IMG/VR virus record: IMGVR_UViG_3300036715_004471
Location: 310,001 to 374,000 of that record
Direction: 5' to 3' (one strand)
Length of the DNA: 64,000 nucleotides
Shown here: piece after piece, positions 1-64,000 of the stretch
Layout: the number at the start of each line of letters is the position of its first letter
Numbering within the stretch: the first letter of the stretch is position 1
Program-made: the position numbers and the translations under genes
Notes under the pieces: model-generated
Seen by the model: only the letters and a program-made list of their open reading frames with translations
What the model was told of the DNA's origin: nothing
Databases searched by the model: none

Positions 1-330
1 TTTGTGATCAGTATACTTCTTAATATTCAAATTCAATTGAATACGATTTGACTTATCACACAATTCCAAAACATGTAGATCTTCTATCAAAAATCTGTCT
101 ATAGAAGATCCACATAAATGGATAGAATGGTAAACTTTATTTTCATCTGCCCAAGATAAGAATTTCTTACAAAGATCATGACCCGGGTATCTAGTATGAG
201 TATCATTCTTAGAATCACTGTATAGAACACTAAATTCATAAGGAACATTAGCGTCCTTAAATTCCAATAGATCCTCAAATTTTGTTTGACGGTCTACTCC
301 AACAAATGATACTAAAACTAGATTTTTCAT
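1..330 (-). CDS. TrpF/PRAI-like TIM-barrel phage protein (5' part; runs off the window start)
   Basis: Not in ORF track. ATG at 330 overlaps the clpP stop (ATGA). Reads MKNLVLVSFVGVDRQT...EFSVLYSDS...RYPG...SIHLCG...RIQLN, the pattern of the jumbo-phage PRAI-like family. Confidence 0.55.
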   Translation of the reverse strand, partial: MKNLVLVSFVGVDRQTKFEDLLEFKDANVPYEFSVLYSDSKNDTHTRYPGHDLCKKFLSWADENKVYHSIHLCGSSIDRFLIEDLHVLELCDKSNRIQLNLNIKKYTDHK

Positions 331-911
331 AAAACCTCGTCAATTATTCCATATTCTAATGCTTGTTTGACATCCAACCAAACATCTCTTGTACAATCTT
401 GTTTAATCTTTTCTAATGGGTGACCAGTGTGTTTTGCCAACATCTTCATAATATTATCATTATTGTCTTTTAAAAATTGATAATAGTTCTTTGAATTAGT
501 CATATCATGACCGGGGATTGGGAATCCGGCTTGAATACCATGAATCATGATTTTAGAATGTTTGAAAGCACATCTTTCTCCAGGAGTGCCTGCGGCTAAA
601 ATTACTGCTGCCGCAGAATAACATTTACCCAAACAAACTGTTCTTACAGGAGATTTAATCATTTGCATGACGTCGTAAATATTGGTTAGCCCAGCAGCAT
701 CACCACCATTACAATGTAAGTAGATAGATATTTCTTCGTCAGAAACATTATCATAATACAACAATAAAGCGGCAAGATCAGAAGCAGACTGCTTAGTCAC
801 ATTCTCATTCAAAAAGATAATTCTATCCTTAGATAGTTTAATATAAGTTTCTGCATATCCAGGAAACTTAGGAGGCATTGCGTGCGCATGTTCGTTAAAA
901 TTGATTGACAT
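327..911 (-). CDS. clpP: Clp protease proteolytic subunit, catalytically intact
   Basis: DRIIFL, LHCNGG, CLGKCYSAAAVIL (Ser), MIHG (His), RDVWL (Asp), EYGIIDEV. Likely start is ATG 911 after GAAAGG rather than 953. Confidence 0.9.
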   Translation of the reverse strand: MSINFNEHAHAMPPKFPGYAETYIKLSKDRIIFLNENVTKQSASDLAALLLYYDNVSDEEISIYLHCNGGDAAGLTNIYDVMQMIKSPVRTVCLGKCYSAAAVILAAGTPGERCAFKHSKIMIHGIQAGFPIPGHDMTNSKNYYQFLKDNNDNIMKMLAKHTGHPLEKIKQDCTRDVWLDVKQALEYGIIDEVL

Positions 912-924
912 GAAACAATACCTT

Positions 925-1509
925 TCACTTATTGAAGGAAACAACTTTATCAATCAAACCATATTTGGCTGCTTGATGGCAAGTCATAAACACTCTTCTA
1001 TTAAAATCTTCTGTTACTTGTTTATAAGTCTTACCAGAAGTTTTGGCAATGATTTCCATCATTTTTTTGTTGTCTCCCATAAACTGGTCTAGAACTTTTT
1101 TGGCGTCTGTTAAATCTGAATAATTAACCCAATCGTGAGTCAATTGATTAATGGCAATTACCGAATTTTTCGTAGCAAATCTCATACCGGGAGTGCCCGC
1201 ACACAGAATGAGTGCAGCTTCATCCATCGCAGATCCAATACACACAGTTTCGATGGGTGCTTGTACTAAACACATCATGTCATAAACCATGAGGACATTT
1301 CTAATGTCACCGCCTTCTGAATTTATGAAAAGAGTTATTTTAGTATTAGGATCTTCTGCATCCTTCAAAAGCAAAGTGGCTACAATATCTGTAGCCAATT
1401 TATCATCTATCACATCACAAACAAATAATATTCTATCATTTGAAAGCTTTTGATAGATATCAATAGGGATATCCCCATGCTCCGTAGCTTCTGTTACAAG
1501 AGTATTCAA
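925..1509 (-). CDS. clpP: ClpP paralog with substituted catalytic residues (ClpR-like)
   Basis: DIYQKLSNDRILF, FINSEGG, YGLIDKV. Nucleophile region is CIGSAMDEAAL (no Ser) and AINQL replaces MIHQP. Confidence 0.85.
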   Translation of the reverse strand: MNTLVTEATEHGDIPIDIYQKLSNDRILFVCDVIDDKLATDIVATLLLKDAEDPNTKITLFINSEGGDIRNVLMVYDMMCLVQAPIETVCIGSAMDEAALILCAGTPGMRFATKNSVIAINQLTHDWVNYSDLTDAKKVLDQFMGDNKKMMEIIAKTSGKTYKQVTEDFNRRVFMTCHQAAKYGLIDKVVSFNK

Positions 1510-1511
1510 AA

Positions 1512-1865
1512 TTAAGCTCTCTTTCTTTGTTTTACTTCGGCTTCTCTTTCTTCAGCACACAAAACGCAGGTTTCAAAACAAGGATTTGTTAATAACCTTT
1601 TTTCAGGGATATCATCATCACAATCCTCGCACAAACCATAAGTATTACTTTCAATCTTCCTTAGAGCATTGTTTATTAATGCAACTTTAGCCAAGTCTCT
1701 TGACGATAATTGATTGGCTATTTCAATCAGCAAATTGCCCTGAACCTCATCGGTTTCGTCGCCATCAGTGTCTATATCTGGCAGTTGATTTGCTTTAATT
1801 AATAACTCATTCTTTTGATTTTGTAAATCGTTTTTTATTTGTTGCAAGAAATCTTTATTTTTCAT
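1512..1865 (-). CDS. dksA: DksA/TraR C4 zinc-finger protein
   Basis: Coiled coil with DETDE tip, ALRKIESNTYGLCEDC..IPEKRL..P..TCVLC. Confidence 0.85.
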   Translation of the reverse strand: MKNKDFLQQIKNDLQNQKNELLIKANQLPDIDTDGDETDEVQGNLLIEIANQLSSRDLAKVALINNALRKIESNTYGLCEDCDDDIPEKRLLTNPCFETCVLCAEEREAEVKQRKRA

Positions 1866-2232
1866 CTTTAATAAACCTCAAATCACTAATGGGTGCTGTA
1901 ATTGTTCCTTTGGGAAAAGGGACTTTTTTATCGTCTGTCCTTTTAATAAAAATCAAATATGCATGGTTGACTGGTTCTTCTAACTTGAAGGCATTAACTA
2001 GCCAATCATTATAAATTGCTTTATAAGGTGTGTTGTCAGAGAACTTCAAAACTCTTGTATTTTCTAGAATTTGTTTTCTAACTTTATGAAATGGTCCGTG
2101 AATTTCTTGAGCAAATAAATCAACTTGTTCATGAAATAACTTTCCTGCTTCTTCTGAAGAAGAGGCAGGAATTATTTTGGATACCAATTTATTATCACGA
2201 ATACTGATACATACAAAAAAGTTTACACGCAT
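1855..2232 (-). CDS. hypothetical protein
   Basis: 125-aa ORF in tightly packed operon. Confidence 0.6.
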   Translation of the reverse strand: MRVNFFVCISIRDNKLVSKIIPASSSEEAGKLFHEQVDLFAQEIHGPFHKVRKQILENTRVLKFSDNTPYKAIYNDWLVNAFKLEEPVNHAYLIFIKRTDDKKVPFPKGTITAPISDLRFIKDEK

Positions 2233-2235
2233 ATA

Positions 2236-2571
2236 TCATTCTTTCCTGAATGTTGCATCTAAATTCAAATGTTCTCTTAACTCATTTCTTAGTTTTTTGA
2301 AAAGAGAAAGTCTAAGAATTCTATGAGGAAGGGCTTGTTTAACAATACGTTCATTCACATCATGATATTTTCTAGCTGGCAGTTGTTTCAAAGAAAGTGT
2401 GCCCAAATTATGAATTTTAATATCTTTTCCAGATATCAGGTCTTTAATCATTTCTTCAAATAGAATAGTAATGATGCTAAAAACATGATAATGATGAATG
2501 CTTCTTTTAATCTTTTTGTTAACATATCTCCACAAAACCCTTTTAGTAATACTATTGGGTAATTCTTTCAT
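2236..2571 (-). CDS. HU/IHF-like DNA-binding protein
   Basis: LFEEMIKDLISGKDIKIHNLGTLSLKQLPARKYHDV matches the HU/IHF arm signature. Confidence 0.75.
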   Translation of the reverse strand: MKELPNSITKRVLWRYVNKKIKRSIHHYHVFSIITILFEEMIKDLISGKDIKIHNLGTLSLKQLPARKYHDVNERIVKQALPHRILRLSLFKKLRNELREHLNLDATFRKE

Positions 2572-4228
2572 TTGTGTGGATTAATCTTTCTATTCATCGA
2601 AATGTTTAACCTAATCAATTTAGACCATCGCTTAAGAAGTAAGTTTATTTTGAAAAGTGGTTTAGAAACCACATCGTTATTTTTTCTAGCCATTGAACTT
2701 ACCATAAATCTAGGATTTTTGCTTAACCAATTAGATGTTCTATCGCTATTTTTCATGCATTTGCCACAAGGAATGTCAAATATATTATCCGATGCAATAG
2801 TGTTTAATCTACTGTCTATCTTTTTTAATGACAAGCCACATATTGTTTTTATGCTGCCCCCGAATACATAATCAACTATATGACAATTGTTCTTTCTATC
2901 TAAACACATAATAAACATTGTTACAACCTTATAATAGAACAATAACTGTCAAATAATTCCCCAGGTGATAAAAAACAACCATCTTTTATCAGGACCTGGG
3001 CTTCAAGCAACTGTTTTATACAATAAACTAAATCAGATTTCGTAAAATCTGATTTATATAAATCGTTAATATCAATTTTACTCATCATTATTTTTGAACA
3101 AATGAAATGAGCAATATTTTGATTTTGAATTTTGTAAAGTGGAAGAAGTTTAGCTTCTTTATTTTGAGACTTAGGTGATTTTTCAAAAGTAGCTACAACA
3201 TCTAGTAGTTTGGATCGAACTACCTTAAGCTTTTCTACATCTCTAATTTGTTTGTCAATTTTGGATATTTCTTTTTTTGCAAATTCCGCAATTTCTTCCG
3301 AGGAAGAAATTCCATCTATAACGCAATTGGAAATGAATTTGCTAAGAAATTCTTGATCAACTTTCTTCCCCTTCATTTATCGCTCCGAATACTGTTGAAT
3401 GAAAATCCAATAAAGAAATCATAGATTCAAATTCTGATTTGTAATTTTCACAATTTTGAGGAAGAAGTAAATGACTTTTCATTTGTTCCATACCTGCCAA
3501 AAAAGTAGCTTCTAAATAAGTAGAACATGTCATCCAATCTTTACCATTCATACTACAAGCTATTAAAGGTTTAGAATCTTCATCCATAATGATGTACATA
3601 CCATATGTTGGAGAATCGTCTAAATGAATAATAGCACAAAATTCTCTAACTGAATTATCAATAGAGGCATCTCCAACAATAATTTTAAGCTCTTTACCCT
3701 CTATATGAAACTTACATCCCCATACATTGTTTTGAATTAGTTCGTCATCCTCAACTTGTAGTTGCAGCTTATCATTTAATAGAAATTTTCTACTGATTAA
3801 TGTTTGTGATTTCGCGTCTATAAAATCAGCAAAAATAACTTTCAAAGAAGACAATATGTGCTTAACTATTTGTTCTGTTAACAATGTATTCATTTCTTTG
3901 CCTGCTTGATGGCTTGATTTAGAATGGTTCTTAAATCAGGCATATCAAAATTCAAAGGGGGTAATTCGGCATGTGCAGCGTCTATATGCGATTCAAAATC
4001 AAAATCATCACCATCAAGGCGACGTTTAGCTAATTCTTCCATGCAAATAACTGCTATGTTTTTTTCAAAATCAAAATACCTATCACAAACAATCATTTCG
4101 CAAAGCTTGGCGGAAGAGAATTCTGGAATCTTTTTCTTAACTTGTTCTAAATCCAAAATTACATTCTTTATTTCTTCAGTATTATTTACTTCCTCTTCAA
4201 AATCAAAATCAGTTTTACTAAAACTCAT
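2568..4228 (-). CDS. four hypothetical proteins (2568-2942, 2921-3376, 3357-3893, 3890-4228)
   Basis: Contiguous overlapping ORFs; no recognisable motifs. Confidence 0.6.
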
Positions 4229-4569
4229 GTGTCCCTCAATGGTGGCGGAGTGGCTATTTTTACTTTCAAAGCAGGTAATATATGACCATCACGTCGATGA
4301 TCAAAAAAATGTAATTTCGTATCAAAAAATAGATTATTGAAATTCAACACTTTCCCCAATACTAACAAATCTCGAATACTTTGAAAAATGGCGCGGACCA
4401 CAAAACTAATTTGAGATTTATCCAACAATGGATAACGGGAATGAATTCTGTCGACAAGATCGACGTTGTTTTTCAAACTAACTGGAAGTGTTTCATTAAG
4501 ATAATCCATCATATCCGCATGAGACATCTCTTTGAAAACATACTCTTTGACAATCTTAGGTTTTTTCAT
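4225..4569 (-). CDS. divergent HU/IHF-like protein
   Basis: DLVDRIHSRYPLLDKSQISFVVRAIFQSIRDLLVLGKVLNFNNLF resembles IHF-beta N-terminal helices. Confidence 0.55.
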   Translation of the reverse strand: MKKPKIVKEYVFKEMSHADMMDYLNETLPVSLKNNVDLVDRIHSRYPLLDKSQISFVVRAIFQSIRDLLVLGKVLNFNNLFFDTKLHFFDHRRDGHILPALKVKIATPPPLRDT

Positions 4570-4878
4570 ACGACCCTCGTAGGATCTATATACCTACTCC
4601 CCCTATAATATGTCCCCCGATTTTTTGTCGAGAGCCGCCTCCGTCACGAAAAAGTAGTAATATCATGCAATTTCATTATTTTCGGATGGGATATATGATC
4701 GATCGATGGCGGGAGTATTTTTACAGAAAATTGCTAGTAGTGGATCCAATGTATAATCATTCAGAAGAGTATAACGAGGTAAGTCCTAAAGGTTTAGAAG
4801 AAACAATTTTATTATGAATTATCACTCTACTAATAAACACATATCTTTCTGAATTTACCAATAACAGGTTTGTATTAT

Positions 4879-5322
4879 ATGGATAAATGTGTAAAAGTAG
4901 CTGCATTATATGTGGCTACCTTAAAAGCAATAGCTTTGATTCATCAGCATAATCATTGGACAACCAATGGTGAAATGTTTTATGGTGAACATTTGCTTTT
5001 TGAGCGCTTATATGATGCTACATTAGAAAATTTAGATTTAGCTGCCGAGAAATTCATAGGAATTTTCGGAGACGATTGTATGAATTATGATTTTCAAGCC
5101 GAACTTCTGCATAAAGTTCTATTAAAGTATAGGAACTTGGAAGGTTCTCCAACAGAAATGTCTTTGGCAGTTGAGAAAGCTTTTTTGAACTTTTCCAAAG
5201 AAGCATACGATTGTTTCGAACAAGAGGGTAAAATGACTCTGGGATTAGATGACATGATTATGTCTATAGCCAGTAAAAGTGAGGAGTCAGTTTACTTATT
5301 AAAGCAAACATTACAGGGTTAA
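4879..5322 (+). CDS. Dps/ferritin-like protein
   Basis: HQHNHWTTNGEMFYGEHLLFERLY...DLAAEK is a Dps-type ferroxidase motif. Confidence 0.8.
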   Translation: MDKCVKVAALYVATLKAIALIHQHNHWTTNGEMFYGEHLLFERLYDATLENLDLAAEKFIGIFGDDCMNYDFQAELLHKVLLKYRNLEGSPTEMSLAVEKAFLNFSKEAYDCFEQEGKMTLGLDDMIMSIASKSEESVYLLKQTLQG

Positions 5323-5358
5323 ACCTATAAACACTCACTTATACCAAGAGGATTGCAC

Positions 5359-5700
5359 ATGTCAAAAGATAAAGAAATCATTAACAAATTATTCAAGATT
5401 GTGGCTCAACAGCAACAAATATTAACCAAATTGGCACAAGTGCCTCCGGCTTCATTGTCTCCTCAGGATACTACAAAAAAAGAAGCGCAAGTTATATTGA
5501 ATGCATTAGCACCGGCTGTTAAAGCAACTGTGGAACAATTAGTGGTAGTACCACAACGTGATGTGAACCTTGTTAAGGTTAAATTCCGCGCAAACAAAGG
5601 AACAGTCATGGCTTGGAATGCTCTAAAGCAAACTATAACTGATTTGCAAAACAAAAATGTGTTGTCAGGATCATCTTATAACATGATCGAAGTGAAATAA
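5359..5700 (+). CDS. hypothetical protein (possible virion protein)
   Basis: ATG after GAGG; N-terminus KLFKIVAQQQQILTKLAQ. Confidence 0.6.
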   Translation: MSKDKEIINKLFKIVAQQQQILTKLAQVPPASLSPQDTTKKEAQVILNALAPAVKATVEQLVVVPQRDVNLVKVKFRANKGTVMAWNALKQTITDLQNKNVLSGSSYNMIEVK

Positions 5701-6000
5701 TTATTGATATTTTTTATTGTAGAAATCAATACTACGCATTTTATGTGCAGTCATTAAAGAATCAAATACATTAATATTGTCAGTTAATGATAAATTAGTG
5801 AGTGTCAGCAAAATCTCGCCACACAAGCGAGATTTTGCTTTTTGCTTTTCTGATTCTTCTATTTCTTTAGAATCGACTAATTTGTATAGATTAATCTTCA
5901 TTGCTAACTCGTCTAATAAAGATTGTGTAGAGCCATGCAAATTAGATTCTTTATGGAATTGTTCACATAACTCCCAAAGTTCTTCAAAATGAGCAGCCAT
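5701..6000 (-). CDS. hypothetical protein, weak MazG-like resemblance
   Basis: GEILLTLTNLSLTDNINVFDSL resembles the MazG C-terminal helix pair. Confidence 0.4.
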   Translation of the reverse strand: MAAHFEELWELCEQFHKESNLHGSTQSLLDELAMKINLYKLVDSKEIEESEKQKAKSRLCGEILLTLTNLSLTDNINVFDSLMTAHKMRSIDFYNKKYQ

Positions 6001-6001
6001 A

Positions 6002-6196
6002 TCAATCGTCCAAATCTTTATTATCCATCAATGCTATTTGTAATTGTTCTTCGCCCTTATCTGCAACGAAAACCAAAAAAACGGCACCCATAGAACAATC
6101 TATCATAACAGGAGCTTTAATCTTACCAACATAGAAGGTTTGACCATCTACATCTTTTCTAGCTTTTAAATCAATAGTAACATTTTTGTTTGACAT
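6002..6196 (-). CDS. hypothetical protein
   Basis: 64 aa with GGAGA RBS. Confidence 0.6.
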   Translation of the reverse strand: MSNKNVTIDLKARKDVDGQTFYVGKIKAPVMIDCSMGAVFLVFVADKGEEQLQIALMDNKDLDD

Positions 6197-6212
6197 GATA
6201 TCTCCGTAACAA

Positions 6213-7385
6213 TTATGCGAATAATTCTCTCATTTTTTTAAATAGATTTTTATCATTTGTTTGAAATTGATAATTATCTATTTTGTTTGTATTGCCCAAT
6301 AGTATATTACTAGGCTTTACAAGATTCAAATATGTATCTTTTAATTCTGACCACAAATATTGTTTTACCCAATCTCTTCCTTTTTGAGATTGCTGCAAAT
6401 ATTGATCATAATTTTCATATACGTCCTCCATTAAATTGGATAAATCATCAGTATTACAATCGTAATAATTTCCAATAATTTTATTTCCAAAAACTTCATA
6501 TATAGCTGGGATTTTTTTATTTGATTTTAATGGAACCACATATGTGCTATCACAAATTGTTTTTTGTGACGTATTGTTAGAAACAATGCATGGCTTACCT
6601 AATGCCATAACTTCTCTAGGAGTTATAGAGAAGCCTTCTCCCATTGATGGTAATACGTAACAATCAATTTCATCCATAAATTCATTATAATCTTTTACAG
6701 AAAAAGATGATGTAGATAATTCAACATTATTTATATTTTCAGCAATAATGGCTTTTTCTACTTCAGATTTATATGGACCAAAACGACCATGTAATTTCAA
6801 TTTAAACTTATTATTATTTCCGAATTTTTTTGAAAAAGCCCGCAATAATTTAGTATGATTCTTTCTTTTCCAAAATCCCGCCGACATACCAAAAGTAAAT
6901 GGATTTCCGGGCACAGTTTTTATCGGTTTTTTTAATAAATCTTCTACATAAATTCCTAAAGGAATAACAAAAATAGGAATTTTTACACCTGAATTTATAT
7001 AGACTTGCACTAGCTGGTGGTCCGGCACTACCACTATGTCATAGTAAGAATTTAATACATTGACCCAGAGGTCAGGAATAGCATCTGATTCAAACATCGA
7101 GTATGAAATTTTCAGAGGCGAAGAAATATTTTTATGTGATGGTATACAGTTAGGGCTTAAGCCAATAATTGAAGTCCAAAAAGCAACTTTTCCAAATGTA
7201 TTAAAAGGTTTTATAAGCACTTTTAATACATTTGGAGGTACATCTTTATATATTTTTGGTTCTAATTGTAAAGCGTTAATTGTTAAATTATCAGATAAAG
7301 CGTCGATTATTCCGATGCCTTGTCTTCCGATACCATCTGCCATTAATACATTACTAATAACCGTCAAGTCAATATTTGAATTCAT
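6213..7385 (-). CDS. GT4-family (GT-B) glycosyltransferase
   Basis: KRKNH, DCYVLPSMGEGFSITPREVMALGKPCIVS. Confidence 0.85.
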   Translation of the reverse strand: MNSNIDLTVISNVLMADGIGRQGIGIIDALSDNLTINALQLEPKIYKDVPPNVLKVLIKPFNTFGKVAFWTSIIGLSPNCIPSHKNISSPLKISYSMFESDAIPDLWVNVLNSYYDIVVVPDHQLVQVYINSGVKIPIFVIPLGIYVEDLLKKPIKTVPGNPFTFGMSAGFWKRKNHTKLLRAFSKKFGNNNKFKLKLHGRFGPYKSEVEKAIIAENINNVELSTSSFSVKDYNEFMDEIDCYVLPSMGEGFSITPREVMALGKPCIVSNNTSQKTICDSTYVVPLKSNKKIPAIYEVFGNKIIGNYYDCNTDDLSNLMEDVYENYDQYLQQSQKGRDWVKQYLWSELKDTYLNLVKPSNILLGNTNKIDNYQFQTNDKNLFKKMRELFA

Positions 7386-7415
7386 AAATACTCACATCGA
7401 AATATATCGATGGTT

Positions 7416-7490
7416 TGGTATCCCTAGTAGGAATCGAACCTACCTTGCCAGATTAGGACTCTGGAGCCTCATCCACTAGGCTATAGGGAC
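7416..7490 (-). tRNA. tRNA-Arg(CCU)
   Basis: GTCCCTA/TAGGGAT acceptor, anticodon arm CCAGA-GTCCTAA-TCTGG, TTCGATT T-loop, encoded CCA. Confidence 0.9.
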
Positions 7491-7497
7491 ATTCTCA

Positions 7498-7932
7498 TCA
7501 CATAAATGCAATAAGTTTAGTAAGTCTATCTGCTAGAGCGATAGCTTGAAGATGCATATCATCGCCCGTTGACAACTGTACATATTTGATTTTTCTAATT
7601 TCTTTCCAAGTCGGCGGGATTCTCTTAGAAAATAAGCCTTCTGTTTCAAAATTTTCTATCAACTTAGTGCAAGTGAAATCATATCCACATTCACCTTCAA
7701 ATAAGATTCTTTTATTGCCTCTCATAATAATGAGACCATATTTTACACATTCCCACGGCTCAGGATCATTTGTAATAACTTGTACATATGGTCCATAATA
7801 TGGATCTTTAGCCGATCTAGCCGGACAATCTTTATAATTACTACAGTGTAAGTTCATTCTGAACTTGGTAGGAGAAATCTTATGAATTTCATCTCTATTG
7901 GTCATAAGACCTAAACATGCCGGACAATTCAT
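7498..7932 (-). CDS. Cys-rich hypothetical protein with C-terminal F-x motif
   Basis: Probable start MNCPACLG; ends RLTKLIAFM. Confidence 0.65.
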   Translation of the reverse strand: MNCPACLGLMTNRDEIHKISPTKFRMNLHCSNYKDCPARSAKDPYYGPYVQVITNDPEPWECVKYGLIIMRGNKRILFEGECGYDFTCTKLIENFETEGLFSKRIPPTWKEIRKIKYVQLSTGDDMHLQAIALADRLTKLIAFM

Positions 7933-8399
7933 TTGCTTTTTACCAAACTTTCCACATCTAATCCATATTCTGATAAATGAGAAAGATCTAACTTCCATTT
8001 TTTGTTAGATCTCTCCCGCCAAATCTTAAAAGAATCATCAATTAATTTAACCGCTTTGTCTTTACCCAAGCCATTTACACGCATAAAATGCTTCAAAGCC
8101 TTATCAAATCTGCCTTGAATTTGTGCCAAACCAATATGTTTTACCATATGACAGTTAGGGCACAGCGAAATCATGCCCTCTAACTTCTGAATTAAAGACT
8201 TATCATCATAAGTCCATATTTCATGGCATTCAACAGGATGATTGGGACCTACTTCTCCACAAATCTCACACATATAATATGCTTTTGAATAGACGGATGA
8301 CTTAATAGAGTTCCATTGTTTATCAGTAACAATAGCTCTAACGTTATTAAGCCAGGAACTTGAGGGAACCAATTCGATAGTTAAAATAACTTTTCTCAT
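7929..8399 (-). CDS. HNH endonuclease-like protein
   Basis: LTIELVP..W..NVR, CEICG, VECHEIW, LCPNCHMVKH. Confidence 0.8.
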   Translation of the reverse strand: MRKVILTIELVPSSSWLNNVRAIVTDKQWNSIKSSVYSKAYYMCEICGEVGPNHPVECHEIWTYDDKSLIQKLEGMISLCPNCHMVKHIGLAQIQGRFDKALKHFMRVNGLGKDKAVKLIDDSFKIWRERSNKKWKLDLSHLSEYGLDVESLVKSK

Positions 8400-8454
8400 G
8401 AAGCTATGATTAGTTATGCATACTATTGTAAGTTTAGTTTGATGGAGGCATTTA

Positions 8455-9198
8455 GTGTCAAAAAGAAAATGGACAAATCAAGATTTACTCGATGCGGTTA
8501 ATAGCTCTGAAAATATCACTGAAGTAATGAAAAAATTACGAATAAATCATTCTTCAAATAATGCAAATACTATAAAAAAATATATAGAAAATCTTAATTT
8601 AAGCTTAACTCATTGGAAAAATGAGTTAAAAACTACAAGGGCAGAATTTGAAACGCCAAATGAAAAAGTATTTTGTGAAAATAGTACTTTTACAAAATCC
8701 CATTTGAGAGAAAAAATAATAAAATATAATTTGATTGAATACAAATGTTCTATTTGTAATATGCTACCGGTGTGGAATGACCAAATATTAACTTTACAAG
8801 TAGATCACGTCAATGGTATTAATAATGACCACAGATTAGTTAATCTCAGATTTTTATGCCCTAATTGCCATTCACAAACTAATAATTATGCGGGAGCAAA
8901 TACTGTCAATAGAAAAAAACAAGATAAAAATAAATATATCTGCTCTAATTGTTTTAGTTACAAAAGCAAAGTTTCTAAATCTGGGCTGTGTAATAAATGT
9001 TTTTCATCAAAAGACAAATACCTTTGGCCAGAAAAAGATTTTTTTATCGAATCTCTTAAAACAAAAAGTCCATTTCAAATCGCTAAAGAACTTAAAGTAT
9101 CAGCAACATCTTTGTATAAAAGATTGAAAAAACTTAATATAAATTATGGTGGACACATCTTTAAGGAATCTGGAGATACGCCCTCACCTAAAGTATAA
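8455..9198 (+). CDS. HNH homing endonuclease
   Basis: CSIC...LTLQVDHVNGINNDHRLVNLRFLCPNCHSQT plus C-terminal HTH; antisense to neighbours. Confidence 0.9.
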   Translation: MSKRKWTNQDLLDAVNSSENITEVMKKLRINHSSNNANTIKKYIENLNLSLTHWKNELKTTRAEFETPNEKVFCENSTFTKSHLREKIIKYNLIEYKCSICNMLPVWNDQILTLQVDHVNGINNDHRLVNLRFLCPNCHSQTNNYAGANTVNRKKQDKNKYICSNCFSYKSKVSKSGLCNKCFSSKDKYLWPEKDFFIESLKTKSPFQIAKELKVSATSLYKRLKKLNINYGGHIFKESGDTPSPKV

Positions 9199-9350
9199 TC
9201 ACTGTGTCCAGTTGCAGAAATGCCGCATTTAATACATTTATAATGTACAGGACCATCATGACTATCATTTTCATAATCTATTGGTTCAAAATCATGAACA
9301 TCTAGATATTTTTGAAGACCTTTTAAACCAGGTTGTGTTGTTGTTTTCAT
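9144..9350 (-). CDS. hypothetical protein
   Basis: 68 aa with CxxC. Confidence 0.5.
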   Translation of the reverse strand: MKTTTQPGLKGLQKYLDVHDFEPIDYENDSHDGPVHYKCIKCGISATGHSDYTLGEGVSPDSLKMCPP

Positions 9351-9363
9351 AACTTACTCAAGT

Positions 9364-9540
9364 TTACTCAAGTTTACTCAGTTTGTAAATCAAAGAGTAC
9401 AACTCTTTCTGTAATTTTTCTACAGAAACAGGTGTTCCATCAGTATTTGCAATTTTTACTGTTCCGTACTTATGACGAGTTTCTAACTCATCCCTAATGA
9501 TTCTAATTCTACTTTGAATATCAGCTCTAGTTGTGATCAT
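9364..9540 (-). CDS. small hypothetical protein (58 aa, absent from ORF track)
   Basis: MITTRADIQSRIRIIRDELETRHKYGTVKIANTDGTPVSVEKLQKELYSLIYKLSKLE*; fills the gap between ORFs. Confidence 0.6.
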   Translation of the reverse strand: MITTRADIQSRIRIIRDELETRHKYGTVKIANTDGTPVSVEKLQKELYSLIYKLSKLE

Positions 9541-9553
9541 ACTGCATAATATA

Positions 9554-9805
9554 TCACTTAAGCATTTTACCTAGTAATTTCCCAAACCAAAACGGAAATT
9601 CAGAAATTAATACAAGAATCATTACAAATAAGAAAAAAGGGAACCCCGCAATAGTGCAAATGATGTTATCAATATCGATATCTTGGATTAAACCAAGATG
9701 CTGACCTTTTGATGCAAGATATCCTTTGTATATGGCTTTGATTGTAAAACCGCCAAATAATACTATCATGGCAAAAAAGAAATAAATAACAAGGGCTATT
9801 AACAT
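9554..9805 (-). CDS. small membrane protein
   Basis: Two hydrophobic segments. Confidence 0.6.
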   Translation of the reverse strand: MLIALVIYFFFAMIVLFGGFTIKAIYKGYLASKGQHLGLIQDIDIDNIICTIAGFPFFLFVMILVLISEFPFWFGKLLGKMLK

Positions 9806-10785
9806 TATTTGCTTAACTCCAACATTCTTTCAATAGAAATCCTTGCTTGATTCATTAGTTCATCTGGCAAGAAAATTTGTGGTTGTAGATTTTTCAATGA
9901 AAGATAAACTTTTTCCAAAGTATTTTTCTTCATGAAAGGACATTCATTGCAAGCACAATTTGCTTCTGGGGGCGCAGGAATAAATGTCTTATCAGGCGCT
10001 GCCTTTTGCATCTGATGTAAAATACCAGATTCAGTGGCTACAATGAATTCTTTATTTGGATCTTTGATTGCAAAGTTTAGAATACCAGTAGTAGATCCAA
10101 TATAATCAGCCATCTTTAAAATGGATTCTTCACATTCAGGATGAGCTAATACCAAAGCTTTTGGATAACGCTCTTTAAGACCAATGAGTTTTCTTTCACT
10201 GAATGTTTCATGAACAATACAGCTGCCCTGCCAAAGGACCATATCTCTTTTTAGTTTTTTCGATAAGAATGCCCCTAAATTCTTATCGGGGGCGAAAAGA
10301 ATAGTCTTATCTTTTGAAACAGCATTAACTATTCTTTCAGCATTAGAAGAAGTGCAAATATAATCTGAAAGTGCTTTTACTTCTGCGGAACAGTTAATAT
10401 AACTAATCGTTACAAGATTAGGATCCACTTCTTCTTTTAGTTTTTCTTGTAACTTAAAGAGGTCTGAGGCTTTACAACCATCTGCTAATGAACAGCCGGC
10501 TTCTAAATCAGGAAGCACTACAATTTTACTAGGATTGAGTATTTTGGCGGTTTCAGCCATGAAATGAACCCCCGCAAAACAAATAACATCGGCTTGAGTC
10601 TTCGCCGCCTCCTGCGAAAGCTGCAAAGAATCACCAATAAAATCTGCTATGTCTTGTATTTCCGAGTCTTGATAGTAATGTGCCAAAATAACAGCATTAC
10701 GTTCTTTCTTGAGTTTTAGAATTTCTTTTTCTAAATCCAAAGAAGGATCAATGTGATCCTGATCATACATTTTTAGATGTTTCAT
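9805..10785 (-). CDS. nadA: quinolinate synthase A
   Basis: [62 protein letters not shown]. Start moved to 10785 because the track's extension lies inside a tRNA. Confidence 0.95.
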
Positions 10786-10811
10786 TTCAAACTTTCCATT
10801 CTTATTTTTAG

Positions 10812-10884
10812 CTCCCCTGGAGGGATTCGAACCCACGCAAAACCGTTTTAGAGGCGGCTGCTCTAACCACTGAGCTACAGGGGA
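10812..10884 (-). tRNA. amber suppressor tRNA (anticodon CUA)
   Basis: TCCCCTG TA GCTC AGTGGTTA GAGC A GCCGC CTCTAAA ACGGT TTTGC GTGGG TTCGAAT CCCTC CAGGGGA G. U33 precedes CTA (10849-10851); U1-A72, G73; followed by CTA, not CCA. Confidence 0.85.
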
Positions 10885-10902
10885 ATTCCAGATAACTTTA
10901 TA

Positions 10903-11247
10903 TCATGATCCTCTCAAAGCTAGAGGAAGTCTACTACAAAGTCTCCTAGTGTCGGAGCCCGGAGCGAGGGCAATTGCAGTAATTTGATTATCAACATCCG
11001 GCTCTCTAAAGATGGAATGTTTGATATTTTTTTTACCCGCCTCTTCAATTAAAGAATTCAATTCTCGCTCATTTTGAACCGAAAGAAAACCCAAATAATT
11101 GGAATTTTCAAACCATTCTTTGTTAATATCAGGGTGCTCAAAGGCGAATTGCACAGCAGCATGAATGCTCTGTACGCCCTGATAACCTGGACTCATATCT
11201 GCACGAGTAACAATGTACAACTTATCACCTGATTTAATCTACGACAT
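10903..11247 (-). CDS. Pth2-like peptidyl-tRNA hydrolase with in-frame TAG at codon 3
   Basis: KLYIVTRADMSPGYQGVQSIHA...FREPDVDNQITAIAL..LPL is PTH2-like. SD AAGGAG (11255-11260), 7 nt spacer, then ATG TCG TAG ATT AAA TCA GGT GAT AAG TTG TAC in frame with the tracked ORF. Confidence 0.8.
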
Positions 11248-11827
11248 GATCAATCTCCTTAAATAATTTCTGGCAAATTTGTTCGCCCTTCTTGTTAATT
11301 TGCTTCAACTTAATCTTAAAAGATGTGGAATCAATACCACCAAACATTTCAGCATTAGCATGAATCTCAGCCAAACCAACAATTAGCAATGTAATTGCTT
11401 CTTTATGTTTGATAAATTCATCAATCTCATTAGACTTCATGGTATGAATCATCATATCCATTCCAATAAGATTAGCTACAGTTGGTGAGCCGCCCAAAGA
11501 TAACCAAGTTTGGCGAGACTTTTCTGCATGATTTGGAAAATGTCTTTTTCCATTTTCATCAACAATCATACAATAAGGCTTACCGCAATCATGGAAGATC
11601 GTATATTCTTCGATAATATCTTTAGGCAAAAGATTTTTGAGAAGATTGTGTCTGAATTCCAGACACCAATTAGGAAGCTTAAATCCATCAGGCGATGATT
11701 TGCCTTCCAAAATATCAATCAATTTGAATGTGTAATTTTTAACAGCAATGCCGTGCTCATAAACTGATTGAGTATCAGTCTGAGAACAGTTTTGCATATC
11801 ATGAATTAAGCTATCTTTCTACCACAT
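11234..11827 (-). CDS. HD-domain protein with in-frame TAG at codon 3
   Basis: SVYEHG...FHDCGKP...HFPNHAEKS resembles the HD domain of CCA-adding/poly(A) polymerase and Pnkp-associated proteins. SD GAAGGA, 7 nt spacer, then ATG TGG TAG AAA GAT AGC TTA ATT CAT GAT ATG CAA in frame with the tracked ORF. Confidence 0.78.
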
Positions 11828-11854
11828 AATCATATCCTTCTTTCATATATCAGA

Positions 11855-12439
11855 TTATTGAAATGTCATTAAAACAGATAATCTGTTATTAAGATGATCT
11901 AAATCTTTGAATTTGGAAATGTCCAAATCAAAAGAGTTGACGCGTTTGTAGTCTACATTTACAATAGTATGCTGTCCACGATATCTAACTATATCAACTA
12001 GTTTGCCGTGAGCTTTAGTATACTTCAACTCTTCTTGCTCTAATTTGACTGATGGGAAGATGCCGGTCTTATATGTAGATTTGTTGATTGTAAATTCAAA
12101 AGCCCCAGCAACACCCTCGACATGTTCATGTGCGGTTTGAATTTTGAATTTACAAGTTCTGCAAGATTTATCTAAACCTATTGGTCGATTTGACATCGCC
12201 CTAATAAGCTGCTCTCCTACAATCAATTTATTGTCTTCGGTGGTAATAACTAAAGGATGTTCTTTGTTAGTGGAAATAATGGATCCTTCATCAAAAGCCA
12301 TTTTGATATGAATCCGATCATTACCCCAATCCCCTTTACCTGATCTGATACCACGAACTACAAGGATCATGTTTTTTCCACAAACTAAACAATTAGGAAT
12401 ATACTCGATGAATTCCTTAATAGAATTGAATATTTTCAT
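11855..12439 (-). CDS. Zn-finger hypothetical protein, paralog of 54393-54968
   Basis: MKIFNSIKEF..CLVCG..CRTC; ends RLSVLMTFQ. Confidence 0.65.
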   Translation of the reverse strand: MKIFNSIKEFIEYIPNCLVCGKNMILVVRGIRSGKGDWGNDRIHIKMAFDEGSIISTNKEHPLVITTEDNKLIVGEQLIRAMSNRPIGLDKSCRTCKFKIQTAHEHVEGVAGAFEFTINKSTYKTGIFPSVKLEQEELKYTKAHGKLVDIVRYRGQHTIVNVDYKRVNSFDLDISKFKDLDHLNNRLSVLMTFQ

Positions 12440-12489
12440 ATTATGCATCCGAACTTACTAATTATCATCTATATTGCTAGGAGGTAATC

Positions 12490-13227
12490 ATGACGGCTCA
12501 ACTAGTACCAACAGTAAAAACATCTTACTCTCCAGAGGAGTTAATCAAAAGCTTCATTGAAGGCTGGAAAAAACAATTTGGCACCATGCCAAATAAAAAA
12601 TCAATAGCCATATTGTGGGCTCAAAACAGAATTGAAACTGGAGCGACCTCGGCTATGTGGAATAATAATATAGGGAATGTTAAGTACGTTCCTAGTAATA
12701 ACCCAGAGAGTGATAATAATATTCAATACATGATGTTATCTAATGTCTGGGAAATCATCAACGGAAAAAAGGTTGTTTTCCAACCACCTCACAAAGCAAC
12801 TTGGTTTAGAGCATTTCCAACTTTAACAGACGGAGTTGCTTTTCATTTAGATTTCTTGAAAAATCATAGATACAAAAAAGCTTGGGCAGCCATCGAAGCT
12901 GGTAGTCCTTCCAACTTTGCGCATCTCTTAAAAGAAGCTGGTTATTACACTGCTCCAGAAGAAGATTATTCTAAAGCTATAGCTCTATTTTTTATGAGAT
13001 TTATAAGAGATGATACTTATGAAAAAGTATTAGCCTCTTTGGTAGCACCAAAACCAACTACTATTGTAAATCATGTTGAAACTATAACGGTAGAAACACC
13101 AATAGCACCACTGCCAGTGGAGCAACCAACGAGTGTTACTCCTATTCCGACAGCAGTGCCTCCACCAAATAAATCATTGTGGCAAACTATTATTCAATTT
13201 ATTTTGGGATTATTTAAAAGAAAATAA
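12490..13227 (+). CDS. putative endolysin (glucosaminidase/FlgJ-like lysozyme fold)
   Basis: AQ..IETG, NNNIGNVK, FRAF, LKEAGYYTA; Pro/Thr linker; C-terminal amphipathic helix SLWQTIIQFILGLFKRK; GGAGG RBS. Confidence 0.7.
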   Translation: MTAQLVPTVKTSYSPEELIKSFIEGWKKQFGTMPNKKSIAILWAQNRIETGATSAMWNNNIGNVKYVPSNNPESDNNIQYMMLSNVWEIINGKKVVFQPPHKATWFRAFPTLTDGVAFHLDFLKNHRYKKAWAAIEAGSPSNFAHLLKEAGYYTAPEEDYSKAIALFFMRFIRDDTYEKVLASLVAPKPTTIVNHVETITVETPIAPLPVEQPTSVTPIPTAVPPPNKSLWQTIIQFILGLFKRK

Positions 13228-13603
13228 TCAATCCTGAATGATTGTTAATGAAATCATCAAGAGATGAATAGCTTTCAATTATTCTATAATAAAGAGGTCC
13301 CAAAACTCCATTTGGGACCTTATTTCTTGGATTATGATAATATCTTCTTACGGAAAAAGAATTAAAAGATGGTTTGAATATTATTTTGAACCAGAAAAAA
13401 TCTTTTACGGTTTTAGCAAAAATAACTTCACATTGTTCTTTTGTTTTATTAGCATGCCCACAGGCAGCCTCAATACAATCATCAGAACAACTGAATGTAA
13501 CATCGTTAATTGACATATTACCAAAACGCTTTATTACTGAAGTATCTATTAACGATTTTATCAACTTTGAACATCGTATCGATTGATACAATTCCTTCAT
13601 CAA
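13214..13603 (-). CDS. hypothetical protein with C-terminal F-x motif
   Basis: Ends HSGLIIFF. Confidence 0.55.
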   Translation of the reverse strand: MMKELYQSIRCSKLIKSLIDTSVIKRFGNMSINDVTFSCSDDCIEAACGHANKTKEQCEVIFAKTVKDFFWFKIIFKPSFNSFSVRRYYHNPRNKVPNGVLGPLYYRIIESYSSLDDFINNHSGLIIFF

Positions 13604-13814
13604 AATTTTTCCACTCTACATGATACTTATTATTTGTTAATCGAATTAACCTTAGTGACCAGATTGATGAGGTTGTAGAGTTTCTTTTATAATGCAGTGC
13701 TCCATAATAAGACTTATCTGGAGCAGAACTTTTTTCTATTACAAAGTCTCTATTATCAACTGATAAATTCATCTTACCAGTAGAAAAAATTTCTATCGCT
13801 ACTTTAAGATCCAT
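13518..13814 (-). CDS. hypothetical protein with C-terminal F-x motif
   Basis: Likely start MDLKVAIE (track extension overlaps the tmRNA); ends RYFSNKAFW. Confidence 0.6.
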   Translation of the reverse strand: MDLKVAIEIFSTGKMNLSVDNRDFVIEKSSAPDKSYYGALHYKRNSTTSSIWSLRLIRLTNNKYHVEWKNFDEGIVSIDTMFKVDKIVNRYFSNKAFW

Positions 13815-13843
13815 TTTATACTGCTTTGCAAAATTATATACTT

Positions 13844-14197
13844 TGGTGGACCTGCGTGGTACCGCCCCACGGTCTTCCATAATCCAGATTAAAAATCGTT
13901 CACAAGTTTAGCCAATTTCAATGTAATTGACAACATCTTATTGAATTCGCTCAATAAAACTATCCCTGTTGATTTCACATTAACATCCGAGAACAAAGTT
14001 AACATTATCTTTTGTGGGTTGATATTCTCTTGACTACCAAAGATATCTTATCTAGAGAACATCCTTAAGCAGCTAGTGCTAGAGGAGCAGATGCATTATC
14101 GTTTGCAACTATACGTTAATCGTTAATTTAAGCCAATGACGATCATTTGGCACTTGCTTTTCAATGTTTCATACAGAATCGAATCTATTTCAAGCCC
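13844..14197 (-). ncRNA. ssrA: tmRNA
   Basis: 5' GGGCTTGAAATAGATTCGA pairs with 3' CAGGTCC-A-CCA (G3:U70 Ala identity). Resume context TAGTT-GCA; tag ORF ANDNASAPLALAA*; about 354 nt. Confidence 0.93.
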
Positions 14198-14205
14198 ATA
14201 TTTTA

Positions 14206-14721
14206 TTATCTTTTAGCGAATTCGTTTACTCTGTTTTTTACTTCTGATACATGCTCTGCATCATCAGAATGTTGATCTCTAGATAACCAAGCGATGTTCT
14301 TTTTTATTGCATGTATCCCGAACATATCTTGTCCCAGTAATTTTAAATATGTATCTAGCAATTCACCCAATTCTTCTTCAGAAGCAGCAGTATTTTGATA
14401 TCCTTTATCACCTATTTCTTCAACTTTAAAAGCTAATTTAGTACCGACATGAACTATTTTCTGTCCTATTTCTTCTAGTGCAAGAATGTATTTTTTCAAT
14501 CCCATAGCCGAATCATACGGACCCCTAGTAGTGTATAAGATCAATTCTTTTAGTTTTTTGTAATCAATTGGTGGTTTTGTTTCTTTTTTTACTTCTTTTT
14601 TAGGCTCTTCGTAAACTTTACGCCCAGGAGGAGCTAAAGGTAATTTACCAAACATACCGGGTTTAATTTCTGCACCAATTTTGGCTTCAAAAATAGCTGC
14701 AAGTTTTTGAACATCACTCAT
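14206..14721 (-). CDS. hypothetical protein
   Basis: 171 aa; N-terminus VQKLAAIFEAKI. Confidence 0.6.
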   Translation of the reverse strand: MSDVQKLAAIFEAKIGAEIKPGMFGKLPLAPPGRKVYEEPKKEVKKETKPPIDYKKLKELILYTTRGPYDSAMGLKKYILALEEIGQKIVHVGTKLAFKVEEIGDKGYQNTAASEEELGELLDTYLKLLGQDMFGIHAIKKNIAWLSRDQHSDDAEHVSEVKNRVNEFAKR

Positions 14722-14750
14722 AATATAATATGTAATTACTTTAGTATAAT

Positions 14751-14824
14751 TGGAGCTGAAAGTCGGTACTGCCCCGACATCTTCTCGTTACGAGGGAGAT
14801 ATTCTACTATTGAACTACATCAGC
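14751..14824 (-). tRNA. tRNA-Thr(CGU)
   Basis: GCTGATG..TCTCC-CTCGTAA-CGAGA..GTCGG GGCAGTA CCGAC..TCAGC T CCA; non-canonical T-loop. Confidence 0.8.
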
Positions 14825-15463
14825 TTTTATATCATTCATTATTTCTTTTTCTAATTTGTATCTTTTTGCTCTTTCAAATCTACCATTACCTTTATTACGA
14901 CCCTTAAAAGTTGGAGATATTGAGTCGCAATTATTACATATAACTCTCAGATTAGATAACTTATTATTGTATGAATTACCATCGATATGATCTAATACTA
15001 ACGGAATCGTAACGCCTAACCATTCTGATAAATTACAAGATTGGCATTTATTTTCACATAATTCAATAAGGTATTTTTTGCCTATAAGATTATTTGAAGA
15101 GTTATCAACTCCAGTTAATAACAATTCTTTTTTAGTTTCTGACCACCAAAAATTAGTCATGCATTGTTTAGAACAGTATTTATGCTGTCCTTTTTCAATG
15201 AGCTTCATAGTGCACCACAAACAATTATCTAATACTATATGCGAAGTGCCACCTCTTACAAAATTATTATAAGTCGCTCCACAACTTTGACTACAAAAAT
15301 CATTTGCTCTTTTATCATATGTAATGATTTTTTGACAATGTTTACATTGTTTAGCATTTTGATTGTATTTATCAATTCTAGAATTTTTGCGAATACTTGC
15401 TGTTTTGGCAGCAGCTAATCCACCTAATTTACCAGCATCACTATAACTAGATTTATCTCTCAT
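14807..15463 (-). CDS. HNH homing endonuclease inside the tRNA-Thr cluster
   Basis: FCSQSC/YCSKQC Zn repeats, LVLDHIDGNSYNNKLSNLRVICNNCD; the stop lies inside tRNA-Thr(CGU). Confidence 0.85.
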   Translation of the reverse strand: MRDKSSYSDAGKLGGLAAAKTASIRKNSRIDKYNQNAKQCKHCQKIITYDKRANDFCSQSCGATYNNFVRGGTSHIVLDNCLWCTMKLIEKGQHKYCSKQCMTNFWWSETKKELLLTGVDNSSNNLIGKKYLIELCENKCQSCNLSEWLGVTIPLVLDHIDGNSYNNKLSNLRVICNNCDSISPTFKGRNKGNGRFERAKRYKLEKEIMNDIKADVVQ

Positions 15464-15501
15464 ACAAAGTATATATCAGCTATTTTTATGATTTGGTATT
15501 A

Positions 15502-15577
15502 TGGAGCTAATTGTGGGAGTCGAACCCACCATCTATTTCGTACCAAGAAATTGTATTCCCACGCCTACTCAATTAGC
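15502..15577 (-). tRNA. tRNA-Thr(GGU)
   Basis: GCTAATT/AATTAGC acceptor, ATTTC-TTGGTAC-GAAAT, TTCGACT, CCA; atypical D-arm. Confidence 0.8.
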
Positions 15578-15580
15578 TTA

Positions 15581-15655
15581 TGGAGCCCCATGCCAGGTAT
15601 TGCACCGGCGTCATCTCGTTACAAGTGAGATATTCTGCTTTTGAACTAAAGGGGC
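15581..15655 (-). tRNA. tRNA-Thr(UGU)
   Basis: GCCCC..TCTCA-CTTGTAA-CGAGA..TGCAATA T-loop..GGGGC T CCA. Confidence 0.78.
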
Positions 15656-15668
15656 TTAATTATACTCA

Positions 15669-15696
15669 ATTATATCACATTATGCACAAATGTCAA
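15669..15696 (-). promoter_or_regulatory. sigma70-type promoter for the tRNA-Thr cluster
   Basis: TTGACA-16 nt-TATAAT with extended -10 TG, about 13 nt upstream of tRNA-Thr(UGU). Confidence 0.75.
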
Positions 15697-15702
15697 GGGG
15701 TG

Positions 15703-15852
15703 TTATTTTTTATTTTTGGTCAAATGCCAACCAGAACAATCTTCGCAAAAATATACCGAAAGTGGAATGTCTTGCGAAAGTGCCGCCTTTTGAGCATCTT
15801 TTTCAGTTGAATATCTATTTTTATTTGGAGAGGAATAACATATTTTTTTCAT
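15703..15852 (-). CDS. small Zn-ribbon protein (49 aa, absent from ORF track)
   Basis: MKKICYSSPNKNRYSTEKDAQKAALSQDIPLSVYFCEDCSGWHLTKNKK; common phage Y-x-C-x2-C-x-GWHLT type. Confidence 0.7.
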   Translation of the reverse strand: MKKICYSSPNKNRYSTEKDAQKAALSQDIPLSVYFCEDCSGWHLTKNKK

Positions 15853-15887
15853 AACAACAATTATATCACAATTTTGATATCTCCTAT

Positions 15888-16417
15888 ATGATACATATTA
15901 TTGATTTGCCGGTTATTCGACAACAAAAGAATTATACTTGCGGAACAGCTGTTGTTAAATCCATACTAGAACACTTTGGAACATCCATAAATGAAGAAAA
16001 ATTAGCCAATCTTCTACACAGTAATAAAAAAGTGGCACTAAGCATCAAAATATTGTGAATTTCATTAACAAATTTTGCTATTGTCATCAATTAACTAACT
16101 TATCATTAGCTTCACTTAAGAAAAATATAGATCATCAACACCCTGTGATTGTTTTATTGCAAGCCTGGGGAGATCAGTCATCTTATGAAGAAGAATGGGA
16201 AGATGGACATTATGCGATAGCTATAGGTTATGATCATCGAAATATTTATTTTATGGATCCATCATCCAACAAATATGCCTTTATTGGTCAGAAAGAGTTC
16301 GAAACTCGTTGGCACGATAAAGACAGCAAGCATAAATTAAAGAATTTTGGAATCATATTAACACATGATTTTCCAATTAAAACTATTAATGAAGACAAAA
16401 CTATCAAAATGGGATAA
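15888..16417 (+). pseudogene. peptidase C39-like protein split by a 1-nt frameshift
   Basis: ATG 15888 gives LPVIRQQKNYTCGTAVVKSILEHFG (catalytic Cys). The -1 frame after the A6 run at 16026-16031 continues GTKHQNIV...GHYAIAIGYD..FMDPS (His, Asp). Confidence 0.75.
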
Positions 16418-16420
16418 ACA

Positions 16421-17200
16421 TTAGAAACTATCCCTTCTAAAGATATCAGCTCCATTCTTAAAAATGTTGGATAAGAATGATTGGTCTTTCGTAAAGATGG
16501 GAAGGTCACTATTAATTGACCATTTATTCTTCATTACATCTCCAACGACTTTGGGGACCTTGTAAGCTGCGACCCCACGTCGGAAGGCGATGGGATATTC
16601 GTGAAAGTCTATATTACATTCTTGTTGTAATAAATCAACTTTTTCATCAATACTTAAACCACCCAGCATATCTTTAATAGTATTTCTATTGTGAGTTTTA
16701 AGCAATTCATAGAAACATGCCGATTGAATTGATAAATGAAAATTTTGCTGTTGCTTATACACGAATGTATTGATTGCTTCTGCTATGGTTGGAACGGGAA
16801 ATACTTGCGAAGTAAATAAACCATCACCCATTAAATTCAAACCAGAAGATACATTATTGAAATGCAATGTAGCAATAGATGAAGTTATAGAGCAAATTTT
16901 CTGTAACTTGTTATCATACCATGGAGAAGTATCTATTCCTTGATCATTCCTTGAAATGATTACAATTTCATCATTGAATTGAAATCCAAATAATGATCCT
17001 TCAATTTCTGAACATAATTTCAACATGGTTGAAACCATACTCTCAGAGAACTTTTCACAGTAAGGTTTGTCTAATAGAGATGTCAATTTAGAAAAAGCTC
17101 GTCCATTGATTACAATAACAATAGGCACACGACTTAAAATACGAAAATCGGTTGAATCCATGTATGACTCAACCCTATCTTTGAGCTTAGATGATGACAT
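16421..17200 (-). CDS. tRNA(His) guanylyltransferase Thg1-like protein
   Basis: LKDRVESY, VINGRAFSKLT, FQFNDEI, WYDNKLQKICS, FRRG. Confidence 0.85.
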   Translation of the reverse strand: MSSSKLKDRVESYMDSTDFRILSRVPIVIVINGRAFSKLTSLLDKPYCEKFSESMVSTMLKLCSEIEGSLFGFQFNDEIVIISRNDQGIDTSPWYDNKLQKICSITSSIATLHFNNVSSGLNLMGDGLFTSQVFPVPTIAEAINTFVYKQQQNFHLSIQSACFYELLKTHNRNTIKDMLGGLSIDEKVDLLQQECNIDFHEYPIAFRRGVAAYKVPKVVGDVMKNKWSINSDLPIFTKDQSFLSNIFKNGADIFRRDSF

Positions 17201-17219
17201 ACATTTCAATATACCTTAG

Positions 17220-17753
17220 TCATTTAATTTGCGATAAATAATTGTTAATCAATGTTTTGGTGTTTCCGCCAATTTTAGTATTTAATTGGCTGGTAACTCC
17301 CGTTGCGTTCATGTTATTTAGATATTGACTAAATTTCAATGGATTGAGCCTGCCACTTATTTCTTGTGCAGTTAAAGCTCTTTTGTCTAATTGACCATTG
17401 TTTGTATAAACTTGCAAATACAGTTGCTTTGCAAAGCCCATAAGATTACGTAAATCCTCAGATGGAGTATTTGATATGTCAAAATTGAAATTGGCATTCT
17501 TCATCCAGTCCATCTCTATCTTACCATTACTTGAATAGTATAGCGCATTATTCAAAATGTTTGTTAGTCCGTTTATAAGAGGCGCATTTCTACTTGAGAA
17601 AGCCAGGATGATAGGATAATAGTTAGTGGCTATAAACGCCTTGGGCGAGCCACTAACTGTCGTTTTAGTCGTGTCTGTTATCCCTTCCGCGTTGGATGGG
17701 ATAGCTGCCCGAGCTATCTTCTTAAAGATTTTCATTCGTAAAATTCTATTCAC
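17220..17753 (-). CDS. hypothetical protein
   Basis: 177 aa; N-terminus RMKIFKKIARAA. Confidence 0.6.
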   Translation of the reverse strand: MNRILRMKIFKKIARAAIPSNAEGITDTTKTTVSGSPKAFIATNYYPIILAFSSRNAPLINGLTNILNNALYYSSNGKIEMDWMKNANFNFDISNTPSEDLRNLMGFAKQLYLQVYTNNGQLDKRALTAQEISGRLNPLKFSQYLNNMNATGVTSQLNTKIGGNTKTLINNYLSQIK

Positions 17754-17782
17754 AGTAATTTACAATAAAATTGACAGATTAC

Positions 17783-18888
17783 TTATTGTAACTCCTTTAT
17801 ATAATCTTCTAAAGAAGATAAAATATATTTTTGTTCTTCGTAAGTCAATTCAGGATAACTGGGCAAAATAAAACATTCGTTATTAATTAGTTCCGAATTT
17901 ATATTTTTATTCCACAAGACATTTGTATTTTTAATCAAATGATCATGATAGTATATGGGATAAAACATTTGTCTTATTTCAATATTACGATTTTTAAAAA
18001 AAGTTTCTGTTACGGAATAATTAGAATTTTTTACTCTAACTCCAAACATCCAATTAGAATGATCTGTATTATCACTAATAAATTGAGATAAAAGGCTTTC
18101 ATGATTTTTAACAAAATCACGATATGTTTGAAATATTTCTTGTTTTCTATTCATAATTTCTGGTAAAATTTCTATTTGACCCAATAAAATTGCAGCCTGT
18201 ATATTAGTAATACGATAGTTATACCCCAATTCATTATGAATGAATTTTTTTGTAGATTGCCCCTGTGCATGAATGCATTTGCTATACAAATATAAATCCT
18301 CATCATTAGTAATGAAAGCTCCACCTTCACCACTAGTAATATTTTTGTTACCAAAAAAAGATACAGCAGATGCAATGCTAGCCGTACCAGTTTGTATTCC
18401 ATTATATTTGCCTAAAAATCCTTCACAATTATCTTCAACAAAAATAGTGTTAGGATATTTTTGTTGAAGTTCTGGGACATTTATTACATTGCCTATATTA
18501 TGTACCACTAAAACAGCGGCGTCAGGATGTAAGTTAATCATCTTATCTAACTCTAATAGATCAAAATTCCAAGTATCAATATCAGTACCAATACTTAATA
18601 ATTTATAATTAGAATCAAAAAGGAAAGCGTTCCAGGCAGCAACATAAACATTATCAGGCACTATAATTTCATTTTTATGAAATTTATTTGTTAAAGACTT
18701 AGATAATAAATGACAAGCGCTGGTACCATTATTAACTGGTAAGACATACTTTACATTTAAAAGTTCTTGTAACTTGTCTGTTACTATTTGAATATATTTG
18801 CCCTGTGAAGATAACCACGTAGAATCTAAAGCATCATGAGCATACTTTAAAGAATTTTTCGGTAAAAATGGTTTATATATTGGAATCA
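17783..18888 (-). CDS. DegT/DnrJ/EryC1 (perosamine synthase-like) aminotransferase
   Basis: MIPIYKP, NNGTSACHL, EDNCE, SFFGNKNITSGEGG (PLP Lys), GYNYRITNIQAA. Confidence 0.9.
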
Positions 18889-19740
18889 TAAATACTTCTC
18901 CAAAGTTTTTATAAAATATGACCAATTTTTAGTTACTATAGCATTTGGATATTCTTTATTATGAAAGATTGCATCAGCAAAATTAAAATCATCTGCTCTA
19001 AAACCAATAGACATATTAGCTACAGCATGCGCCATACAAGAGTTTCCACCAATGCCTAAGGTGACAACAAATTTTGCCTCTTTCATTATAAGACAATCTT
19101 GTTGTATTTGTTTTAAATCTGATACTGTTTCTCCTAATGCAGGAACAGTGAGATCTATTATGCGCTCACTAGGAAGATTGGCAATAATTTGTTCATATAT
19201 ACCAAGTATAGGAATTTTATGAGATATATACTCTTTCCTCATTTCTACATATCTTTCACCCAAAACAACTATTTTATATTTGGAAGATAATTTTCGTAAT
19301 GTTTTCCATAATTCTATTGAATTAGGATAAAAAATATTCTTATCTACTTGTCTTAATTTTGTAGTAATAACTATATATTCTTCGTTCAAATTAAGAGATG
19401 TTCCTTTGGCTAGCAGATGACCTAATTCTACTTTTTGCGGTTTCAAATTCAATCTTTTTACCAAAGCAATCGCATCTCCATTAAATTTTAAAGAAACGGG
19501 CTCTAACACATAAGGTGGTTCAGAAAAAAACAATTGACCAATATCATATATGTACTTATTCCATAATTTTTTTTTATACTCCCAATCAGGAGCATTTGTA
19601 TGTAATGCTGTATTCCATAATTGAGTATGAAAACTCAATTTAATTTGATCATATTGATTTTTAACCTGATCTAAATAAAACTTTATATTAATGACTTCAC
19701 CCAAAGAAGTAGGTATTCCGCCACAATCTAATACTCTCAT
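18886..19740 (-). CDS. hypothetical protein, possible glycosyltransferase
   Basis: Sugar-cluster context; GT9-like tail (IVVLGE, IDLT, GIGG). Confidence 0.45.
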   Translation of the reverse strand: MRVLDCGGIPTSLGEVINIKFYLDQVKNQYDQIKLSFHTQLWNTALHTNAPDWEYKKKLWNKYIYDIGQLFFSEPPYVLEPVSLKFNGDAIALVKRLNLKPQKVELGHLLAKGTSLNLNEEYIVITTKLRQVDKNIFYPNSIELWKTLRKLSSKYKIVVLGERYVEMRKEYISHKIPILGIYEQIIANLPSERIIDLTVPALGETVSDLKQIQQDCLIMKEAKFVVTLGIGGNSCMAHAVANMSIGFRADDFNFADAIFHNKEYPNAIVTKNWSYFIKTLEKYL

Positions 19741-19764
19741 TATAATCCTTATGGTTAATAAAAC

Positions 19765-20067
19765 TTAATATGTTTTATGTTGGTCTTGTACAAATGAACC
19801 ATTATCTAAGTCTTCTGTTTTAGATGCCCGAATCATTTCAATAACTTTTTTATCTATTTCTAATATCATTTGTTGTCTTTGTACATTTAAGTCACAAGAT
19901 TTTTTAAAGACGTTGAAAAGTGTTAATAATTCATTGTCATTTGATCCAAATTTCAATTTGAAATCTTCAAATGTCATTCTTCTTATAGCATATAGTTCTT
20001 CCTGAACCATAAACATTTTGTTATTAATTGTTGCTAATTTATCAATTAAACTTCCGAGGGTATCCAT
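19765..20067 (-). CDS. DUF4254-like coiled-coil protein
   Basis: DTLGSLIDKLATINNKMF...LNVQRQQMILEID. Confidence 0.6.
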   Translation of the reverse strand: MDTLGSLIDKLATINNKMFMVQEELYAIRRMTFEDFKLKFGSNDNELLTLFNVFKKSCDLNVQRQQMILEIDKKVIEMIRASKTEDLDNGSFVQDQHKTY

Positions 20068-20684
20068 TTTTTCTCTATTTTTTTAGCGGGAACTCCGACA
20101 TAAGTTCCACTTTCAATTATATTTTTAGTCACACAGGCACCCGCGCCAATAATGACATTATCACATATATTTATCTCTTCAATACATGAAGAGTTCGTAC
20201 CAAAATATACACAATTATTAGCAATAACTTTACCACTGATATGTGCGCCAGGGGCAGTTGTAAAAAAATCGCCCACAATAGTGTCATGCCCAATAGTAGT
20301 TGATAAGTTTAACTGCGCATGATCTCCTAATTTAATATCTCCAGTAAGAATACAATTTGCACAAATTACAGATCCATAACCAATAGATATTGTATCTACA
20401 GACATCAAATTAGCACTTGGGGATATTAGAGTTTCAAATACAGAAATGTCATATTTTGATAAAATTTTATCAGATATTTTTTTTCTCAACTCAGGGCTGC
20501 CCACAGCAATAATAGCCACATGTTTATCTGGATTAAAATAATTCTCTTGTTCTATTTTAATACCACAACACGTGCCCCCAGCATTAACATTTATAAAAGA
20601 ATCTATTTCTTTACCACATTGTTTTGCTAACCAAAATACTTCTTTAGCAAATCCACCAACTCCAAAAATACATAATGATTTCAT
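20046..20684 (-). CDS. NeuD/PglD-family sugar acetyltransferase
   Basis: IFGVGGFAKEV, hexapeptide repeats, IGHD, YVGVPAK. Confidence 0.9.
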   Translation of the reverse strand: MKSLCIFGVGGFAKEVFWLAKQCGKEIDSFINVNAGGTCCGIKIEQENYFNPDKHVAIIAVGSPELRKKISDKILSKYDISVFETLISPSANLMSVDTISIGYGSVICANCILTGDIKLGDHAQLNLSTTIGHDTIVGDFFTTAPGAHISGKVIANNCVYFGTNSSCIEEINICDNVIIGAGACVTKNIIESGTYVGVPAKKIEKKWIPSEV

Positions 20685-21598
20685 ATTATATCCTTAATGC
20701 TGTTATTAGCAATATCAAATACATTATTGATATTTATTTCACTTGAGATAGTGATATTAGACGAATAATTAATTTGATCTTTAAATAAAGAACCAATCCA
20801 AAATTTAGATTGCTTTGACATTAAATGAGAAAATCCCAGCATTTTAATTTGTCTTTCAAAAAGATTTTCTTTAACCATGGAAAAAGAAAATACTCCGGAG
20901 CATCTTCCAATAATCATATTACAATGAGTGCTAAGAAAAGATATTTCATTCAAATCAGAGCCGTCTTTTTTCTTAATAAGATCTGATGAGAAGATAATGT
21001 TATCTGGTAGCGGGATATTAGTTTTTTGAGATAAAATAAAAATAATATTTGGATGTTGTTTTGCTAGTTTAATAGCTACAGAAGTCATATCAAAATTAAC
21101 AGATTGACCAGATTGAGAATGACCATTTTCAATTAGTATTTTTTTGTTTTGATGATTATGAAGCCAAAATTGAATTTCCTCAATATCAAATATTGAATAA
21201 TCGATGACAGGAAAAAAATCTTTTAAATCGTTTGAAATTTCAGACAATTTAAAACCCCATATTTGATTACAAGAATCATCAAGTGCCCCATATAATGCAT
21301 CAATTGTTAATATTCCATATTTTTTAGCATATTTTTGATCTTGTTGATCATACCAAGTATTAATGTAAATAGTATCATTTGTTTTGATGATACTATTTTT
21401 AGGATTGAGTTTATTTAAACTCAAAGTATCGTAATCTAATTTGGCAATATCAAATAATAAATTCGATGGATTTGGATGACTATATGAAAATTTTACCGAT
21501 GGATCAAGTTGATGTACTTTATTTATTATTTTTCGAATAATGCCACGAGAAAGATGAACATCTCCATTATGATAATGATTAAAAAATGTTATTTTCAT
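20681..21598 (-). CDS. hypothetical protein, possible glycosyltransferase
   Basis: FFNHYHNGDVHLSR, IIGRCSG; sugar-cluster context. Confidence 0.45.
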   Translation of the reverse strand: MKITFFNHYHNGDVHLSRGIIRKIINKVHQLDPSVKFSYSHPNPSNLLFDIAKLDYDTLSLNKLNPKNSIIKTNDTIYINTWYDQQDQKYAKKYGILTIDALYGALDDSCNQIWGFKLSEISNDLKDFFPVIDYSIFDIEEIQFWLHNHQNKKILIENGHSQSGQSVNFDMTSVAIKLAKQHPNIIFILSQKTNIPLPDNIIFSSDLIKKKDGSDLNEISFLSTHCNMIIGRCSGVFSFSMVKENLFERQIKMLGFSHLMSKQSKFWIGSLFKDQINYSSNITISSEININNVFDIANNSIKDII

Positions 21599-22941
21599 TA
21601 TAAACTCTCTGGTTTCACAAACAAATATTCTCCATTAATTCTTTCATCTTCAGTGTATCTACGTATATTTGAATTGTGTACATGATATGTTTTAATTGAT
21701 TTGCTTGGATTTATGACTGTATAGCCTGCCATTTTAAATTCATGAGCTATTCTATTATCACAACCCAATTTACCTAATTGAAAATCAGCTTTAACATTAT
21801 CGACCTTTCCTCTAAAAATCCAAGTATCTTGACTATCAGCCACATCAAAAAATGAGGAGGTATTATTATTCCAATCATATCGACTTAATGCATAGAATTC
21901 TTTTTTTTTAATGTTTTGAACTAATTGTATTGTGCTATCTAAAAATATATCAGAGTTACAAATGATATTAATATCATCATCACCAGATAGAAGATTGATT
22001 TTTTCTATGAAAAAATCAAATGTAGGGTTTGTATCTGATTCAAGTACAATTATATCGATTAATGAGTTATTAAGATTTTGTTTTAAACAAAAATCTATTT
22101 CTTTTCTTCTTTGTGGATCTTTATCTACATAATAATTGTAAAACAATCTAATTTTATTAGAGCTGTTAGTTATGCTAGAAGTATTAATCATAGTATTTTT
22201 TTTAATGGATACATGTGAATTTTGTATTTGAGCGACAGCACAAGATTTATTTGTTTTAATAATAGGATTGTTTATGGATGATCGTGGTGACGAAACAAAT
22301 TGAATATGATTGGTATTTTTTACCGCAAACCACAAGCGCCTTTTATTAACATCGCATTCTTCATTGTTTTTAATTTCCCAATCATATGTATATGAGCCAC
22401 AATTATATTTACCACTATCTTGCCTGCAAAAATTCATTCCACATTCTGTTAATATTCGTTCAACAGCCGCAGGTGATGGTCTGCTACCAACTCCATTAAA
22501 AGATAAATCATAAATATGTTTGTTTTCTAAAACAGAAACTATCTTTTTATCGTCATCAGAATCACAAACAGAAGCTTCTAATATAAGATGATTACATGCG
22601 CCACAAACTTGTCTTAAATGTTCTTCAAAATTAGCAAGATGACAAGATAAATCTAAATCCAATATAATATCGAAAAAGTTTTGACCAAATGGCCACTCTT
22701 TATCTAAATCGTTACAAATAATTTTGATGCCATTATATTTCTTGCTGGCAATTTTTAAGTGTTCTTGTCTAGCATCTACAGCAGTTACATCTGCTCCTAG
22801 CCTATGAAAAACTCCACAGATATCGGCGTGCCCACAACCTAAATCTAATATTTTTTTGTAATAGATGAATTTGTGACCATAGTGATCTAAAATTCCTTTA
22901 ATACGTTTTTGATTCCAATCCAAATATTTACCATCAAACAT
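21598..22941 (-). CDS. class I SAM methyltransferase fused to a GT-A-like domain
   Basis: ILDLGCGHA..VDAR; C-terminal NSDIFLD, ALSRYD, SQDTWIF, GCDNRIA. Confidence 0.7.
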   Translation of the reverse strand: MFDGKYLDWNQKRIKGILDHYGHKFIYYKKILDLGCGHADICGVFHRLGADVTAVDARQEHLKIASKKYNGIKIICNDLDKEWPFGQNFFDIILDLDLSCHLANFEEHLRQVCGACNHLILEASVCDSDDDKKIVSVLENKHIYDLSFNGVGSRPSPAAVERILTECGMNFCRQDSGKYNCGSYTYDWEIKNNEECDVNKRRLWFAVKNTNHIQFVSSPRSSINNPIIKTNKSCAVAQIQNSHVSIKKNTMINTSSITNSSNKIRLFYNYYVDKDPQRRKEIDFCLKQNLNNSLIDIIVLESDTNPTFDFFIEKINLLSGDDDINIICNSDIFLDSTIQLVQNIKKKEFYALSRYDWNNNTSSFFDVADSQDTWIFRGKVDNVKADFQLGKLGCDNRIAHEFKMAGYTVINPSKSIKTYHVHNSNIRRYTEDERINGEYLFVKPESL

Positions 22942-22947
22942 ATATTG

Positions 22948-23976
22948 TTATGAGAATATTAGCAATTTCTTTAGTTTTTCTGGAAAAGATTTTTGATCAA
23001 TTTTGGCATGAGGAAACTTTTTGATGGTATCTATAATCTTGATATTGCAAGAAGAAGATAACTTAAATTGTAAATCTTTATCTTTGGATTTAAATGTAGG
23101 TTTGAAGTAATATATTTGAGGCGGATCATTTTTCGAATTCCAATAATTGTAAACATACAGTAGTTTGCAAGATTTAGGAACACAACCAATCTTAATCGTT
23201 TCTAATTTGCCATTCCATTCAAATGGAATGTCATATGATACTCTAAGTCTTAGTTCAGAACTATGATCCAGTATTTGAAAAGAATTGAATAGCTTATTAA
23301 CTGTTTTATCAGAAAACAGATACTCACCATTTGATGTATCAAGTTTCAATTGAAAATCTGGAAATTCTTTTTTAACTCTATTGAGTTTAGCTAGATTTCT
23401 GTCTAGCATTTCTATTTCTTCATCTCGATCTAATATTTTTGCCATATTTAACTCAACTTAAGTGAATACTAAAAGTTTCTTTAGTTTGGGATCCAAGTAT
23501 TTTGTATCTAACTCTGCGCCAGGTGATGTTTGAATATACTTCATTATTTCTGCCGATGCAGCTCGAAATAGTTCTTCTGAAAGATTTTGTTTCTTCATCT
23601 TAGATGAAAAGGCAGAAAACTTTATGCACTGTTTTTTTGTAGCATATGAGTATTTTTTTGTTGCTAATTTACGACTAGCAGGCACAGATAGAATCTTAAC
23701 AGTTTCAGTTCTTCCATTATGGGTAAATTCTAACTCATGGCAAACCTGAATTGATAAAGAATATTTATGATCAAATGTGTATTTGGTATAATTATCGTTA
23801 ACTGATGCAGATGAAAAGGTAATACAATCTCCATTAAATCCAAGACTTCTATTTACTTTTACATCTGGAAATTTAGATTTCACAAATTCAATTTTCGCGA
23901 TATTGAATTCTGCTTGTTTGATTTGATTGCTTAATTCATTCACAATTTGATTAATAGGCTTATTAATTCTGGGCAT
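22948..23976 (-). CDS. tandem paralog pair (22948-23445, 23458-23976) with C-terminal F-x motif
   Basis: Shared KFPD, VN, NG-ET-KI; end KLKKLLIFS and KLKKLLVFT. Confidence 0.7.
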
Positions 23977-24142
23977 TAACTTTTCTCTTTCTAATCACTA
24001 GAACTTCTGGAAATTTTTGTTCTGATTCTGTAGAGCTATTGGTAAATCCACATTTTCTACATTTTACTTTTTTATTGATGGTTTTTTCATTCCCAACAAT
24101 ATCAACTTCTCCAGAACATAATTTACATTTTAATAGCTTCAT
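23963..24142 (-). CDS. small Zn-ribbon protein
   Basis: MKLLKCKLC...CRKCG. Confidence 0.6.
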   Translation of the reverse strand: MKLLKCKLCSGEVDIVGNEKTINKKVKCRKCGFTNSSTESEQKFPEVLVIRKRKVNAQN

Positions 24143-25028
24143 GTGTTGCGCTTTCCACAATGGTTTGTCTGAAAGCATCCATATCTACTTGAATAGATAT
24201 TTCTGCATTAGGGACGTCTGAACGACGAGAGCCCCACTCTCCTTTGTGTCTATATAGCTCTACAAGTTCAAACTTGCAAATATCTTTATTTATTGCAACA
24301 CAAGCCGCTAATGGATCATGAAAAGCTTTACCACTAGGTTTTTTCTTCAAATAAAAACTCATGCCATCAATTAATAAATCTAATCCTAGATTTTTGCCTT
24401 TGTGGTTAACCATAAACTCATGCATGATTTGATCGTATACAACACCATGACATACATTTTTGGATACAAAAATTCTCTGTAATATCTTGTCAGAAGATAA
24501 GACTTTCAATGCAGAATCTACGTCTCCATTTAGGTTAAATGTTGGACAAGTAATTTTACCTTTGAATTTCTCTAAAACCAATTCTGGTGGCATAATGTTG
24601 TCTCCAGCAAACCCACCTTGTACAACAATTTTAGAAATTACAGCATCTTCGTTCTTACGAAGCAATGCGCCTATGTTACCCAGCGCGGCGCCGCAGACAA
24701 TTGTCAATTCAGGATATTCCTGAAGAGCATTGTATAAAATCTCATTCCCAGTGCCATCGGGTTCGGCTGGTGGAATTTTTCCAAGCCAATTAAAATGAAA
24801 TGCAGAAACGCATTCCTTATCGTGATCCTTGTTCTTGGATCCGACAGGAATGCGTTTCTGCATCTTTGCTAATATATGTTTTACAACACCAATTTGGTGT
24901 TTGGTTCCTGGAGTTACAGTGACCGCAACTAGATTTACTCTATCATGTGTAGATAACATGCATAAAGTAAAAACATCATCTGGGTCAGCGGTCTCCATGT
25001 CTAATGCTATGTTAATTTTGTTCTTCAT
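24123..25028 (-). CDS. IU-type nucleoside hydrolase family protein
   Basis: DMETADPDD, GGFAG, TFNLNGD, FHDPLA. Confidence 0.85.
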   Translation of the reverse strand: MKNKINIALDMETADPDDVFTLCMLSTHDRVNLVAVTVTPGTKHQIGVVKHILAKMQKRIPVGSKNKDHDKECVSAFHFNWLGKIPPAEPDGTGNEILYNALQEYPELTIVCGAALGNIGALLRKNEDAVISKIVVQGGFAGDNIMPPELVLEKFKGKITCPTFNLNGDVDSALKVLSSDKILQRIFVSKNVCHGVVYDQIMHEFMVNHKGKNLGLDLLIDGMSFYLKKKPSGKAFHDPLAACVAINKDICKFELVELYRHKGEWGSRRSDVPNAEISIQVDMDAFRQTIVESATHEAIKM

Positions 25029-25054
25029 AAGTAGAAGATACTATAACAGTCTCA

Positions 25055-25402
25055 TTAGTCTGGAATTGATTCTAATAAGTCTTTAGCATAACTTTTCAAT
25101 TCTGCCGATGGATCTGAATTAGAAATAATTTTCAACCTATTTATTACATCTTGCGGAGGCTTCTTTTTCTCATAAAATCCAGTAACACCAATCATTGCGC
25201 TTTCCCTTACTAAAGCGTGAGTGTGTTTTAAGAGCCACCTGATGACAGGTAAAACCAAAGTTTCGTCAGTTGTTTCTTCACATAACAACTCAGCCCCAGC
25301 TACTAACATCTTAATGTCAGCATTGGGGCTGGTCAATATTCTCGATAATTCCTGGGGGGAATTTTGAGCCAAATCAATCAATTGAGCAATAGTATAAATC
25401 AA
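25055..25402 (-). CDS. HEAT-repeat-like protein
   Basis: LLKHTHALVRESAMIG...DPSAELKSYAKDLL. Confidence 0.6.
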   Translation of the reverse strand: MIYTIAQLIDLAQNSPQELSRILTSPNADIKMLVAGAELLCEETTDETLVLPVIRWLLKHTHALVRESAMIGVTGFYEKKKPPQDVINRLKIISNSDPSAELKSYAKDLLESIPD

Positions 25403-25638
25403 TTGCCACCTTTCTTGTCCTCTAGATCATCAAAAACAATTCTGGTTCTTCCTTGATGACCATGAATAAATTCGACATCTTCTAAGGAGTGATAGATGTT
25501 AATACAGCTGCGTTTTCCTAACCAGTGAACAATTACTTCACCAGTATCAATAAATATACAGCCTTCTGCAACATTACCACAACCACTTACACCGGACGCA
25601 TCTTCCAATCTTTCGAAGTGAAATCTACGCATACTCAT
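25399..25638 (-). CDS. conserved phage hypothetical protein
   Basis: RLEDASGVSGCGNVAEG...IHGHQGRT. Confidence 0.65.
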   Translation of the reverse strand: MSMRRFHFERLEDASGVSGCGNVAEGCIFIDTGEVIVHWLGKRSCINIYHSLEDVEFIHGHQGRTRIVFDDLEDKKGGN

Positions 25639-25714
25639 ACAGATTTATCCTTGTTAACCCCTCGTTTATTGAATATCTCTTTATTCATATGAATTTGATA
25701 TTCCGAAGGGGGCG

Positions 25715-26380
25715 TCAAGAGCTTATCTTAGACAATTTATTCTTGACAATTTCTTGTTCCTTCCAGTGTTCTGTAGTTTGTACATGATTAGCACGCACAC
25801 ACTTCATTACACAAGAGGAAAAATTTCTATCATCAAAAGCATCTTGAATCCTAACAACTACACCCTCTCTTATATCGCCACAAGCGGAAGATGCAATCAT
25901 GAAAGATTCCACAATTTCTTGTAATTCTTTTTCCGAAGAAATACTACCCTTAAAAAGAACAGGAACCGTGGGCACATGAATTTCATCCGCCCATAGCTCG
26001 ACTTCCTCCCAACACGCCCATTGCATATTAGAAAGATCGCGTACATTAAATAACAAAAAATAGCTAGGTAGTAGATCATATTTAATGGAATGTAAAGCAA
26101 AGCACCATTCACCGAATAATTGGATTCCTTGAGGGATTTTCCATTTCAGAGAGGCATGTAAAGCTTTCAATCCATCAAATGATGGGTGTGAGGGAGGACC
26201 CGAATGAGTTCTAGCAAAACAACCATCTGTTTCAAGAGAAGTATTGCTACCATCCATTTTCTCTGTAATAACAATAGGATTACCAATTAACCTAGACATA
26301 TCTGTCGCAATTTTATCATCATTGGTACAGCCTTTTGACCATGGAAAATGTGGCGTCCTATTATATTTGGGCGAGTCCAT
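25715..26380 (-). CDS. RNA ligase (Rnl2/DRB0094-like)
   Basis: KYNRTPHFPWS, TEKMDGSN (motif I), FGEW, REGVVVR, KCVRANH. Confidence 0.85.
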   Translation of the reverse strand: MDSPKYNRTPHFPWSKGCTNDDKIATDMSRLIGNPIVITEKMDGSNTSLETDGCFARTHSGPPSHPSFDGLKALHASLKWKIPQGIQLFGEWCFALHSIKYDLLPSYFLLFNVRDLSNMQWACWEEVELWADEIHVPTVPVLFKGSISSEKELQEIVESFMIASSACGDIREGVVVRIQDAFDDRNFSSCVMKCVRANHVQTTEHWKEQEIVKNKLSKISS

Positions 26381-26885
26381 TTTCATTCTCAACTTTCTTA
26401 TGGGGGCATGAATCAAAATTAGTTAATGCGAAATGACAATTAGCACACAATATTCGAAGAGAATATTTGGTCGGATTTTTCACGATATCTCTTAGATATC
26501 TAAGAGATTTGCCAACTTCTTTTCTATGTTTCCATCCGTCTCTGTTAACATGATCTATTTGCAAAAATTCTATTGTTGTCTCTGCACAACATTCACATTT
26601 GCCGCCCAAAAATTCAATCACTTTATATTTGTATTTCAAACGCCATTTCTTACGAGATTCACGATGTTTCTCTCTAGAAGTTTCATTGGTTTTCCACCTA
26701 TTTCTAACTTCTTTGGCATTAGGATTTTCTGATATGTATTTTTTACTAGATTTGCGGGCAGCTATTAAACAAATCTCACATTTAGTTTTATTTGACAAAC
26801 TTTCATTCTTGCCGCAATTTATACACAAACCTTGCGATTTTAATCTTTCACGACGCTCTTTTGATAATTCAGAAGCAGTTTTCAT
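26361..26885 (-). CDS. HNH-like endonuclease
   Basis: LGGKCECC..FLQIDHVNRDG..ILCANCH. Confidence 0.8.
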   Translation of the reverse strand: MKTASELSKERRERLKSQGLCINCGKNESLSNKTKCEICLIAARKSSKKYISENPNAKEVRNRWKTNETSREKHRESRKKWRLKYKYKVIEFLGGKCECCAETTIEFLQIDHVNRDGWKHRKEVGKSLRYLRDIVKNPTKYSLRILCANCHFALTNFDSCPHKKVENENGLAQI

Positions 26886-26930
26886 ACTAACATATCATCA
26901 TATTGATATTTCGATTGACCAATGATGATA

Positions 26931-27665
26931 TCAAACTAATAAAAATCTTTTCATCTTAGAATGTTTAACGTATTTGGCAAACTTTTTTATCTCTTCTGCA
27001 TTATCAAGATCTAAAACAGCTTGCTCCAACTTATCTACATTCGCTAATTTTATCTTCTCAGCAAACAATTTGATATAGGTAAACGATTTACATTGAATAA
27101 TCAAATCTTCAATTTTAGCAATTTCTTTAGGATCATCTAAATGTTTAGCTAATTCAAAAAGATATCTTGGTTTTCCAGAATTCAAAATAATCTTCTTAAA
27201 CTTATTGACGTCTGTGTTCTTAACATGTTTCAACCACATGTGAGCATACTTGACATTTTTTGATTTAAGAATGATATTCTCTAATGGTTTTCTATCTGAT
27301 TGTTTAACAAAACAGGCAAATTTACAGATATACTTTACTTTTTTTGATTCCACTACCAATTGCTGCAATGCCTTAATGTCACAACCCTTGATATTTTGGG
27401 CGAACAAAAAGGCATATTTAGCGTCTTTATTATCTAGAATGACTTTTTGCATTCTATATGTTTTATAATGAAAATCTACAGCAAAAAAATAAGCTAAACC
27501 AGAATCATCAGAATCTATAATTTCATTTTGTAGCGACTCTAATTCTTCATTTGAATATGTCGATTCGCCCCTATAAGGATTAAATCTAATATTCTTTTCT
27601 TCTAATTTGCGAATCCATCTTAGGGAATCAGCGCTATAATCACTCTCAAATAAGTATTTATTCAT
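26931..27665 (-). CDS. helical repeat protein
   Basis: Repeats of about 29 aa: YAFLFA..IK..D...LE..I..S. Confidence 0.6.
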   Translation of the reverse strand: MNKYLFESDYSADSLRWIRKLEEKNIRFNPYRGESTYSNEELESLQNEIIDSDDSGLAYFFAVDFHYKTYRMQKVILDNKDAKYAFLFAQNIKGCDIKALQQLVVESKKVKYICKFACFVKQSDRKPLENIILKSKNVKYAHMWLKHVKNTDVNKFKKIILNSGKPRYLFELAKHLDDPKEIAKIEDLIIQCKSFTYIKLFAEKIKLANVDKLEQAVLDLDNAEEIKKFAKYVKHSKMKRFLLV

Positions 27666-27694
27666 ACCTATTTATATATCCTAATGCACTGTAT

Positions 27695-28243
27695 TTACTT
27701 TATCAGCCAATTCTTCAAAACTTGTAAACCCTCTTTATGATTGGTTTGCCAAATATGACCGCCATCTAAAGCATAAGTTTCAGCATTAAATTGCTTCTTA
27801 AAGGGTAATGCATGCTCTTTACATGGAACGATTAGATCGTCCACCGCATATGCCAATAGAACTTTATCTGGTCCCACATTACGGCTATTAGGAATTTTGT
27901 TTCCCGGCTCACTCCTCCAAGAAACTGGAAAGATGGGGAACTCACTAGCAATACCCAAAGGAGTCCAAAGAGCTACTTTTGAAATTTTTGACTTAGAATT
28001 ACAGGCTAGATTAGCTGCCCACCATCCACCTAAAGAATGTCCTACCACACTAACATCAGAATATGGGCTCATTAATTCAATCAAATTTTCAATTTCCTCA
28101 ACAACCATATGATCGGAGGTAGGAGTTTTGCTCTTGTAAAAAACTGTATTGTATCCTTCCCAAAAAGATTCCTCAAAGAACCAAGATGATTTGGAAACAA
28201 ATGAAGGTACTGAAAAACCAGATAAAAATACAATTGTTTTCAT
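27695..28243 (-). CDS. alpha/beta hydrolase
   Basis: GHSLGG, DDLIVP, GGH; start MKTIVFLSGF. Confidence 0.8.
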   Translation of the reverse strand: MKTIVFLSGFSVPSFVSKSSWFFEESFWEGYNTVFYKSKTPTSDHMVVEEIENLIELMSPYSDVSVVGHSLGGWWAANLACNSKSKISKVALWTPLGIASEFPIFPVSWRSEPGNKIPNSRNVGPDKVLLAYAVDDLIVPCKEHALPFKKQFNAETYALDGGHIWQTNHKEGLQVLKNWLIK

Positions 28244-28261
28244 GCGTAAGCCTCTTAAAGC

Positions 28262-28294
28262 AAAAAAGCCAAGGGGGCTTGCCCCTGAGCTTTT
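28262..28294. terminator. probable intrinsic terminator
   Basis: A-run, GC hairpin (AGGGG..CCCCT), T-run just downstream of the Rnl1 gene. Confidence 0.55.
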
Positions 28295-28301
28295 ATACAA
28301 C

Positions 28302-29525
28302 TTAGTTAGAAAGTTCTAACATTTTGTCTAGGAAAATGTTTGACCAAGTTCCATTTTTCTGATTCTTCATGATAAAGTCCTTCATTGAAGACGCCTTACC
28401 ATCAAACATTTGAAAGAAAGGAGAAGTCCATAAGATTTTATGGTTTGAGGTCACCATCACAGCAAATGTCTTTTTATCACCTCTATTGAGATGATTTGAA
28501 CAATTCAACAAGATTTGGTAGATCTCATCATATCTCTTAATCATGTGATTAAGATTATTCTTCATCTTCAAAAGGTTAGACACAACTTCTTTTGGTAGAA
28601 GAGGCAACATGTCGTCATCCTTTTCTAACAAGATAGCTTCCATACAATTTCTTGGCGAAGAAGAAATATGATCCTTCATTTTATGAGCCAAAACGTAAGC
28701 TACGCTCTTGATTTTAACTCTCTTGAAGTTCTTATCTCTAACTATAACACCTTCCATTTTTGAAGGGTCTTGCGAATTAATGTAAGCAATCATATCATCA
28801 AATTTATCGAATTTGAATTCTTGCGCCAGAGGAACAGGAAAATCCGAAACAATAAATTCCTTTAATGACTTGCTGTTTCTTGCACCCAATAATACAATCG
28901 AGTATTGCTCGTAAGCAACAACAATTCTGTTATATGGAGTCATCAATTCGAAACAATATGTTACATCTCTATCCAAATCAGCAGTCAAGTCCGCAAATGA
29001 TACTCCTAGGGCAGAATCGCATGCAGCCTCAAACAAACTTCTAAAAGTATGAATACCATTATCCATTACAATATTTGCATCAGGTGAGCTTCTTGTTGCT
29101 GCACACCAAGCACCATCGAAAGGATCAAAATATACGATAATTAAAGAACCATCATATTTCGTTTGAATAACGGTTTCTGAATCTGCAAAATCAACATTAG
29201 CCGCCGCCGCCATTCCATAGTTGAAGAAACGGAAGAATGGACAAGCCAATACCACAGTTTCACCAGGAACAATATCATCATAACATACCTTACCATTTTG
29301 GATAGTAGAATGAAGAATAAAATTCGTGCCAGCAGGCGTAGATAGAATCAATCCTCGACACTCTTGTGCCAAAAGATCTGATTCCTTAGATTCCAATTGA
29401 TCATAATTTAATGACCACTTGTGACCAAGTTGGGAGAAAGAAGCATACACTCCGTGCTGCTCAGCTAACTCCTTGAATGATTTGGTTTTTAGAAATTCCT
29501 GAACTAACAACATTATTTTCTCCAA
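28302..29525 (-). CDS. T4 Rnl1-like RNA ligase
   Basis: ECRGLIL, PFFRFFNYG, TKYDGSL, YCFELMTPYNRIVV, EGVIVRD, VKIKS..Y. Confidence 0.88.
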   Translation of the reverse strand: MEKIMLLVQEFLKTKSFKELAEQHGVYASFSQLGHKWSLNYDQLESKESDLLAQECRGLILSTPAGTNFILHSTIQNGKVCYDDIVPGETVVLACPFFRFFNYGMAAAANVDFADSETVIQTKYDGSLIIVYFDPFDGAWCAATRSSPDANIVMDNGIHTFRSLFEAACDSALGVSFADLTADLDRDVTYCFELMTPYNRIVVAYEQYSIVLLGARNSKSLKEFIVSDFPVPLAQEFKFDKFDDMIAYINSQDPSKMEGVIVRDKNFKRVKIKSVAYVLAHKMKDHISSSPRNCMEAILLEKDDDMLPLLPKEVVSNLLKMKNNLNHMIKRYDEIYQILLNCSNHLNRGDKKTFAVMVTSNHKILWTSPFFQMFDGKASSMKDFIMKNQKNGTWSNIFLDKMLELSN

Positions 29526-30078
29526 TTATAAAATGATTATAAATTTTATCTAGCCAAATTTTGAATTCGTCCAAAGACATATCATTTTTTGCTTGATTAC
29601 AAGTAATACAACAAGATACAATATTATCTTCTGAATGATTTTTAGAAGAATCTAAACGATCTAAACCATTATAAGTAAAATTACATAATTTTACCCAATC
29701 AGGCGATCGTTTGATTATAGGATTGTTACCAGTATACGCATTACAATAATTTGATGGGGCGGCGTCACAATAATAACAGTTTTGTTGAGACATTTTCAAA
29801 AACGTTTCAAAAGAACAACCATCAGAATATCTAGCTTTCCATACTTTATGAGCCGTAACTCTTGTAGGATCAGTTCTTTTTCTACTAGTAACATTGGCTA
29901 CTTTCAAACATCCACAGCTTTTGGAAATACCTTTTATGAGGTTTTGAGATAAAACTGATTTAGTTGTGCCACAGTCACATTGACATTTATAATAAACTCT
30001 ATCTGTTCTTAACTCATCAAAAGATAGTACCAACCATCTGTTAAATCTCTTGCCCGACAAATCTTTTCTTATAGTCAT
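29461..30078 (-). CDS. HNH-type homing endonuclease
   Basis: DLSGKRFNRW..CQCDCG..SCGC; CYYC; GLDRLDSSKNHSEDNIVSCCITCNQAK. Confidence 0.85.
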   Translation of the reverse strand: MTIRKDLSGKRFNRWLVLSFDELRTDRVYYKCQCDCGTTKSVLSQNLIKGISKSCGCLKVANVTSRKRTDPTRVTAHKVWKARYSDGCSFETFLKMSQQNCYYCDAAPSNYCNAYTGNNPIIKRSPDWVKLCNFTYNGLDRLDSSKNHSEDNIVSCCITCNQAKNDMSLDEFKIWLDKIYNHFIIGENNVVSSGISKNQIIQGVS

Positions 30079-30138
30079 GATTCACCATATATTCATGTTA
30101 TCAATCCGTAACATGAATATATGTTTCTATTGATAGTT

Positions 30139-30597
30139 TTATTTTATAAAACCCAATCCAAAAACTATTTTTGGAGTTTCAATAATATCTAAAGCATGAT
30201 TAAAAGTGAAGCAACATTGTTTACCGGTACAGCACATTTTGTTTTTGTCAACCATGTTGCCACACATAAAACAAAAAATATCATTTTCAATTTTTGACTG
30301 AATTCCGAACGCCAATGAGTCTCCGGCAGGATGACCAATGTCACCTAACGGATGAAAAAGTACTACCGAACTATAATTGCTACATTGGCAATTATTATTT
30401 TTACAATGATAAGTGCTAGAGTTTCCAAAAGTTTGGTAATACAAATAACTATGTTTATACTCTTCTGATTTAGTATAATGTTCGAATTCTTCTGTGGAAT
30501 CAAAATCATACATATCAAGCACTTCTTCAGGAGTAAATTCTTCTTCTAAAGAAGAGCCACATTTAATACAGTAAAAATTAGATCCTGACCAACTCAT
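30139..30597 (-). CDS. Cys-rich hypothetical protein
   Basis: Probable start MSWSGSNFYCIKCG. Confidence 0.55.
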   Translation of the reverse strand: MSWSGSNFYCIKCGSSLEEEFTPEEVLDMYDFDSTEEFEHYTKSEEYKHSYLYYQTFGNSSTYHCKNNNCQCSNYSSVVLFHPLGDIGHPAGDSLAFGIQSKIENDIFCFMCGNMVDKNKMCCTGKQCCFTFNHALDIIETPKIVFGLGFIK

Positions 30598-30599
30598 TT

Positions 30600-30842
30600 T
30601 TATAAATCTTTCGTATAAGACATAGCCAATAAAACAATTATGGTCGGAATTATTTCCGACCATGAAAAATTGTGACCAATAAATGTGAGACATATAGATT
30701 TAGAATTAAAAACATATGTCTGTAAAAATACATACATTCCAAACCATCCGAAAATAGCTATTATTAATTTCCACAACATACCCTTTACTAATAATAAATA
30801 AAGAATATAAATGATAATTAATAGTAATATTCCAAATTCCAT
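30600..30842 (-). CDS. small membrane protein
   Basis: Three hydrophobic segments. Confidence 0.6.
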   Translation of the reverse strand: MEFGILLLIIIYILYLLLVKGMLWKLIIAIFGWFGMYVFLQTYVFNSKSICLTFIGHNFSWSEIIPTIIVLLAMSYTKDL

Positions 30843-30866
30843 ATGTGCTCACTATCTTTGTAGAAC

Positions 30867-30897
30867 AAGTTTGGGCGATGGGTGACCGCCCAAACTT
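30867..30897. terminator. hairpin, probable terminator
   Basis: AAGTTTGGGCG / CGCCCAAACTT 11-bp inverted repeat right after the stop of 30901-32157. Confidence 0.65.
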
Positions 30898-30900
30898 TGG

Positions 30901-32157
30901 TTAGAAACCAATCATTTCATTTAATAATTTATTTTTTAAATCATTATTTGCTTTTTCAGCATAATTATTTAAAGATCTGTTTTTAACCGCATTAAAAACA
31001 TCTAAGTGTATAATCGCTTTAAGTTTAATTAGCTCTTGCTGTGCAAATCTCCAAGCTCTTATTTCTTCTTCATAAACTTGGACAGTTGTTTTTTGTTTTT
31101 TATAATCTTCACTTAATGAATCTGGTCTAAATCCTTCAAGCAAAGATCTGAAATGACCATATTCATGCGCTATTGAATATAAAACTTCTTCTGATGTTTT
31201 TTTATCATTCGGACGATATGTATTATTTACATAAATATAATTCTTATAACAAGATACTTGTATTTCATTATCTATATGATTATAATATCCGGAACCATAT
31301 GCTTGACATTCGGCAATATCTATTCTACTATCATCCCAATCAAATATCAATGATATATTGTTGTGATTAATAATTTGAGATAGTTCGAAAATTTTAATCC
31401 TTGCATACCAATCAGGCATCCATTTATTAATTTCTTCTAAAGAAAGATCGGATTTACAACTATTTATTCTATGAGTTGTAAATACTACATTGTTGACTAT
31501 ATAGCCCTTATTTGGTATGATTTTATCAATTGATAAACTATCACGATGCAATTCAGATCCTACTTCACAAACTAATTTAGCATCTGTATAAAAACATAAG
31601 CCATTTTGGCTATAATATTGTTTTATAAATTCTGCTTTTGTAATAGTACAAACAATATTATCTTTCTTGGCGCGCCGCTTCAAACGATTAAATCGATCTG
31701 AAAGAAACTTGTTTACATCATTATTTAGTGACAGATAATTTTGTTTCTTGCGACACATATTACAATATGAGAATTTGTATTCATATTTTTGACCCTTACG
31801 ACCGTATTGAAACTCATCAATGTTTTTGATGTCTTTACATTTTCGACACCTTGCTTCTTTATCTGAAATTAAATCAATAGGTTGGTTAGTAAAATTTTGC
31901 GACCTTTTATTTTGTTTCAAATATTCAGAAACAGTCCTATGATGAATAGATAAAGTTCTCGCAATTTCTCTATTTAGAATACCCTGAGCATTCAGATCTA
32001 ATATTCTCTGAATAATCTCTGTAGATACTTTATTTTTTCTATCACAACAATCTTTACACTTTTGCTTATTCTTTTCAGCAAACTGGAAAGATATTGGAGA
32101 TTTGTAATTCAATTCTTTATTACATTTTGGACAATTTCTTTTATATATTAACTGCAT
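30901..32157 (-). CDS. HTH/HNH-like endonuclease fused to an HExxH metallopeptidase-like domain
   Basis: HTH (NREIARTLSIHHRTV), CFYT..SIDKIIPNKGYIVNNV..INSCK; C-terminal SIAHEYGH...EEEIRAW. Confidence 0.7.
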   Translation of the reverse strand: MQLIYKRNCPKCNKELNYKSPISFQFAEKNKQKCKDCCDRKNKVSTEIIQRILDLNAQGILNREIARTLSIHHRTVSEYLKQNKRSQNFTNQPIDLISDKEARCRKCKDIKNIDEFQYGRKGQKYEYKFSYCNMCRKKQNYLSLNNDVNKFLSDRFNRLKRRAKKDNIVCTITKAEFIKQYYSQNGLCFYTDAKLVCEVGSELHRDSLSIDKIIPNKGYIVNNVVFTTHRINSCKSDLSLEEINKWMPDWYARIKIFELSQIINHNNISLIFDWDDSRIDIAECQAYGSGYYNHIDNEIQVSCYKNYIYVNNTYRPNDKKTSEEVLYSIAHEYGHFRSLLEGFRPDSLSEDYKKQKTTVQVYEEEIRAWRFAQQELIKLKAIIHLDVFNAVKNRSLNNYAEKANNDLKNKLLNEMIGF

Positions 32158-32200
32158 TAGACGACCTCGTAATTATATATCGTCTAATGCAGTGATCTTG

Positions 32201-33136
32201 TTAGAAATCGCCCCAAGCAACTTGGAAGCAAGTCAATCCCAATTTATCACGCCACAATTCACATACTTGTGTGCGATCATCCAACACAAGCAATACATTG
32301 TATTTTCCACGAATACGTGATTCATAAATTTCTTCCTTGATAAGCGCATCTTTACGGAAGTCTTGTGACTTTCTCATAAACAATTGATACTCATCAATTC
32401 CATCACAATATGCCTCAATAAAACTTCTCGTTTGAGACTCGTACTTATCCTCTCTACCGGAGCAGAAAATGATTTTGTAACCAGCCTTGTAATAAAGCTT
32501 TAATGATTCAATTACCGGAATGTTAGGAAGATCGTTTTCGCACTGTGATGCATCATAAGGATTTCTTCCATTCAACAAAGCTAAAGTTCCATCCAAATCA
32601 CACAAAACCGCCATAGGCAGATTTGGATCAATTCGTGGTGCTTCAACTCCAGAATCTTGAAATGCTGATGCTAAAGTGAAAATCTGAACACGTGGTTTAT
32701 AGAACTTGAACTGCTTACCGCCCGAATCCTTCCACCACTTCTTGATAACATTTTCACCCACAGAAGCCTTACCATCTCTCTTAGAGTCTCTGGCAATAGC
32801 CTCTTCCAAGTCAACAAAGAATTCCTTCTCGAATACTTGAATGTCTTTATTTAAAGACTTGGCAATCTTACAAACATCATCGAAATGACGTCTATTGAGA
32901 TTCAAGTTATCAATAATAACGTTCTTGCCTCTTTTCAAGGCATCACGAATCAAGTAATTTCTCGTATCAGTGATCATCTTTTCGTAATCAGCTGACCATA
33001 CGGAACCATTCATCATAGCACGAAGGTCATCATTATTTACTCGGACCCAATTCGACGGGTCCTTAGCAATTTCTGCTTTTGCCCAAGTTGACTTACCAGA
33101 ACCAGGGATTCCTACCGTTAGAATAACTTTTAACAT
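32201..33136 (-). CDS. pseT: polynucleotide 5'-kinase/3'-phosphatase (T4 PseT-like)
   Basis: GIPGSGKSTW, NNDDLR, DLDGTLA, SGR, LDDRTQV..W..GLTCFQV. Confidence 0.92.
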   Translation of the reverse strand: MLKVILTVGIPGSGKSTWAKAEIAKDPSNWVRVNNDDLRAMMNGSVWSADYEKMITDTRNYLIRDALKRGKNVIIDNLNLNRRHFDDVCKIAKSLNKDIQVFEKEFFVDLEEAIARDSKRDGKASVGENVIKKWWKDSGGKQFKFYKPRVQIFTLASAFQDSGVEAPRIDPNLPMAVLCDLDGTLALLNGRNPYDASQCENDLPNIPVIESLKLYYKAGYKIIFCSGREDKYESQTRSFIEAYCDGIDEYQLFMRKSQDFRKDALIKEEIYESRIRGKYNVLLVLDDRTQVCELWRDKLGLTCFQVAWGDF

Positions 33137-33149
33137 AATAACCTACAAT

Positions 33150-33856
33150 TCAAAGAAATGCTTTACAGCTTTCTACTCGTTTGATAAACCTTTTAATATT
33201 TGTAATCAATTGTTCCGACAAATGATGTTTAGCAAACTCTTTCCATTTATCGGATTCGTTCATTACATCATCTTTATCGAAATAGAAATACTTCAAATAA
33301 GTTGTAAACTGATCACAACTTATGGCATAAAGTTTTTTATGGAAGAAAATTTCTATTTGATGATTGCTGGGAGGATTATCTAATTTCCCAGCAATCATAT
33401 CATTCATAATTTTCATAAGAACATTTTTTGTTCTAAAGCTCTTGAGACTTCATCCAAAGTCTCAAATGTAAATTCATTAATATGAAATCCTTCATGAGTA
33501 TAATGAAGGGTATTTTTGGATTGAAGGAATAGTTCTGTGAATCTTTTCTTAAGATGAAGATATTTGAAATGCTCATTCATCAACCCTTGAATCGAATCTA
33601 GATCTAATAGAGACCATTGACCGTTTTCTAATGCATTCCCAACAAAACTATAAAGAGCAACAGCATTATTTTTGCTTTTGTAATTATCGTAATGTGTTAA
33701 TAATCCGTATTCTTTTTCCACATCGATAACTACAGCTTTAAGTTCGCCACCCAAAAGTGTACTATCTTCATCATAAAATGACGTTTCCTTTGAGTAACTT
33801 TTTACATTCTTTGAAAAGCTTTTTAGATCGTAAACGGCTTTCTTTAATTTATCCAT
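33150..33856 (-). CDS. two hypothetical proteins (33150-33416, 33413-33856) with C-terminal F-x motif
   Basis: End RVESCKAFL and RALEQKMFL. Confidence 0.65.
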
Positions 33857-33863
33857 ATTTATC

Positions 33864-34352
33864 TCATTTTAATTTGTTTTTGAGCCAAGACAAGACTTTT
33901 TCTAAATCTTCGACAGATGCATTGTTCTTAATTGTGTTAGCTTTGTAACTGATAATTTCAACATTACCTTTTACATATCCTAACTCTGGTACAATTCTAT
34001 CTAATGATATTGAATTATCTTTAGCATGTCCCGAATTGACACATAAGGGTATTCCTAACACGGGACATATATCTGGAATCGTTAAATCGCTCGCCGTAAT
34101 ATCAAATGGCAAATTCTTTAATTTTGCTCTTCTTTTTGCTTGCTGAAGAATTATACTGAGCGTATTTTTTCTATTCAACGCTTTTTTGTACTTGTTGATT
34201 TCAGCACGGCTTTTCTTATTATTGTTTTTCTTAGCTCGTGTTATCTCTTGTGTCTTGTTTTCTTGATAGTAATTTTTAACGTATTCATTACAGCCGGCGC
34301 ATCTTCCTTTTTCAGGAAGTTCTTTATCTACTTTGCATCTTTTACACTTCAT
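33864..34352 (-). CDS. HNH-like endonuclease
   Basis: AKRRAK...CPVLGIPL..SLDRIVPELGYVKGNVEIISYKANTIK. Confidence 0.85.
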   Translation of the reverse strand: MKCKRCKVDKELPEKGRCAGCNEYVKNYYQENKTQEITRAKKNNNKKSRAEINKYKKALNRKNTLSIILQQAKRRAKLKNLPFDITASDLTIPDICPVLGIPLCVNSGHAKDNSISLDRIVPELGYVKGNVEIISYKANTIKNNASVEDLEKVLSWLKNKLK

Positions 34353-34405
34353 TGTCGTAAACCTTTTTGCTGTTGGGTTTACGACAATGAAATATTATGC
34401 ATAGA

Positions 34406-35338
34406 TCATTTGAAGAATTCTGCTTGGTCTACATACTGAAATCCACAACGACTTGCGAATGTTTTATCGGTCGTCATGTCGCCTACCATAATGGTATCTT
34501 GACGTTTCAATTTATGTTTCATAATGAATTCTACACCAAGACCGTTCATCGGCTTTCTGCAATAGCAGGAAATCGGCGCCGACTGATGGGGACAGAATCT
34601 ATATTCAATATCTAATCCCAATTGTTTATTAGTATAATCAAACAGTTCGTGGCATTTTTCAAGAGTTAGTTCTCCCTTATGCACTCCGCTCTGATTTGAA
34701 ACGCCTAACAGTAAATATCCTTTGTCTTTGTAGGACTGCAAAACTTCTTTGCATTTGTCCTTAACCTTGACATGACTTATATCAGTCGGATATTTATCAT
34801 TACCACCAATGCATTCACGAAGTGTACCATCGTAATCAACAATGATTGCTTTGTTAGTAAACTCCGGATTATCCACACGAGTAAACTTGATTACATCAAC
34901 TTTGGAAAAACCTTCCTCGATGGTAGGTTTCTGAAATTCTTTCTTGTATTTAAACAAGACAGTTGGTGGAAAAATGTTGGGATGTTTGCTCTTTTTAATT
35001 TCATCGGGAGAAAGGAATTTCCCCGAAATATTAATCATTCTTTGAACAAAATTGAATTGTGCATCTTCGATAGAAGTATCTACCAATTTGCATACAATGC
35101 TTGTTTTGTATTTTTTGCACAAATCAATAAATGGTTTGCGTACTTCTACTGTTGGAAATAAATTATCCAAGATCACATCGTCTTGATCTTGGAGCATTTT
35201 TTCAAACTTAGGTAAGAGACCAGCAATTGTGCCACCTTCTGTATCTCTATTTAGAACAATAACTTCGGCACCCAATAAACTTTTTGTGACTGTACTTTTC
35301 CCGGAACTGGGAAAGCCACAAACCATAACAACAGCCAT
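34406..35338 (-). CDS. AAA_33 kinase + HAD-IIIA phosphatase (second PNKP-like enzyme)
   Basis: GFPSSGKS; DYDGTL, SNQSG, CPH..CYCRKP, VGDMTTD. Confidence 0.85.
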   Translation of the reverse strand: MAVVMVCGFPSSGKSTVTKSLLGAEVIVLNRDTEGGTIAGLLPKFEKMLQDQDDVILDNLFPTVEVRKPFIDLCKKYKTSIVCKLVDTSIEDAQFNFVQRMINISGKFLSPDEIKKSKHPNIFPPTVLFKYKKEFQKPTIEEGFSKVDVIKFTRVDNPEFTNKAIIVDYDGTLRECIGGNDKYPTDISHVKVKDKCKEVLQSYKDKGYLLLGVSNQSGVHKGELTLEKCHELFDYTNKQLGLDIEYRFCPHQSAPISCYCRKPMNGLGVEFIMKHKLKRQDTIMVGDMTTDKTFASRCGFQYVDQAEFFK

Positions 35339-35354
35339 TTTATTTCACCTAATA

Positions 35355-35672
35355 TTATTCGTCAATGAATTTTTTCAAAACAGATCTAGAAGTCATCCCA
35401 ATTTGGACTTTAATGTCTTTACCTTTGTTAAAAAGCATTATAGTGGGTATGCTTCTAACTTTGAATTGTGAAGCAATAGATGGAGAATCATCAATATCTA
35501 GTTTTACGAACTTCACAGTATCTTGATACTCCACAGCCAACTCTTCCAAGATGGGGAGTTGTTTCTTACAAGGTCCACACCAAACAGCACTAAAATCTAC
35601 CAAAACTGGTATTTCAGAATCCAAAACTTCTTTTTTGAAAGAGTCTTCATCTACTGTTTTCAATATACTCAT
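35355..35672 (-). CDS. trxA: thioredoxin
   Basis: VDFSAVWCGPCK, SIPT. Confidence 0.95.
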   Translation of the reverse strand: MSILKTVDEDSFKKEVLDSEIPVLVDFSAVWCGPCKKQLPILEELAVEYQDTVKFVKLDIDDSPSIASQFKVRSIPTIMLFNKGKDIKVQIGMTSRSVLKKFIDE

Positions 35673-35673
35673 A

Positions 35674-36786
35674 TTATTTTCCTTTAATAGTCACATTTTC
35701 GCTTATCTTAGTAAACAAGTCGAAAAATTCCTTACAAGCATAAAGTTTGTGTTTAGCAATCATGTCGAAATCAAAAGAATTGTACAAACCCATAACTTGA
35801 ACTTCATAGTCCACATTATTAGTAGTTAGAAACTTGCACAAATTTTCTAATGGAACAAATCTATTCTTAGATTTTGCAGCCTCATTGAAAAGTTTTTGTT
35901 TGGCATAATAACAGGCGGTCACTACAAATACTACTTTTTCTGTAGGAGAAAGTGACAGATAATCTATCGTTAAGTTTCCAGAATCAATAAGTGAATGTAC
36001 AAATGGTTCAAACTTACGGTAATGTTCATACCATATCTTGAATCTCATTCCTGCTTCACCTCCTACAAATCCGGAAATGATTTGTGTTACAGTATCAATA
36101 TCTACAATTTTTAATTCGCGAGCTTTCAGTAAAGCATCAGAAGCAAACGTCCAGCCTCTAGGTGAAGGCGAGGCATAGCAAGTATCTTCAATTTCCCCAC
36201 AAGCAAATTCTGGATTACTTCTAAGAAATCCTAGAATTAGATCGTGAACATTGTGAGCCTTAGCCCAATCTATCCACTTCTCAAAGTTAAAAGATAGTAT
36301 ATACTTAGCGCCCCTATCTAATAATGCAGAATTGATAACATTAGAATATGCCCCTTCATTCATCAAATTGCCAGTTAATATACAGGACATAGCATTGATG
36401 CTATTGCCATTAACTTTTTTGAATTGGAGAATTTCTAATAATGGGGCGGTGACTTCTGGTGGGGCTTTATCTACCTCATCGAATAAAATTATACTATCCG
36501 GTGTGGCTGATTTTAATTGAGGCAAAAAAGCGGGAGATTTGAAAGTAATAACGCTGCCAGTAGAGTTGATATCTGGATATCCCGCCAAATCTGGGCGCTC
36601 AATGACACTTAAGTTAATGTAATTAATTTTGATATTACATTCTTGAGCAGCTTGCATTGCAATATGTGTTTTTCCAACCCCACGGCGACCAAACAAGAAA
36701 ATGTTTTGCTGGGATCTAATGAAAAACTTTGTTAAGGACAATGCTTGTTCTTGATCTATTTCTTGTAAGTTTGTAGAGTTAGCCAT
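35674..36786 (-). CDS. MoxR-like AAA+ ATPase (paralog 2)
   Basis: GRRGVGKT, ILFDEVDKA, TGNL, LLDR, SPRGW. Confidence 0.85.
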   Translation of the reverse strand: MANSTNLQEIDQEQALSLTKFFIRSQQNIFLFGRRGVGKTHIAMQAAQECNIKINYINLSVIERPDLAGYPDINSTGSVITFKSPAFLPQLKSATPDSIILFDEVDKAPPEVTAPLLEILQFKKVNGNSINAMSCILTGNLMNEGAYSNVINSALLDRGAKYILSFNFEKWIDWAKAHNVHDLILGFLRSNPEFACGEIEDTCYASPSPRGWTFASDALLKARELKIVDIDTVTQIISGFVGGEAGMRFKIWYEHYRKFEPFVHSLIDSGNLTIDYLSLSPTEKVVFVVTACYYAKQKLFNEAAKSKNRFVPLENLCKFLTTNNVDYEVQVMGLYNSFDFDMIAKHKLYACKEFFDLFTKISENVTIKGK

Positions 36787-36832
36787 ATTTCCTTTATTGA
36801 TTCATATGGCTATATAACTTAGAACAGAAGCA

Positions 36833-37057
36833 TTAATTATACATTAACTTTTGTTCTTTTATCTCTGACAAAAATTCTGGAATATGAAAGGACGACTCAA
36901 AGATTTGAATTTTTGCTTGAACATCTTGATTATCTTCTAATTTCGCTTTGCTTAAAATAGCGTCAACATTCGATGAAGCAATCTCTGGAGACATAGTAAC
37001 CGATACTAAGCACCACTTATCTTTGGGTCTATTCTTTATGTAAATTCCATGAATCAT
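36833..37057 (-). CDS. hypothetical protein
   Basis: Probable start MIHGIY. Confidence 0.55.
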   Translation of the reverse strand: MIHGIYIKNRPKDKWCLVSVTMSPEIASSNVDAILSKAKLEDNQDVQAKIQIFESSFHIPEFLSEIKEQKLMYN

Positions 37058-37068
37058 GTTAGAATCCT

Positions 37069-37419
37069 TTATACACTGAAACTTGTACCGCAACCACATT
37101 TAGAAGATTCATTAGGATTCACAAACTTAAATCCTTGATACATTAATGATTTCTCCCAATCCAAAGTACAATTGTTTAGATAAATAATACTTTTCTTATC
37201 TACAATTACTTTAATTTCCCCAAAATGAAAAATAAGATCCTTTACAGAAGGATCTTTATCTTCATATTGAAGAGCATAAGAGAAACCAGAACAACCTCCA
37301 CCGCGAACCCCTAATCTCAAATAAGAATTAGGAGTGCCTCGGCTAATAAATTGTTTCTTAATTTGTTCTAACGCTGAGTCCGAAATATGTACTTGATATG
37401 TTATTGTATTCTCTTCCAT
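37069..37419 (-). CDS. iscA: HesB/IscA A-type Fe-S carrier
   Basis: GGGCSGFSY...NPN..CGCGTSF. Confidence 0.92.
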   Translation of the reverse strand: MEENTITYQVHISDSALEQIKKQFISRGTPNSYLRLGVRGGGCSGFSYALQYEDKDPSVKDLIFHFGEIKVIVDKKSIIYLNNCTLDWEKSLMYQGFKFVNPNESSKCGCGTSFSV

Positions 37420-37425
37420 ATTTTC

Positions 37426-37989
37426 TCACTTTCTAAAACTGCCGACAGTATTTAGAAAGATATTGGCAATATTTTTAGCATCATCAACACCACGATGATG
37501 TGTGCCCTGAAGTTTCAATCCTAAAAATCCTAGAGCCTGATCTAATCCTAGTTCAGTATCCAACCCATGCAATAGCCTAAAAGTATTTTTCAAATTATGA
37601 TGTCTTGGTCCAAACGGATACTTGACACCATAATCTCTAGAATTTCTTTCAAACATTTTTCGATCATAATCTCCCCAACTTACAAAGGTTCTATTGTCGG
37701 AATTGAACTCTTTTCTCAAAATCTTGCAAGCTTCCTCAAAAGTAATACCTTTATCTACCTGTTCTTGAGTTAGGGTTGTTAATTTAGTACAAAATTTGCT
37801 CAATTTGGAATTCTGAGGTTTTACCAAAATGGAAACGTTATCAGACATTTCCAATGTTTTTATATCAACCACAGCAAGACCAATTTCAATTATTTCAGAA
37901 ATCTGATCTCGTGGTTGATACTCAGGTGGTTCCCAACATGTACTTTCAACATCAATCACTAATACTTTTGGATCAAGTGTTTTTCCCAT
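37426..37989 (-). CDS. DEDDh 3'-5' exonuclease (ERI1/KapD-like)
   Basis: IDVESTCW, EIIEIG, SWGDYD, HHRGVDDA. Confidence 0.9.
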   Translation of the reverse strand: MGKTLDPKVLVIDVESTCWEPPEYQPRDQISEIIEIGLAVVDIKTLEMSDNVSILVKPQNSKLSKFCTKLTTLTQEQVDKGITFEEACKILRKEFNSDNRTFVSWGDYDRKMFERNSRDYGVKYPFGPRHHNLKNTFRLLHGLDTELGLDQALGFLGLKLQGTHHRGVDDAKNIANIFLNTVGSFRK

Positions 37990-38388
37990 TTATATTCTCC
38001 TCATGGCTTTATTACTGGATGAAACAATTTCATCCAATTCTTGAGCTGATGTTTGTTTGATGGTAGTCGCCGCGATTCTAGCTTTTAATCCATCTTCCAT
38101 AATGACCCTATCAGCCTTGATAAGTTCGATTCTTTCCACCAATTTGTTAACCGTGTCATCCGAAAGATATTGAGCGTTGACAGTAATGAATTTCTCAATA
38201 TCTTTCGGATCATCTGACACTAGCTTGACCTTGGCAATTTTACCCATAGCATCTCGATTATTTCTTGAATCGCGTCGAGTTTTTAACTTACTAGTAAGAT
38301 AATCTGATAAGAAAATCTGGTAAGCTATCACTATTAACCCAATAGCAATAATAGTCGGAATCAAAGCTTCTAGCAATTGCATAGTCAA
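37990..38388 (-). CDS. membrane-anchored hypothetical protein
   Basis: N-terminal TM helix. Confidence 0.55.
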   Translation of the reverse strand: MTMQLLEALIPTIIAIGLIVIAYQIFLSDYLTSKLKTRRDSRNNRDAMGKIAKVKLVSDDPKDIEKFITVNAQYLSDDTVNKLVERIELIKADRVIMEDGLKARIAATTIKQTSAQELDEIVSSSNKAMRRI

Positions 38389-38402
38389 TCCTTACTTATC
38401 AA

Positions 38403-39503
38403 TCAAACACCTTCCGACAAAGAACGATCAACCAACTGAATACACAGTTGATCCAACTTATCTTTATCAGGATGTTTTGGAAGAATATCTGATGTATTAT
38501 ACAATTCGTTCAGAGTAACTTCTTCACGTTCAGCGAACTCAATCAACTGATCATAGGTCCACGCTCCGTTACGAATTGAGAGTAATTCTTCTCGGTCAGG
38601 TCGTTTAACAATAACCTTTCCAGTCGTCAAAATCTCTCTACACATACGAATCAATCTTACTAGATGATAAGCATGTTTAGTATCATATCCAAACTTCTCT
38701 TCCAATTCTGCTCTGGCGGGATTACGGGTTTTCTTCCAGTTAATGAACTGATCCCACTCCCTCTTAGCAGAAGTATAGGCTCGCTCTCTTTGCATGATTT
38801 GAATAAAGTTATCACTCAAACCAATTTTTCTAGCAGCAGCCATCCAGTGATCATCGGTAGTGATTTTCAATTCTGCAATCATCTCTGCCATTACAGAACG
38901 AATACCAATTTTGGTTGATTCAGGCAAATCATCCATAAAATCAAATTGAAATCTATCCAATTCTTTCTGGACTTCTGCCTGGGCAGCCATTAATTGGTCC
39001 GCAGGAATCAATGTTTGCTCCGGCAGCCCTAATTCCGAACGAGTCGGCGGCTTGCTAGGAGGAGACATAATCCAACGCTTATGTAATTTTATTCTATGAA
39101 GCTGTGAAATTGCATAACCAGTCATAGTATGTTTTACTTTTTTAGATAGGAATAAATTTCTATTTTCAATTAATTTTTCGCCTATAGGTGAAATATAGAT
39201 GATATCATTTGGATCAACAAATAGCATTTCTAAACAATTTGGATTACAGTCTGCCGCAAGTTTGAAAAACTTAGTAAGTTCATAAATAACAGTATCGGGA
39301 TCATGTAATTCCGCCTGTTCGAAATTCTTCATAAAACCAAAATAATACTCTTTGGGAGGAATACATATTCCTTTGAAATCTTCATCTGAAGATTCGGTAT
39401 TAGTCCCATAAGCCCTACTACCATGCAAAGCAACATAAATAGCCTGATTATTGATCCATTTAATTCCTGAATCAAATTTTTCAAAAAAAGTAGGAAGTTT
39501 CAT
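38403..39503 (-). CDS. pol-beta superfamily nucleotidyltransferase (YcgL/RlaP-like)
   Basis: HGSRAYGTNTESSDEDFKG, NPNCLEML, GYDTKHAYHLVRL, LLSIRNG. Confidence 0.85.
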   Translation of the reverse strand: MKLPTFFEKFDSGIKWINNQAIYVALHGSRAYGTNTESSDEDFKGICIPPKEYYFGFMKNFEQAELHDPDTVIYELTKFFKLAADCNPNCLEMLFVDPNDIIYISPIGEKLIENRNLFLSKKVKHTMTGYAISQLHRIKLHKRWIMSPPSKPPTRSELGLPEQTLIPADQLMAAQAEVQKELDRFQFDFMDDLPESTKIGIRSVMAEMIAELKITTDDHWMAAARKIGLSDNFIQIMQRERAYTSAKREWDQFINWKKTRNPARAELEEKFGYDTKHAYHLVRLIRMCREILTTGKVIVKRPDREELLSIRNGAWTYDQLIEFAEREEVTLNELYNTSDILPKHPDKDKLDQLCIQLVDRSLSEGV

Positions 39504-39548
39504 AAGGTTACTCTTAATTACATGTCAATATTATGATATACATATATC

Positions 39549-40253
39549 ATGAAAAATTTAGTAGCAATAAATGATAAATTCAATAATCTTACAGTAATTG
39601 ATTGTACAGAAGATTATCACGTTGAACCTTCAGGTAAAAAAAGAAGAAAAGTATTAGTAAAATGTGATTGTGGTGAAGAATTTAAAATTCAAACTCTTAT
39701 ATTAAAAAGAAAAGGACAAAAATGTTTTAAATGTAAGTTTAATACAGATAGTGCAGTTGTTATTGGTCAAACCTATACCAAACTTGAAGTTGTTGGATTT
39801 ACAATTCAAAAGAAAAAGAAAATGGCTTTATGTAAATGTATTTGTAATGCAATTATTTGTGCCCGTCCAGATCAGCTTGTAAATGGTATTACCAAGCATT
39901 GTGGATGTCAACATAAAGCAAATTGGAGAGGTATTGAGTTATTATCTCAATCTTTTATTGGAAGAATTATAAGAAACGCGCAAAAAAGAAAAATATTATT
40001 TAATGTTACCAATGAATATCTATGGCAACTTTATCAAAAACAAAATGGCAAATGCGCATTATCAGGATTAAATATCCCTTTTGGTAAATCTACCAAAGAT
40101 TCAAATGACGCATCATTAGATAGAATTGATAGTTCAGTTGGATATATTGAAGGAAATATTCAGTGGGTCCATAAAGATATCAATAAAATGAAAATGGAAT
40201 TAAAACAAAATAGATTTATTGAACTTTGTAAACTAATATCAAATAAAAACTAA
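39549..40253 (+). CDS. HNH-type homing endonuclease
   Basis: CDCG/HCGC; CALSG; ASLDRIDSSVGYIEGNIQWVHKDINKMK. Confidence 0.88.
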   Translation: MKNLVAINDKFNNLTVIDCTEDYHVEPSGKKRRKVLVKCDCGEEFKIQTLILKRKGQKCFKCKFNTDSAVVIGQTYTKLEVVGFTIQKKKKMALCKCICNAIICARPDQLVNGITKHCGCQHKANWRGIELLSQSFIGRIIRNAQKRKILFNVTNEYLWQLYQKQNGKCALSGLNIPFGKSTKDSNDASLDRIDSSVGYIEGNIQWVHKDINKMKMELKQNRFIELCKLISNKN

Positions 40254-40521
40254 CAAATGTCCAAATTCTTCTATTAATTTTTTCATTGTTTTAAAAATCA
40301 GGTTTTGGAATAAAGCCCGCCTCTAATGCAAAATATTGAAACCAATCATTTTGATATTGATCCCATTTAAAGCACAAATTACCATTTTCATCAAGACCCC
40401 AAATCCATGTTCCATCATTTTTGGGATTTGTTGAAGTTATCCTTATTTTTACATCTAGCTCATGAACTTTATTGTAAAAATAAGGATCAGAAAATTCTTT
40501 TATAATATTTTTATACTTCAA
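40239..40521 (-). pseudogene. hypothetical protein with +1 frameshift before a C-terminal F-x motif
   Basis: Frame 0 ends GAT TTT TAA. Removing one T of the T5 run (40293-40297) gives PDFKTMKKLIEEFGHLLVFI*. Confidence 0.55.
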
Positions 40522-40525
40522 CTAA

Positions 40526-40849
40526 TTATACATTAAAACTACTACCGCAACCACAGGTGGATGTAACATTGGGATTCAGAAATTTGAATCCAGCTCCAAT
40601 AGGGGTTTCCACATAATCAATTGTCACGCCATCAATGTATTGATGGGACAGTGCGTCCGTGACAATCTTAACGCCGTCTTGTTCCTCTACTTCATCCATA
40701 TCTAAAATGTTATCTTCAAAATATAGATCATAGGAAAATCCGGCGCAACCGCCCCCAATCACTCTAACTCTTAAGACAAGATTATCAAAACCTTCTCCTT
40801 CGGCAAGCTCTTTAACTTTTTCAACAGCTTTTTTAGTTAACGCAATCAT
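40526..40849 (-). CDS. second HesB/IscA/ErpA Fe-S carrier
   Basis: GGGCAGFSY...NPNVTSTCGCGSSF. Confidence 0.92.
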   Translation of the reverse strand: MIALTKKAVEKVKELAEGEGFDNLVLRVRVIGGGCAGFSYDLYFEDNILDMDEVEEQDGVKIVTDALSHQYIDGVTIDYVETPIGAGFKFLNPNVTSTCGCGSSFNV

Positions 40850-40861
40850 AATTAAGCCTCA

Positions 40862-42253
40862 TTAAATAAATGTAGATAGTTTCAATAATCTTTCGCAGTG
40901 ATTTTTAACAAATGCGGGGACTTTACAAGTATCTCCCCAATCTACAATGTTATTCGCAACTAAATAATATGATTTATTCTTTTTATCCCTATGAATACAG
41001 ATAAAAGTACGAACTGGTTCCAACTCAACTGCTTTATAAACAACAATAGTGTATTTGATCCCACTAATAGATTCTACTTCAAACCGATCGAGATCCGAAC
41101 GGTTGTTGATGACAAAATCCAGATATGCACGAATATCTTTTAGATATCTAATATCATCACTTGTCATATACACCCTTTTTCCTCCAAAGGTGAGCTTTTT
41201 CCAATTTAGAAGAGCTCATCTCTAGGATGCTTTGGTGTACTGTTTTGAAATCTTCAAAATCAAATTCAGCATCAAACTTAAAAGAGAAAATCTGTTTCTC
41301 TTTCATAAATACTTTCTTGATAACTACAAAAGTGGCGTTGGGATATTCAAACGCCATTTTAATTGCCGCCTTGATCGCATTTTCTCTTCTTCTAAAGAAA
41401 TTAAAATGATCCCCTTTGGGATTTCTAATAAAATATTCAGGAACAGCGATTGTTGTGTATAGTTTTTTCATACGACTTTAGGAAAATACAATGTATAGTT
41501 TAATGCGGGGACATTGTTTCAACACATCAGAATATTTAGTAATTACATCAAGAAAAGACATTTTCAAATTATGAGATAATGATTCAAATACCCTTTCAAC
41601 AATTTTGGGAGAATAATCTCTTATCAAAGTATGAAAAAAATCATTAGAAAACAAAGTTGCATCTTTATCCAAGAAATCTAAAAATTTACTTAAAGCAGAT
41701 AAAGAGAATTCGTAATTATCTATATTCACTAATAAATATCTACAAGTTCTAGTATGAATATGATTGAATTTGCTTTCAAAAGTTAAACTGATAAACAAAT
41801 CTAAATCATCAATATTTTCATGTGAAAGTTCGGGATCTGTTACAAATTGGGCTACAGCAACATAGTATTCGTCTATATTAGAAATAGAAAAGGCGCGAAG
41901 ATGTGTTTGATGCCTTTGATGAGTACTAGTTGGTTGAAACATTATTTTACACTTACAAAGCCAGAAGTTAAATCTTCTACTAATCTTTTTGCAAATTGCT
42001 TTTTGGTTCTGTATGAACCAAGAATATCAATCACGTTTTCTTGTAAAAAATCTACATGTTCTGAAGTTAATTGATCTGAAACATCTTTTGGTAAACCGCC
42101 ATAATCAGGATAATCAAAACTTCTATCCTTCATCATTTGACTTTTATTTTTCCAAAGTGCATCAACAAGCAACTCAAGCCATGGCACAATTTTTAATTTG
42201 ATTGACATAAACATCCTAGTTGGGAGAGATGGTACTGAAACCATTTCACCCAA
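40862..42253 (-). CDS. four hypothetical proteins (40862-41173, 41157-41471, 41478-41942, 41942-42253)
   Basis: Two carry the C-terminal motif (RLLKLSTFI, RIKLYIVFS). Confidence 0.6.
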
Positions 42254-42257
42254 TATA

Positions 42258-43919
42258 TCAAGCTCTCAAATCGAACGCCCTACCAAATGGTGGTTTGAAG
42301 GCACTACCACTGGTAATCAACCAGATAACATCTTTGCCTGGATGTTTCATTTGTGCCACATCCGAATCAAGCAAAAAGCCATCTGTAATAACAATTAAGA
42401 AATCGCATGTTCCGATATTCTTTTCATAATCATCAAAGAACTCAGCGTACTTTGTTCCTCCACGACCATAAATCTTAACTTTAGAGATTTCATCTGCTCC
42501 GGCTTTTTTAACCTTCGTTGCTTTGTCCCAATAGATTTCCGCATCGGCAGGAACAATTGTTCCTTCTGAGCGTTCATCCAAGGCACAAAGCTGTGAAAGA
42601 CCGAATGCCATATCATCTTTACTCATAGAGCCGCTGGTATCCAGCAAACAACCAAAATGCGCAAAGTAATTCTTTCTCTTAGGTGTCAAAACCCCGGTAA
42701 ACATTGGTCGACTTCTAAATCTAGTCCAATCATTTCTACCATTACCAGCACGTGCCTTCAACAAACGCGTTCTGATAATATCTTGCCAAGTTACTTTAGG
42801 AGCAGTCAGTTTGCCAAGTTCATCTTCCAAAGCTGCTGGAACATGACCCGCCATCTTCTTAGCTGCTTCCATAGCGTCTGAGATTCTTTTAGCAAGTTTC
42901 TCTTGACTTTCTTCGGTATCCATATGGTCATCAACTGTCCCACCTAGATCGAAAATATCTACGCCACCGCCGCAACTATCACAGCATCCTTGACCTTGTT
43001 GATCTTGGTCGCCATGATCATCTCCACAATTACAAGGTTGTCCATCACCATGGTCATGTTGACCTTGCTGATCTTTTCCTTGATCCTTGCCTTCTTGTTT
43101 GTCTTTGCCCTTTTCTCCGTCTTTATCCTTTTCTTTACCCTTGCCATCTTTGTTTTTGTTAGGAATCTTATAGATACCAACACTACCACATTTAGGGCAT
43201 TTTGGAAGTAAGTTATAAAGAAAATCATAGATTCTCTCTGGGCTTTTCATCTCTTCTTCCAAATCAGGATCAGCATAGTAAAAAAGAACTTTTCTTTCTT
43301 TCTTTTCTAGCTCTTTTTGTTCTTCCGCGGTCAACTCTCTATCTTCATTGGGAGCTGGTAATTTCACTGAGCTTCCCGCCGAAGCGGCATCAGCCACAGG
43401 ATCAATTTCTTCAAATCCTTTTACTTTAGCAAATGGATTTTTTAGAAGTTCAGCATATTGAGCCAGTGTCATAAACTTGCCCAAATGCTTATTAAAGGTT
43501 TCAGTAGGATTCATCTTCCTAACTTTGAAATCTTCCATTACCGTACCATTGACGATATAGTCTACCGCAATATTCCACAACTTAGGAAGTCTAGACCCTC
43601 TACGTTGTGGATGCATATACAAAGCGTGCCAAGCTTCGTGAGCACAAATAATGCGCAAACCAATCTTTGACTGCTTTAGAACGAACTTTGGATTCCAATA
43701 ATATCTTTTACCGTCAGTTGCGGCGGTTGGGATATTCAGGGTGCAGATATGTTCTACTGGATACATTAATCCAAAGATTAGCGGATCTCCACCCATTCCA
43801 GTTCCAACGTGCTCGTTGTTATATCTGGTACCCAATTCTAAGAATATTCTTGATAGTTTATCCTCGGCTTGGGCAACCAGCTTATCATTTACTTGTCCAA
43901 TTATTTTAGCAAATTTCAT
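42258..43919 (-). CDS. DUF2201-type metallopeptidase + VWA domain protein
   Basis: TAATDG, HEAWH, WNIAVDY; charged/Cys-rich linker; DTSGSM MIDAS, GRGGT, ITDG. Confidence 0.88.
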   Translation of the reverse strand: MKFAKIIGQVNDKLVAQAEDKLSRIFLELGTRYNNEHVGTGMGGDPLIFGLMYPVEHICTLNIPTAATDGKRYYWNPKFVLKQSKIGLRIICAHEAWHALYMHPQRRGSRLPKLWNIAVDYIVNGTVMEDFKVRKMNPTETFNKHLGKFMTLAQYAELLKNPFAKVKGFEEIDPVADAASAGSSVKLPAPNEDRELTAEEQKELEKKERKVLFYYADPDLEEEMKSPERIYDFLYNLLPKCPKCGSVGIYKIPNKNKDGKGKEKDKDGEKGKDKQEGKDQGKDQQGQHDHGDGQPCNCGDDHGDQDQQGQGCCDSCGGGVDIFDLGGTVDDHMDTEESQEKLAKRISDAMEAAKKMAGHVPAALEDELGKLTAPKVTWQDIIRTRLLKARAGNGRNDWTRFRSRPMFTGVLTPKRKNYFAHFGCLLDTSGSMSKDDMAFGLSQLCALDERSEGTIVPADAEIYWDKATKVKKAGADEISKVKIYGRGGTKYAEFFDDYEKNIGTCDFLIVITDGFLLDSDVAQMKHPGKDVIWLITSGSAFKPPFGRAFDLRA

Positions 43920-43957
43920 GCAATCTCCATGTAATTATATATCCCGGAGAATTAGAA

Positions 43958-45106
43958 TCAGCCTTCATCAACTTGTTTGTTGATCTTGCTAAGAACTTGC
44001 TCCCAATCAGGATGCTCATCCAAGTTAAACTTGATGATACGGTCTACCTGAATCTGGCTTCTTACAGCCACCAAAACGTTCTCATATGACACCTTGCTCA
44101 AAAACTGACCAACGTGTTTCACGCTATCAGGAATTGAACCATCTTTAGATTGATCTAACTGAGTTGCTAGTCTAGCACAAGTGATCATACACGCAACCAA
44201 TCTCTTGGTTAATTCCAACGAATTGTATCTATTGATGATATCCTTGCCCTGATAAATATCCTCAATCATTGGAAGAAGTTGCTGATAATGCTCGTAGTAA
44301 TTGCTGTATTTAATACCAGCATCTTTGCCTACGCAACCACAAACTTTCTTGTTTAGAAGGGCAGGCGACCAGCCTCTTTCTTCACCTTTGTTCAAGATTT
44401 CAGAAGCACGGTGCCAGCCACGAGGCGAAGGATCGGCATATCTGTCCTCTGGATCAACAGCTCCGAACAAATCTTTCGGATGATCATTGATATACGCCGT
44501 AATTGAGGGATGAATGTGACCAGATTTACCAGCCCACTCTAACCAAGAAGCCGCATCAGCTTCTACTAGATATTTTTCCGCTCTATCCAATAGAGGAAGA
44601 CTCGGGCGAGCACCGCCTTCGGAAATCAAGTTACCAGTCATGATAATGCCTTGCAGGTTTGGCAAAGATTGACCGTTGATAGACCTAAACTGAGTAAACT
44701 CAAGTAGTGGTGCCCACAAGCTTGGATCAGCCTTATCAACTTCATCCAATAGTGCTACTACGCCTTTCTTCCCTGAAAGCATTGGCTCATAGAACTTAGG
44801 AAGAAGGAAATCAACGAATCTCTTTCTTTTTTCATCATCGGCAACGGCAGAGCGACCCATAATATCTGGATAACCACCCATGTCAACTCTCTCTAGAACT
44901 GACAAATTGATATACACCTCATGCATATCAGCCTTTTTGATTTCTTGCTTAGAAATCTCGGTTTTTCCGGTACCTCTGCGACCGAAAATAGCAATGTTGC
45001 CGCCAATTTGAATTGAGGCTGCAACATGTTCAGACAAGTCTTTTGTTTGAAGTCTTTCTAGATTGAAATCAGAAGAAGACATCTGCGGTTGTGCATTGTT
45101 AGCCAT
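43958..45106 (-). CDS. MoxR-like AAA+ ATPase (paralog 1)
   Basis: GRRGTGKT, LLDEVDKA, TGNL, LLDR, SPRGW; adjacent to the VWA gene. Confidence 0.88.
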   Translation of the reverse strand: MANNAQPQMSSSDFNLERLQTKDLSEHVAASIQIGGNIAIFGRRGTGKTEISKQEIKKADMHEVYINLSVLERVDMGGYPDIMGRSAVADDEKRKRFVDFLLPKFYEPMLSGKKGVVALLDEVDKADPSLWAPLLEFTQFRSINGQSLPNLQGIIMTGNLISEGGARPSLPLLDRAEKYLVEADAASWLEWAGKSGHIHPSITAYINDHPKDLFGAVDPEDRYADPSPRGWHRASEILNKGEERGWSPALLNKKVCGCVGKDAGIKYSNYYEHYQQLLPMIEDIYQGKDIINRYNSLELTKRLVACMITCARLATQLDQSKDGSIPDSVKHVGQFLSKVSYENVLVAVRSQIQVDRIIKFNLDEHPDWEQVLSKINKQVDEG

Positions 45107-45134
45107 TTTTTACTTTCTCCAAATATACGGACCT

Positions 45135-45163
45135 AAGATAAGGCACGCCCTAACTTAAGTCAA
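45135..45163 (-). promoter_or_regulatory. sigma70-like promoter upstream of the AAA/VWA operon
   Basis: TTGACT-17 nt-TATCTT. Confidence 0.55.
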
Positions 45164-45174
45164 GTTATCACTCA

Positions 45175-45482
45175 TTAATTTTTAATCTCATCAGGGTCTT
45201 CCTCAAAAATCAATTCATTATCTTTGTATTTTTGAAGAATATCTTGATGAATTTTCCAAATATCTCTACCAAAAGACAATGCCCCGGCTGTCCACCGTAT
45301 TCTAAGAATTAGGGATTCGGGACATTCCACTTTTTTAATTCCTCACTTAGCCATAGTCCAGCATAACAAACCTCTCGTATGATGGGAGAGACAGATACTT
45401 GTGGATAAAGCTGATTATCTTGTTCAAGAATTTTAGACCAACGTTCTATATCTTCGTTAGCGATCGACTCCGGTCTCGACAT
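45175..45482 (-). pseudogene. hypothetical protein split by a -1 frameshift at A_AAA_AAG
   Basis: MSRPES...EELKK, then the -1 frame continues VECPESLILRIRWTAGALSFGRDIW...DEIKN* and fills the gap to 45175. Confidence 0.6.
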
Positions 45483-46674
45483 GGGCATCCTCAATAATTA
45501 TTCGGCAGAATTTCTTCTTGCCTTTTCTTACAATTAATTCGTCATCATTACTGAGACGACTAATATGTAAGGTGGGATCAGTAATTGTAATATCATTAAT
45601 CGAAATACCTCGACCATTAATAAGATTTCTTGCATCAGATTTTGACTTAGCAAAATTACATCTTACTAACAAATCAAGTATTGAAAGATTATCTTGAATT
45701 GAGATTGCCTCAATATCAATTCCCTCTTTCTTCTCAAACAAGGCTTCTGCCTGCCTGAGTGTCGTCACCGCTTCCAATTCACCATGAACCATTTTAGTTA
45801 ATTCAAAAGCCAATCTCTTTTTGGCAGAATTGATTTCATCAATAGTAGAAAATGGAATATTATCAATTTCCTCTACTGAGAGTAGGGTTAATAGTTTGAA
45901 ACAATTCATAACTTCACTATCTGGTAAGTTTCTCCAGAATTGAAAGAAGTCAAAAACTGAAGTCAGATTTTTATCTAACCAAACGGCTCCCTTTTCAGTT
46001 TTACCCATTTTCTGACCGGCAGAATTAGTTAACAATGTTATTGTTAATCCAAACGCTTCTTGTTCAGATTTCTTATGAATTAGATCAATTCCTGCCAAAA
46101 TATTAGACCATTGATCATCTCCACCAATCTGAAGCACACAATTATGCCGCCTATTTAACTCGAAGAAGTCAAATGCTTGCATCAACATGTAGTTGAACTC
46201 AAGAAATGATAATCCATTTTCCATACGAGACTTGAAACAATCAGCTCTTAACATGTTGTTAACAGAAAAATGTCTACCAATCTCTGAAATGAATTGCAAG
46301 AAATTTATATCTCGAAACCAGCCAATATTGTTAATAATACTGACATCGCCAATAATATTGTGAATTTGTTTGGCAATTTCTGTTGAATTAGACATAGTTT
46401 GACCTAAATCTAATGCTTGTCTCATAGAGCTTTTGCCACTAGGATCGCCAATACTAGCCGTAGCTCCACCAACTAACATAATTGGATTATGTCCAACATT
46501 TTTAAGACGTAGGGCGGTAACAATTTGTAGCAAATGTCCTACATGCAAACTTTGTGCTGTAGGATCAAATCCAATGTAAAAACTGATCTTCTCATTATCT
46601 AAAAGATGTTTAATCTTATTATGATTTGTTGATTGTTTAATCAATCCCCTCTGAATCAGTTCCTCGAATATCAT
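45457..46674 (-). CDS. tyrS: tyrosyl-tRNA synthetase
   Basis: YIGFDPTAQSLHVGH, GDPSGK, YMLMQAFDF, QIGGDDQWSNI, KMGKT, S4 domain. Confidence 0.96.
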   Translation of the reverse strand: MIFEELIQRGLIKQSTNHNKIKHLLDNEKISFYIGFDPTAQSLHVGHLLQIVTALRLKNVGHNPIMLVGGATASIGDPSGKSSMRQALDLGQTMSNSTEIAKQIHNIIGDVSIINNIGWFRDINFLQFISEIGRHFSVNNMLRADCFKSRMENGLSFLEFNYMLMQAFDFFELNRRHNCVLQIGGDDQWSNILAGIDLIHKKSEQEAFGLTITLLTNSAGQKMGKTEKGAVWLDKNLTSVFDFFQFWRNLPDSEVMNCFKLLTLLSVEEIDNIPFSTIDEINSAKKRLAFELTKMVHGELEAVTTLRQAEALFEKKEGIDIEAISIQDNLSILDLLVRCNFAKSKSDARNLINGRGISINDITITDPTLHISRLSNDDELIVRKGKKKFCRIIIEDAHVETGVDR

Positions 46675-46963
46675 TGTCTTTTTCACTTTCAGTGTTTGCA
46701 ATTTCTGCTAGTACATCACCATGACAAGATAATGGATGACACCAACATCCTAATATTTTACCTTTTAATTCATTCTTAGCCGCTTCAAGCAACCAAGGCG
46801 TATTCATGATGTAATTACGATAGTATTCAATAGCTTCTTCTCTCGAATCTACTTTATAGATCGCAAGTGTGCCTGGTAGATGGGAGAAGGGATTGCCAAA
46901 TTTCGAAGGTCTACCTATGTAAATATCATATTTGTCTTTTTTACAATGCACAACTTTACACAT
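46637..46963 (-). CDS. DUF4326 protein
   Basis: YIGRPSKFGNPF...LGCWCHPLSCHGDVL. Confidence 0.85.
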   Translation of the reverse strand: MCKVVHCKKDKYDIYIGRPSKFGNPFSHLPGTLAIYKVDSREEAIEYYRNYIMNTPWLLEAAKNELKGKILGCWCHPLSCHGDVLAEIANTESEKDNDIRGTDSEGID

Positions 46964-46964
46964 G

Positions 46965-47586
46965 TTAATCCCAACTCACATGCAATTGATCCATATAATG
47001 AAAGCAACCTTCTGCGCGTAATGCTTCATATGAAAAACCATCTTTAGATAATTCTTCAATTGCAAGTTTTGCCTGCTCAAGTGTCCAACCGTTTGGTTTA
47101 AGATTAACCACTAATTTTGTTTTACCATTATTAGCATCAACTTGCGCTCGGTCTTTTACTAATTTTATTATCTCTTGACTAGCAGCTTGATTTTGAGATA
47201 ATTTTACTTCAGCTGCTTTAATTCTTAATTGTTCTGCCAAATTCATAAATCACCAACATTCACAAGGTATAACTTTATATTTATTCAGTTTATAACCAAC
47301 TAATCTTGATTACTTTTTCTTGATCATAATCTGTATTTGAATACCAGGCAGTAATCTCTTCATCAAAATTTACTTTGAAACCATCTTTGCGCAAACGATC
47401 AGCAACATGATTCCAAATGGAATTAGAAACATTAAACTTACTCAAATATAATGTTTGGCTATATTTTCCATACTTAGCAGTAGTAGTTACTTCAGTCTCA
47501 ATAAGGCGCAATATTTCTTGAATTTTTGGATCTTCTGCGTCTTTGTTAATTTTATCGGCAATGATTTTTAGATTATTTGCTTGCAT
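46965..47586 (-). CDS. two paralogous small proteins (46965-47246, 47290-47586)
   Basis: Both have A..L...A, L.KDGF and end in [IV]SW-x. Confidence 0.6.
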
Positions 47587-47595
47587 AAATCACCA

Positions 47596-47626
47596 AATAA
47601 AAAACCCACATATATTATGTGGGTTT
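47596..47626 (-). terminator. intrinsic terminator after the tRNA cluster
   Basis: AAACCCACAT/ATGTGGGTTT hairpin with a U-tract on the minus strand. Confidence 0.75.
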
Positions 47627-47630
47627 GTCT

Positions 47631-47704
47631 TGGCGCCCCTGTTAGGAATTGAGCCCAACCAACAAGCTTCGTAGACTCGTGCCGTGAGCCACACGGACAG
47701 GGGC
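47631..47704 (-). tRNA. tRNA-Arg(ACG), atypical D-arm and T-loop
   Basis: GCCCCTG/CAGGGGC, CGAGT-CTACGAA-GCTTG, CCA; 5-bp D-stem CCGTG/CACGG, T-loop CTCAATT. Confidence 0.75.
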
Positions 47705-47715
47705 ATATTAAATTG

Positions 47716-47803
47716 TGGTCTCTCCGGCAAGATTCGAACTTGCATATGGGAAATTAATCCCGTTGGTTCGTAGCCAACTGCCTATCCTTTAGACTACGGA
47801 GAG
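47716..47803 (-). tRNA. tRNA-Arg(ACG) with a long variable arm
   Basis: CTCTCCG/CGGAGAG, GTTGG-CTACGAA-CCAAC, V-arm GGGA-TTAATT-TCCC-ATAT, TTCGAAT, ACCA. Confidence 0.85.
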
Positions 47804-47809
47804 ATAAAT

Positions 47810-47935
47810 TCATTTGCTTAATAAAATGCATGAAGCTGTCATAATGCCCCAAACTAATACAAAAACAAATAGTCTTATTGCACTACCAACCGATTTAATT
47901 GCGTCTGATAGTTCTTTAACGTGACGGTCTTCCAT
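47810..47935 (-). CDS. 41-aa single-TM peptide inside the tRNA cluster
   Basis: GAGGA RBS; MEDRHVKELSDAIKSVGSAIRLFVFVLVWGIMTASCILLSK. Confidence 0.55.
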   Translation of the reverse strand: MEDRHVKELSDAIKSVGSAIRLFVFVLVWGIMTASCILLSK

Positions 47936-47945
47936 ATATCCTCAC

Positions 47946-48017
47946 TGGTACCCCTACAAGGACTCGAACCCTGACGCTAAGCTTAGAAGGCTCAACTGTG
48001 CATCCCGCACTAGGGGC
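47946..48017 (-). tRNA. tRNA-Arg(UCU), atypical D-arm
   Basis: GCCCCTA/TAGGGGT, TGAGC-CTTCTAA-GCTTA, TTCGAGT, ACCA. Confidence 0.78.
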
Positions 48018-48069
48018 ATAAAAGAAACATACTTCACTCAACAGGTCCCGCCCGTTAATAATACATTTC

Positions 48070-48144
48070 TGGTGATCCCAGACGGTTACGATCCGTCTTT
48101 CTTTGGTTGAGAACCAAATATCCTAGCCAGTAGATGATGGGACC
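48070..48144 (-). tRNA. tRNA-Glu(CUC)
   Basis: GGTCCCA/TGGGATC, TTTGG-TTCTCAA-CCAAA, T-loop ATCGTAA, ACCA. Confidence 0.85.
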
Positions 48145-48229
48145 ATGAAAATCTATAACAAGATATATCAATATTGATATATTATATTAGAACGCTTATC
48201 AATAGTAATGCGAAACATAAGGGTACAAA

Positions 48230-48913
48230 ATGAAATTAGAACAAAAAATACAGGCACAGAAACTAAGAAAACAAGGAATATCTATAAACGACATAGCAAA
48301 ACAACTAAATGTTTCAAAAAGTAGCGTCAGCACATGGGTCAAAGATATTATTTTGACATCCGAACAAATAAAAGAATTAGAAAAACAAAATCCAATTTAT
48401 AATAAACAGTTACATGGTTCACAAGTTAAAGCTAATAATGCTAGAAAACAAAGATTGCAATATCAAAATGAAGGTATGCTCAAAGCTAAAGAGGGTAATT
48501 TGCTACACCAAGCAGGATGTATGCTATATTGGGCAGAGGGTGCCAAAAGCAAAAACCAATGTAAATTTGTAAATTCTGATATCGAAATGTTAAAACTATT
48601 TATGAGTTTTTTAAGAAAAATACTTAACATTTCAAATGATAAAATCACATTTACAATAAATTGTTATACTACAAATGGATTAACTAAATCAGATATAGAA
48701 AATTTCTGGTTCAACATATTAGATTTGAATTCTTCTAATTTAAGAAAAGGACAAGAAAATAATAAACCACGTTCGTCAACAAATCAGATTAGACACAATA
48801 AATTAATATATGGTATTGTTTCTATATCTGTAAATTCTACACAATTAGTCCAACATATTTATGGAGCAATCCAAGAATATGCGAACTTCTCTAATAACTA
48901 TATGCTAAAATGA
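48230..48913 (+). CDS. HTH + LAGLIDADG-like putative homing endonuclease
   Basis: SINDIAKQLNVSKSSVSTWV; AGCMLYWAEGAK, FVNSD..M...F..FL; inserted antisense in the tRNA cluster. Confidence 0.7.
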   Translation: MKLEQKIQAQKLRKQGISINDIAKQLNVSKSSVSTWVKDIILTSEQIKELEKQNPIYNKQLHGSQVKANNARKQRLQYQNEGMLKAKEGNLLHQAGCMLYWAEGAKSKNQCKFVNSDIEMLKLFMSFLRKILNISNDKITFTINCYTTNGLTKSDIENFWFNILDLNSSNLRKGQENNKPRSSTNQIRHNKLIYGIVSISVNSTQLVQHIYGAIQEYANFSNNYMLK

Positions 48914-48916
48914 TTT

Positions 48917-49339
48917 TTACCAATCTTTATTATCAAACCTAATTCTTATTGCTTCGGCTTTACGCTCAGTAGGGGTAGCCTCCCATTTTACACTTTGAAC
49001 GGCACCCACCGCATCATTTGTATCAGTATCCTGAATTTTGACACTAGAAGTTGGTACAATCGCACCACGACTTTCAGAAGTTACTTTTATATTCTTGTCA
49101 AAAGATTTTGAAACACAAAGCTCCGTATAATCTGAATTGTATTCCAATAAATCCACTTTAACAGGAGAAATTATCTCGACAGGAACATTAAAAAATTCAA
49201 CTGTTGTTTTTGTAACAGACAAATCTTTACAATCAGCTTCCCAAGTTAATTTAGCAATACCATGGATCATCTGTCCAGTATCTTCATCAATTAACTTAGT
49301 TCCTGCATTTGTTCCATCTGATATAAGTTTCAATTTCAT
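48917..49339 (-). CDS. hypothetical protein (two internal repeats)
   Basis: Start MKLKLISDG (track extension lies in a tRNA); repeats KLIDEDTGQMIHGIAKLTWEA / KIQDTDTNDAVGAVQSVKWEA. Confidence 0.65.
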   Translation of the reverse strand: MKLKLISDGTNAGTKLIDEDTGQMIHGIAKLTWEADCKDLSVTKTTVEFFNVPVEIISPVKVDLLEYNSDYTELCVSKSFDKNIKVTSESRGAIVPTSSVKIQDTDTNDAVGAVQSVKWEATPTERKAEAIRIRFDNKDW

Positions 49340-49340
49340 C

Positions 49341-49414
49341 TGGCACCCCGTAACGGTTACGATCCGATGTTCAAGCATTGAAAGCGCTTTGTCCTACCAT
49401 TAGACGAACGGGGC
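49341..49414 (-). tRNA. tRNA-Glu(UUC)
   Basis: GCCCCGT/ACGGGGT, AAGCG-CTTTCAA-TGCTT, T-loop ATCGTAA, GCCA. Confidence 0.85.
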
Positions 49415-49423
49415 GTATATTTT

Positions 49424-49500
49424 TGGTGATCCCGGTGGGGGTCGATCCCAACACCTCTCGGTTGAAAGCCGAGCATTCAGAGCCGCTAAACTACGGGACC
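49424..49500 (-). tRNA. tRNA-Glu(UUC)
   Basis: GGTCCCG/CGGGATC, CTCGG-CTTTCAA-CCGAG, ACCA. Confidence 0.82.
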
Positions 49501-49616
49501 AAGACAACAAAACTTATATTTATCAAACGATTCCATTGTTCATGGTCTGCTTTAATAAAGCACGACTCTTACGAGCGATAAGTCACCCTTCCAATAAATT
49601 GGACGTTGCGATGGGT

Positions 49617-49700
49617 TGGTGTCAATGGAGGGACTTGAACCCTCAAACCTTTCGGTGCTGGCTTCTTAGACCAGTGCGTATGCCATTCCGCCACATTGAC
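49617..49700 (-). tRNA. tRNA-Leu(AAG)
   Basis: GTCAATG/CATTGAC, CTGGT-CTAAGAA-GCCAG, long V-arm, ACCA. Confidence 0.88.
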
Positions 49701-49703
49701 ATT

Positions 49704-49788
49704 TGGTGCGATCGGAGGGACTTGAACCCTCACACCTTTCGGCACAGGCTTCTAAGACCTGCGTGTCTGCCAATTCCACCACGATCGC
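49704..49788 (-). tRNA. tRNA-Leu(UAG)
   Basis: GCGATCG/CGATCGC, CAGGT-CTTAGAA-GCCTG, long V-arm, ACCA. Confidence 0.9.
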
Positions 49789-49794
49789 ATAACA

Positions 49795-50388
49795 TTATGT
49801 TGTGATATTATTATATTTATTACAACATATTCTACACATTTCACTTTTTCTTTTCTTTTTCAAAACAGTGAAGCATTTCTTACACTCATATATCTTTACT
49901 TCTTTTTTCTTGTGATGATTCTTGCCAGCAAAAGTTTCAGTTTGCGAATGGCAATTAGGACAAAGTAATCTAAGATTTTCTAAACTATTATCACTATGTA
50001 TACCATTGATGTGATCTAATTGTAGAGATAATGGATTATTATTCCAAATTGGATCTATTTTACAATTTTGGCATTTGTTCTCTAACACGCCATCTTTTAT
50101 GAGACGTTTTTTCAAATTATTAGAAGAAACATATGTGATATTGTTAGAAAGAATATCATTTAAGTTTTTTGATTTCTTCCAATTATGTTTTTTTCCAAGC
50201 AAAAACCCTTGCCCCAAAAAATGACTGTAATCAAGATTGAATTTTTTCAATGCAGTTTTCAAAGCTACATACGCCGCACTTGTTGCTGTATAATTCAATT
50301 TATCTAAAACATCTCTAAATGATTCAGAGTTAGGAAGCACTTCTCTTAATTTATTTTCTTCGAAAACAAACTTCTTATGATTTGGCAT
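49795..50388 (-). CDS. HNH homing endonuclease (paralog of 8455-9198)
   Basis: LSLQLDHINGIHSDNSLENLRLLCPNCHSQT; start MPNHKK. Confidence 0.88.
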   Translation of the reverse strand: MPNHKKFVFEENKLREVLPNSESFRDVLDKLNYTATSAAYVALKTALKKFNLDYSHFLGQGFLLGKKHNWKKSKNLNDILSNNITYVSSNNLKKRLIKDGVLENKCQNCKIDPIWNNNPLSLQLDHINGIHSDNSLENLRLLCPNCHSQTETFAGKNHHKKKEVKIYECKKCFTVLKKKRKSEMCRICCNKYNNITT

Positions 50389-50423
50389 ACGTATATATTG
50401 TATTATTGATAGGCGCATGCCAT

Positions 50424-50885
50424 TTATAGTTTCTTATGTTTATAGTGTTTGAAATTATCGTAAAAATCATTACTTATCTTATTCCAAGGAGCAAAACAGA
50501 GTTGATATGGTCCTGCTTTTCTTCGAGCAATCTTGATAATTTCTGATCCAATTCCTTGTCGACGATAAAGGTAAGAGATGAATATCTCGAACAGGACGCC
50601 TTGATGGGACTTAAATCCACTCTGTGACCTTTTGAAATAATAATCACTAGACTCTCTGGACATTAAAGCCCAGCCTACTAATTCTTCACTTACATAAGCT
50701 AAAATAACTTTAGCTTTTACTTCACGAGTCTTGGCAATCTTTTCAAATGAATTCAATTCATGATTCATTCCTGAAAAATGATCTAATGTTAGTTTTCTTA
50801 GGTTTTTAAGAAGATCCTTATCATTTGCAATTTCATTAAAACTTTTGACACGAATAGTTAAATCTCTTTTCAAATCTACAGTCAT
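50424..50885 (-). CDS. GNAT-family acetyltransferase
   Basis: IFISYLYRRQGIGSEII acetyl-CoA motif. Confidence 0.75.
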   Translation of the reverse strand: MTVDLKRDLTIRVKSFNEIANDKDLLKNLRKLTLDHFSGMNHELNSFEKIAKTREVKAKVILAYVSEELVGWALMSRESSDYYFKRSQSGFKSHQGVLFEIFISYLYRRQGIGSEIIKIARRKAGPYQLCFAPWNKISNDFYDNFKHYKHKKL

Positions 50886-50910
50886 AATCTTAAATTGATA
50901 AATAATTATA

Positions 50911-50995
50911 TGGTGCCAATGAAGGGAGTCGAACCCTTATGCCCGAAGGCGCTGGAGTTTGAAGCCAGTGCGTCTGCCAGTTCCGCCACATTGGC
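50911..50995 (-). tRNA. tRNA-Leu(CAA)
   Basis: GCCAATG/CATTGGC, CTGGC-TTCAAAC-TCCAG, V-arm GCCTTCGGGC, ACCA. Confidence 0.88.
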
Positions 50996-51045
50996 ATGTG
51001 TAGGATCATACTGATTTATTAGTATGTCTGATACCTACATCTTAA

Positions 51046-51534
51046 TCATTCTGATTTTTCCGTCAAGGTCGGATTAATGTAAATAATATCCTCATCGTTT
51101 TTTACAGATTTGGCATATTCTACACAATTCCCGGTGCCTCCGGTCGTACCATCCCAAACAGCAATAAGTTTGTTACAATTGTCAACCATCCACTTATTTC
51201 TAATCTGCATTTTTTCATAAGAATAAGTGCCAGGACTAACAATAATAACTTCAGACGCTAAGCCAATTAATTTGGCATAAATCTTTTGAGATTTTTGTGG
51301 CCATCTTGATTCTTGATCTTTGAATGGAACTGCCGCAATAAATGGAATATTAAGTTTATGTGCTATGTTTGCCGCCCATTGATCTACTCCAAGAGCCATT
51401 CCAGTAATTACTTTATCTGGATTTAGGGCTTTTAGATTCTTTTCGATCTCTTGACAAACTTTTATATAGGTTGGATTAGGAAGATCATATCCTCCCAATT
51501 TATTCGGTCGATGTCCAGTAAATGCTACTATCAT
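51046..51534 (-). CDS. DUF1273/YspA SLOG-family protein
   Basis: AFTGHRP, TGMALGVDQWAA, RNKWMVD, WDGTTGGTGNCV. Confidence 0.88.
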   Translation of the reverse strand: MIVAFTGHRPNKLGGYDLPNPTYIKVCQEIEKNLKALNPDKVITGMALGVDQWAANIAHKLNIPFIAAVPFKDQESRWPQKSQKIYAKLIGLASEVIIVSPGTYSYEKMQIRNKWMVDNCNKLIAVWDGTTGGTGNCVEYAKSVKNDEDIIYINPTLTEKSE

Positions 51535-51538
51535 AAAT

Positions 51539-52137
51539 TCACAAAAATGTTAACATGGTTTTTAGTTTGTTAGGAAATTGTTCTGGTGTAAATGAAAGTT
51601 CGTAATCAAATTTTGCAATTAATTGTGGCTGAATTGTTCTGTATAATCTTGTTTCACAATCATTTCGAATTACTAACATATAATTGCCATATGACATGAT
51701 CCATTCATCATATTCATTATTAAATAGTTGTTTATAATAACTGACCTTTACCGGTCTGTGCCTATTACAAACATTAAATTCCATTTTTCTAAAACAAAAT
51801 TTACATTTATCCATTACAAAAAAGTCAATATAGTTTTTAATTTGTTGGGGAATTCTTCTGGAGCAAATGGTAATTCATAATTGAATTTTTTGATGGACTG
51901 ATAATAATCAGAAGCTTTCTTAGCTTCTTTGTTTATCTTTTGGAGGGACGTTCCACCATAAAAATAACTCAAAACATATCCTCCATAAAATACTTTCCAT
52001 ACATCTCCAAATCTTAAATAAGATTTGTAAGTAACTTTTGATGGTTGATGGTTATTACATTTGACTATTTGGTAGTCGGTTCCACTAAAACGTTTTGTTT
52101 CAAATACCATTTCACGGTTACAAAACTTGCATTTCAT
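51539..52137 (-). CDS. tandem paralogs (51539-51814, 51814-52137): CxxC N-terminus, C-terminal F-x motif
   Basis: CKFC..M.F; F.YEL.F.PE.FPNKLKT[MI]LTFL. Confidence 0.75.
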
Positions 52138-52773
52138 GATTCGTCTTTACAATCAGGGTCATGGCACCAACCACATGCACTTTCTACCTGAGCAGGCGGC
52201 GTTAGATCTGCTGCATTTTCTAAATGCCTAAACAAATCATTATCCGCCCACTCTTCCATGGTTTTAGGATCCTTATGTGGATAGGGCTGCGGAGTGTTCA
52301 TTTCCTCAGTTTCAATCAATTCTACGAAAGAATCTCTTAGAGATTGATATTCTCCATTTCTTTGGAGATAGAAGATTCCTATTTGTTTGGCACCGAGCAC
52401 TCCTAAGTGCTCACACTTCACTTTTACCTTACCATGAATAAGGGTATTGATATTTGCCGCAAATTCAAAAACTTTATCGTGCTCATCAAAAGTTAACACA
52501 ATAGGAAGGTTAACAGCAATTTCTTTAGGCTTAATATTCATTGAAAAATCCTTCAGCTAACTCTTTTATATGCTCTCTTCTATAAGAAGGGGCGTTACGA
52601 TCAGTTAACCAATATAATAATCTAATCCACCATACTTGTTGTGTGGCATATCTAATTTGACCATTTAAACGATCAATTTCACATTTACCACATTCATAAA
52701 CGTAATTTGTGTCGGCATATGCTCGTCCATAATGTCCACAGCCGGTACAATCAGTATGTTTTACCACTCCCAC
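52134..52773 (-). CDS. two hypothetical proteins (52134-52541, 52531-52773)
   Basis: Operon packing; CxxC motifs. Confidence 0.55.
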
Positions 52774-52779
52774 ATTACC

Positions 52780-53442
52780 TCATATGTCAAATACTACTGG
52801 TTTATTCACCGCTACATGCCTGTAAGTATCGCCACAAATAGCTGCATTAACAAATTGCACATTTGCAGGTCCAATTAAAGTTCCGTGACCTGAATGAATA
52901 TGACCAAAAATATGCGCTTTTAAATTAGACAGTTGATTAACTCTGTTTAACAAATCCTCGCAACCAAGTTTTTCTGCTGGAAAAAATGGATGCTCTTCTA
53001 GTAAAGAATCTAGAATTCCAAAAGGAGGACCATGTGTAATTAATACTTGAGTATCATCGGGAATGGCTTCCCAAACTCTGGCGATATCTGGTCCTCGCTG
53101 CACATTCCATTCCCAATCATGAAACCAGGGCTGAACTGGAGATCCATAAAACTTGATGCCTTCAATTTCAGCCGCACTATTTTCCAGATAAGTAATGCCA
53201 AATTGTTTGGGTGTGGCTAAAGCTTCTTCTCTCTTAGGACCATAGGAAAATCCTATTTCATGATTTCCATAAATCATAACCTTGTGCTTAAAATCTTGTG
53301 CTTTCATCCAGGCACAAAATTTATACAAGGCTGCTAAGGATCCCTTTTTTGTAATATCTCCCGCACAAACTAACATATCACCTTCTGGTAAGATAATATT
53401 ATCTTCTTGTTCATGCGTGTCGGAAATAGCAACTATTCTCAT
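52780..53442 (-). CDS. calcineurin-like metallophosphoesterase
   Basis: ISDTH, AGD, GNHE, THGPP, FGHIH. Confidence 0.92.
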   Translation of the reverse strand: MRIVAISDTHEQEDNIILPEGDMLVCAGDITKKGSLAALYKFCAWMKAQDFKHKVMIYGNHEIGFSYGPKREEALATPKQFGITYLENSAAEIEGIKFYGSPVQPWFHDWEWNVQRGPDIARVWEAIPDDTQVLITHGPPFGILDSLLEEHPFFPAEKLGCEDLLNRVNQLSNLKAHIFGHIHSGHGTLIGPANVQFVNAAICGDTYRHVAVNKPVVFDI

Positions 53443-53642
53443 TCTGCCTCCATCTTCGTGCTCACCCCTCGTGTGATGGGAGAGACGACCTTTCTTACCG
53501 AATTATCTATCTTTTTCACATTAATCAAAATGGCATAACCATCGCCTTCTGATATAACTACGCTCCAGTTATACCAAGCATAATTGGATAATTTCATTTT
53601 GAGTGACATGCGAGCTTGATTGGCTTCTGAAAATGTTACCAT
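53439..53642 (-). CDS. hypothetical protein
   Basis: 67 aa, GGTGA RBS. Confidence 0.55.
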   Translation of the reverse strand: MVTFSEANQARMSLKMKLSNYAWYNWSVVISEGDGYAILINVKKIDNSVRKVVSPITRGVSTKMEAE

Positions 53643-53650
53643 AATTCACC

Positions 53651-54367
53651 TTATTGTTTATAGGTTTTGTTATTTACAATATAAAACATGATTGGTTGTG
53701 AAACGCCGTATTTCACGCCCAAATCTTTTTGGGAAATATTTCCAATAGCATATTCTTCTCTAATTTTAACTATTTGTTCATTGGTCAATTTTGCTTTAGG
53801 ATGTTTTTCGCCAACTAATTTTTTGTGAGCATCAGACATCCTTTTTTTAGTATTTTCTGATTTACATTTATTTATTTGACTATTTCTAATTTTTTCTTTT
53901 GTTTCATCAGAAACTGCATGACCAATTAATACACTACTTACTTTTTCTTTCCATTCTTCAGTATGAGGATTTAATTTGCCAATGTTACTTTCAGAAATCT
54001 TCTTTCTCGATTCTTCTGAATGATGTTTCCCATACATTGGCTGTTGCTCAGCAGGTAATCCAGTATTCCAAGCCGTTTCGCCACCAGGTGCCAGATTATA
54101 TCCTTTTTCCGGATTACGACTATCATACTGAATAATTAATTGCTTTTCTGTTTCATTAGCATCACTAGATGATTTACATTCTGCTATCACTTCAAATTGA
54201 AAATTCTTAATACCATATTTATTCATAGCTCGATGGATATATTGTTCTGGTTTCTTCTTGGATAACCATTTGTGATCTGACCATCGACGACCAGCATTTA
54301 TAGTTTGCCCAACATAAACCTTATCATTCAATAAATTGGTTATCTTATATAAGCATATTTTTCTCAT
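53651..54367 (-). CDS. GIY-YIG homing endonuclease with NUMOD3 repeats
   Basis: LYKITNLLNDKVYVGQT, GYNL, GKHHSEESRKKIS, C-terminal HTH. Confidence 0.9.
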   Translation of the reverse strand: MRKICLYKITNLLNDKVYVGQTINAGRRWSDHKWLSKKKPEQYIHRAMNKYGIKNFQFEVIAECKSSSDANETEKQLIIQYDSRNPEKGYNLAPGGETAWNTGLPAEQQPMYGKHHSEESRKKISESNIGKLNPHTEEWKEKVSSVLIGHAVSDETKEKIRNSQINKCKSENTKKRMSDAHKKLVGEKHPKAKLTNEQIVKIREEYAIGNISQKDLGVKYGVSQPIMFYIVNNKTYKQ

Positions 54368-54392
54368 ATAGATATAAGAAGTTATTACCAGA

Positions 54393-54968
54393 TTAAGAAA
54401 AAAGCAGCATGGTTTTTATTTTATTGAGTGCAATGTTAGGATGAGAAAAATCTAATTTCACAATTGGAAAATCTGATGTATCATGTTCAGATACAAGTTC
54501 ATCGATTTTGTGTTTAGAAATTAGCATTTTGTCAGAATAATAAAGTAAAGTAATGCTATAATTATGTTTACCATCACTTAATATGGCATTGTCTTTATCT
54601 ATTCCGATATTATATATCTTACCAGAATGAACATCTAAAATGCATGAAGAGCTAACAGTAAAGGTAGTTAAACACTTTTCACAAACCGAAACTATCTGAA
54701 ATGATAATTCTGGTGATTTACCTTGAAAAGAAGTAGTAAAAGAATTGTTTATACCATCAATTTCATATTGAGCTTTATGATTTTTCAATTTAAGAGATGA
54801 TATAGTTATAATGACAGAAATCGAAACGATTTGTTCTTTTTTTGACCAATTTTCTATTACAACACCTGGCAAATCAGAGTTTATAGTTATAGCTCTGCAT
54901 ACATCTTGACATACAGGACAAAAAAGGCACTGTGCCCAAAGTTCTTGAAAGGTGTTGAATATTTTCAT
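54393..54968 (-). CDS. Zn-finger hypothetical protein, paralog of 11855-12439
   Basis: MKIFNTF..CPVC..CEKC; ends KIKTMLLFS. Confidence 0.65.
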   Translation of the reverse strand: MKIFNTFQELWAQCLFCPVCQDVCRAITINSDLPGVVIENWSKKEQIVSISVIITISSLKLKNHKAQYEIDGINNSFTTSFQGKSPELSFQIVSVCEKCLTTFTVSSSCILDVHSGKIYNIGIDKDNAILSDGKHNYSITLLYYSDKMLISKHKIDELVSEHDTSDFPIVKLDFSHPNIALNKIKTMLLFS

Positions 54969-54987
54969 ATTACTATACGGGTAAAAT

Positions 54988-55581
54988 ATGTCTTACAAAA
55001 AAGTATTAGAACTAGCCAATAAATTTGCTCAAAAAACATCTCTTCAGGGTTTTGAACATCAAAAGATGATTCAAAAAGATCAAATACAAGAATTCTTTGA
55101 ACAATTCAAAAGACATCTTAGAGGGATTATCAATGAAATGGATGGAGACTTCATGACATTACGTATCATGGGGTATCCACGACCTCAACTTAAAGAACTT
55201 GGAACTGTATATCACGGATTATTGGAAAAAGCAAATAGACTGAGCGACCAACAACCTCTAGAAAGTACTCAAGAGGTTGTCAGTTTTATTTTCTCCAAAT
55301 CTACTAGAATTCTAATAAATACACTAGAAGCATCTATTCAACATTTCCTAAAAAACAATCGGGTTGATTTTACGCCTGGAGCAGGTCTTACTCATGCTAG
55401 AGTAGATAGTCTCAAAAAAACTATTGCTCTAGTAACTCACGCTCAAACATTCTTAAGTTCACAAACTTCAGAAACAATGAATGTAAATTTGAGTACCTCC
55501 AAAGAGGAATATAATCCAGCCTATACTCAAGAAGGTGGAACTAAAGTTGATGGTAAAAAATCACTTACTGGGAAACAGTGA
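54988..55581 (+). CDS. hypothetical protein (possible virion protein)
   Basis: MSYKKVLELANKFAQKTS; 197 aa. Confidence 0.6.
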   Translation: MSYKKVLELANKFAQKTSLQGFEHQKMIQKDQIQEFFEQFKRHLRGIINEMDGDFMTLRIMGYPRPQLKELGTVYHGLLEKANRLSDQQPLESTQEVVSFIFSKSTRILINTLEASIQHFLKNNRVDFTPGAGLTHARVDSLKKTIALVTHAQTFLSSQTSETMNVNLSTSKEEYNPAYTQEGGTKVDGKKSLTGKQ

Positions 55582-56025
55582 TGGTTGTGATTGAAACAAA
55601 CTATTCCACAAATCTCTAGTCGAAACCGGTGCTGGTGGCGGCGGTGGCACAACTGGCGCAACTACTACTGGTGCCGAAACAACAGGAGGCGGCGAATTAA
55701 TTACCACCGTTGGCGCAGCTGTTGATCGCGTTCTTTTCTGAGCATCATATTTGGAATCCAAATCCCAAGAATCTGCTAATGGATGATACAATAATGCATC
55801 AGCTTTCGTACTATCTGCTAATGTCACAGTAATTGGAGTACGTGCATAACCAGCAGTTTCAATTTCATTAGTAAATAATGAACGAACAATATCTCTAACG
55901 GCACGATGACGAGCAAACGGCGCCGCTAATTTAACAACATTACTAACATCTAATGCTGTAAATAATACTTGATTCTTTACAAAATCCTGCACCTGCTCCA
56001 ATACAATATCTTCTAACTGTTTCAT
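55561..56025 (-). CDS. hypothetical protein with Pro/Val-rich tail
   Basis: AAGGAG RBS; FTALDVS; PPPVVSAPVVVAPVVPPPPPAP. Confidence 0.65.
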   Translation of the reverse strand: MKQLEDIVLEQVQDFVKNQVLFTALDVSNVVKLAAPFARHRAVRDIVRSLFTNEIETAGYARTPITVTLADSTKADALLYHPLADSWDLDSKYDAQKRTRSTAAPTVVINSPPPVVSAPVVVAPVVPPPPPAPVSTRDLWNSLFQSQPSLFPSK

Positions 56026-56082
56026 TTCATTCTCCTTTATTTTTAATGAAGATTGTCCTATCAATAATATGATAAGAGTATT

Positions 56083-56757
56083 ATGATTATCTATCTTATA
56101 ACTAATTTGTTAAATAACAAACAATATGTTGGTCAAACCACTCAATCTCTTGAAAAGAGATGGCGCCGCCACTGTTGGAAATCTACTAGTAAAAATAGCA
56201 TGCCCATATGTCAAGCTATTTCAAAATATGGTAAAGAAAATTTCACCATAAAAATATTAACTTATTGTGAATCACAACAGCGGCTGAATGAACAAGAACT
56301 TTCCTATACTAATGAATTGAAAACATGGTCGCCCAATGGCTATAATTTAAGAGCTGGTGATGGGAGAGGATCTATGTCATTGGAAACTAAAAACAAAATA
56401 TCTACCGCCAATACAGGCAAAAAACGTTCTGTTGAAGCTAAACAAAATATGTCCAATGCCCATAAAGGTAAAATATTGTCATTAAAACAAAGACAAAAAA
56501 TATCAGATGCTAATAAAGGAAGTAATAATGCTTTTTATGGAAAACATCACACGCAAGAAAGCATTGATAAATTTTCTAAAACTTACACCATAATTTCACC
56601 GGAAGGTGAAATTATGATTATAAAAAATATGGCAGAACATTGTCGAAAATATAATCTTCATAAAGGAAATATGAATTCTATGGTTAAAGGCAATAGACCA
56701 TATTGTCAAGGATGGACTTTATACAAAGAAAGTTATTCAGTACCTTCCAATTTGTAA
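56083..56757 (+). CDS. GIY-YIG homing endonuclease with NUMOD3 repeats
   Basis: IYLITNLLNNKQYVGQT, PNGYNL, GKHHTQES. Confidence 0.9.
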   Translation: MIIYLITNLLNNKQYVGQTTQSLEKRWRRHCWKSTSKNSMPICQAISKYGKENFTIKILTYCESQQRLNEQELSYTNELKTWSPNGYNLRAGDGRGSMSLETKNKISTANTGKKRSVEAKQNMSNAHKGKILSLKQRQKISDANKGSNNAFYGKHHTQESIDKFSKTYTIISPEGEIMIIKNMAEHCRKYNLHKGNMNSMVKGNRPYCQGWTLYKESYSVPSNL

Positions 56758-57212
56758 ATACAAACTTTAATATCTTTTGTTTCAACATATTTTGTGAAAT
56801 TATTTAATACGCCAAGATAATATTCCCAATTTCCGCCCGCCGCCCCACAAGCAATTTTCCAAGGGAAAGCAATGCTTTCTAAATCTGGAATCTGAGCAAT
56901 TTTTAACAAACAATTGTAAAAATATTTTTGTCTTGCTAATGTTCCATCTAATGATGAATCAGTATATTTTGGAGAGCCCGGATAATATTGACCCAACATA
57001 TTAATTACATATCTTTGGTCTTTACCATTTCCTGCAATAACAATTGATCCTGGAGTGCTAGGAATAGTTCTTCCAGAATAAATGTCTGCATAGGGATATT
57101 GTATAAAAACATCTTTTGATAAATGAGCCGCTCTTTTAGTTATGCAATTAGTTTGATGACAAAGATATTTTTCTTTACTATCAAAAATATTTCCTGATAT
57201 TATTTCAATCAT
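56733..57212 (-). CDS. macrodomain ADP-ribosylhydrolase (TARG1/DarG-like)
   Basis: IISGNIF..HQTNC, VINMLGQY, IAFPWKIACGAAGGNW. Confidence 0.8.
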   Translation of the reverse strand: MIEIISGNIFDSKEKYLCHQTNCITKRAAHLSKDVFIQYPYADIYSGRTIPSTPGSIVIAGNGKDQRYVINMLGQYYPGSPKYTDSSLDGTLARQKYFYNCLLKIAQIPDLESIAFPWKIACGAAGGNWEYYLGVLNNFTKYVETKDIKVCIYKLEGTE

Positions 57213-57292
57213 AAATAATCCGTTATATTTTCTAAAGCCCAATCATTAATTTTTAGCCCATAACCAAAACTGGCAGTTGCGTCAATTCCCAT
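57209..57292 (-). CDS. 27-aa peptide between the PARP and macrodomain genes
   Basis: AGGAG RBS; MGIDATASFGYGLKINDWALENITDYL*; ATGA overlap with the macrodomain start. Confidence 0.45.
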   Translation of the reverse strand: MGIDATASFGYGLKINDWALENITDYL

Positions 57293-57304
57293 AAATACTC
57301 CTAA

Positions 57305-58804
57305 TTATTTTACCTGAGTTTCAAATTCAATGATGTAACGTAAGCAATGTTGTTGTTCGGGTCCGGTTGGACTGTAAGTAATCAACTCATCGTTGTATAC
57401 TGCGCTTCCAGCTTTAGCGAAAACGGAATGATTAGGGGCAATGCTCTTTTTGGAATAAAAATGTGAGTTATTCACTATTTTTTGATTACCAAATGCCACG
57501 TCTCCTAAAAATAGGTAAGCAGTTTTATTACCACCTTGTGCCCAATATGAGCCTTTGACATCGCAGTAATTAATGGATTTGGTGCTATTGGTTGCCCAAT
57601 AAATACCGTCACCATACATAGATCCTGCATGTGCAACGCCTGATGGTCTAATCAAAAGACCTTTGGTAGTGATACCAATCATATTGGCGCGACGAGTTCC
57701 ATGCCAGCCAGGACATACATTGGCTGTTTTATATATTTCTTGCAATTCTTCTGGAACGTCTGGACGGGTTTTGATAAGCTTGGCGTAAACTTCTGAAGGA
57801 GTTTGTTTGCCACATTTCTTGGCAATTTCTTCTGCCACTGAAACAAATCTTTCTTCTTCGTCTTTACGATTAACTTTGAAAATCTTATGAGTTTTTAATT
57901 TACCTAAGAAAGAATGATTTCCAGCTCTGGTGCCATGTAACATGGCATCCAACCATTTCCAAGTTGGAGAATTAGGATCAATATATGCTAGATCGGCATT
58001 CAAAGTTGCATATTGCGAATCAACCGCACTCTTTTTAGACATAACGCTTTGAACATTCTTAGCATCATTGAAAACATCAAGAATATCAAATGCTTTATCT
58101 AATTTATCATCGGAATCCAAACGTAATACATCTGCATTAATTCTGGTATATCCAAAATTGTGTGGAATATTGGAATAATAAGAATTGGTCAATTTGTTCA
58201 ACTCATCTGTATCTGGTTTTTTAGCATGAACAATTTTGCGGGCTTCTTCTAAGATATCTTTGCCTTTACCAATTTGATCAACAGATAATTGACCTAAAGG
58301 ACATTTTTTGGTGTCTAGATTTAATTCAATGAATTCGGCAGTAACTCCGAACCAAGTTCTTACTAGGTCTTGAACTTCTGGATGAAGTTTAGAATCTTCT
58401 TTTACTTCTTCAACTTTAATCCCGACTTTTTGTAAATCAGAAACCGAAACTTTTGACACTTCGATTTTAGATTTACCAACTTCCGATCCTACATCTGCTT
58501 TAACCAACTTGACTTCAACATAACCTTTTTTGACTTTGGATTTGATAATCTTGTCGGATTCTGTTTCAGCATGTGATTGGCTATTGCAAATACGATATTC
58601 CTTTGCAATAGTTCCTCCAACTCTACCATAGTTGGTATAAATTCTAGCCTCTCCACTAGGAGCAATTTGAATTTCCAAATTATAGAACTTATTGGAATTG
58701 TTGACAATATCAGTAAAATTGAGAGTGGTTCTTCTAACCACATCAAAATTATTGGAAAACTTAGGTTCCGCGCCAGCGGAATAAGCAACTAATTTTTCAG
58801 CCAC
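57305..58804 (-). CDS. poly(ADP-ribose) polymerase-like protein (WGR, regulatory and catalytic domains)
   Basis: NSNKFY..YGRVG (WGR); PLGQLS..QI, YYSNIPHNFG (regulatory); WHGTR, MYGDGIYWA..KSINY, NDELITY (H-Y-E triad). Confidence 0.9.
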   Translation of the reverse strand: MAEKLVAYSAGAEPKFSNNFDVVRRTTLNFTDIVNNSNKFYNLEIQIAPSGEARIYTNYGRVGGTIAKEYRICNSQSHAETESDKIIKSKVKKGYVEVKLVKADVGSEVGKSKIEVSKVSVSDLQKVGIKVEEVKEDSKLHPEVQDLVRTWFGVTAEFIELNLDTKKCPLGQLSVDQIGKGKDILEEARKIVHAKKPDTDELNKLTNSYYSNIPHNFGYTRINADVLRLDSDDKLDKAFDILDVFNDAKNVQSVMSKKSAVDSQYATLNADLAYIDPNSPTWKWLDAMLHGTRAGNHSFLGKLKTHKIFKVNRKDEEERFVSVAEEIAKKCGKQTPSEVYAKLIKTRPDVPEELQEIYKTANVCPGWHGTRRANMIGITTKGLLIRPSGVAHAGSMYGDGIYWATNSTKSINYCDVKGSYWAQGGNKTAYLFLGDVAFGNQKIVNNSHFYSKKSIAPNHSVFAKAGSAVYNDELITYSPTGPEQQHCLRYIIEFETQVK

Positions 58805-58813
58805 ATTAACCTC

Positions 58814-60007
58814 TTATTGATCTTTTAATCTTTTTGCCAAGTCTTCTGCATATTGAGCTAACCAACTATTAGTGTAATCTACTTCTGATTCGTCTTCGGA
58901 TGCTCTAATTATTTCTTCTACTTTTCCGGCAGGTAAATGATCTCTCATTAATTCGTATAAGAAACTAGTTAAACGACCGTTCAATTTAATTTTTCCTGAA
59001 CGTTCGGCTAATCCTTTATTCTTTTCTCTATTTTTAACTACTTGTTTTTGTGACGACACGTAATCATCACATTGCTTCATCTTAACATCATTATAAATCA
59101 TGATATGATTTTAACTCTTTCTCGACAAATAATTTTAATAAGACCAATTTTCTGGATCATTTATATTGGGAGATGAATCTCCCAAATCATCTGCCAAAGA
59201 CGCATGAATTTCATCAATAACTTCATAATAAATATCTTTGATATCGTAGAAATCTTTGAGATGATCTGAAATCAACCCAAATCTTCTGGATGCCTCAGTA
59301 ATTGCCATTTCTTTAATCAAAAATTCATCAATCATGAGTCACAAGTCTTTCTAAAATTACATTAATGCAAAAACTAATAGTTCCACCAGCCAAAATCCAT
59401 AAAACGAATTGAATAGCTGACCAATCTTTATATGGAGCGGATAATAAATACACAATCCATCCAGCGTGACAGCCAGAACAGAAATAACATGAGAAGAGTT
59501 TATAAAAGAAAACTCCTACATATTTATTAATCATTAACTTATTACGAAGCCAACTAATGATTCCCCAAGGACCTTCTGTTTCTTTAACCAAGAAGGTCAA
59601 ACCAAAAATCGCCAAAATACTTAGCAATGTCATAAGAATGCCCCAAGTTTGTTGAGTTTGAATATGACATTCTCGAAATACTTCTTAACAGAATTTTTCT
59701 TTCGAGTTTTGATTTGCGGGACATTACTTACCAAATAAAAACAATTAGCGATGGGTAAGTCATCCCAGGAAACGGACCACATTGATTTGTATTCTGGTAC
59801 GAATTGCAATTTTCTTGAACAAAAATGCGGATACTGTACAGGACACGTACACCATGAATCTTTTTTGATTTTTTTCTTCTTTTTAGAAGAATCTCGCATT
59901 GTAATTTCAATAGGCTGATTATTTCTAATCTGCACAATATACTGACGAGAACCTATCACAGTTTCCAAATCCATTCCTTGGTAATATTCAATAATTGAGG
60001 TTTTCAT
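58814..60007 (-). CDS. four small ORFs (58814-59101, 59135-59335, 59328-59633 DUF1360-like membrane protein, 59630-60007)
   Basis: 59328 ORF has LFSCYFCSGCHAGW and TM helices; 59630 ORF ends KLNKLGAFL. Confidence 0.6.
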
Positions 60008-60029
60008 AAAAAGAAATGTCTCATATTTT

Positions 60030-60836
60030 TCATGATGGAAGAATTAATAATTCGTTTTTAGATTCCCAGTTCTCTTTTTTTCCGTTAATACAATATCTTG
60101 CGGAGAGATCTATAATCTGACAATCTTTGTACAAGGCTCTAATTTCGGGACAATCATCATATGAAAGAACCCATTTATCTGAATTTTCTAAGAAACCAGA
60201 TAAATCTTCATGATCTTTATTAGTCATCTTCTCAGTATAAAGAGCATCACCTTTTACATAATAGGGCGGATCAAGATAAATTGGATAATTTTCATCTACA
60301 AACACTTGGCAGTCATGAAAATCATTACTTGATACAATTGTTCTGCCTTGTAATAGTTCTCTACAAAGGATTAGTTTAGCTTTCAGTTTCTTTGCATTGT
60401 ATCTGCAATCTACTGTATACTTACTTTTTTGTTCTTTGCCGCCAATAGGTCCACCATAAGAAATGCCCGAGAAAGTAGTTCTGTTGAAGAATAGCCCTCG
60501 ATATGCCTCCTCTACATCAGTCTTTGCGGGGTCCTCACGTAATTTATAGAATAACTCTAGCGTCGGCTTGACCGCCACTAACTTTTGGAGTTGCTCAAAC
60601 TTATCGGCATCACTACCGGCGACTATCTTCCAAAAAGAAGAGATCCATGAATTCTTATCATTTGCATACAGTTGAATTTTTGGATATTTCTGGGCGACTT
60701 CTAAAAGTACTGAGCCTCCGCCAACAAACAAATCAACAAAATGATCTTGTCCCACCAGAGTTTTATCAATATACTCCATCAGTACGGGCAATAATTTGTT
60801 TTTGGCGCCAGGGTATCTAAAAGGAGTTATTGTCAT
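60030..60836 (-). CDS. dam: Dam-like (D12 class) DNA adenine methyltransferase
   Basis: PFRYPGAK, DLFVGGGSV, NRTTFSG, YLDPPY. Confidence 0.9.
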   Translation of the reverse strand: MTITPFRYPGAKNKLLPVLMEYIDKTLVGQDHFVDLFVGGGSVLLEVAQKYPKIQLYANDKNSWISSFWKIVAGSDADKFEQLQKLVAVKPTLELFYKLREDPAKTDVEEAYRGLFFNRTTFSGISYGGPIGGKEQKSKYTVDCRYNAKKLKAKLILCRELLQGRTIVSSNDFHDCQVFVDENYPIYLDPPYYVKGDALYTEKMTNKDHEDLSGFLENSDKWVLSYDDCPEIRALYKDCQIIDLSARYCINGKKENWESKNELLILPS

Positions 60837-60837
60837 T

Positions 60838-61104
60838 TTACCAAAACACTTTCATTTTGATTAATCTCTCAAATTCTTCTTGAGAAGAACATTCAATTTT
60901 AGTGCCATGATACCACCACTCATGCTCTTCAATAATTTCATCATCAGCCGATAAACCAATCATATAAGATACAGCCGGACCAGTTAAACAATGAAACTTA
61001 TCATCATAAAGCCAAGCCTCTCCAGTGTTTGAGATGCGATGTTTAACTCTTGGATTATCTTTATCCATTGTGGTAATACCAAACATAATTGTCAAATCTG
61101 CCAT
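60838..61104 (-). CDS. hypothetical protein (H...GPA..EWWYHG repeat type) with C-terminal F-x motif
   Basis: FHCLTGPAV..EWWYHG..SSQEEFERLIKMKVFW. Confidence 0.7.
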   Translation of the reverse strand: MADLTIMFGITTMDKDNPRVKHRISNTGEAWLYDDKFHCLTGPAVSYMIGLSADDEIIEEHEWWYHGTKIECSSQEEFERLIKMKVFW

Positions 61105-61694
61105 AATTGATCTGAAAGTTTTTCTAAGTCTTCATAATAAACAGCCATCTTATTACCTTGAAGGATTTGCATCTTCATTGCCTTGAATAACTTTTTATCA
61201 TGTAACCATTGTACTTTGACCAAAGCTCTTAATTCTCCACAGCGACGAGGAACATTTAGCGAAACAAAACAGACATAATGACTTTCGTTATCTTTGCCGA
61301 AAATTCCTGTGTCGCAATCGAATTTGCCGCCATTACCATATTGAAAAACCCAAGATCTACCAAATGCAATTTCTGATTTGATTTCTTGAGATTTAACAGC
61401 TACTCTAAGTGGAACCTCAGGATCATTCAAATCAGGATCCCAATTTTTGTTTTTCTTATCGTAAATATTGAAATCAGGAGAAGAAATCTTTGGATAAGCT
61501 TCTACCAATTTTTGGTAAACTGCTTCTTCCGCCAATTTACCATTTCTAATATCTTCTGTAATTTTGACAACATTTATTTGTTTCCTACGTGCATATTTAT
61601 CAGCACTAGAACCAACTGAATCTTGCGCGAATTTGGTACACTTCTGCATCATCTCTTCTGAGATTGAGAAAGAAGGATCTTTAATAATTGACAT
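61092..61694 (-). CDS. hypothetical protein, possible PD-(D/E)XK nuclease
   Basis: GKLAEEAV...WDPDL...VAVKSQ; near Dam. Confidence 0.45.
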   Translation of the reverse strand: MSIIKDPSFSISEEMMQKCTKFAQDSVGSSADKYARRKQINVVKITEDIRNGKLAEEAVYQKLVEAYPKISSPDFNIYDKKNKNWDPDLNDPEVPLRVAVKSQEIKSEIAFGRSWVFQYGNGGKFDCDTGIFGKDNESHYVCFVSLNVPRRCGELRALVKVQWLHDKKLFKAMKMQILQGNKMAVYYEDLEKLSDQLWQI

Positions 61695-61706
61695 GTTCAA
61701 CTTTCA

Positions 61707-62513
61707 TTAAATGAAAATGTGTTCTTCGTTACGTAGTGAGCCGTAATATTTTGCTTTATTAACTTTACACTCTATGTTGCGTGAAACGTGAATCCAGCAA
61801 TCAGTATGAGTGTGTCCAGCTAATACAGTTACATTTCTCTTTTTACGATCCTGCATAACTTTTTCGATAGTCTTGCCAAGTCTGATGTTGACATTGTAAG
61901 GAAGCCAAAAATTCTCAAAAATTGTACCGACATGTCTTGTGGCTTCTTTCCATGGCGGTACATGAGTCAGAATGTAAATCGTCTTGTAATCCAGCGCAAG
62001 GGCTGTTTCTAATTTTTCTTCAATCTGCTCGCAAGATTTATCTGCCAAATGTTTGAAGGCTTCAATTCTAGCCTCCATAGTCGGTAAGTCTCTCAAATCT
62101 TTAATCAAAAACCAATCAGGGGTTATTTTAAGATAACTTGGTTTACCATTACTGGCATCATACCAACCTTCAGCGCCAATAACCGCGACTTCATCATTTA
62201 ACGGAACAACGCCCGATTCAGTCATCCAAATCAAATTTGGATGCTTATCACACAGGGCACGGATCTTTTTATGGGTTTCTTCAAATGAAGAGAAATGATA
62301 ATCATGATTGCCGAGGACAAAATATATAGGGCACTTAACTAAAGTTGCCAAAAGCTTCAAATCCAAACAAGTCATTAATCCGTTGGAAATATCTCCGGTC
62401 AGAAAAATGGCTTTTGGATTTTCTTTTTTGATACGATGGAAAAATCTTAATTTAGTAATAGGACCCACTTTATCCAAGTGGGTATCAGTGTACCATAGAT
62501 ATTTGTCCTTCAT
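61707..62513 (-). CDS. calcineurin-like metallophosphoesterase
   Basis: TDTHLD, TGDIS, LGNHDY, THVPP, AGHTH. Confidence 0.9.
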   Translation of the reverse strand: MKDKYLWYTDTHLDKVGPITKLRFFHRIKKENPKAIFLTGDISNGLMTCLDLKLLATLVKCPIYFVLGNHDYHFSSFEETHKKIRALCDKHPNLIWMTESGVVPLNDEVAVIGAEGWYDASNGKPSYLKITPDWFLIKDLRDLPTMEARIEAFKHLADKSCEQIEEKLETALALDYKTIYILTHVPPWKEATRHVGTIFENFWLPYNVNIRLGKTIEKVMQDRKKRNVTVLAGHTHTDCWIHVSRNIECKVNKAKYYGSLRNEEHIFI

Positions 62514-62533
62514 AAATCACCACCTAGTTAGTT

Positions 62534-62863
62534 TTATAAGAATGCTTTCATATGATAGATTCTATCAGCAAATGCAGCAGCTTCTGTCGGTTTAACAATT
62601 TCAAAACATATGAGAACTTCAATTCTGCCCATTAATACAGATGACTCTTCTTGCCTAACCCAGAGAACAGTAATGTCTTCTTTTGGATATAAAACCAAAG
62701 CTGCATACTTATTTTCAAACCTATAAGTAAGATTTTTCAATTCCCATTTAGAATAGTGTGGTGGTACTTGAGTTACAAAATATTCAACATTACACTCATC
62801 GCATCTAGACATGTACATGTTTATTCTATTTTCTGCATCACAAAACAGACATTTCCAACCCAT
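62534..62863 (-). CDS. Zn-ribbon hypothetical protein with C-terminal F-x motif
   Basis: CLFC..CDEC; ends RIYHMKAFL. Confidence 0.65.
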   Translation of the reverse strand: MGWKCLFCDAENRINMYMSRCDECNVEYFVTQVPPHYSKWELKNLTYRFENKYAALVLYPKEDITVLWVRQEESSVLMGRIEVLICFEIVKPTEAAAFADRIYHMKAFL

Positions 62864-62864
62864 A

Positions 62865-64000
62865 TTACTTCACCAAATCTAAGAAGTCTTCTTCTGAAAG
62901 AAGGATTGTACCTAACTTACGAGCTGCCACCGCCTTAGAACTAGTACTGTTCGGATCTGCAATTACCAGATAACTTAAACCTTTACTAACTGAATTCTTT
63001 ACGTCTCCGCCAGCATCAGCCGCCATCTTTTCCAAAACAGGTCTTTTGGTTTTCATTGATCCTGTAAAACAAACTGATTTGCTAGTTAAAACGCCCTTGG
63101 CTCTGATTTTGATTTTAACACCATTATCTAGTAATTCCAAGATCAAATCTTGATTTGAAATCAAACCATTTGCCAAAGACTTGGCTTTTACCGGACCCAA
63201 ACCTGGAACTTGTTCAAATTCATCAGCTGATAGTTGTCCAAACTTCTCCAAACTATCACACCCAGCATTCATGATGAGTTTAATAGTGGACTGCCCAATC
63301 ATAGGGATACTTAAAGCTCCAAGGAAAACTTCCAAAGGAACTTCTGCGGCTTGCCACAAAATATCATGACATTTCTGAGCAGATTTCTTGCCCATACGAT
63401 CTATACTAGATAAATCATCGACAGTTAACTCGTATAAGTCAGAAACTTTAACTACCTTACCTGTCCGAACCAATTTCTCAACTAAAGTATCTCCCCACTC
63501 TAATAGGTTGAGTTCTTTAATCCAATTCTTGATTCTGCCCACCACTTGTGCCGAACAAGTTAAACTGTTGGTACAGTTAAGATTTTCTCCAACCATTTCT
63601 ACTAATCCTCCACACTCCGGGCAATTAGTTGGAGCCTGCAATATGGTACCGGTGCTTTTAATCAATTCTTCAACACGCGGAATAACATCATTTGCTCTTG
63701 AGACTAAAACTGTAGCCCCAATATCCAAGCCTAATTCCTGGACATAAGCTAAGTTATATAGACTTGCTCTACTAACAGATGCTCCAACTAAGATCACCGG
63801 ATCTACCGTAGCAACAGGAGTTAATCTTCCGCTATTACCAACCTGCCAAACAATATTTCTAATAACAGACTCTCTAGCCTCATTATCGAATTTGAAAGCA
63901 ATAGCTCCTTTAGGTCTTAAATCTTTATCTCCCAAAGCAGCTTGGATAGCCAGATCGTTCACTCTAACGACCAAACCATCAATATCATAGTCTAATTTAT
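62865..64000 (-). CDS. ligA: NAD-dependent DNA ligase (3' part; starts beyond the window)
   Basis: DIDGLVVR, AIAFKF, QVGNSGRLTPVA, RANDVIP, CPECG Zn finger, HhH motifs, BRCT (FTGSM..SSKAVAARKLG). Confidence 0.95.
   Translation of the reverse strand, partial: KLDYDIDGLVVRVNDLAIQAALGDKDLRPKGAIAFKFDNEARESVIRNIVWQVGNSGRLTPVATVDPVILVGASVSRASLYNLAYVQELGLDIGATVLVSRANDVIPRVEELIKSTGTILQAPTNCPECGGLVEMVGENLNCTNSLTCSAQVVGRIKNWIKELNLLEWGDTLVEKLVRTGKVVKVSDLYELTVDDLSSIDRMGKKSAQKCHDILWQAAEVPLEVFLGALSIPMIGQSTIKLIMNAGCDSLEKFGQLSADEFEQVPGLGPVKAKSLANGLISNQDLILELLDNGVKIKIRAKGVLTSKSVCFTGSMKTKRPVLEKMAADAGGDVKNSVSKGLSYLVIADPNSTSSKAVAARKLGTILLSEEDFLDLVK

What the first reader, a model, noticed from the sequence alone, without database searches (positions are those of the whole stretch)
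7498..62863. About 17 unrelated small proteins share a register-fixed C-terminal tag [R/K]-h-x-x-h-x-x-F-x-COOH
Seen (last 9 aa): RLTKLIAFM (7498), RLSVLMTFQ (11855), NHSGLIIFF (13214), RYFSNKAFW (13518), KLKKLLIFS (22948), KLKKLLVFT (23458), RVESCKAFL (33150), RALEQKMFL (33413), RLLKLSTFI (40862), RIKLYIVFS (41478), KLKTMLTFL (51539), KLKTILTFL (51814), KIKTMLLFS (54393), KLNKLGAFL (59630), RLIKMKVFW (60838), RIYHMKAFL (62534), and EFGHLLVFI (40239, after frameshift correction). Phe is always at -2 and R/K is at -9 in 15 of 17. The recognisable enzymes lack the full motif, and the bodies of these proteins are mostly unrelated (several have N-terminal CxxC). There are two flavours: ..LL-x-F-x and ..K-[AMV]-F-[LW]. 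Inference: an amphipathic-helix docking signal binding one common partner, with variable N-terminal 'warheads'. Candidates are substrate adaptors/degrons for the phage ClpP/ClpR or MoxR-VWA machinery, a capsid-packaging/ejection signal, or a clamp-type binding tail (cf. the C-terminal LDFL motifs of T4 gp33/gp55).
Basis: partly seen in the sequence, partly recalled or inferred. Interest (0 to 1): 0.82.

Follow-up and report, generated by a model that had tools for sequence, protein, structure and literature searches.

The report
Shared C-terminal helix tag, megaphage proteins
About one gene in six in this stretch of a giant uncultured phage genome encodes a small protein ending in the same short helix (…[K/R]-L-x-K-L-K-A-F-x-end); the feature is real and conserved and is shared by about 95 otherwise dissimilar protein families, but its binding partner and purpose are unknown.

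Summary
In the window, 13 of 97 minus-strand ORFs end in the strict motif, against 0.14 expected from shuffled termini. Phe is penultimate in 19 of 97 (4.7 expected). Codon choice shows selection on the protein, not the DNA.

The window comes from a 446.5 kb IMG/VR megaphage contig assembled from a microbial mat. In related and other uncultured jumbo-phage contigs, 264 of 2250 non-redundant ORFs carry the tail. With the tail removed they fall into 95 BLAST families, and each family is all-or-none for the tail. Some 20 kb arrays reach 24 of 36 ORFs.

Orthologues conserve the tail better than the body. AlphaFold2 places it as a confident terminal alpha-helix on two beta-rich bodies, and an ESM model puts it on a HEAT-like helical body.

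"Unrelated proteins" is only partly right. Many are tandem paralogues, and one flavour marks a widespread viral family of small MORN-like repeat proteins ending …SQEEFERLIKLKAFW.

Best reading: a variable binding scaffold plus a constant C-terminal helical handle for one shared, still unidentified partner. A purely structural capping helix is the main rival. The tail matches none of the clamp, ssrA, SspB or HbYX consensus patterns tested, and its helical amphipathicity is unremarkable, which argues against a MinD-type membrane anchor.

The parts
7498..7932 (-). Tail-bearing gene, N-terminal CxxC; tail RLTKLIAFM (tail codons 7501-7527)
   Evidence: family 98: 3 of 4 orthologues keep the tail; start revised from orthologue L065
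11855..12448 (-). Tail-bearing gene, two CxxC pairs; tail RLSVLMTFQ
   Evidence: (family 138, 3/3)
13214..13516 (-). Tail-bearing gene; tail NHSGLIIFF (no R/K at -9)
   Evidence: (family 194, 2/2)
13518..13880 (-). Tail-bearing gene; tail RYFSNKAFW
22948..23445 (-). Tail-bearing gene; tail KLKKLLIFS; paralogue of 23458
   Evidence: E = 7e-20 to 23458; family 61, 6/6
23458..23976 (-). Tail-bearing gene; tail KLKKLLVFT; paralogue of 22948
33150..33416 (-). Tail-bearing gene; tail RVESCKAFL
   Evidence: family 141, 2/2
33413..33856 (-). Tail-bearing gene; tail RALEQKMFL
   Evidence: family 102, 3/3
40239..40521 (-). Frameshifted tail-bearing gene: body 40291-40521, tail piece 40239-40286 (EFGHLLVFI) in another frame
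40862..41173 (-). Tail-bearing gene; tail RLLKLSTFI
   Evidence: family 101, 3/3
41478..41942 (-). Tail-bearing gene with a HEAT-like all-alpha body, syntenic just downstream of the DUF2201 metallopeptidase/VWA gene; tail RIKLYIVFS
   Evidence: (family 41, 8/8)
51539..51814 (-). Tail-bearing gene, N-terminal CxxC; tail KLKTMLTFL; paralogue of 51814
   Evidence: family 70, 5/5
51814..52137 (-). Tail-bearing gene, N-terminal CxxC; tail KLKTILTFL
54393..54968 (-). Tail-bearing gene, two CxxC pairs plus beta-meander; tail KIKTMLLFS forms helix 177-190 in the AlphaFold2 model
   Evidence: (family 20, 14/15)
59630..60007 (-). Tail-bearing gene; tail KLNKLGAFL
   Evidence: family 164, 2/2
60838..61104 (-). 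Tail-bearing gene with a MORN-like beta-hairpin repeat body; tail …SSQEEFERLIKMKVFW forms helix 75-86 in the AlphaFold2 model
62534..62863 (-). Tail-bearing gene, N-terminal CxxC…CxxC; tail RIYHMKAFL
   Evidence: (family 181, 2/2)

Best explanation
The tails are a conserved, protein-level C-terminal alpha-helical module of about 12-16 residues. Its consensus is …[ST]-x-x-[EQ]-h-x-[KR]-h-x-[KN]-[LM]-[KL]-[AVST]-F-x-COOH.

The module marks a very large, fast-diversifying set of small accessory proteins (about 50-350 aa) in a group of uncultured aquatic jumbo and megaphages.

Each protein is built as a variable N-terminal scaffold followed by the constant terminal helix. The scaffolds are of kinds that usually bind other molecules: MORN-like beta-hairpin repeats, zinc-ribbon plus beta-meander, and a HEAT-like alpha-solenoid.

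Most likely the helix is a common handle. It sits as the last helix of the protein's own domain and presents an invariant surface (R/K at -9, L/M at -5, a small residue at -3, the penultimate Phe and the chain end) to one shared partner. The many paralogues would then act as interchangeable adaptors or cargo for a single hub.

The tail is conserved across phage contigs of 30-48% GC and has no homologues in bacterial genomes. I therefore infer that the hub is phage-encoded, or else a near-universal bacterial machine.

Shown: reality of the motif, conservation, helicity, diversity of bodies, expansion in arrays. Inferred: that a shared partner exists. Unknown: its identity.
For: - Enrichment far beyond chance, with selection at the protein level.
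- In related loci, families are all-or-none for the tail (16/16, 14/15, 13/13, 8/8 and so on).
- The last 9 residues are 62% identical among orthologues, against 40% for the bodies.
- Sequence information is concentrated at -9, -8, -5, -3 and -2.
- 264 tails in 2250 ORFs fall into 95 body families once the tail is trimmed. hhalign and iterative HMM searches join only a few of them.
- Three different predicted body folds all end in the tail helix.
- MORN repeat proteins fold without this tail elsewhere: the long homologues and the Atu_ph07 small ORFs lack it. The tail is therefore not required by that fold.
- The same tail sits on a non-MORN body in an unrelated jumbo-phage contig.
- No homologues were found in 185,579 bacterial and archaeal species genomes.
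Against: - No partner was identified or tested. No co-folding tool was available.
- AlphaFold2 places the helix with high confidence (pLDDT about 93 in g54393), and the whole-chain pTM is 0.86. This is equally what a purely intramolecular capping helix would give.
- Tandem arrays show that much of the diversity arose by duplication, so shared ancestry of the module could explain the fixed register without any partner.
- In one lineage all the MORN-type tails have Leu instead of Phe at -2, so Phe is not absolutely required.
Confidence: 0.45

Rival explanations
1. Purely structural capping helix. All carriers descend from one or a few ancestral small proteins by tandem duplication and extreme divergence. 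The C-terminal helix is kept because it closes the hydrophobic face of the small repeat or beta-sheet domain. The fixed register is simply inherited, and no common partner exists.
For: - Massive tandem arrays.
- Profile links between some families when the tails are included (20~27 at 95%, 27~70 at 64%), and between {80, 97, 340, 354} even without tails.
- Weak conservation reaches back to about -16, including an N-cap-like S/T-x-x-E.
- High AlphaFold2 confidence for the helix.
Against: - The same residues are conserved on beta-hairpin, zinc/beta-meander and all-alpha bodies. A helix that packed only on such different surfaces should co-vary with them.
- The tail is more conserved than the body.
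- MORN bodies exist without it.
Confidence: 0.3
2. Capsid or prohead targeting signal. The tail would dock cargo to the scaffold or the inner capsid surface, so that a varied arsenal of small proteins is packaged and injected. It would be analogous to the T4 capsid-targeting sequence or to encapsulin and microcompartment targeting peptides. This is a specific sub-case of the 'shared hub' reading.
For: - The architecture (short terminal tag on unrelated small cargo) matches those systems, by established knowledge of T4 internal proteins, encapsulin cargo-loading peptides and microcompartment encapsulation peptides.
- The carriers are confined to phages.
- The carriers are small accessory ORFans.
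Against: - There is no virion data.
- The tag is not separated from the body by a flexible linker.
- Dozens to more than 50 different carriers per genome would be a very large cargo list.
- No sequence similarity to known targeting peptides.
Confidence: 0.1
3. Degron or adaptor tail for the phage-encoded Clp system (two ClpP genes at 327-1509 and the Clp/Hsp100-like AAA+ gene at 35674-36786). It would give timed destruction of early proteins, or delivery of bound host targets.
For: - ClpP x2 and an AAA+ protein with weak ClpB/Hsp104/ClpA similarity lie in the same window.
- The strict distance of Phe from the free end suggests recognition of the terminus.
Against: - 0 of 264 tails match ssrA-like or SspB-XB patterns.
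- The tail is predicted as an ordered helix, not a floppy end.
- Other contigs carry the tail (L075, L076) with no Clp gene in the stretch seen. This is a weak argument because the contigs are short.
Confidence: 0.08
4. Membrane-targeting C-terminal amphipathic helix of the MinD/FtsA type.
For: The tail is short, basic (net charge +1.8 over the last 11 residues) and hydrophobic, and it lies at the extreme C-terminus.
Against: - The hydrophobic moment at 100 degrees is unremarkable (0.31 against 0.27 for internal windows). Periodicity peaks at 120 degrees.
- Hydrophobic residues surround most of the helix.
- A membrane anchor does not need Phe exactly at -2.
Confidence: 0.04
5. Sliding-clamp (beta, PCNA or gp45) binding tail, as suggested by comparison with T4 gp33 and gp55.
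For: The tail has a C-terminal position and a hydrophobic pattern of period 3.
Against: - 0 of 264 tails match QL[SD]LF, QLxLx[LF], the PIP box or LDFL.
- There is no Gln enrichment.
- Dozens of small ORFan clamp clients per genome is implausible.
Confidence: 0.02
6. Chance, or a DNA-level signal (promoter, ribosome-binding site or terminator) that happens to be translated.
For: None found.
Against: - Shuffle statistics.
- Synonymous codon variation and variable spacing to the next gene.
- Conservation in orthologues at 25-40% body identity.
Confidence: 0.01

Closest known systems
T4 capsid-targeting sequence (CTS) on the internal proteins of T-even phages
   Same: A short, register-fixed terminal tag is shared by otherwise unrelated, fast-evolving small phage proteins encoded in hypervariable regions. 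The tag gives all of them one common destination.
   Different: The CTS is N-terminal, is removed by the prohead protease, and has an unrelated sequence. Here the tag is C-terminal and helical, no cleavage site is evident, and packaging is untested.
Encapsulin cargo-loading peptides and bacterial microcompartment encapsulation peptides
   Same: A terminal peptide of about 10-18 residues on unrelated cargo docks to one shell protein. In microcompartments it is an amphipathic helix and in encapsulins it is often C-terminal.
   Different: Those tags are joined to the cargo by flexible linkers and have other consensus sequences. No shell genes were seen here. This tail runs straight on from the folded body and is not cleanly amphipathic.
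F-box, SOCS-box and poxvirus PRANC adaptor proteins
   Same: A variable repeat scaffold that binds targets (ANK, WD40, LRR; here MORN-like, HEAT-like and zinc-ribbon) is joined to a small constant helical module at the C-terminal end. That module plugs into one hub. These families expand in tandem in large viruses.
   Different: Those boxes are 40-50 residues long, belong to the eukaryotic ubiquitin system and have no sequence similarity to this tail. The analogy is one of architecture only.
MORN repeat variant proteins (Pfam MORN_2 PF07661; DUF6745) of phages and giant viruses
   Same: Gene 60838 and its thousands of relatives carry the repeated LHRxDGPA…WYxNG hairpin motif. The ESM Atlas groups them with 'MORN repeat variant' and DUF6745 viral clusters.
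   Different: Pfam scores are below threshold. The terminal …SQEEFERLIKLKAFW helix is not part of those models. It is absent from long MORN proteins and from the Atu_ph07 homologues.
HbYX motif of proteasome activators, and HslU C-terminal tails
   Same: A hydrophobic-aromatic-any tripeptide at the exact C-terminus. 228 of 264 tails fit Hb-F-x.
   Different: The defining Tyr is never present (0 of 264). HbYX tails are flexible and belong to AAA+ ring proteins. No 20S proteasome or HslV gene was seen in the parts examined.
Lineage-specific expansion of about 35 small zinc-ribbon proteins in Bacillus phage G (Iyer et al. 2021, PMC7824862)
   Same: A jumbo phage with a large expansion of small zinc-ribbon ORFans of unknown role.
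   Different: No shared C-terminal tail is described there. The expansion here spans many body types unified only by the tail.

Membership tests
MORN_2 (PF07661) / DUF6745 (PF20530) | Score above the Pfam gathering threshold | tested here: not met
   Gene 60838 has no Pfam hit at E <= 0.1. 25 of 46 relatives hit DUF6745, but the eight scanned individually scored at most 23.4 bits against the 27-bit cut-off, and only on profile positions 60-101 of 206.
MORN-like repeat proteins (fold level) | Repeated beta-hairpin units with a G-x-W/Y signature forming an antiparallel sheet | tested here: met
   Alignment A3 shows repeated LHRxDGPA…WYxxG units. The AlphaFold2 model is a string of beta-strands. 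The ESM Atlas structural neighbours are 'MORN repeat variant' clusters at TM 0.56-0.68. This applies to gene 60838 only, not to the other carriers.
Bacterial beta-clamp / PCNA / T4 gp45 binding tails | QL[SD]LF or QLxLx[LF]; PIP box Q-x-x-h-x-x-a-a; LDFL-type tail | tested here: not met
   0 of 264 tails match any of these. No Gln enrichment in the tail logo.
HbYX proteasome-activator motif | Hydrophobic-Tyr-any at the free C-terminus | tested here: not met
   0 of 264 have Tyr at -2; 228 of 264 fit Hb-F-x.
HbYX proteasome-activator motif | A 20S proteasome or HslV-type partner is present | not tested
   No such gene was seen in the window or fetched loci, but the whole genome and the host were not available.
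ClpX degrons and SspB-type ClpX-binding tails | C-terminal LAA-like degron, or an L-[RK]-V-V-K tail | tested here: not met
   0 of 264.
ClpX degrons and SspB-type ClpX-binding tails | Tail-dependent binding or degradation by Clp machinery | not testable with these tools
   No co-folding or experiment was possible. ClpP x2 and a Clp/Hsp100-like AAA+ gene are present.
MinD/FtsA-type membrane-targeting helix | High helical (100 degree) hydrophobic moment with a basic flank | tested here: not met
   The hydrophobic moment at 100 degrees is 0.31 against 0.27 for internal windows, with 36% of internal windows as high. The peak is at 120 degrees.
T4 capsid-targeting sequence | N-terminal leader removed by the prohead protease | tested here: not met
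   The tag here is at the C-terminus. The analogy is one of architecture only.
Encapsulin / microcompartment targeting peptides | Terminal peptide on a flexible linker, with shell genes in the genome | tested here: inconclusive
   The tail runs straight on from the folded body in both AlphaFold2 models. A profile of the tail finds nothing in the PDB sequences. Shell genes could not be searched genome-wide.

The most novel reading that the evidence does not exclude
The tail is an address label of a previously unrecognised phage-encoded sorting or docking system. One hub would recognise the terminal helix (R/K at -9, L at -5, F at -2, chain end) and so recruit, package or process about 100 different small effector proteins per megaphage genome. 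Candidate hubs are the prohead interior, a Clp-type machine or the MoxR/VWA pair. The variable MORN-like, HEAT-like and zinc-ribbon bodies would each bind a different host target. This would be a phage counterpart of the F-box/PRANC or cargo-loading-peptide logic.
Probability: 0.3. Interest if true: 0.85.

Novelty: new variant of a known kind. Interest (0 to 1): 0.66.

Why it matters
Most genes of jumbo and megaphages are small ORFans with no handle for study.

A single 9-12 residue C-terminal signature groups about 12% of the ORFs in the sampled loci, and up to two thirds of the ORFs in some arrays. That gives a simple way to annotate them.

It also gives an experimental entry point: fish with the tail to find the hub, then use the variable bodies to find the host targets.

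If a shared partner exists, this would be a new virus-encoded docking or sorting system. If not, it is still a striking case of hyper-diversifying paralogues that keep only a terminal helix.

Tried and rejected
- Pfam and PHROGs scans of the 16 window proteins and 14 relatives gave no family.
- megablast and tblastn against cultured phages found no relatives of the tail-bearing proteins. Only the MORN bodies matched, in Atu_ph07, PA5oct-like phages and Celeribacter phage, and those lack the tail.
- The word-indexed protein search returned only 3-4 close relatives per query.
- Foldseek of both AlphaFold2 models against the PDB gave no significant fold match. BFVD returned only uncultured-phage ORFans.
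- A profile of the tail against PDB sequences found nothing meaningful.
- The genome-contig scan found no bacterial or archaeal homologue.
- I looked for an untagged gene family that recurs beside the arrays, as a possible partner. None was convincing; component 40 occurs in only 3 loci.
- I tested for lineage-wide co-variation of the tail, which would be a partner co-evolution signal. The Leu-for-Phe change is confined to the MORN family of one lineage, while other families in the same contig keep Phe, so this is uninformative.
- Literature searches for the motif strings, MORN plus jumbo phage, and megaphage paralogue motifs found nothing relevant.
- No RNA run was listed for the region.
- TAG read-through was checked and no in-frame TAG was found in minus-strand genes of the window.
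- The DNA-level explanation was rejected.

Full report
**What the window is**

The window is 33% GC, and almost all of its genes lie on the minus strand. It is identical to part of IMGVR_UViG_3300036715_004471, a 446,541 bp viral contig. The best-matching DNA run is labelled microbial mat metagenome, and near relatives occur in lake, sediment, aquatic and wastewater metagenomes.

Recognisable genes include:
- two ClpP genes;
- a DUF2201 metallopeptidase/VWA protein;
- an AAA+ protein with weak Clp/Hsp100 similarity;
- a WGR-PARP protein;
- TyrRS;
- RNA ligase, two PNKP-like proteins and an RlaP nucleotidyltransferase;
- the OB/HhH/BRCT part of an NAD-dependent DNA ligase;
- a Dam-type (D12-class) DNA methyltransferase, plus a separate SAM-dependent methyltransferase-domain protein, a glycosyltransferase and a DegT aminotransferase;
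- two IscA-like proteins, inferred from their CGCGxSF C-terminal ends only and not scanned;
- 11 tRNAs.

**Checking the observation**

All 17 quoted tails are present at the stated stop codons. I worked with 97 minus-strand ORFs of at least 50 aa.
- Phe is penultimate in 19, against 4.7 expected (p = 1.7e-7). It is the only strongly enriched residue/position pair within the last 15 positions. R at -9, L at -5 and L at -8 come next.
- The strict motif [RK]-h-x-x-h-x-x-F-x occurs at 13 C-termini, against only 8 internal places in 17,212 positions.
- Shuffling the last 30 residues 5000 times gives a mean of 0.14 and never more than 3.
- Only two paralogue pairs are detectable by BLAST. Collapsing them leaves 11 of 95.

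The signal is in the protein, not the DNA. The Phe codon is TTT in 10 tails and TTC in 6. Positions -5 and -9 use many synonymous codons. The distance from the stop codon to the next start ranges from -4 to more than 1000 nt.

The 'frameshift-corrected' case at 40239 is genuine.
- Orthologues of gene 40291-40521 end in …KEFGHLLVFI, …VWL or …VWI.
- The frameshifted sequence appears without indels in contigs of two runs.
- A co-occurring allele reads in frame, …PISEMRKIVKEFGHLLVFI.

**Conservation in relatives**

I fetched 74 loci around four anchor genes from related 350-480 kb contigs.
- 177 of 1624 non-redundant ORFs have Phe at -2.
- The tail is a family-level trait. Families either carry it in essentially every orthologue (16/16, 14/15, 13/13, 8/8, 6/6, 5/5 and so on) or never carry it.
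- Among orthologues, the last nine residues average 62% identity and the bodies 40%.
- With one representative per family, sequence information is concentrated at five positions: -9 (R/K in 40 of 56), -8 (hydrophobic), -5 (L/M/Y), -3 (A/V/I) and -2 (F). Weaker helix-like conservation reaches back to about -16.

**Are the carriers unrelated?**

Partly.
- With the tails trimmed, hhalign and iterative HMM searches join only a few families: {80, 97, 340, 354, 167}, {20, 271}, {27, 413} and {70, 201}. With the tails included, 20~27 (95%) and 27~70 (64%) also join.
- None of the carriers has a Pfam or PHROG annotation.
- Gene 60838 is different. It is a MORN-like repeat protein. An exhaustive profile search found 5822 relatives. 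Almost every small relative (77-250 aa) ends in …C-S-S-Q-E-E-F-E-R-L-I-K-L-K-A-F-W at its exact C-terminus, with F at -2 in 39 of 55 and L in 12. Long MORN proteins do not end this way.
- So the K-[AV]-F-[LW] flavour marks a widespread, purely viral family. No homologue was found in 185,579 bacterial and archaeal species genomes.

**Scale**

Loci fetched with that family show arrays in which a large share of the ORFs end in the tail: 24 of 36, 19 of 49, 16 of 52, 14 of 36 and 13 of 39.

Pooling everything gives 2250 non-redundant ORFs. Of these, 354 have F at -2 and 264 carry a strict tail. After removal of the last 12 residues they fall into 95 BLAST components, which are again all-or-none for the tail.

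One 448 kb relative has at least 58 ORFs with Phe at -2 in the 100 kb sampled.

An unrelated contig encoding TubZ, UvsW, DnaB and RNR has three adjacent carriers, one of them with a non-MORN body.

As a control, a 12 kb region of the cultured 490 kb phage Atu_ph07 holds MORN-like small ORFs, and 0 of 23 carry the tail.

**Structure**

- Gene 60838, AlphaFold2 with 46 sequences: pLDDT 86, beta-strands followed by helix 75-86.
- Gene 54393, AlphaFold2 with 19 sequences: pLDDT 92.5 and pTM 0.86. It has two CxxC pairs, a 13-strand beta-meander and a terminal helix 177-190 at pLDDT about 93.
- Neither model has a significant PDB neighbour.
- Gene 41478: the ESM Atlas model is a HEAT-like alpha-solenoid, TM 0.55-0.58.

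So the tail is a helix in both flavours, and it sits on at least three body types. These are scaffolds of kinds that usually bind other molecules.

The hydrophobic moment of the last 11 residues is unremarkable at 100 degrees (0.31 against 0.27 for internal windows). It is high at 120 degrees (0.49 against 0.27), reflecting hydrophobic residues at -11, -8, -5 and -2. The helix is hydrophobic around most of its circumference, so it is not a clean membrane-type amphipathic helix.

**Mechanism**

I could not test any partner, so the mechanism is an inference. Four points favour a common handle:
- the same residues are kept on very different bodies;
- the tail is better conserved than the bodies;
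- MORN bodies exist without it;
- the carriers have the look of diversifying binders.

Two points favour a purely structural, inherited capping helix:
- the tandem-duplication origin of much of the diversity;
- the high AlphaFold2 confidence for the helix.

I rate the handle reading at 0.45 and the capping-helix reading at 0.30.

On specific hubs:
- None of 264 tails matches a clamp, PIP, LDFL, ssrA, SspB-XB or HbYX consensus, although 228 of 264 fit hydrophobic-Phe-any.
- An ordered helix argues against a floppy degron.
- Capsid packaging, the Clp system and the MoxR/VWA pair remain open. Family 41 lies directly downstream of the VWA gene in eight relatives.
- The tail is conserved across contigs of 30-48% GC. 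This suggests a phage-encoded hub or a near-universal bacterial one.

**Novelty**

I found no description of this tail in Pfam, PHROGs, the PDB sequences or the searchable literature.

The nearest concepts are the T4 capsid-targeting sequence, encapsulin and microcompartment targeting peptides, and the F-box/PRANC architecture. The nearest described phenomenon is the expansion of about 35 zinc-ribbon proteins in Bacillus phage G (PMC7824862).

Noticed in passing
window 10811-10884 (-): ARAGORN labels this a tRNA-Pyl with anticodon CTA, which would make it an amber suppressor. TAG ends only 2 of 97 ORFs, yet no minus-strand gene in the window has an in-frame TAG, so recoding is not evident here.
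   Followed up: partly
window 39549-40253 (+) and 53651-54367 (-): Two homing-endonuclease-type genes. The first is HNH-like by its motifs, lies on the opposite strand and abuts the frameshifted tail-bearing gene. The second is GIY-YIG plus NUMOD3. Assembly graphs of two runs branch at 40241-40270, where a second allele with an intact gene co-occurs.
   Followed up: partly
window 57305-58804 (-); L076 1229-2083: A full WGR / PARP-regulatory / PARP-catalytic protein in a phage. In another contig a PARG-like gene sits next to two MORN-tail genes.
   Followed up: no
window 28302-29525, 32201-33136, 34406-35338, 38403-39503 (-): An RNA-repair set: a T4-type RNA ligase, two kinase-phosphatase (PNKP-like) proteins and an RlaP nucleotidyltransferase. 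It is interleaved with tail-bearing genes 33150 and 33413.
   Followed up: no
window 327-953 and 925-1509 (-); 35674-36786 (-): Two adjacent ClpP paralogues, and a 370 aa AAA+ protein whose closest solved relatives are ClpB/Hsp104/ClpA modules at E about 3e-6. Together they may form a phage Clp machine.
   Followed up: partly
window 47716-50995 (-) and 7416-7490, 15502-15577: A tRNA-rich region: 8 tRNAs within 3.3 kb, including three Leu, three Glu and two Arg, plus scattered others.
   Followed up: no
window 37069-37419 and 40526-40849 (-): Two proteins ending …CGCG[TS]SF[SN]V, which look like IscA/HesB proteins by that end only (not scanned). Relatives keep one or two such genes next to the tail-bearing genes.
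   Followed up: no
L088 1-17261; L094; L095: Very long tandem arrays of MORN-tail genes (17, 9 and 9 in a row). At least L088 and L094 lie on one 91 kb contig, 3300048502_000185.
   Followed up: partly
L079, L083, L084: In one lineage every MORN-type tail ends KLK-x-L-W, with Leu instead of Phe at -2. Non-MORN carriers in L084 keep Phe.
   Followed up: partly
L090 9327-9857; L102 10420-11725: A MORN subfamily in which five extra residues are inserted between SQEEFE and the end (…SQEEFENSKEYREWKLKAFK). R at -9 and KLKAF are kept, so the terminal part is conserved independently of its distance from the body.
   Followed up: no
L003 5415-12077; L020 12116-18659; L015 12268-19304: Relatives carry a conserved five-gene block downstream of the VWA gene (about 155, 700, 310, 380 and 346 aa). 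Its last member (family 19, helix-rich, 346 aa) ends in the tail …AFPELKKLAAFV. The block is absent from the window.
   Followed up: no
window 62865-63974 (-): Only the OB, HhH and BRCT parts of an NAD-dependent DNA ligase are encoded in this ORF. The adenylation domain must lie in a separate ORF or beyond the window edge.
   Followed up: no

What the first reader, a model, noticed from the sequence alone, without database searches (positions are those of the whole stretch)
10809..10884. Identity and maturation of the suppressor tRNA: U1-A72/G73 body, and the only tRNA here without encoded CCA
Seen: acceptor TCCCCTG/CAGGGGA, discriminator G, short variable loop, C31:A39 and a T-stem T:T mismatch. 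The 3' end reads G-CTA, whereas the other 13 tRNAs and the tmRNA encode CCA. Established: U1-A72 with G73 is typical of bacterial tRNA-Gln/Asn and is the GatCAB determinant. Bacterial TyrRS wants A73 and a long V-arm, and tRNA-Pyl has a different architecture. Inference: it probably inserts Gln (or Asn), is unlikely to be a substrate of the phage TyrRS, and its need for 3' trimming and CCA addition could be the regulated step of the amber gate.
Basis: partly seen in the sequence, partly recalled or inferred. Interest (0 to 1): 0.6.

Follow-up and report, generated by a model that had tools for sequence, protein, structure and literature searches.

The report
Huge-phage amber suppressor tRNA, no CCA
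This is a real, conserved amber-suppressor tRNA of a 446-kb environmental phage whose genome has removed almost all TAG codons, so it belongs to a known kind of phage code-changing kit, but here it has nothing of its own to decode.

Summary
Window 10812-10884 (minus strand) is a canonical 73-nt tRNA with anticodon CUA, U1-A72, G73, a C31xA39 mismatch and a U50xU64 mismatch. It is followed by CTA, whereas the 13 other tRNAs and the tmRNA in the window all encode CCA.

Orthologues sit at the same locus (next to PTH2 and NadA) in related huge phages. Five stem pairs show compensatory changes, and U1-A72, C2-G71, C4-G69 and G73 never vary, so the family is under selection.

- **Acceptor end:** in this clade U1-A72 with G73 occurs only in tRNA-Gln, tRNA-Asn and a Gln-bodied tRNA(CCG).
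- **Body:** the rest is closest to the clade's tRNA-Arg genes, with both ArgRS determinants (A20, C35) lost.
- **Amino acid:** Gln via host GlnRS is the best guess. It cannot be tested here, because the phage has no in-frame TAG.
- **"Amber gate":** no gated gene was found. TAG ends only 5 of 310 long ORFs, and the phage encodes RF2 and a second tRNA(CUA).
- **Missing CCA:** it is a single C75-to-U difference from orthologues that encode CCA. Even so, suppressors in this clade lack CCA far more often than sense tRNAs do (6/9 against 6/196).

Expression and charging remain untested.

The parts
10812..10884 (-). Amber suppressor tRNA(CUA), positions 1-73: U1-A72, G73, C31xA39, U50xU64
   Evidence: ARAGORN; Rfam RF00005 61.9 bits with alignment; cloverleaf is the MFE fold; orthologue alignment with 5 compensatory pairs
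10849..10851 (-). Anticodon CUA (positions 34-36) in the 7-nt loop CUCUAAA, with U33, A37 and A38
   Evidence: The A36-A37-A38 run is the known MiaA (i6A37) context (own knowledge)
10809..10811 (-). Encoded 3' trailer CTA where orthologues encode CCA (C75 to U)
   Evidence: unchanged in contigs from other metagenomes
10903..11220 (-). Upstream gene, peptidyl-tRNA hydrolase PTH2 family; its stop lies 18 nt before the tRNA
   Evidence: Pfam PF01981 E=4.9e-8; NCBIfam Pth2 match E=1.4e-6, below the curated cut-off; served as the synteny anchor in relatives
9805..10785 (-). Downstream gene, quinolinate synthase NadA; its ATG lies 26 nt after G73, with no terminator between
   Evidence: Pfam PF02445 E=1.6e-119; no terminator-like site between the tRNA and NadA; same order in relative G005
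13844..14197 (-). Phage tmRNA, CCA encoded, part of the same translation-gene neighbourhood
   Evidence: Rfam RF00023 65.3 bits; 3' end read; also present in relatives
45457..46701 (-). Phage bacterial-type tyrosyl-tRNA synthetase; an unlikely partner for this tRNA
   Evidence: NCBIfam TIGR00234 382.8 bits, full length; type-II tRNA-Tyr genes of relatives G003 and G004 have A73 and a long variable region

Best explanation
The locus encodes a functional elongator-type amber suppressor tRNA of a huge phage (about 340 kb of phage DNA in a 446-kb record) found in microbial-mat, sediment and aquatic metagenomes.

Origin and identity:
- The tRNA belongs to a family ('family A') kept at the same PTH2/NadA locus in related phages.
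- Its scaffold is closest to the clade's tRNA-Arg genes.
- It has lost both ArgRS determinants (A20 to U, C35 to U).
- It carries the acceptor end that in this clade marks tRNA-Gln and tRNA-Asn (U1-A72, G73).
- With C34-U35 in the anticodon, this makes host GlnRS the most likely charging enzyme, so Gln would be inserted. This step is inferred, at about 0.5.

Role in the genome:
- It acts together with a phage RF2 and a second tRNA(CUA).
- The genome has purged TAG as a terminator and does not use TAG as a sense codon.
- TAG is therefore effectively unassigned for the phage. This fits the suppressor-acquired, not-yet-recoded stage of the published route to TAG recoding, and it is not a gate on particular genes.

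Maturation (inferred):
- The tRNA sits between two protein genes with no terminator, so it is probably cut out of a longer transcript.
- Because position 75 is U, the two end bases must be removed (RNase Z/BN or exonucleases) and C75-A76 rebuilt by a CCA-adding enzyme before charging.
- That probably lowers or delays the amount of active suppressor. There is no evidence that it is a dedicated switch.
For: Genuine and under selection:
- Rfam 61.9 bits in the canonical CUA register; cloverleaf is the MFE fold.
- Orthologues occur in G003, G005, L074, L095 and L086. Five of 20 pairs show double compensatory changes, and U1-A72, C2-G71, C4-G69 and G73 are invariant.
- The locus is syntenic, next to PTH2 and NadA.
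- The sequence is identical in contigs from further metagenomes.

The genome is adapted to suppression:
- TAG ends 5 of 310 long ORFs in the phage part, against 20 of 105 in the GC-rich block.
- TAG makes up 23% of stop trinucleotides over all frames.
- Relatives show 5 of 132.
- RF2 is encoded (prfB 417 bits, above the cut-off) and is kept in the complete relative G003.

Not recoded:
- There is no excess of in-frame TAG.
- Tail sheath, portal and terminase are intact under code 11.
- Tail sheath orthologues have no internal stops.

Identity:
- The nearest sense tRNAs are the clade's tRNA-Arg genes (max 0.79, mean 0.61). Thr scores 0.75, Asn 0.64 and Gln 0.62.
- The clade's tRNA-Arg genes carry GGAUA (A20); family A has U20.
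- U1-A72 with G73 is restricted to Gln, Asn and the Gln-bodied tRNA(CCG).
- No phage GluRS/GlnRS was found, and there is no above-threshold class IIb enzyme.
- Published work reports only TAG-to-Gln for phages of standard-code hosts, and glutaminylation of amber suppressors in E. coli.

3' end:
- The tails are CTA here, CCA in G003/G005/L074/L095 and CAA in L086.
- The two bacterial maturation routes are summarised in PMC10424219.
Against: - No RNA data exist for this phage, so expression, processing and charging are all unshown.
- With no in-frame TAG anywhere, the inserted amino acid cannot be read from alignments.
- GlnRS elements G2-C71, G3-C70, G36 and U38 are absent.
- The host is unknown and may lack GlnRS, as many bacterial phyla do.
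- Compared with its orthologues this copy has three derived weak points: C31xA39, U50xU64 and U75. These could mean decay rather than tuning.
- An Arg-derived amber suppressor in E. coli is known to take Lys (own knowledge).
Confidence: 0.55

Rival explanations
1. Decaying relic. The suppressor is losing function in a genome that no longer, or never, needs it. The two stem mismatches and the broken CCA would be early pseudogene changes, and the second tRNA(CUA) or nothing at all does the work.
For: - All three defects are unique to this copy among five family-A sequences.
- There are no TAG codons to decode.
- A second tRNA(CUA) exists at genome 15230-15303.
- The full-length CCA-adding enzyme of the relatives is absent here.
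- G002 has a degenerate copy at the family-A position that ARAGORN no longer calls.
Against: - It still has the highest Rfam tRNA score in the window and folds as a cloverleaf.
- The phage's own tRNA-Trp(CCA) has the same C31xA39 mismatch in an almost identical anticodon arm.
- The sequence is unchanged across several metagenomes. A divergent strain shows 2 differences in 241 nt over a piece that covers the tRNA, against 12 in 163 nt in an overlapping piece over NadA.
- TAG-stop avoidance and RF2 persist.
- The second suppressor also lacks CCA.
Confidence: 0.17
2. 3' trimming and CCA addition form a regulated step that times amber suppression during infection.
For: - Across six related records, 6 of 9 tRNA(CUA) genes lack CCA, against 6 of 196 sense tRNAs (Fisher p = 7.5e-7).
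- Family B suppressors never encode CCA (CTA or CAA).
- Family A lost CCA twice, each time at C75.
- The clade keeps a 257-aa nucleotidyltransferase, and relatives also keep a full-length CCA-adding-type enzyme.
Against: - No gated target exists, because there are no in-frame TAG codons.
- Orthologues of this very tRNA encode CCA.
- Host CCA-adding enzymes are near-universal (own knowledge), so the step is hard to keep switched off.
- The counts are not phylogenetically independent; there are about four or five independent losses.
- In the unrelated AT-rich phage contig L040, all five sense tRNA genes called in the fetched stretch end C-A-A or C-U-A, so such tails are not special to suppressors.
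Confidence: 0.12
3. It is a working suppressor but inserts something other than Gln. Lys is the most likely alternative, as for Arg-derived amber suppressors in E. coli. Trp is next (G73, C34, A36, and an anticodon arm like tRNA-Trp). Asn, Arg and Tyr are least likely.
For: - The body is Arg-like.
- The anticodon arm matches the phage tRNA-Trp(CCA) arm at all but two of 17 positions.
- The other tRNA(CUA) genes at this locus in relatives have G1-C72 or G1-U72 and discriminator A, C or U, so the clade does not enforce a single identity set on its suppressors.
- GlnRS elements at 2-71, 3-70, 36 and 38 are missing.
Against: - U1-A72 and G73 are invariant in family A while the rest of the acceptor stem covaries.
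- That combination is confined to Gln and Asn in the clade.
- A20 and C35 are lost, which argues against Arg. G34 and U36 are lost, against Asn. G73 and the short variable loop argue against Tyr and weaken Lys (own knowledge of the identity sets).
- Only Gln has been reported for TAG in phages of standard-code hosts.
Confidence: 0.16

Closest known systems
Code-change kit of TAG-recoded (code 15) phages such as Lak, Agate and crAss-like phages: suppressor tRNA(CUA) plus RF2 (Borges et al., bioRxiv 10.1101/2021.08.26.457843; PMC13037316)
   Same: Phage-encoded tRNA(CUA), phage RF2, a low-GC genome and depletion of TAG as a terminator. Reported cases put Gln at TAG, through host enzymes.
   Different: No in-frame TAG in any gene examined, including tail sheath, portal and terminase. 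The habitat is environmental (mat, sediment, aquatic), not gut. There are two suppressors of different bodies per genome. It matches the paper's proposed pre-recoding stage, which that paper documents for TGA suppressors in Agate phages, rather than a recoded genome.
E. coli amber suppressors charged by GlnRS: supE (tRNA-Gln CUA), su7 (tRNA-Trp CUA), and mischarging mutants of supF altered at 1-72 and 73 (own knowledge)
   Same: CUA anticodon with C34-U35, a weak 1-72 pair and G73, which is the combination that directs amber suppressors to GlnRS.
   Different: Arg-like scaffold; C2-G71 and C3-G70 instead of G2-C71 and G3-C70; A38 instead of U38. The host and its GlnRS are unknown.
Phage T4 tRNAs without encoded CCA, including the psu1 serine amber suppressor, which depend on host RNase BN and CCA-adding enzyme (own knowledge; the two maturation routes are summarised in PMC10424219)
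   Same: A phage suppressor tRNA whose activity depends on 3' trimming and CCA synthesis.
   Different: Here the end is one base from CCA, orthologues encode CCA, and nearly all other tRNAs of the same phage encode it.
The clade's own tRNA-Arg(ACG/UCU) genes
   Same: Nearest sense relatives: shared acceptor positions 4-7, D stem, T loop and 3' T-stem strand, and often G73.
   Different: G1-U72 became U1-A72, A20 became U20, and the anticodon is CUA. Both major ArgRS determinants are gone.

Membership tests
Canonical elongator tRNA (Rfam RF00005) | Cloverleaf with 7-bp acceptor, G18G19, T54-psi55-C56 loop, U33 and purine 37, scoring above the gathering threshold | tested here: met
   61.9 bits against a 29-bit cut-off, model positions 1-71 of 71; ARAGORN structure; MFE cloverleaf
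Amber suppressor tRNA | CUA at positions 34-36 of a 7-nt anticodon loop | tested here: met
   Loop CUCUAAA; the register is fixed by U33 and A37 in both ARAGORN and Rfam
Amber suppressor tRNA | Reads UAG in vivo (expressed, matured and aminoacylated) | not testable with these tools
   No RNA runs hold the locus. Indirect support only: TAG-stop avoidance and RF2
Bacterial tRNA-Gln | U1-A72 and G73 | tested here: met
   in the clade this combination is restricted to Gln, Asn and the Gln-bodied tRNA(CCG)
Bacterial tRNA-Gln | G2-C71, G3-C70, G36 and U38 (E. coli GlnRS set), and a Gln-type D arm | tested here: not met
   C2-G71, C3-G70, A36 and A38. The D arm is GCUC/GAGC with an 8-nt loop, unlike the clade's tRNA-Gln. 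Best similarity to Gln is 0.62, against 0.79 for Arg. Note that the tRNA-Gln genes of G003 also use C2-G71.
Bacterial tRNA-Asn | Anticodon GUU (G34, U35, U36) with G73 | tested here: not met
   Only U35 and G73 are retained. The acceptor start UCC resembles the clade's tRNA-Asn.
tRNA-Arg | A20 in the D loop and C35 | tested here: not met
   U20 and U35, while the clade's tRNA-Arg genes carry GGAUA and C35. The body is nevertheless the nearest neighbour of tRNA-Arg.
tRNA-Pyl | Short D loop without G18G19, 3-nt variable loop, 6-bp anticodon stem | tested here: not met
   8-nt D loop with GG, 5-nt variable loop, 5-bp anticodon stem. ARAGORN's 'Pyl' label is only its name for the CUA anticodon.
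Bacterial tRNA-Tyr (substrate of the phage TyrRS) | A73 and a long variable arm | tested here: not met
   G73 and a 5-nt variable loop. The type-II tRNA-Tyr genes of relatives G003 and G004 have A73 and 87-nt type-II bodies.
TAG-recoded (code 15) phage genome | In-frame TAG codons in genes, typically structural or lysis genes | tested here: not met
   No excess of TAG junctions. ORFs read through TAG gain only N-terminal artefacts. The one 212+118-aa case is a complete CoaE followed by a separate gene. Late genes are intact.
TAG-recoded (code 15) phage genome | Suppressor tRNA(CUA) and RF2 encoded by the phage | tested here: met
   Two tRNA(CUA) genes; prfB 417 bits above the curated cut-off

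The most novel reading that the evidence does not exclude
A clade of environmental huge phages keeps one to three amber suppressor tRNAs plus RF2 while holding its own genomes essentially free of TAG. Suppression would then be aimed outward, causing read-through of host or competitor TAG stops, or serving as insurance against amber mutations. It would not serve to decode phage genes. On this reading the suppressors are deliberately encoded with a broken CCA (C-U-A or C-A-A), so that their activity is throttled or timed through 3'-end repair.
Probability: 0.12. Interest if true: 0.8.

Novelty: new variant of a known kind. Interest (0 to 1): 0.5.

Why it matters
Phage amber suppressors with RF2 are known from TAG-recoded gut phages. 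This case shows the same kit fixed in a clade of environmental megaphages whose genomes contain almost no TAG at all. That is a natural example of a stop codon left unassigned, the stage that codon-capture and the published phage recoding model predict but rarely catch.

It also gives a traceable origin for a suppressor: an Arg-type scaffold with its Arg determinants removed and a Gln/Asn-type acceptor end installed.

Finally, it gives a testable statistical link between suppressor status and loss of the encoded CCA. If that link is functional, it would be a new way of tuning a code change.

The tRNA may also be of practical interest as a compact natural amber suppressor for laboratory use.

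Tried and rejected
- **Arg(UCU) register.** Rejected. It needs C33, and both ARAGORN and the Rfam alignment use U33-CUA-A37.
- **tRNA-Pyl.** Rejected on architecture.
- **Recent capture of a host tRNA lacking CCA.** The exact 5' half is absent from viral contigs. It has one irrelevant hit in 185,579 species genomes. BLAST against phage genomes gives only generic tRNA-Lys, Arg and Met hits, listed at 76-83% identity. The family is also old within the clade.
- **Reading the inserted amino acid from in-frame TAG alignments.** Impossible, because none was found. The best candidate (genome 11253) is the true stop of a full-length CoaE, followed by another gene. It has no homologues in the relatives.
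- **RNA evidence.** No RNA run holds the locus. The contigs laid on it show sequence only.
- **Chimera of the family A and family B genes,** to explain U50xU64 and the CTAAAA trailer. This would need two crossovers, and point mutations are simpler.
- **GC-rich block (genome about 20-126 kb) as host DNA that would reveal the host.** Its genes look like phage accessory genes, so no host could be named.
- **Whole-sequence identity to this genome's own tRNAs**. It was uninformative, and position-wise comparison over the clade replaced it.
- **Papers on RNase Z/BN and the CCA anti-determinant** (PMC3798534, PMC202377). Not held, so those points rest on my own knowledge.
- **tRNAscan-SE isotype models.** Not available here.

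Full report
**What is there**

The window is bases 310001-374000 of a 446,541-bp IMG/VR virus record. At window 10812-10884 on the minus strand lies a 73-nt tRNA. ARAGORN calls it with anticodon CUA; its 'Pyl' label is only the codon-table name. Rfam's tRNA model scores it at 61.9 bits, the best of all tRNAs in the window.

- acceptor TCCCCTG/CAGGGGA with U1-A72;
- G73;
- a 5-nt variable loop;
- C31xA39;
- U50xU64;
- CTA after the discriminator.

The Rfam alignment puts CUA at positions 34-36 with U33 and A37, so the Arg(UCU) register would need C33 and is rejected. The cloverleaf is the minimum-free-energy fold.

The window holds 13 other tRNAs, and all end in CCA. Ten come from default ARAGORN. 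Two Thr genes come from Rfam, and a second Arg(ACG) from ARAGORN at a lower threshold. The tmRNA also ends in CCA.

Contigs from further metagenomes (microbial mat and sediment) carry the same 3' end with no differences.

**Genome context**

The record has 56 ARAGORN tRNAs, all on the minus strand. They include a second tRNA(CUA) at genome 15230-15303. That one has G1-C72, A73, a Glu-like body and the 3' end CCU.

The phage also encodes:
- release factor 2 (prfB 417 bits, above the curated cut-off; genome 131157-132305);
- a full-length bacterial-type TyrRS (window 45457-46701);
- a 257-aa nucleotidyltransferase with only the head domain.

It has no GluRS/GlnRS. For class IIb enzymes there is only a sub-threshold hit.

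Outside a GC-rich block (about 20-126 kb), TAG terminates 5 of 310 long ORFs (1.6%). Inside the block the figure is 20 of 105. Over all six frames, TAG makes up 23% of stop trinucleotides.

TAG is also not a sense codon:
- Same-frame ORF pairs joined by TAG are rarer than those joined by TAA or TGA.
- Reading through TAG adds only short N-terminal artefacts.
- The one long case is the true stop of a complete dephospho-CoA kinase, followed by another gene.
- Tail sheath, portal and terminase are intact under code 11.

I found no gene that an 'amber gate' could control.

**Relatives**

Searching with the neighbouring PTH2 gene and the next ORF upstream of it found five related phage records of 110-481 kb. 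Each has a tRNA(CUA) near PTH2, and the fetched loci also hold tRNA-Thr and tRNA-Arg(CCU) genes and, in two of them, a tmRNA.
- TAG ends 5 of 132 long ORFs in the parts I hold.
- The complete relative G003 keeps RF2.
- Tail sheath orthologues (64-67% identity) have no internal stops.

The whole clade therefore carries suppressors and avoids TAG without being recoded.

**Two suppressor families**

The tRNA(CUA) genes at this locus fall into two main families; G004 has a third type.

Family A is the true orthologue of our tRNA. It sits directly upstream of NadA in G005 and is found in G003, G005, L074, L095 and L086. In a five-sequence alignment:
- 5 of 20 pairs show double compensatory changes;
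- U1-A72, C2-G71, C4-G69 and G73 never vary.

Our copy alone has C31xA39 (U-A in the others) and U50xU64 (G-U or U-A in the others).

Family B has G1-C72 and discriminator A, C or U. Its nearest sense tRNAs are scattered (Arg, Lys, Val, Asn).

**Identity**

I compared the tRNA position by position, with the anticodon left out, to 187 sense tRNAs from the six records. Its nearest neighbours are the clade's tRNA-Arg genes (max 0.79, mean 0.61). Thr follows at 0.75, Asn at 0.64 and Gln at 0.62. The orthologue in G003 also lands on Arg. The same nearest-neighbour test recovers the right isotype for 137 of 187 tRNAs, and for 25 of 27 Arg tRNAs.

The clade's tRNA-Arg genes have G1-U72 and GGAUA (A20). 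Family A has U1-A72, U20 and U35, so both major ArgRS determinants are gone.

Among sense tRNAs of the clade, U1-A72 with G73 occurs only in Gln (4/9), Asn (4/7) and a Gln-bodied tRNA(CCG).

From established identity rules (own knowledge):
- AsnRS needs G34 and U36.
- Bacterial TyrRS needs A73 and the long arm, which the type-II tRNA-Tyr genes of G003 and G004 do have.
- GlnRS takes amber suppressors that have a weak 1-72 pair and G73.

Published surveys report only Gln for TAG in phages of standard-code hosts. I therefore put Gln at about 0.5, Lys next, then Trp. The anticodon arm is nearly identical to that of the phage's tRNA-Trp(CCA), which shares the C31xA39 mismatch. None of this is direct evidence, and the host is unknown.

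**The 3' end**

Family A tails are CTA (ours), CCA (G003, G005, L074, L095) and CAA (L086). Family B tails are CTA or CAA and never CCA. The missing CCA in our gene is thus a single C75-to-U change and is not conserved in its family.

Even so, across the six records 6 of 9 tRNA(CUA) genes lack CCA, against 6 of 196 sense tRNAs (Fisher p = 7.5e-7). These counts represent roughly four or five independent losses, and two of the six 'sense' cases look like register errors.

Two facts weaken a dedicated-switch reading:
- Relatives have a full-length CCA-adding-type enzyme that tblastn does not find in this genome.
- In the unrelated AT-rich phage contig L040, all five sense tRNA genes called in the fetched stretch end C-A-A or C-U-A.

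The tRNA lies 18 nt after PTH2 and 26 nt before NadA, with no terminator-like site between the tRNA and NadA. It is probably excised from a longer transcript and then repaired by the RNase Z/BN or exonuclease route plus CCA addition (route summarised in PMC10424219). This part is inference.

**Verdict**

This is a genuine, selected amber suppressor tRNA. It is part of a suppressor-plus-RF2 kit in a TAG-free megaphage genome, and it fits the pre-recoding stage of the model of Borges et al..
- Gln is the most likely cargo, but this is unproven.
- TyrRS is an unlikely partner.
- The 'amber gate' has no visible target.
- The CCA defect is real and single-base, and it belongs to a clade-wide tendency of suppressors to lack CCA. 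The meaning of that tendency is open.
- A decaying copy cannot be excluded.

Noticed in passing
Outside the window: genome 15230-15303 (-), = L009:7231-7304: Second tRNA(CUA) in the same phage. It has G1-C72, A73, a Glu-like body and a clean cloverleaf (z = -2.45). Its encoded 3' end is CCU, again one base from CCA.
   Followed up: partly
Outside the window: genome 393305-393378 (beside tRNA-Gln(CUG) at 393382-393455); also L060:2586 and L053:7737: tRNA with anticodon CCG but a tRNA-Gln-type body (U1-A72 and the same D arm as the clade's tRNA-Gln). It sits beside tRNA-Gln(CUG) in G000 and G001 and also occurs in G003, and it lacks CCA in this genome. It may be a Gln-bodied reader of CGG.
   Followed up: no
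window 47716-47803 (-): An 88-nt tRNA(ACG) with a long variable arm and C1-G72, which is unusual for tRNA-Arg. A second, weaker tRNA(ACG) lies at 47631-47704.
   Followed up: no
Clade-wide: Nearly all tRNA-Arg genes of these phages have a G1-U72 wobble as the first acceptor pair (21 of 24, leaving out the Gln-bodied CCG type).
   Followed up: no
Outside the window: genome about 20,000-126,000: A 105-kb block at 46-63% GC inside a 34% GC phage. Genes lie on both strands, TAG stops are at a normal 19%, and the tRNAs there lack CCA. The GC edge near 126.0 kb is sharp. Its genes are of phage accessory type (amidoligase, PRPP synthetase, UvrD, HNH). It could be an island or a chimeric assembly. IMG/VR flags the record as a provirus.
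   Followed up: partly
Outside the window: genome 260311-261084 (-); relatives at L096:260-1495: A 257-aa nucleotidyltransferase with only the poly(A) polymerase/CCA head domain is conserved at 65-67% identity in G002, G003 and G005. Those relatives also have a 411-aa full-length CCA-adding-type enzyme, which this genome lacks.
   Followed up: partly
window 14807-15463 (-): An HNH-like ORF ends in a tandem TAG TAG. It is one of only five TAG-terminated long ORFs in the phage part.
   Followed up: no
window 9805-14197: Translation and quality-control genes cluster around the suppressor: PTH2, tmRNA, three tRNA-Thr genes and tRNA-Arg(CCU), together with NadA and a glucosaminidase. The PTH2, tRNA(CUA), tRNA-Thr and tRNA-Arg(CCU) arrangement recurs in most of the five relatives' fetched loci.
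   Followed up: partly
L040 (unrelated 140-kb viral contig, 28% GC): All five sense tRNA genes called in the fetched stretch end discriminator + CAA or CTA instead of CCA, as does its tRNA(CUA). C74 is kept, followed by an A/T-rich trailer.
   Followed up: no
Viral and metagenome contigs L020-L095: The anticodon arm GCCGY / CUCUAAA / ACGG is shared by amber suppressor tRNAs with many different acceptor stems and discriminators in unrelated phage contigs. This suggests a convergent or widely spread 'good suppressor' arm.
   Followed up: partly
Outside the window: genome 398268-398594 (-): Weak, sub-threshold match (19 bits) of a 188-aa ORF to the class IIb aminoacyl-tRNA synthetase core, next to the tRNA arrays.
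   Followed up: no

What the first reader, a model, noticed from the sequence alone, without database searches (positions are those of the whole stretch)
10812..11840. Amber-gated cassette: HD-domain and Pth2-like genes both start ATG-NNN-TAG, followed by their own amber-suppressor tRNA
Seen: the HD gene reads SD GAAGGA-7nt-ATG TGG TAG AAA GAT AGC TTA ATT CAT GAT ATG CAA (TAG at 11819-11821). The overlapping Pth2-like gene reads SD AAGGAG-7nt-ATG TCG TAG ATT AAA TCA GGT GAT AAG TTG TAC (TAG at 11239-11241). Both ambers are at exactly codon 3, in frame with the long ORFs, behind well-spaced SDs; the later starts in the ORF track lack a comparable SD. A tRNA with anticodon CUA begins 18 nt after the Pth2 stop on the same strand. 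Established: two-codon minigenes (lambda bar, AUG-NNN-stop) promote peptidyl-tRNA drop-off and interact genetically with Pth; Pth recycles peptidyl-tRNA; HD domains of the CCA-enzyme type heal tRNA 3' ends. Inference: a self-contained translational switch, where these two tRNA-maintenance enzymes are made only when the suppressor tRNA is mature, charged and out-competes RF1. It could report tRNA maturation or damage, RF1 inhibition, or peptidyl-tRNA load, with possible feedback if the enzymes act on the suppressor itself. This is local gating, not genome-wide recoding. I know of no description of such a cassette.
Basis: partly seen in the sequence, partly recalled or inferred. Interest (0 to 1): 0.93.

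Follow-up and report, generated by a model that had tools for sequence, protein, structure and literature searches.

The report
Conserved amber gate on tRNA-end enzymes
In this huge phage and dozens of distant relatives, two neighbouring genes for enzymes that act on tRNA 3' ends begin with a conserved in-frame UAG stop codon beside a phage-encoded UAG-reading tRNA, so the full proteins can apparently be made only when that tRNA works; no description of this gene-specific switch turned up in the papers I searched.

Summary
Independent metagenome assemblies carry both TAGs. It is not chance. Among 72 distinct related loci, mostly huge-phage contigs, the HD gene carries an in-frame TAG in 58 and the Pth2-like gene in 35 of 45. 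The TAG usually lies 1-7 codons after an ATG that has a Shine-Dalgarno site. Five cultured phages also carry an in-frame TAG in this gene pair.

The codons between the TAG and the gene body evolve like coding sequence. Alternative start codons are absent or not conserved, and TAG-less relatives put their ATG at the gate position. Lineages that lack the early TAG in the HD gene carry an internal TAG instead. Natural fusions of the two genes have a single early TAG.

The pattern is specific to these two families. It is unique in the complete 235-kb genome of phage pT24, and unique in this window, which otherwise reads cleanly under code 11. This is local, programmed readthrough, not genome-wide recoding.

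The HD protein matches the HD domain of CCA-adding tRNA nucleotidyltransferases. The genes sit in a tRNA-repair island, and in this clade a phage tmRNA is a conserved neighbour.

Decoding by the adjacent tRNA-CUA, the inserted amino acid and the regulatory purpose are inferred, not shown.

The parts
11822..11840 (-). Ribosome-binding site (GAAGGA), 7-nt spacer and the two leader codons ATG TGG of the HD gene
   Evidence: Sequence read. An SD-like 4-mer precedes the leader ATG in 26/46 relatives, against 1/46 before the conserved internal Met and 16% at random positions.
11819..11821 (-). Amber gate 1: in-frame TAG at codon 3 of the HD gene
   Evidence: the TAG is present in independent assemblies. 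An early in-frame TAG is found in 49 of 72 distinct relatives, and an in-frame TAG anywhere in HD in 58 of 72.
11234..11827 (-). Full-length HD-domain gene (197 sense codons with the TAG read through; the stop TAA is at 11234-11236). It is a stand-alone homologue of the HD domain of CCA-adding tRNA nucleotidyltransferases.
   Evidence: AlphaFold model, pLDDT 94. Best fold match is the C-terminal HD domain of the Aquifex CC-adding enzyme: VIA Z 12.5 over 151 residues and Foldseek E 2.3e-3. ESM Atlas structural neighbours of the query's top feature hit are HD domains of CCA enzymes, TM 0.66-0.80. Invariant H15, H69-D70, H86, H90, D114 and H118.
11242..11260 (-). Ribosome-binding site (AAGGAG), 7-nt spacer and leader codons ATG TCG of the Pth2-like gene. 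It overlaps the 3' end of the HD gene.
   Evidence: The same layout (ATG, 1-3 codons, TAG) occurs in relatives.
11239..11241 (-). Amber gate 2: in-frame TAG at codon 3 of the Pth2-like gene
   Evidence: An early TAG is present in 35 of 45 relatives that have the gene. The base after the TAG is always a purine: A 25, G 8.
10903..11247 (-). Full-length Pth2-like gene (peptidyl-tRNA hydrolase 2 family; the stop TGA is at 10903-10905)
   Evidence: Pfam PF01981, E 4.9e-8, above the gathering cut-off; profile positions 3-102 begin at the Leu encoded by TTG 11220. That Leu codon is TTG in only 2/33 relatives, so it is not a conserved start.
10812..10884 (-). tRNA with anticodon CUA (amber suppressor). 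It has U1-A72 and G73, no encoded CCA, and lies 18 nt after the Pth2 stop.
   Evidence: ARAGORN, Rfam tRNA 61.9 bits, cloverleaf fold. A tRNA-CUA lies within 4 kb on the same strand in 44 of the 80 IMG/VR loci first fetched, L001-L080.
13844..14197 (-). Phage-encoded tmRNA (tag ANDNASAPLALAA). It is a conserved upstream neighbour of the cassette in this clade. That it belongs to the same functional unit is inferred from synteny only.
   Evidence: Rfam RF00023, 65.3 bits against a gathering score of 47. Tag frame read. A tmRNA lies 0.7-3.3 kb upstream of HD on the same strand in 15 of 17 close relatives, but in none of 17 distant ones.

Best explanation
The HD gene and the Pth2-like gene are translated from their upstream SD-ATG. 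Each then needs one UAG, at codon 3, to be decoded as an amino acid. The most likely decoder is the tRNA-CUA encoded 18 nt downstream on the same strand, competing with the host's release factor 1. If RF1 wins, only a dipeptide is made. If the suppressor wins, the full enzyme is made. Output of both enzymes is therefore tied to the cell's current UAG-decoding capacity. The rest of the genome uses the standard code.

The two products act on tRNA 3' ends. One is a phosphoesterase of the CCA-enzyme HD type. The other is a peptidyl-tRNA hydrolase of the Pth2 type. They form one functional unit, because other phages fuse them.

My preferred purpose is that supply of tRNA-end recycling enzymes is coupled to suppressor activity. 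This could serve to clear by-products of readthrough and drop-off, alongside the neighbouring tmRNA, or it could act as feedback on the suppressor tRNA itself.

Shown here: the TAGs are real, deeply conserved, gene-specific and sit inside translated sequence.
Inferred: which tRNA decodes them, which amino acid is inserted, the enzyme activities, and the purpose.
For: 1. The TAGs are real. Independent assemblies carry them.

2. They are conserved. In-frame TAG occurs in HD in 58/72 distinct loci and in Pth2 in 35/45; 62/72 loci have at least one gate. The early TAG is spread over the whole HD tree, whose depth exceeds 1 substitution per site.

3. Placement has changed more than once. Some HD lineages without the early TAG have an internal TAG at other codons: L028 at about codon 105, L065/L078 at 42, and L080/GAP32 at 34. 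L025 carries both the early TAG and an internal one at 35.

4. The leader is translated.
- Codons between the TAG and the conserved Met vary as coding DNA does: differences at codon positions 1/2/3 are 0.52/0.33/0.62, against 0.39/0.31/0.57 in the gene body.
- No ATG, GTG or TTG lies between the TAG and the Met in 45/49 loci.
- The SD sits before the leader ATG, not the internal Met: 26/46 against 1/46.
- The Pth2 'TTG start' is TTA or CTN in 27 of 33 relatives and TTG in only 2.
- TAG-less relatives place their ATG at the gate position: L021 for HD, L022 for Pth2.

5. It is specific. 100 of the 135 ATG-x-TAG-ORF cases in 737 kb belong to these two families. In the complete pT24 genome the Pth2-HD fusion is the only case. 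In the window only these two genes of about 105 show the pattern, and code-11 ORFs cover 97%.

6. Context. The base after gate TAGs is never T (0/82), against 32/108 after genuine TAG terminators.

7. Linkage. A tRNA-CUA lies within 4 kb, always on the same strand, in 44/80 loci. The five cultured phages with an in-frame TAG in HD or Pth2 are RsoM2USA, XacN1, pT24, GAP32 and Arash; four of them (all but XacN1, whose 5.5-kb stretch holds no tRNA) have a known suppressor tRNA.

8. Functional unit. Fusions exist in both orders with a single early TAG: L031, L061, L069, pT24, XacN1, L049 and L051.

9. Function. HD fold matches, Pfam PTH2, a tRNA-repair island around the cassette, and tmRNA synteny.
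Against: - There are no expression, proteomic or ribosome-profiling data, so readthrough is inferred from sequence evolution only.
- The Met after the HD leader is invariant, even in TAG-less relatives. A suppressor-independent short isoform starting there cannot be excluded.
- 29 of 62 gated loci show no tRNA-CUA within the 4-kb flanks. It may lie elsewhere in those genomes; only the flanks were seen.
- pT24 keeps TAG as a common terminator (33 of 278). Suppression there must be partial or context-dependent.
- 10 of 72 loci have no gate in either gene, so the gate is dispensable in some lineages.
- The inserted amino acid is unknown. The apparent Gln in database proteins is an artefact of gene calling with TAG=Q.
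- The HD-Pth2 complex prediction gave no answer.
- Nothing here shows what the gate is for.
Confidence: 0.75

Rival explanations
1. Neutral hitch-hiking or 'addiction'. Once a suppressor tRNA is present, TAGs are tolerated. They became fixed in the genes physically linked to the tRNA, and have no regulatory role beyond making the phage keep the tRNA.
For: The genes are tightly linked to tRNA-CUA. Ten of 72 loci do without any gate. No function for the gate has been demonstrated.
Against: - The whole phage genome is co-inherited with the tRNA, yet the pattern recurs in only these two families.
- The TAG is kept over divergence greater than 1 substitution per site, and sits at the same N-terminal spot.
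- Lineages without the early TAG have one elsewhere in HD.
- Gate TAGs avoid a following T, unlike terminators.
- Two loci have TGA at the same spot.
Confidence: 0.12
2. The TAGs are ordinary stops of tiny upstream ORFs, and the enzymes start downstream: HD at ATG 11797 and Pth2 at TTG 11220, as current annotations have it, perhaps by termination-reinitiation.
For: - The Met after the HD leader is invariant.
- The HD model from that Met is a complete domain.
- The window's TTG has an AGGTGAT upstream.
- Database and GenBank annotations start downstream.
Against: - The leader evolves as coding sequence.
- There is no SD before the internal Met: 1/46.
- The Pth2 Leu codon is a possible start (TTG) in only 2/33 relatives.
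- Gene callers give inconsistent truncated Pth2 starts that remove the first beta-strand.
- Internal TAGs at codons 34-105 of HD cannot be explained this way.
- TAG-less relatives start at the gate position.
Confidence: 0.07
3. Genome-wide TAG reassignment (code 15-like), as in recoded gut phages. On this view the two ambers are just the local sample.
For: A suppressor tRNA is present. TAG ends only 1 of about 105 ORFs in the window. The genome is AT-rich, GC 33.6%.
Against: - Code-11 ORFs cover 97% of the window with no split genes.
- Other upstream TAGs lack an SD-ATG.
- The complete pT24 genome uses TAG as terminator 33 times and has a single gated gene.
- Across the loci TAG is a terminator in 76 of 879 ORFs.
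Confidence: 0.04
4. A lambda bar-like minigene. The two-codon ORF works through peptidyl-tRNA drop-off, sequestering a tRNA and interacting with Pth activity, rather than through readthrough.
For: The window has exactly ATG-NNN-TAG behind a good SD, twice, and one copy is in front of a Pth-type gene. That bar minigenes interact genetically with pth is my own knowledge, not tested here.
Against: - Leader length is not conserved: it ranges from 1 to 7 codons and is two codons in 21/49 HD loci.
- The codon before the TAG is variable.
- The downstream frame is conserved as coding.
- Internal gates exist.
Confidence: 0.02

Closest known systems
Stop-codon recoding in phages through phage-encoded suppressor tRNAs (TAG to Gln, 'code 15'; Ivanova 2014; Borges et al., bioRxiv 10.1101/2021.08.26.457843; Peters 2022, PMC9523058)
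   Same: A phage-encoded tRNA-CUA lets in-frame UAGs be translated in a host that uses the standard code. The proposed effect is post-transcriptional control of which proteins are made. The genome is AT-rich and TAG terminators are depleted in this window.
   Different: In that system 26-71% of genes carry in-frame stops, enriched in structural and lysis genes, and code-11 coding density is low. Here the genome reads as code 11. One codon in each of two specific tRNA-related genes is affected, at a conserved N-terminal position. The pattern is shared by phages far apart in sequence, from freshwater, sediment and plant- or animal-pathogen hosts.
prfB (release factor 2) autoregulation by an early in-frame UGA, and infC autoregulation by an AUU start codon (my own knowledge)
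   Same: A translation-related gene carries, early in its own reading frame, the very signal whose decoding efficiency sets its expression. Here that signal is a stop codon read in competition with a release factor.
   Different: prfB escapes by a +1 frameshift, and its product is the factor that reads the stop. Here escape is in-frame decoding by a tRNA. Whether the products act on that tRNA or on termination is unknown.
PTH2 in jumbo phages as part of RNA-repair and ribosome-rescue systems (Iyer et al. 2021, PMC7824862)
   Same: It is the same protein family in the same kind of phage, with the same genomic theme: Thg1, RNA ligases, PNKP and tRNAs nearby.
   Different: That survey does not mention the in-frame amber, the HD partner or fusion, or the link to a suppressor tRNA (no occurrence of 'suppressor' or 'stop codon').
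HD domain of class II CCA-adding tRNA nucleotidyltransferases. The 2',3'-cyclic phosphodiesterase and phosphatase activities of the E. coli enzyme are my own knowledge.
   Same: Best fold match, with the H..HD..H..H..D ligand pattern.
   Different: It is a stand-alone 187-197-aa protein without the nucleotidyltransferase head. It gets no Pfam HD hit at E 0.01. Its activity is untested.
Lambda bar two-codon minigenes (my own knowledge)
   Same: SD, AUG, one sense codon, then a stop. There is a thematic link to peptidyl-tRNA hydrolase.
   Different: bar minigenes are free-standing. Here the stop is followed in frame by a conserved ORF, and the leader length varies from 1 to 7 codons among relatives.

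Membership tests
Genome-wide TAG-recoded phage (code 15 type) | Phage-encoded tRNA with anticodon CUA | tested here: met
Genome-wide TAG-recoded phage (code 15 type) | Many genes with in-frame TAG; fragmented genes and low coding density under code 11 | tested here: not met
   Code-11 ORFs cover 97% of the window, and only 2 of about 105 genes have an SD-ATG-x-TAG lead. In the complete genome of relative pT24 there is a single case.
Genome-wide TAG-recoded phage (code 15 type) | In-frame stops enriched in late structural and lysis genes | tested here: not met
   The two affected genes encode tRNA-end enzymes in a tRNA-repair island. The window holds few recognisable structural genes, so this rests on the two genes and on pT24.
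Peptidyl-tRNA hydrolase 2 (Pfam PF01981) | Profile match above the curated cut-off over the whole domain | tested here: met
   33.6 bits against a cut-off of 23; profile positions 3-102 of 115.
Peptidyl-tRNA hydrolase 2 (Pfam PF01981) | Hydrolysis of peptidyl-tRNA; catalytic residues in place | not tested
   Invariant D8, H20, E73-P74-D75 and T81 are listed but were not mapped onto a solved Pth2 active site.
HD-domain metal-dependent phosphohydrolase, CCA-adding-enzyme type | Conserved His and Asp metal ligands (H...HD...D) | tested here: met
   Invariant H15, H69-D70, H86, H90, D114 and H118 in 48 sequences.
HD-domain metal-dependent phosphohydrolase, CCA-adding-enzyme type | HD fold, closest to the HD domain of tRNA nucleotidyltransferases | tested here: met
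   3wfq_F residues 256-448, Z 12.5, 151 aligned residues, well above the next hits at 9.5. O67911, E 2.3e-3. Atlas structural neighbours (of the query's top feature hit, not of the query itself) at TM 0.66-0.80.
HD-domain metal-dependent phosphohydrolase, CCA-adding-enzyme type | Match to the Pfam HD profile (PF01966) | tested here: not met
   No Pfam family at E 0.01. The PDB profile search gave only E 0.02 to the A-adding enzyme.
Lambda bar-type minigene | SD, AUG, one sense codon, then a stop | tested here: met
   Present twice in the window.
Lambda bar-type minigene | The two-codon length is the conserved, functional feature, and the element is free-standing | tested here: not met
   Leader length is 1-7 codons among relatives, and the downstream in-frame sequence is conserved as coding.
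prfB-type autoregulatory recoding | Early in-frame stop codon in a translation-related gene, conserved across relatives | tested here: met
prfB-type autoregulatory recoding | The gene product itself controls decoding of that stop (a feedback loop) | not testable with these tools
   This needs enzyme assays on the suppressor tRNA and reporter assays.
tRNA-Gln-type amber suppressor | U1-A72 and G73 in the acceptor end (E. coli tRNA-Gln identity set, my own knowledge); Gln inserted at UAG | tested here: inconclusive
   U1-A72 and G73 are present. Similarity to other tRNAs is uninformative. The 'Q' in database homologues is an artefact of TAG=Q gene calling. In L065/L078 an internal TAG aligns with an invariant Trp.
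tmRNA (Rfam RF00023) | Covariance-model score above the gathering score, and a tag reading frame ending in ..ALAA plus a stop | tested here: met
   65.3 bits against 47. Tag ANDNASAPLALAA followed by TAA.

The most novel reading that the evidence does not exclude
The cassette is a dedicated sensor and feedback circuit for nonsense suppression, the tRNA counterpart of prfB autoregulation. On this reading the early UAG measures suppressor-versus-RF1 activity. The HD and Pth2 enzymes it releases act back on the suppressor tRNA, by trimming or healing its 3' end or by hydrolysing its aminoacyl or peptidyl form. Alternatively they act on the drop-off and non-stop products that suppression creates, alongside the neighbouring phage tmRNA. 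Either way, a standard-code phage would hold readthrough at a set level during infection.
Probability: 0.3. Interest if true: 0.92.

Novelty: new variant of a known kind. Interest (0 to 1): 0.82.

Why it matters
- Suppressor tRNAs are common in large phages that otherwise use the standard code, and their purpose there is unclear. This finding gives them at least one conserved, specific set of client genes.
- It shows gene-specific, selected dependence on a phage suppressor tRNA. That could be either a stage on the road to full recoding or a stable regulatory device in its own right.
- It corrects the annotation of two widespread phage gene families. More than 1,200 HD homologues and hundreds of Pth2 homologues are mostly called with wrong, truncated starts or split into fragments.
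- It links the HD and Pth2 proteins as one unit acting on tRNA 3' ends.
- Cultured phages carry the gate: Salmonella phage Arash, Xanthomonas phage XacN1, Ralstonia phage RsoM2USA, Tenacibaculum phage pT24 and Cronobacter phage GAP32. The mechanism is therefore directly testable.

Tried and rejected
1. Gln at the TAG position. I first took the Gln in longer database homologues (for HD, for Pth2) as evidence that TAG alternates with real Gln codons. Searches show those proteins come from contigs translated with TAG=Q, and the DNA has TAG. This argument is withdrawn and the inserted amino acid is left open.

2. Tandem TAG TAG. The pair ending the only TAG-terminated ORF (14807..15475) looked like a device against readthrough. 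It lies inside the D-arm of a tRNA-like gene at 14754..14824, so I give it no weight.

3. tRNA identity by similarity to other phage tRNAs was uninformative.

4. Complex prediction for HD plus Pth2 gave no answer, score 0.00. This is no evidence either way.

5. Other window ORFs with an upstream in-frame TAG have no SD-ATG ahead of the TAG and are ordinary: the TyrRS gene at 45457..46707, 13214..13615, 40291..40521 and 24123..25040.

6. Initiation at UAG by an initiator-like tRNA-CUA was rejected. The tRNA lacks a C1xA72 mismatch and the GGG/CCC anticodon stem, and the SD is spaced for the upstream ATG.

7. Promoter and terminator scans around the cassette found nothing above chance, so co-transcription with the tRNA is not shown.

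8. Megablast of the region against GenBank phages found no match. A scan of cellular genomes with the HD profile found no relative.

9. tmRNA synteny holds only in the window's own clade.
Full report
**1. The observation**

On the minus strand the window reads exactly as described.
- HD gene: GAAGGA, 7 nt, ATG TGG TAG (TAG at 11819-11821). The frame then continues into the 187-codon ORF 11234..11797.
- Pth2-like gene: AAGGAG, 7 nt, ATG TCG TAG (TAG at 11239-11241). The frame continues into ORF 10903..11220, which matches Pfam PTH2 above its curated cut-off.
- The two genes overlap by 14 nt.
- A tRNA with anticodon CUA starts 18 nt after the Pth2 stop.

Contigs from four independent public metagenome runs (microbial mat, sediment, aquatic) carry both TAGs unchanged. 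One is a diverged strain that keeps the TAG at 11819-21. Assembly error is excluded.

**2. Conservation in relatives**

The HD protein has more than 1,200 database homologues. I fetched 80 loci from IMG/VR, mostly from contigs of 100-570 kb, plus stretches of cultured phages. They are 37-100% identical to the window protein.

After removing duplicates there are 72 loci:
- 49 have an in-frame TAG 5-16 codons upstream of the conserved Met.
- 5 have only an internal TAG.
- 4 are Pth2-HD fusions whose single TAG sits at the N-terminus of the fusion.
- 2 have TGA at the early position.
- 12 have none.

The Pth2-like gene was found in 45 loci, and 35 of them have an early TAG. In all, 62 of 72 loci have a gate in at least one gene.

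On a maximum-likelihood tree of the HD proteins the early TAG is spread through the whole tree, whose branches sum to well over one substitution per site. Losses are scattered. One clade without the early TAG has internal TAGs at codons 34 and 42, and another lineage has one at about codon 105. So there is selection for having a TAG in this gene, not merely inheritance of one mutation.

**3. The sequence after the TAG is translated from the upstream ATG**

- Between the TAG and the conserved Met, differences among relatives fall mainly on third codon positions and least on second positions: 0.52/0.33/0.62. The gene body gives 0.39/0.31/0.57.
- In 45 of 49 early-TAG HD loci there is no ATG, GTG or TTG between the TAG and the Met. 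In 46 of 49 an ATG lies 1-7 codons upstream of the TAG.
- An SD-like motif precedes that leader ATG in 26 of 46 loci. It precedes the internal Met in 1 of 46. The rate at random positions is 16%.
- For Pth2, the window's apparent TTG start is a Leu codon that is TTG in only 2 of 33 relatives (TTA 8, CTN 19, ATT 2, TTT/TTC 2).
- Gene callers give inconsistent truncated starts that would delete the first strand of the fold.
- TAG-less relatives start with ATG at the gate position and keep the same following residues. L021 has M-SKLIND-M where others have TAG-NQLILD-M. L022 has M-IKNGDK-LY where others have TAG-IKSGDK-LY.

**4. Local, not genome-wide**

- In the window, code-11 ORFs cover 97% of the sequence.
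- Terminators are TAA 63, TGA 41 and TAG 1.
- Only these two genes have SD-ATG-x-TAG.
- In 737 kb of window plus loci, the pattern ATG, 1-5 codons, stop, then at least 80 open codons occurs 135 times with TAG, against 42 (TAA) and 55 (TGA). Of the TAG cases, 100 belong to these two families and the rest are mostly singletons.
- I read the complete genome of cultured Tenacibaculum phage pT24 (234,670 bp). It uses TAG as a terminator 33 times in 278 ORFs. It has exactly one ATG-x-TAG-long-ORF case, the Pth2-HD fusion, 2.5 kb from its suppressor tRNA.
- Gate TAGs are never followed by T (A 57, G 17, C 8 of 82). Genuine TAG terminators are followed by T in 32 of 108. This fits selection for a weak termination context. 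The known effect of the fourth base on termination is my own knowledge, and the amino acid that follows also constrains this base.

**5. What the genes are**

The HD model is confident (pLDDT 94). Its best structural match by a clear margin is the C-terminal HD domain of the Aquifex CC-adding tRNA nucleotidyltransferase: Z 12.5 over 151 residues, with the next hits at 9.5. ESM Atlas structural neighbours, computed from the query's top feature hit, are HD domains of bacterial CCA-adding enzymes. The invariant His and Asp residues fit the HD ligand set. There is no Pfam HD hit.

Fusions of HD and Pth2 in both orders show that they work together: L031, L061, L069, pT24, XacN1, L049, L051 and P0055.

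The surrounding window is a tRNA and RNA repair island. It holds a Thg1-like gene, two RNA ligases, two PNKPs, RlaP, TyrRS and 11 or more tRNAs. This matches what Iyer et al. described for jumbo phages.

Rfam also finds a phage tmRNA at 13844..14197 with the tag ANDNASAPLALAA. A tmRNA lies just upstream of HD in 15 of 17 close relatives but not in distant ones.

**6. The tRNA and the inserted residue**

A tRNA-CUA lies within 4 kb, always on the same strand, in 44 of the 80 IMG/VR loci, and sometimes in two different versions. Four of the five cultured phages have a known suppressor tRNA. In Arash it is annotated as tRNA-Phe in GenBank, but ARAGORN reads the anticodon as CUA. For XacN1 only a 5.5-kb stretch was read, and it holds no tRNA.

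The window's tRNA has U1-A72 and G73, which resembles tRNA-Gln (my own knowledge), and has no encoded CCA.

I withdraw my earlier inference that TAG alternates with Gln. The Gln in database proteins comes from gene calling with TAG=Q. At the DNA level, one internal TAG aligns with a variable column where Gln is the commonest residue, and another aligns with a nearly invariant Trp. The residue is therefore open, and may differ between lineages.

**7. Mechanism**

Shown:
- The in-frame UAGs are real, conserved and gene-specific.
- They sit inside translated sequence.
- They sit behind the functional ribosome-binding site.

Inferred:
- The UAGs are decoded by the neighbouring tRNA-CUA in competition with RF1, so enzyme output follows UAG-decoding capacity.
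- An early position wastes only a di- to octapeptide when termination wins.
- Because the Pth2 start overlaps the HD stop, Pth2 may depend on both gates.

The purpose is not shown. The enzymes' likely substrates are tRNA 3' ends and peptidyl-tRNA. The tmRNA synteny suggests either handling of the by-products of suppression or feedback on the suppressor.

Rivals are weighed in their own sections: neutral hitch-hiking, downstream starts, genome-wide recoding and a bar-like minigene.

**8. Novelty**

Full-text searches, and reading of the main papers on phage recoding, huge phages, jumbo-phage RNA repair, RsoM2USA and Arash, found no mention of this arrangement. It is a new, gene-specific variant of suppressor-tRNA-dependent recoding in phages.

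Noticed in passing
window 13844-14197 (-): A phage-encoded tmRNA (Rfam 65.3 bits) with tag ANDNASAPLALAA. ARAGORN did not report it. A tmRNA is a conserved upstream neighbour of the cassette in 15 of 17 close relatives.
   Followed up: partly
window 14754-14824 (-) and 15585-15655 (-): Two tRNA-like genes found by Rfam (41.4 and 32.6 bits) but not by ARAGORN. The first looks like tRNA-Thr(CGT) with an odd T-loop and an encoded CCA. The only TAG-terminated ORF of the window (14807-15475, TAG TAG) ends inside its D-arm.
   Followed up: partly
window 16421-17215, 25715-26422, 28302-29525, 32201-33142, 34406-35344, 38403-39524, 45457-46707 (all -): A dense tRNA and RNA repair island: a Thg1-like guanylyltransferase, an Rnl2-type and a T4 Rnl1-type RNA ligase, two polynucleotide kinase-phosphatases, an RlaP nucleotidyltransferase and a tyrosyl-tRNA synthetase.
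   Followed up: partly
window 9805-10785 (-), 57305-58813 (-), 62865-63998 (-), 24123-25040 (-): An NAD theme. Quinolinate synthase NadA lies directly after the suppressor tRNA. There is also a WGR-PARP_reg-PARP protein, an NAD-dependent DNA ligase and a nucleoside hydrolase.
   Followed up: no
whole window: TAG is almost absent as a terminator here (1 of about 105 ORFs). Related loci use it in 76 of 879 ORFs, and phage pT24 in 33 of 278. So TAG depletion is not a general trait of gate-bearing phages.
   Followed up: partly
L039 and L045 (HD leader): Two sister loci have TGA instead of TAG at the early gate position (ML-TGA, MS-TGA). No tRNA-UCA was seen in their 4-kb flanks.
   Followed up: no
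L010-L013, L016, L017, L056, L062, L063, L067: Several relatives carry two different tRNA-CUA genes close together, for example a U1-A72/G73 type and a G1-C72/A73 type. This hints at two suppressors with different identities.
   Followed up: no
L065 and L078, HD codon 42: The internal in-frame TAG aligns with the nearly invariant Trp of the LPxW motif (W in 59 of 71 sequences). UAG may be read as Trp, or as a tolerated substitute, in those phages.
   Followed up: partly
public records: JN882285 (GAP32), OQ632216 (Arash), LC168164 (pT24), MG752970 (RsoM2USA): Annotation consequences of the gate:
- The GAP32 HD gene is split into three CDSs.
- Arash Pth2 is annotated as a 50-aa fragment, and its tRNA-CUA as tRNA-Phe.
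- The pT24 and RsoM2USA CDSs start at internal Met codons.
- Some database proteins were silently translated with TAG=Q.
   Followed up: yes
L091 (Xanthomonas phage XacN1) 870-1313: An ORF annotated as glutamyl-tRNA amidotransferase lies 1.2 kb upstream of the amber-gated HD-Pth2 fusion, with an NAD+ synthetase further upstream. This is a possible link to Gln-tRNA formation. It rests on the record's name only.
   Followed up: no
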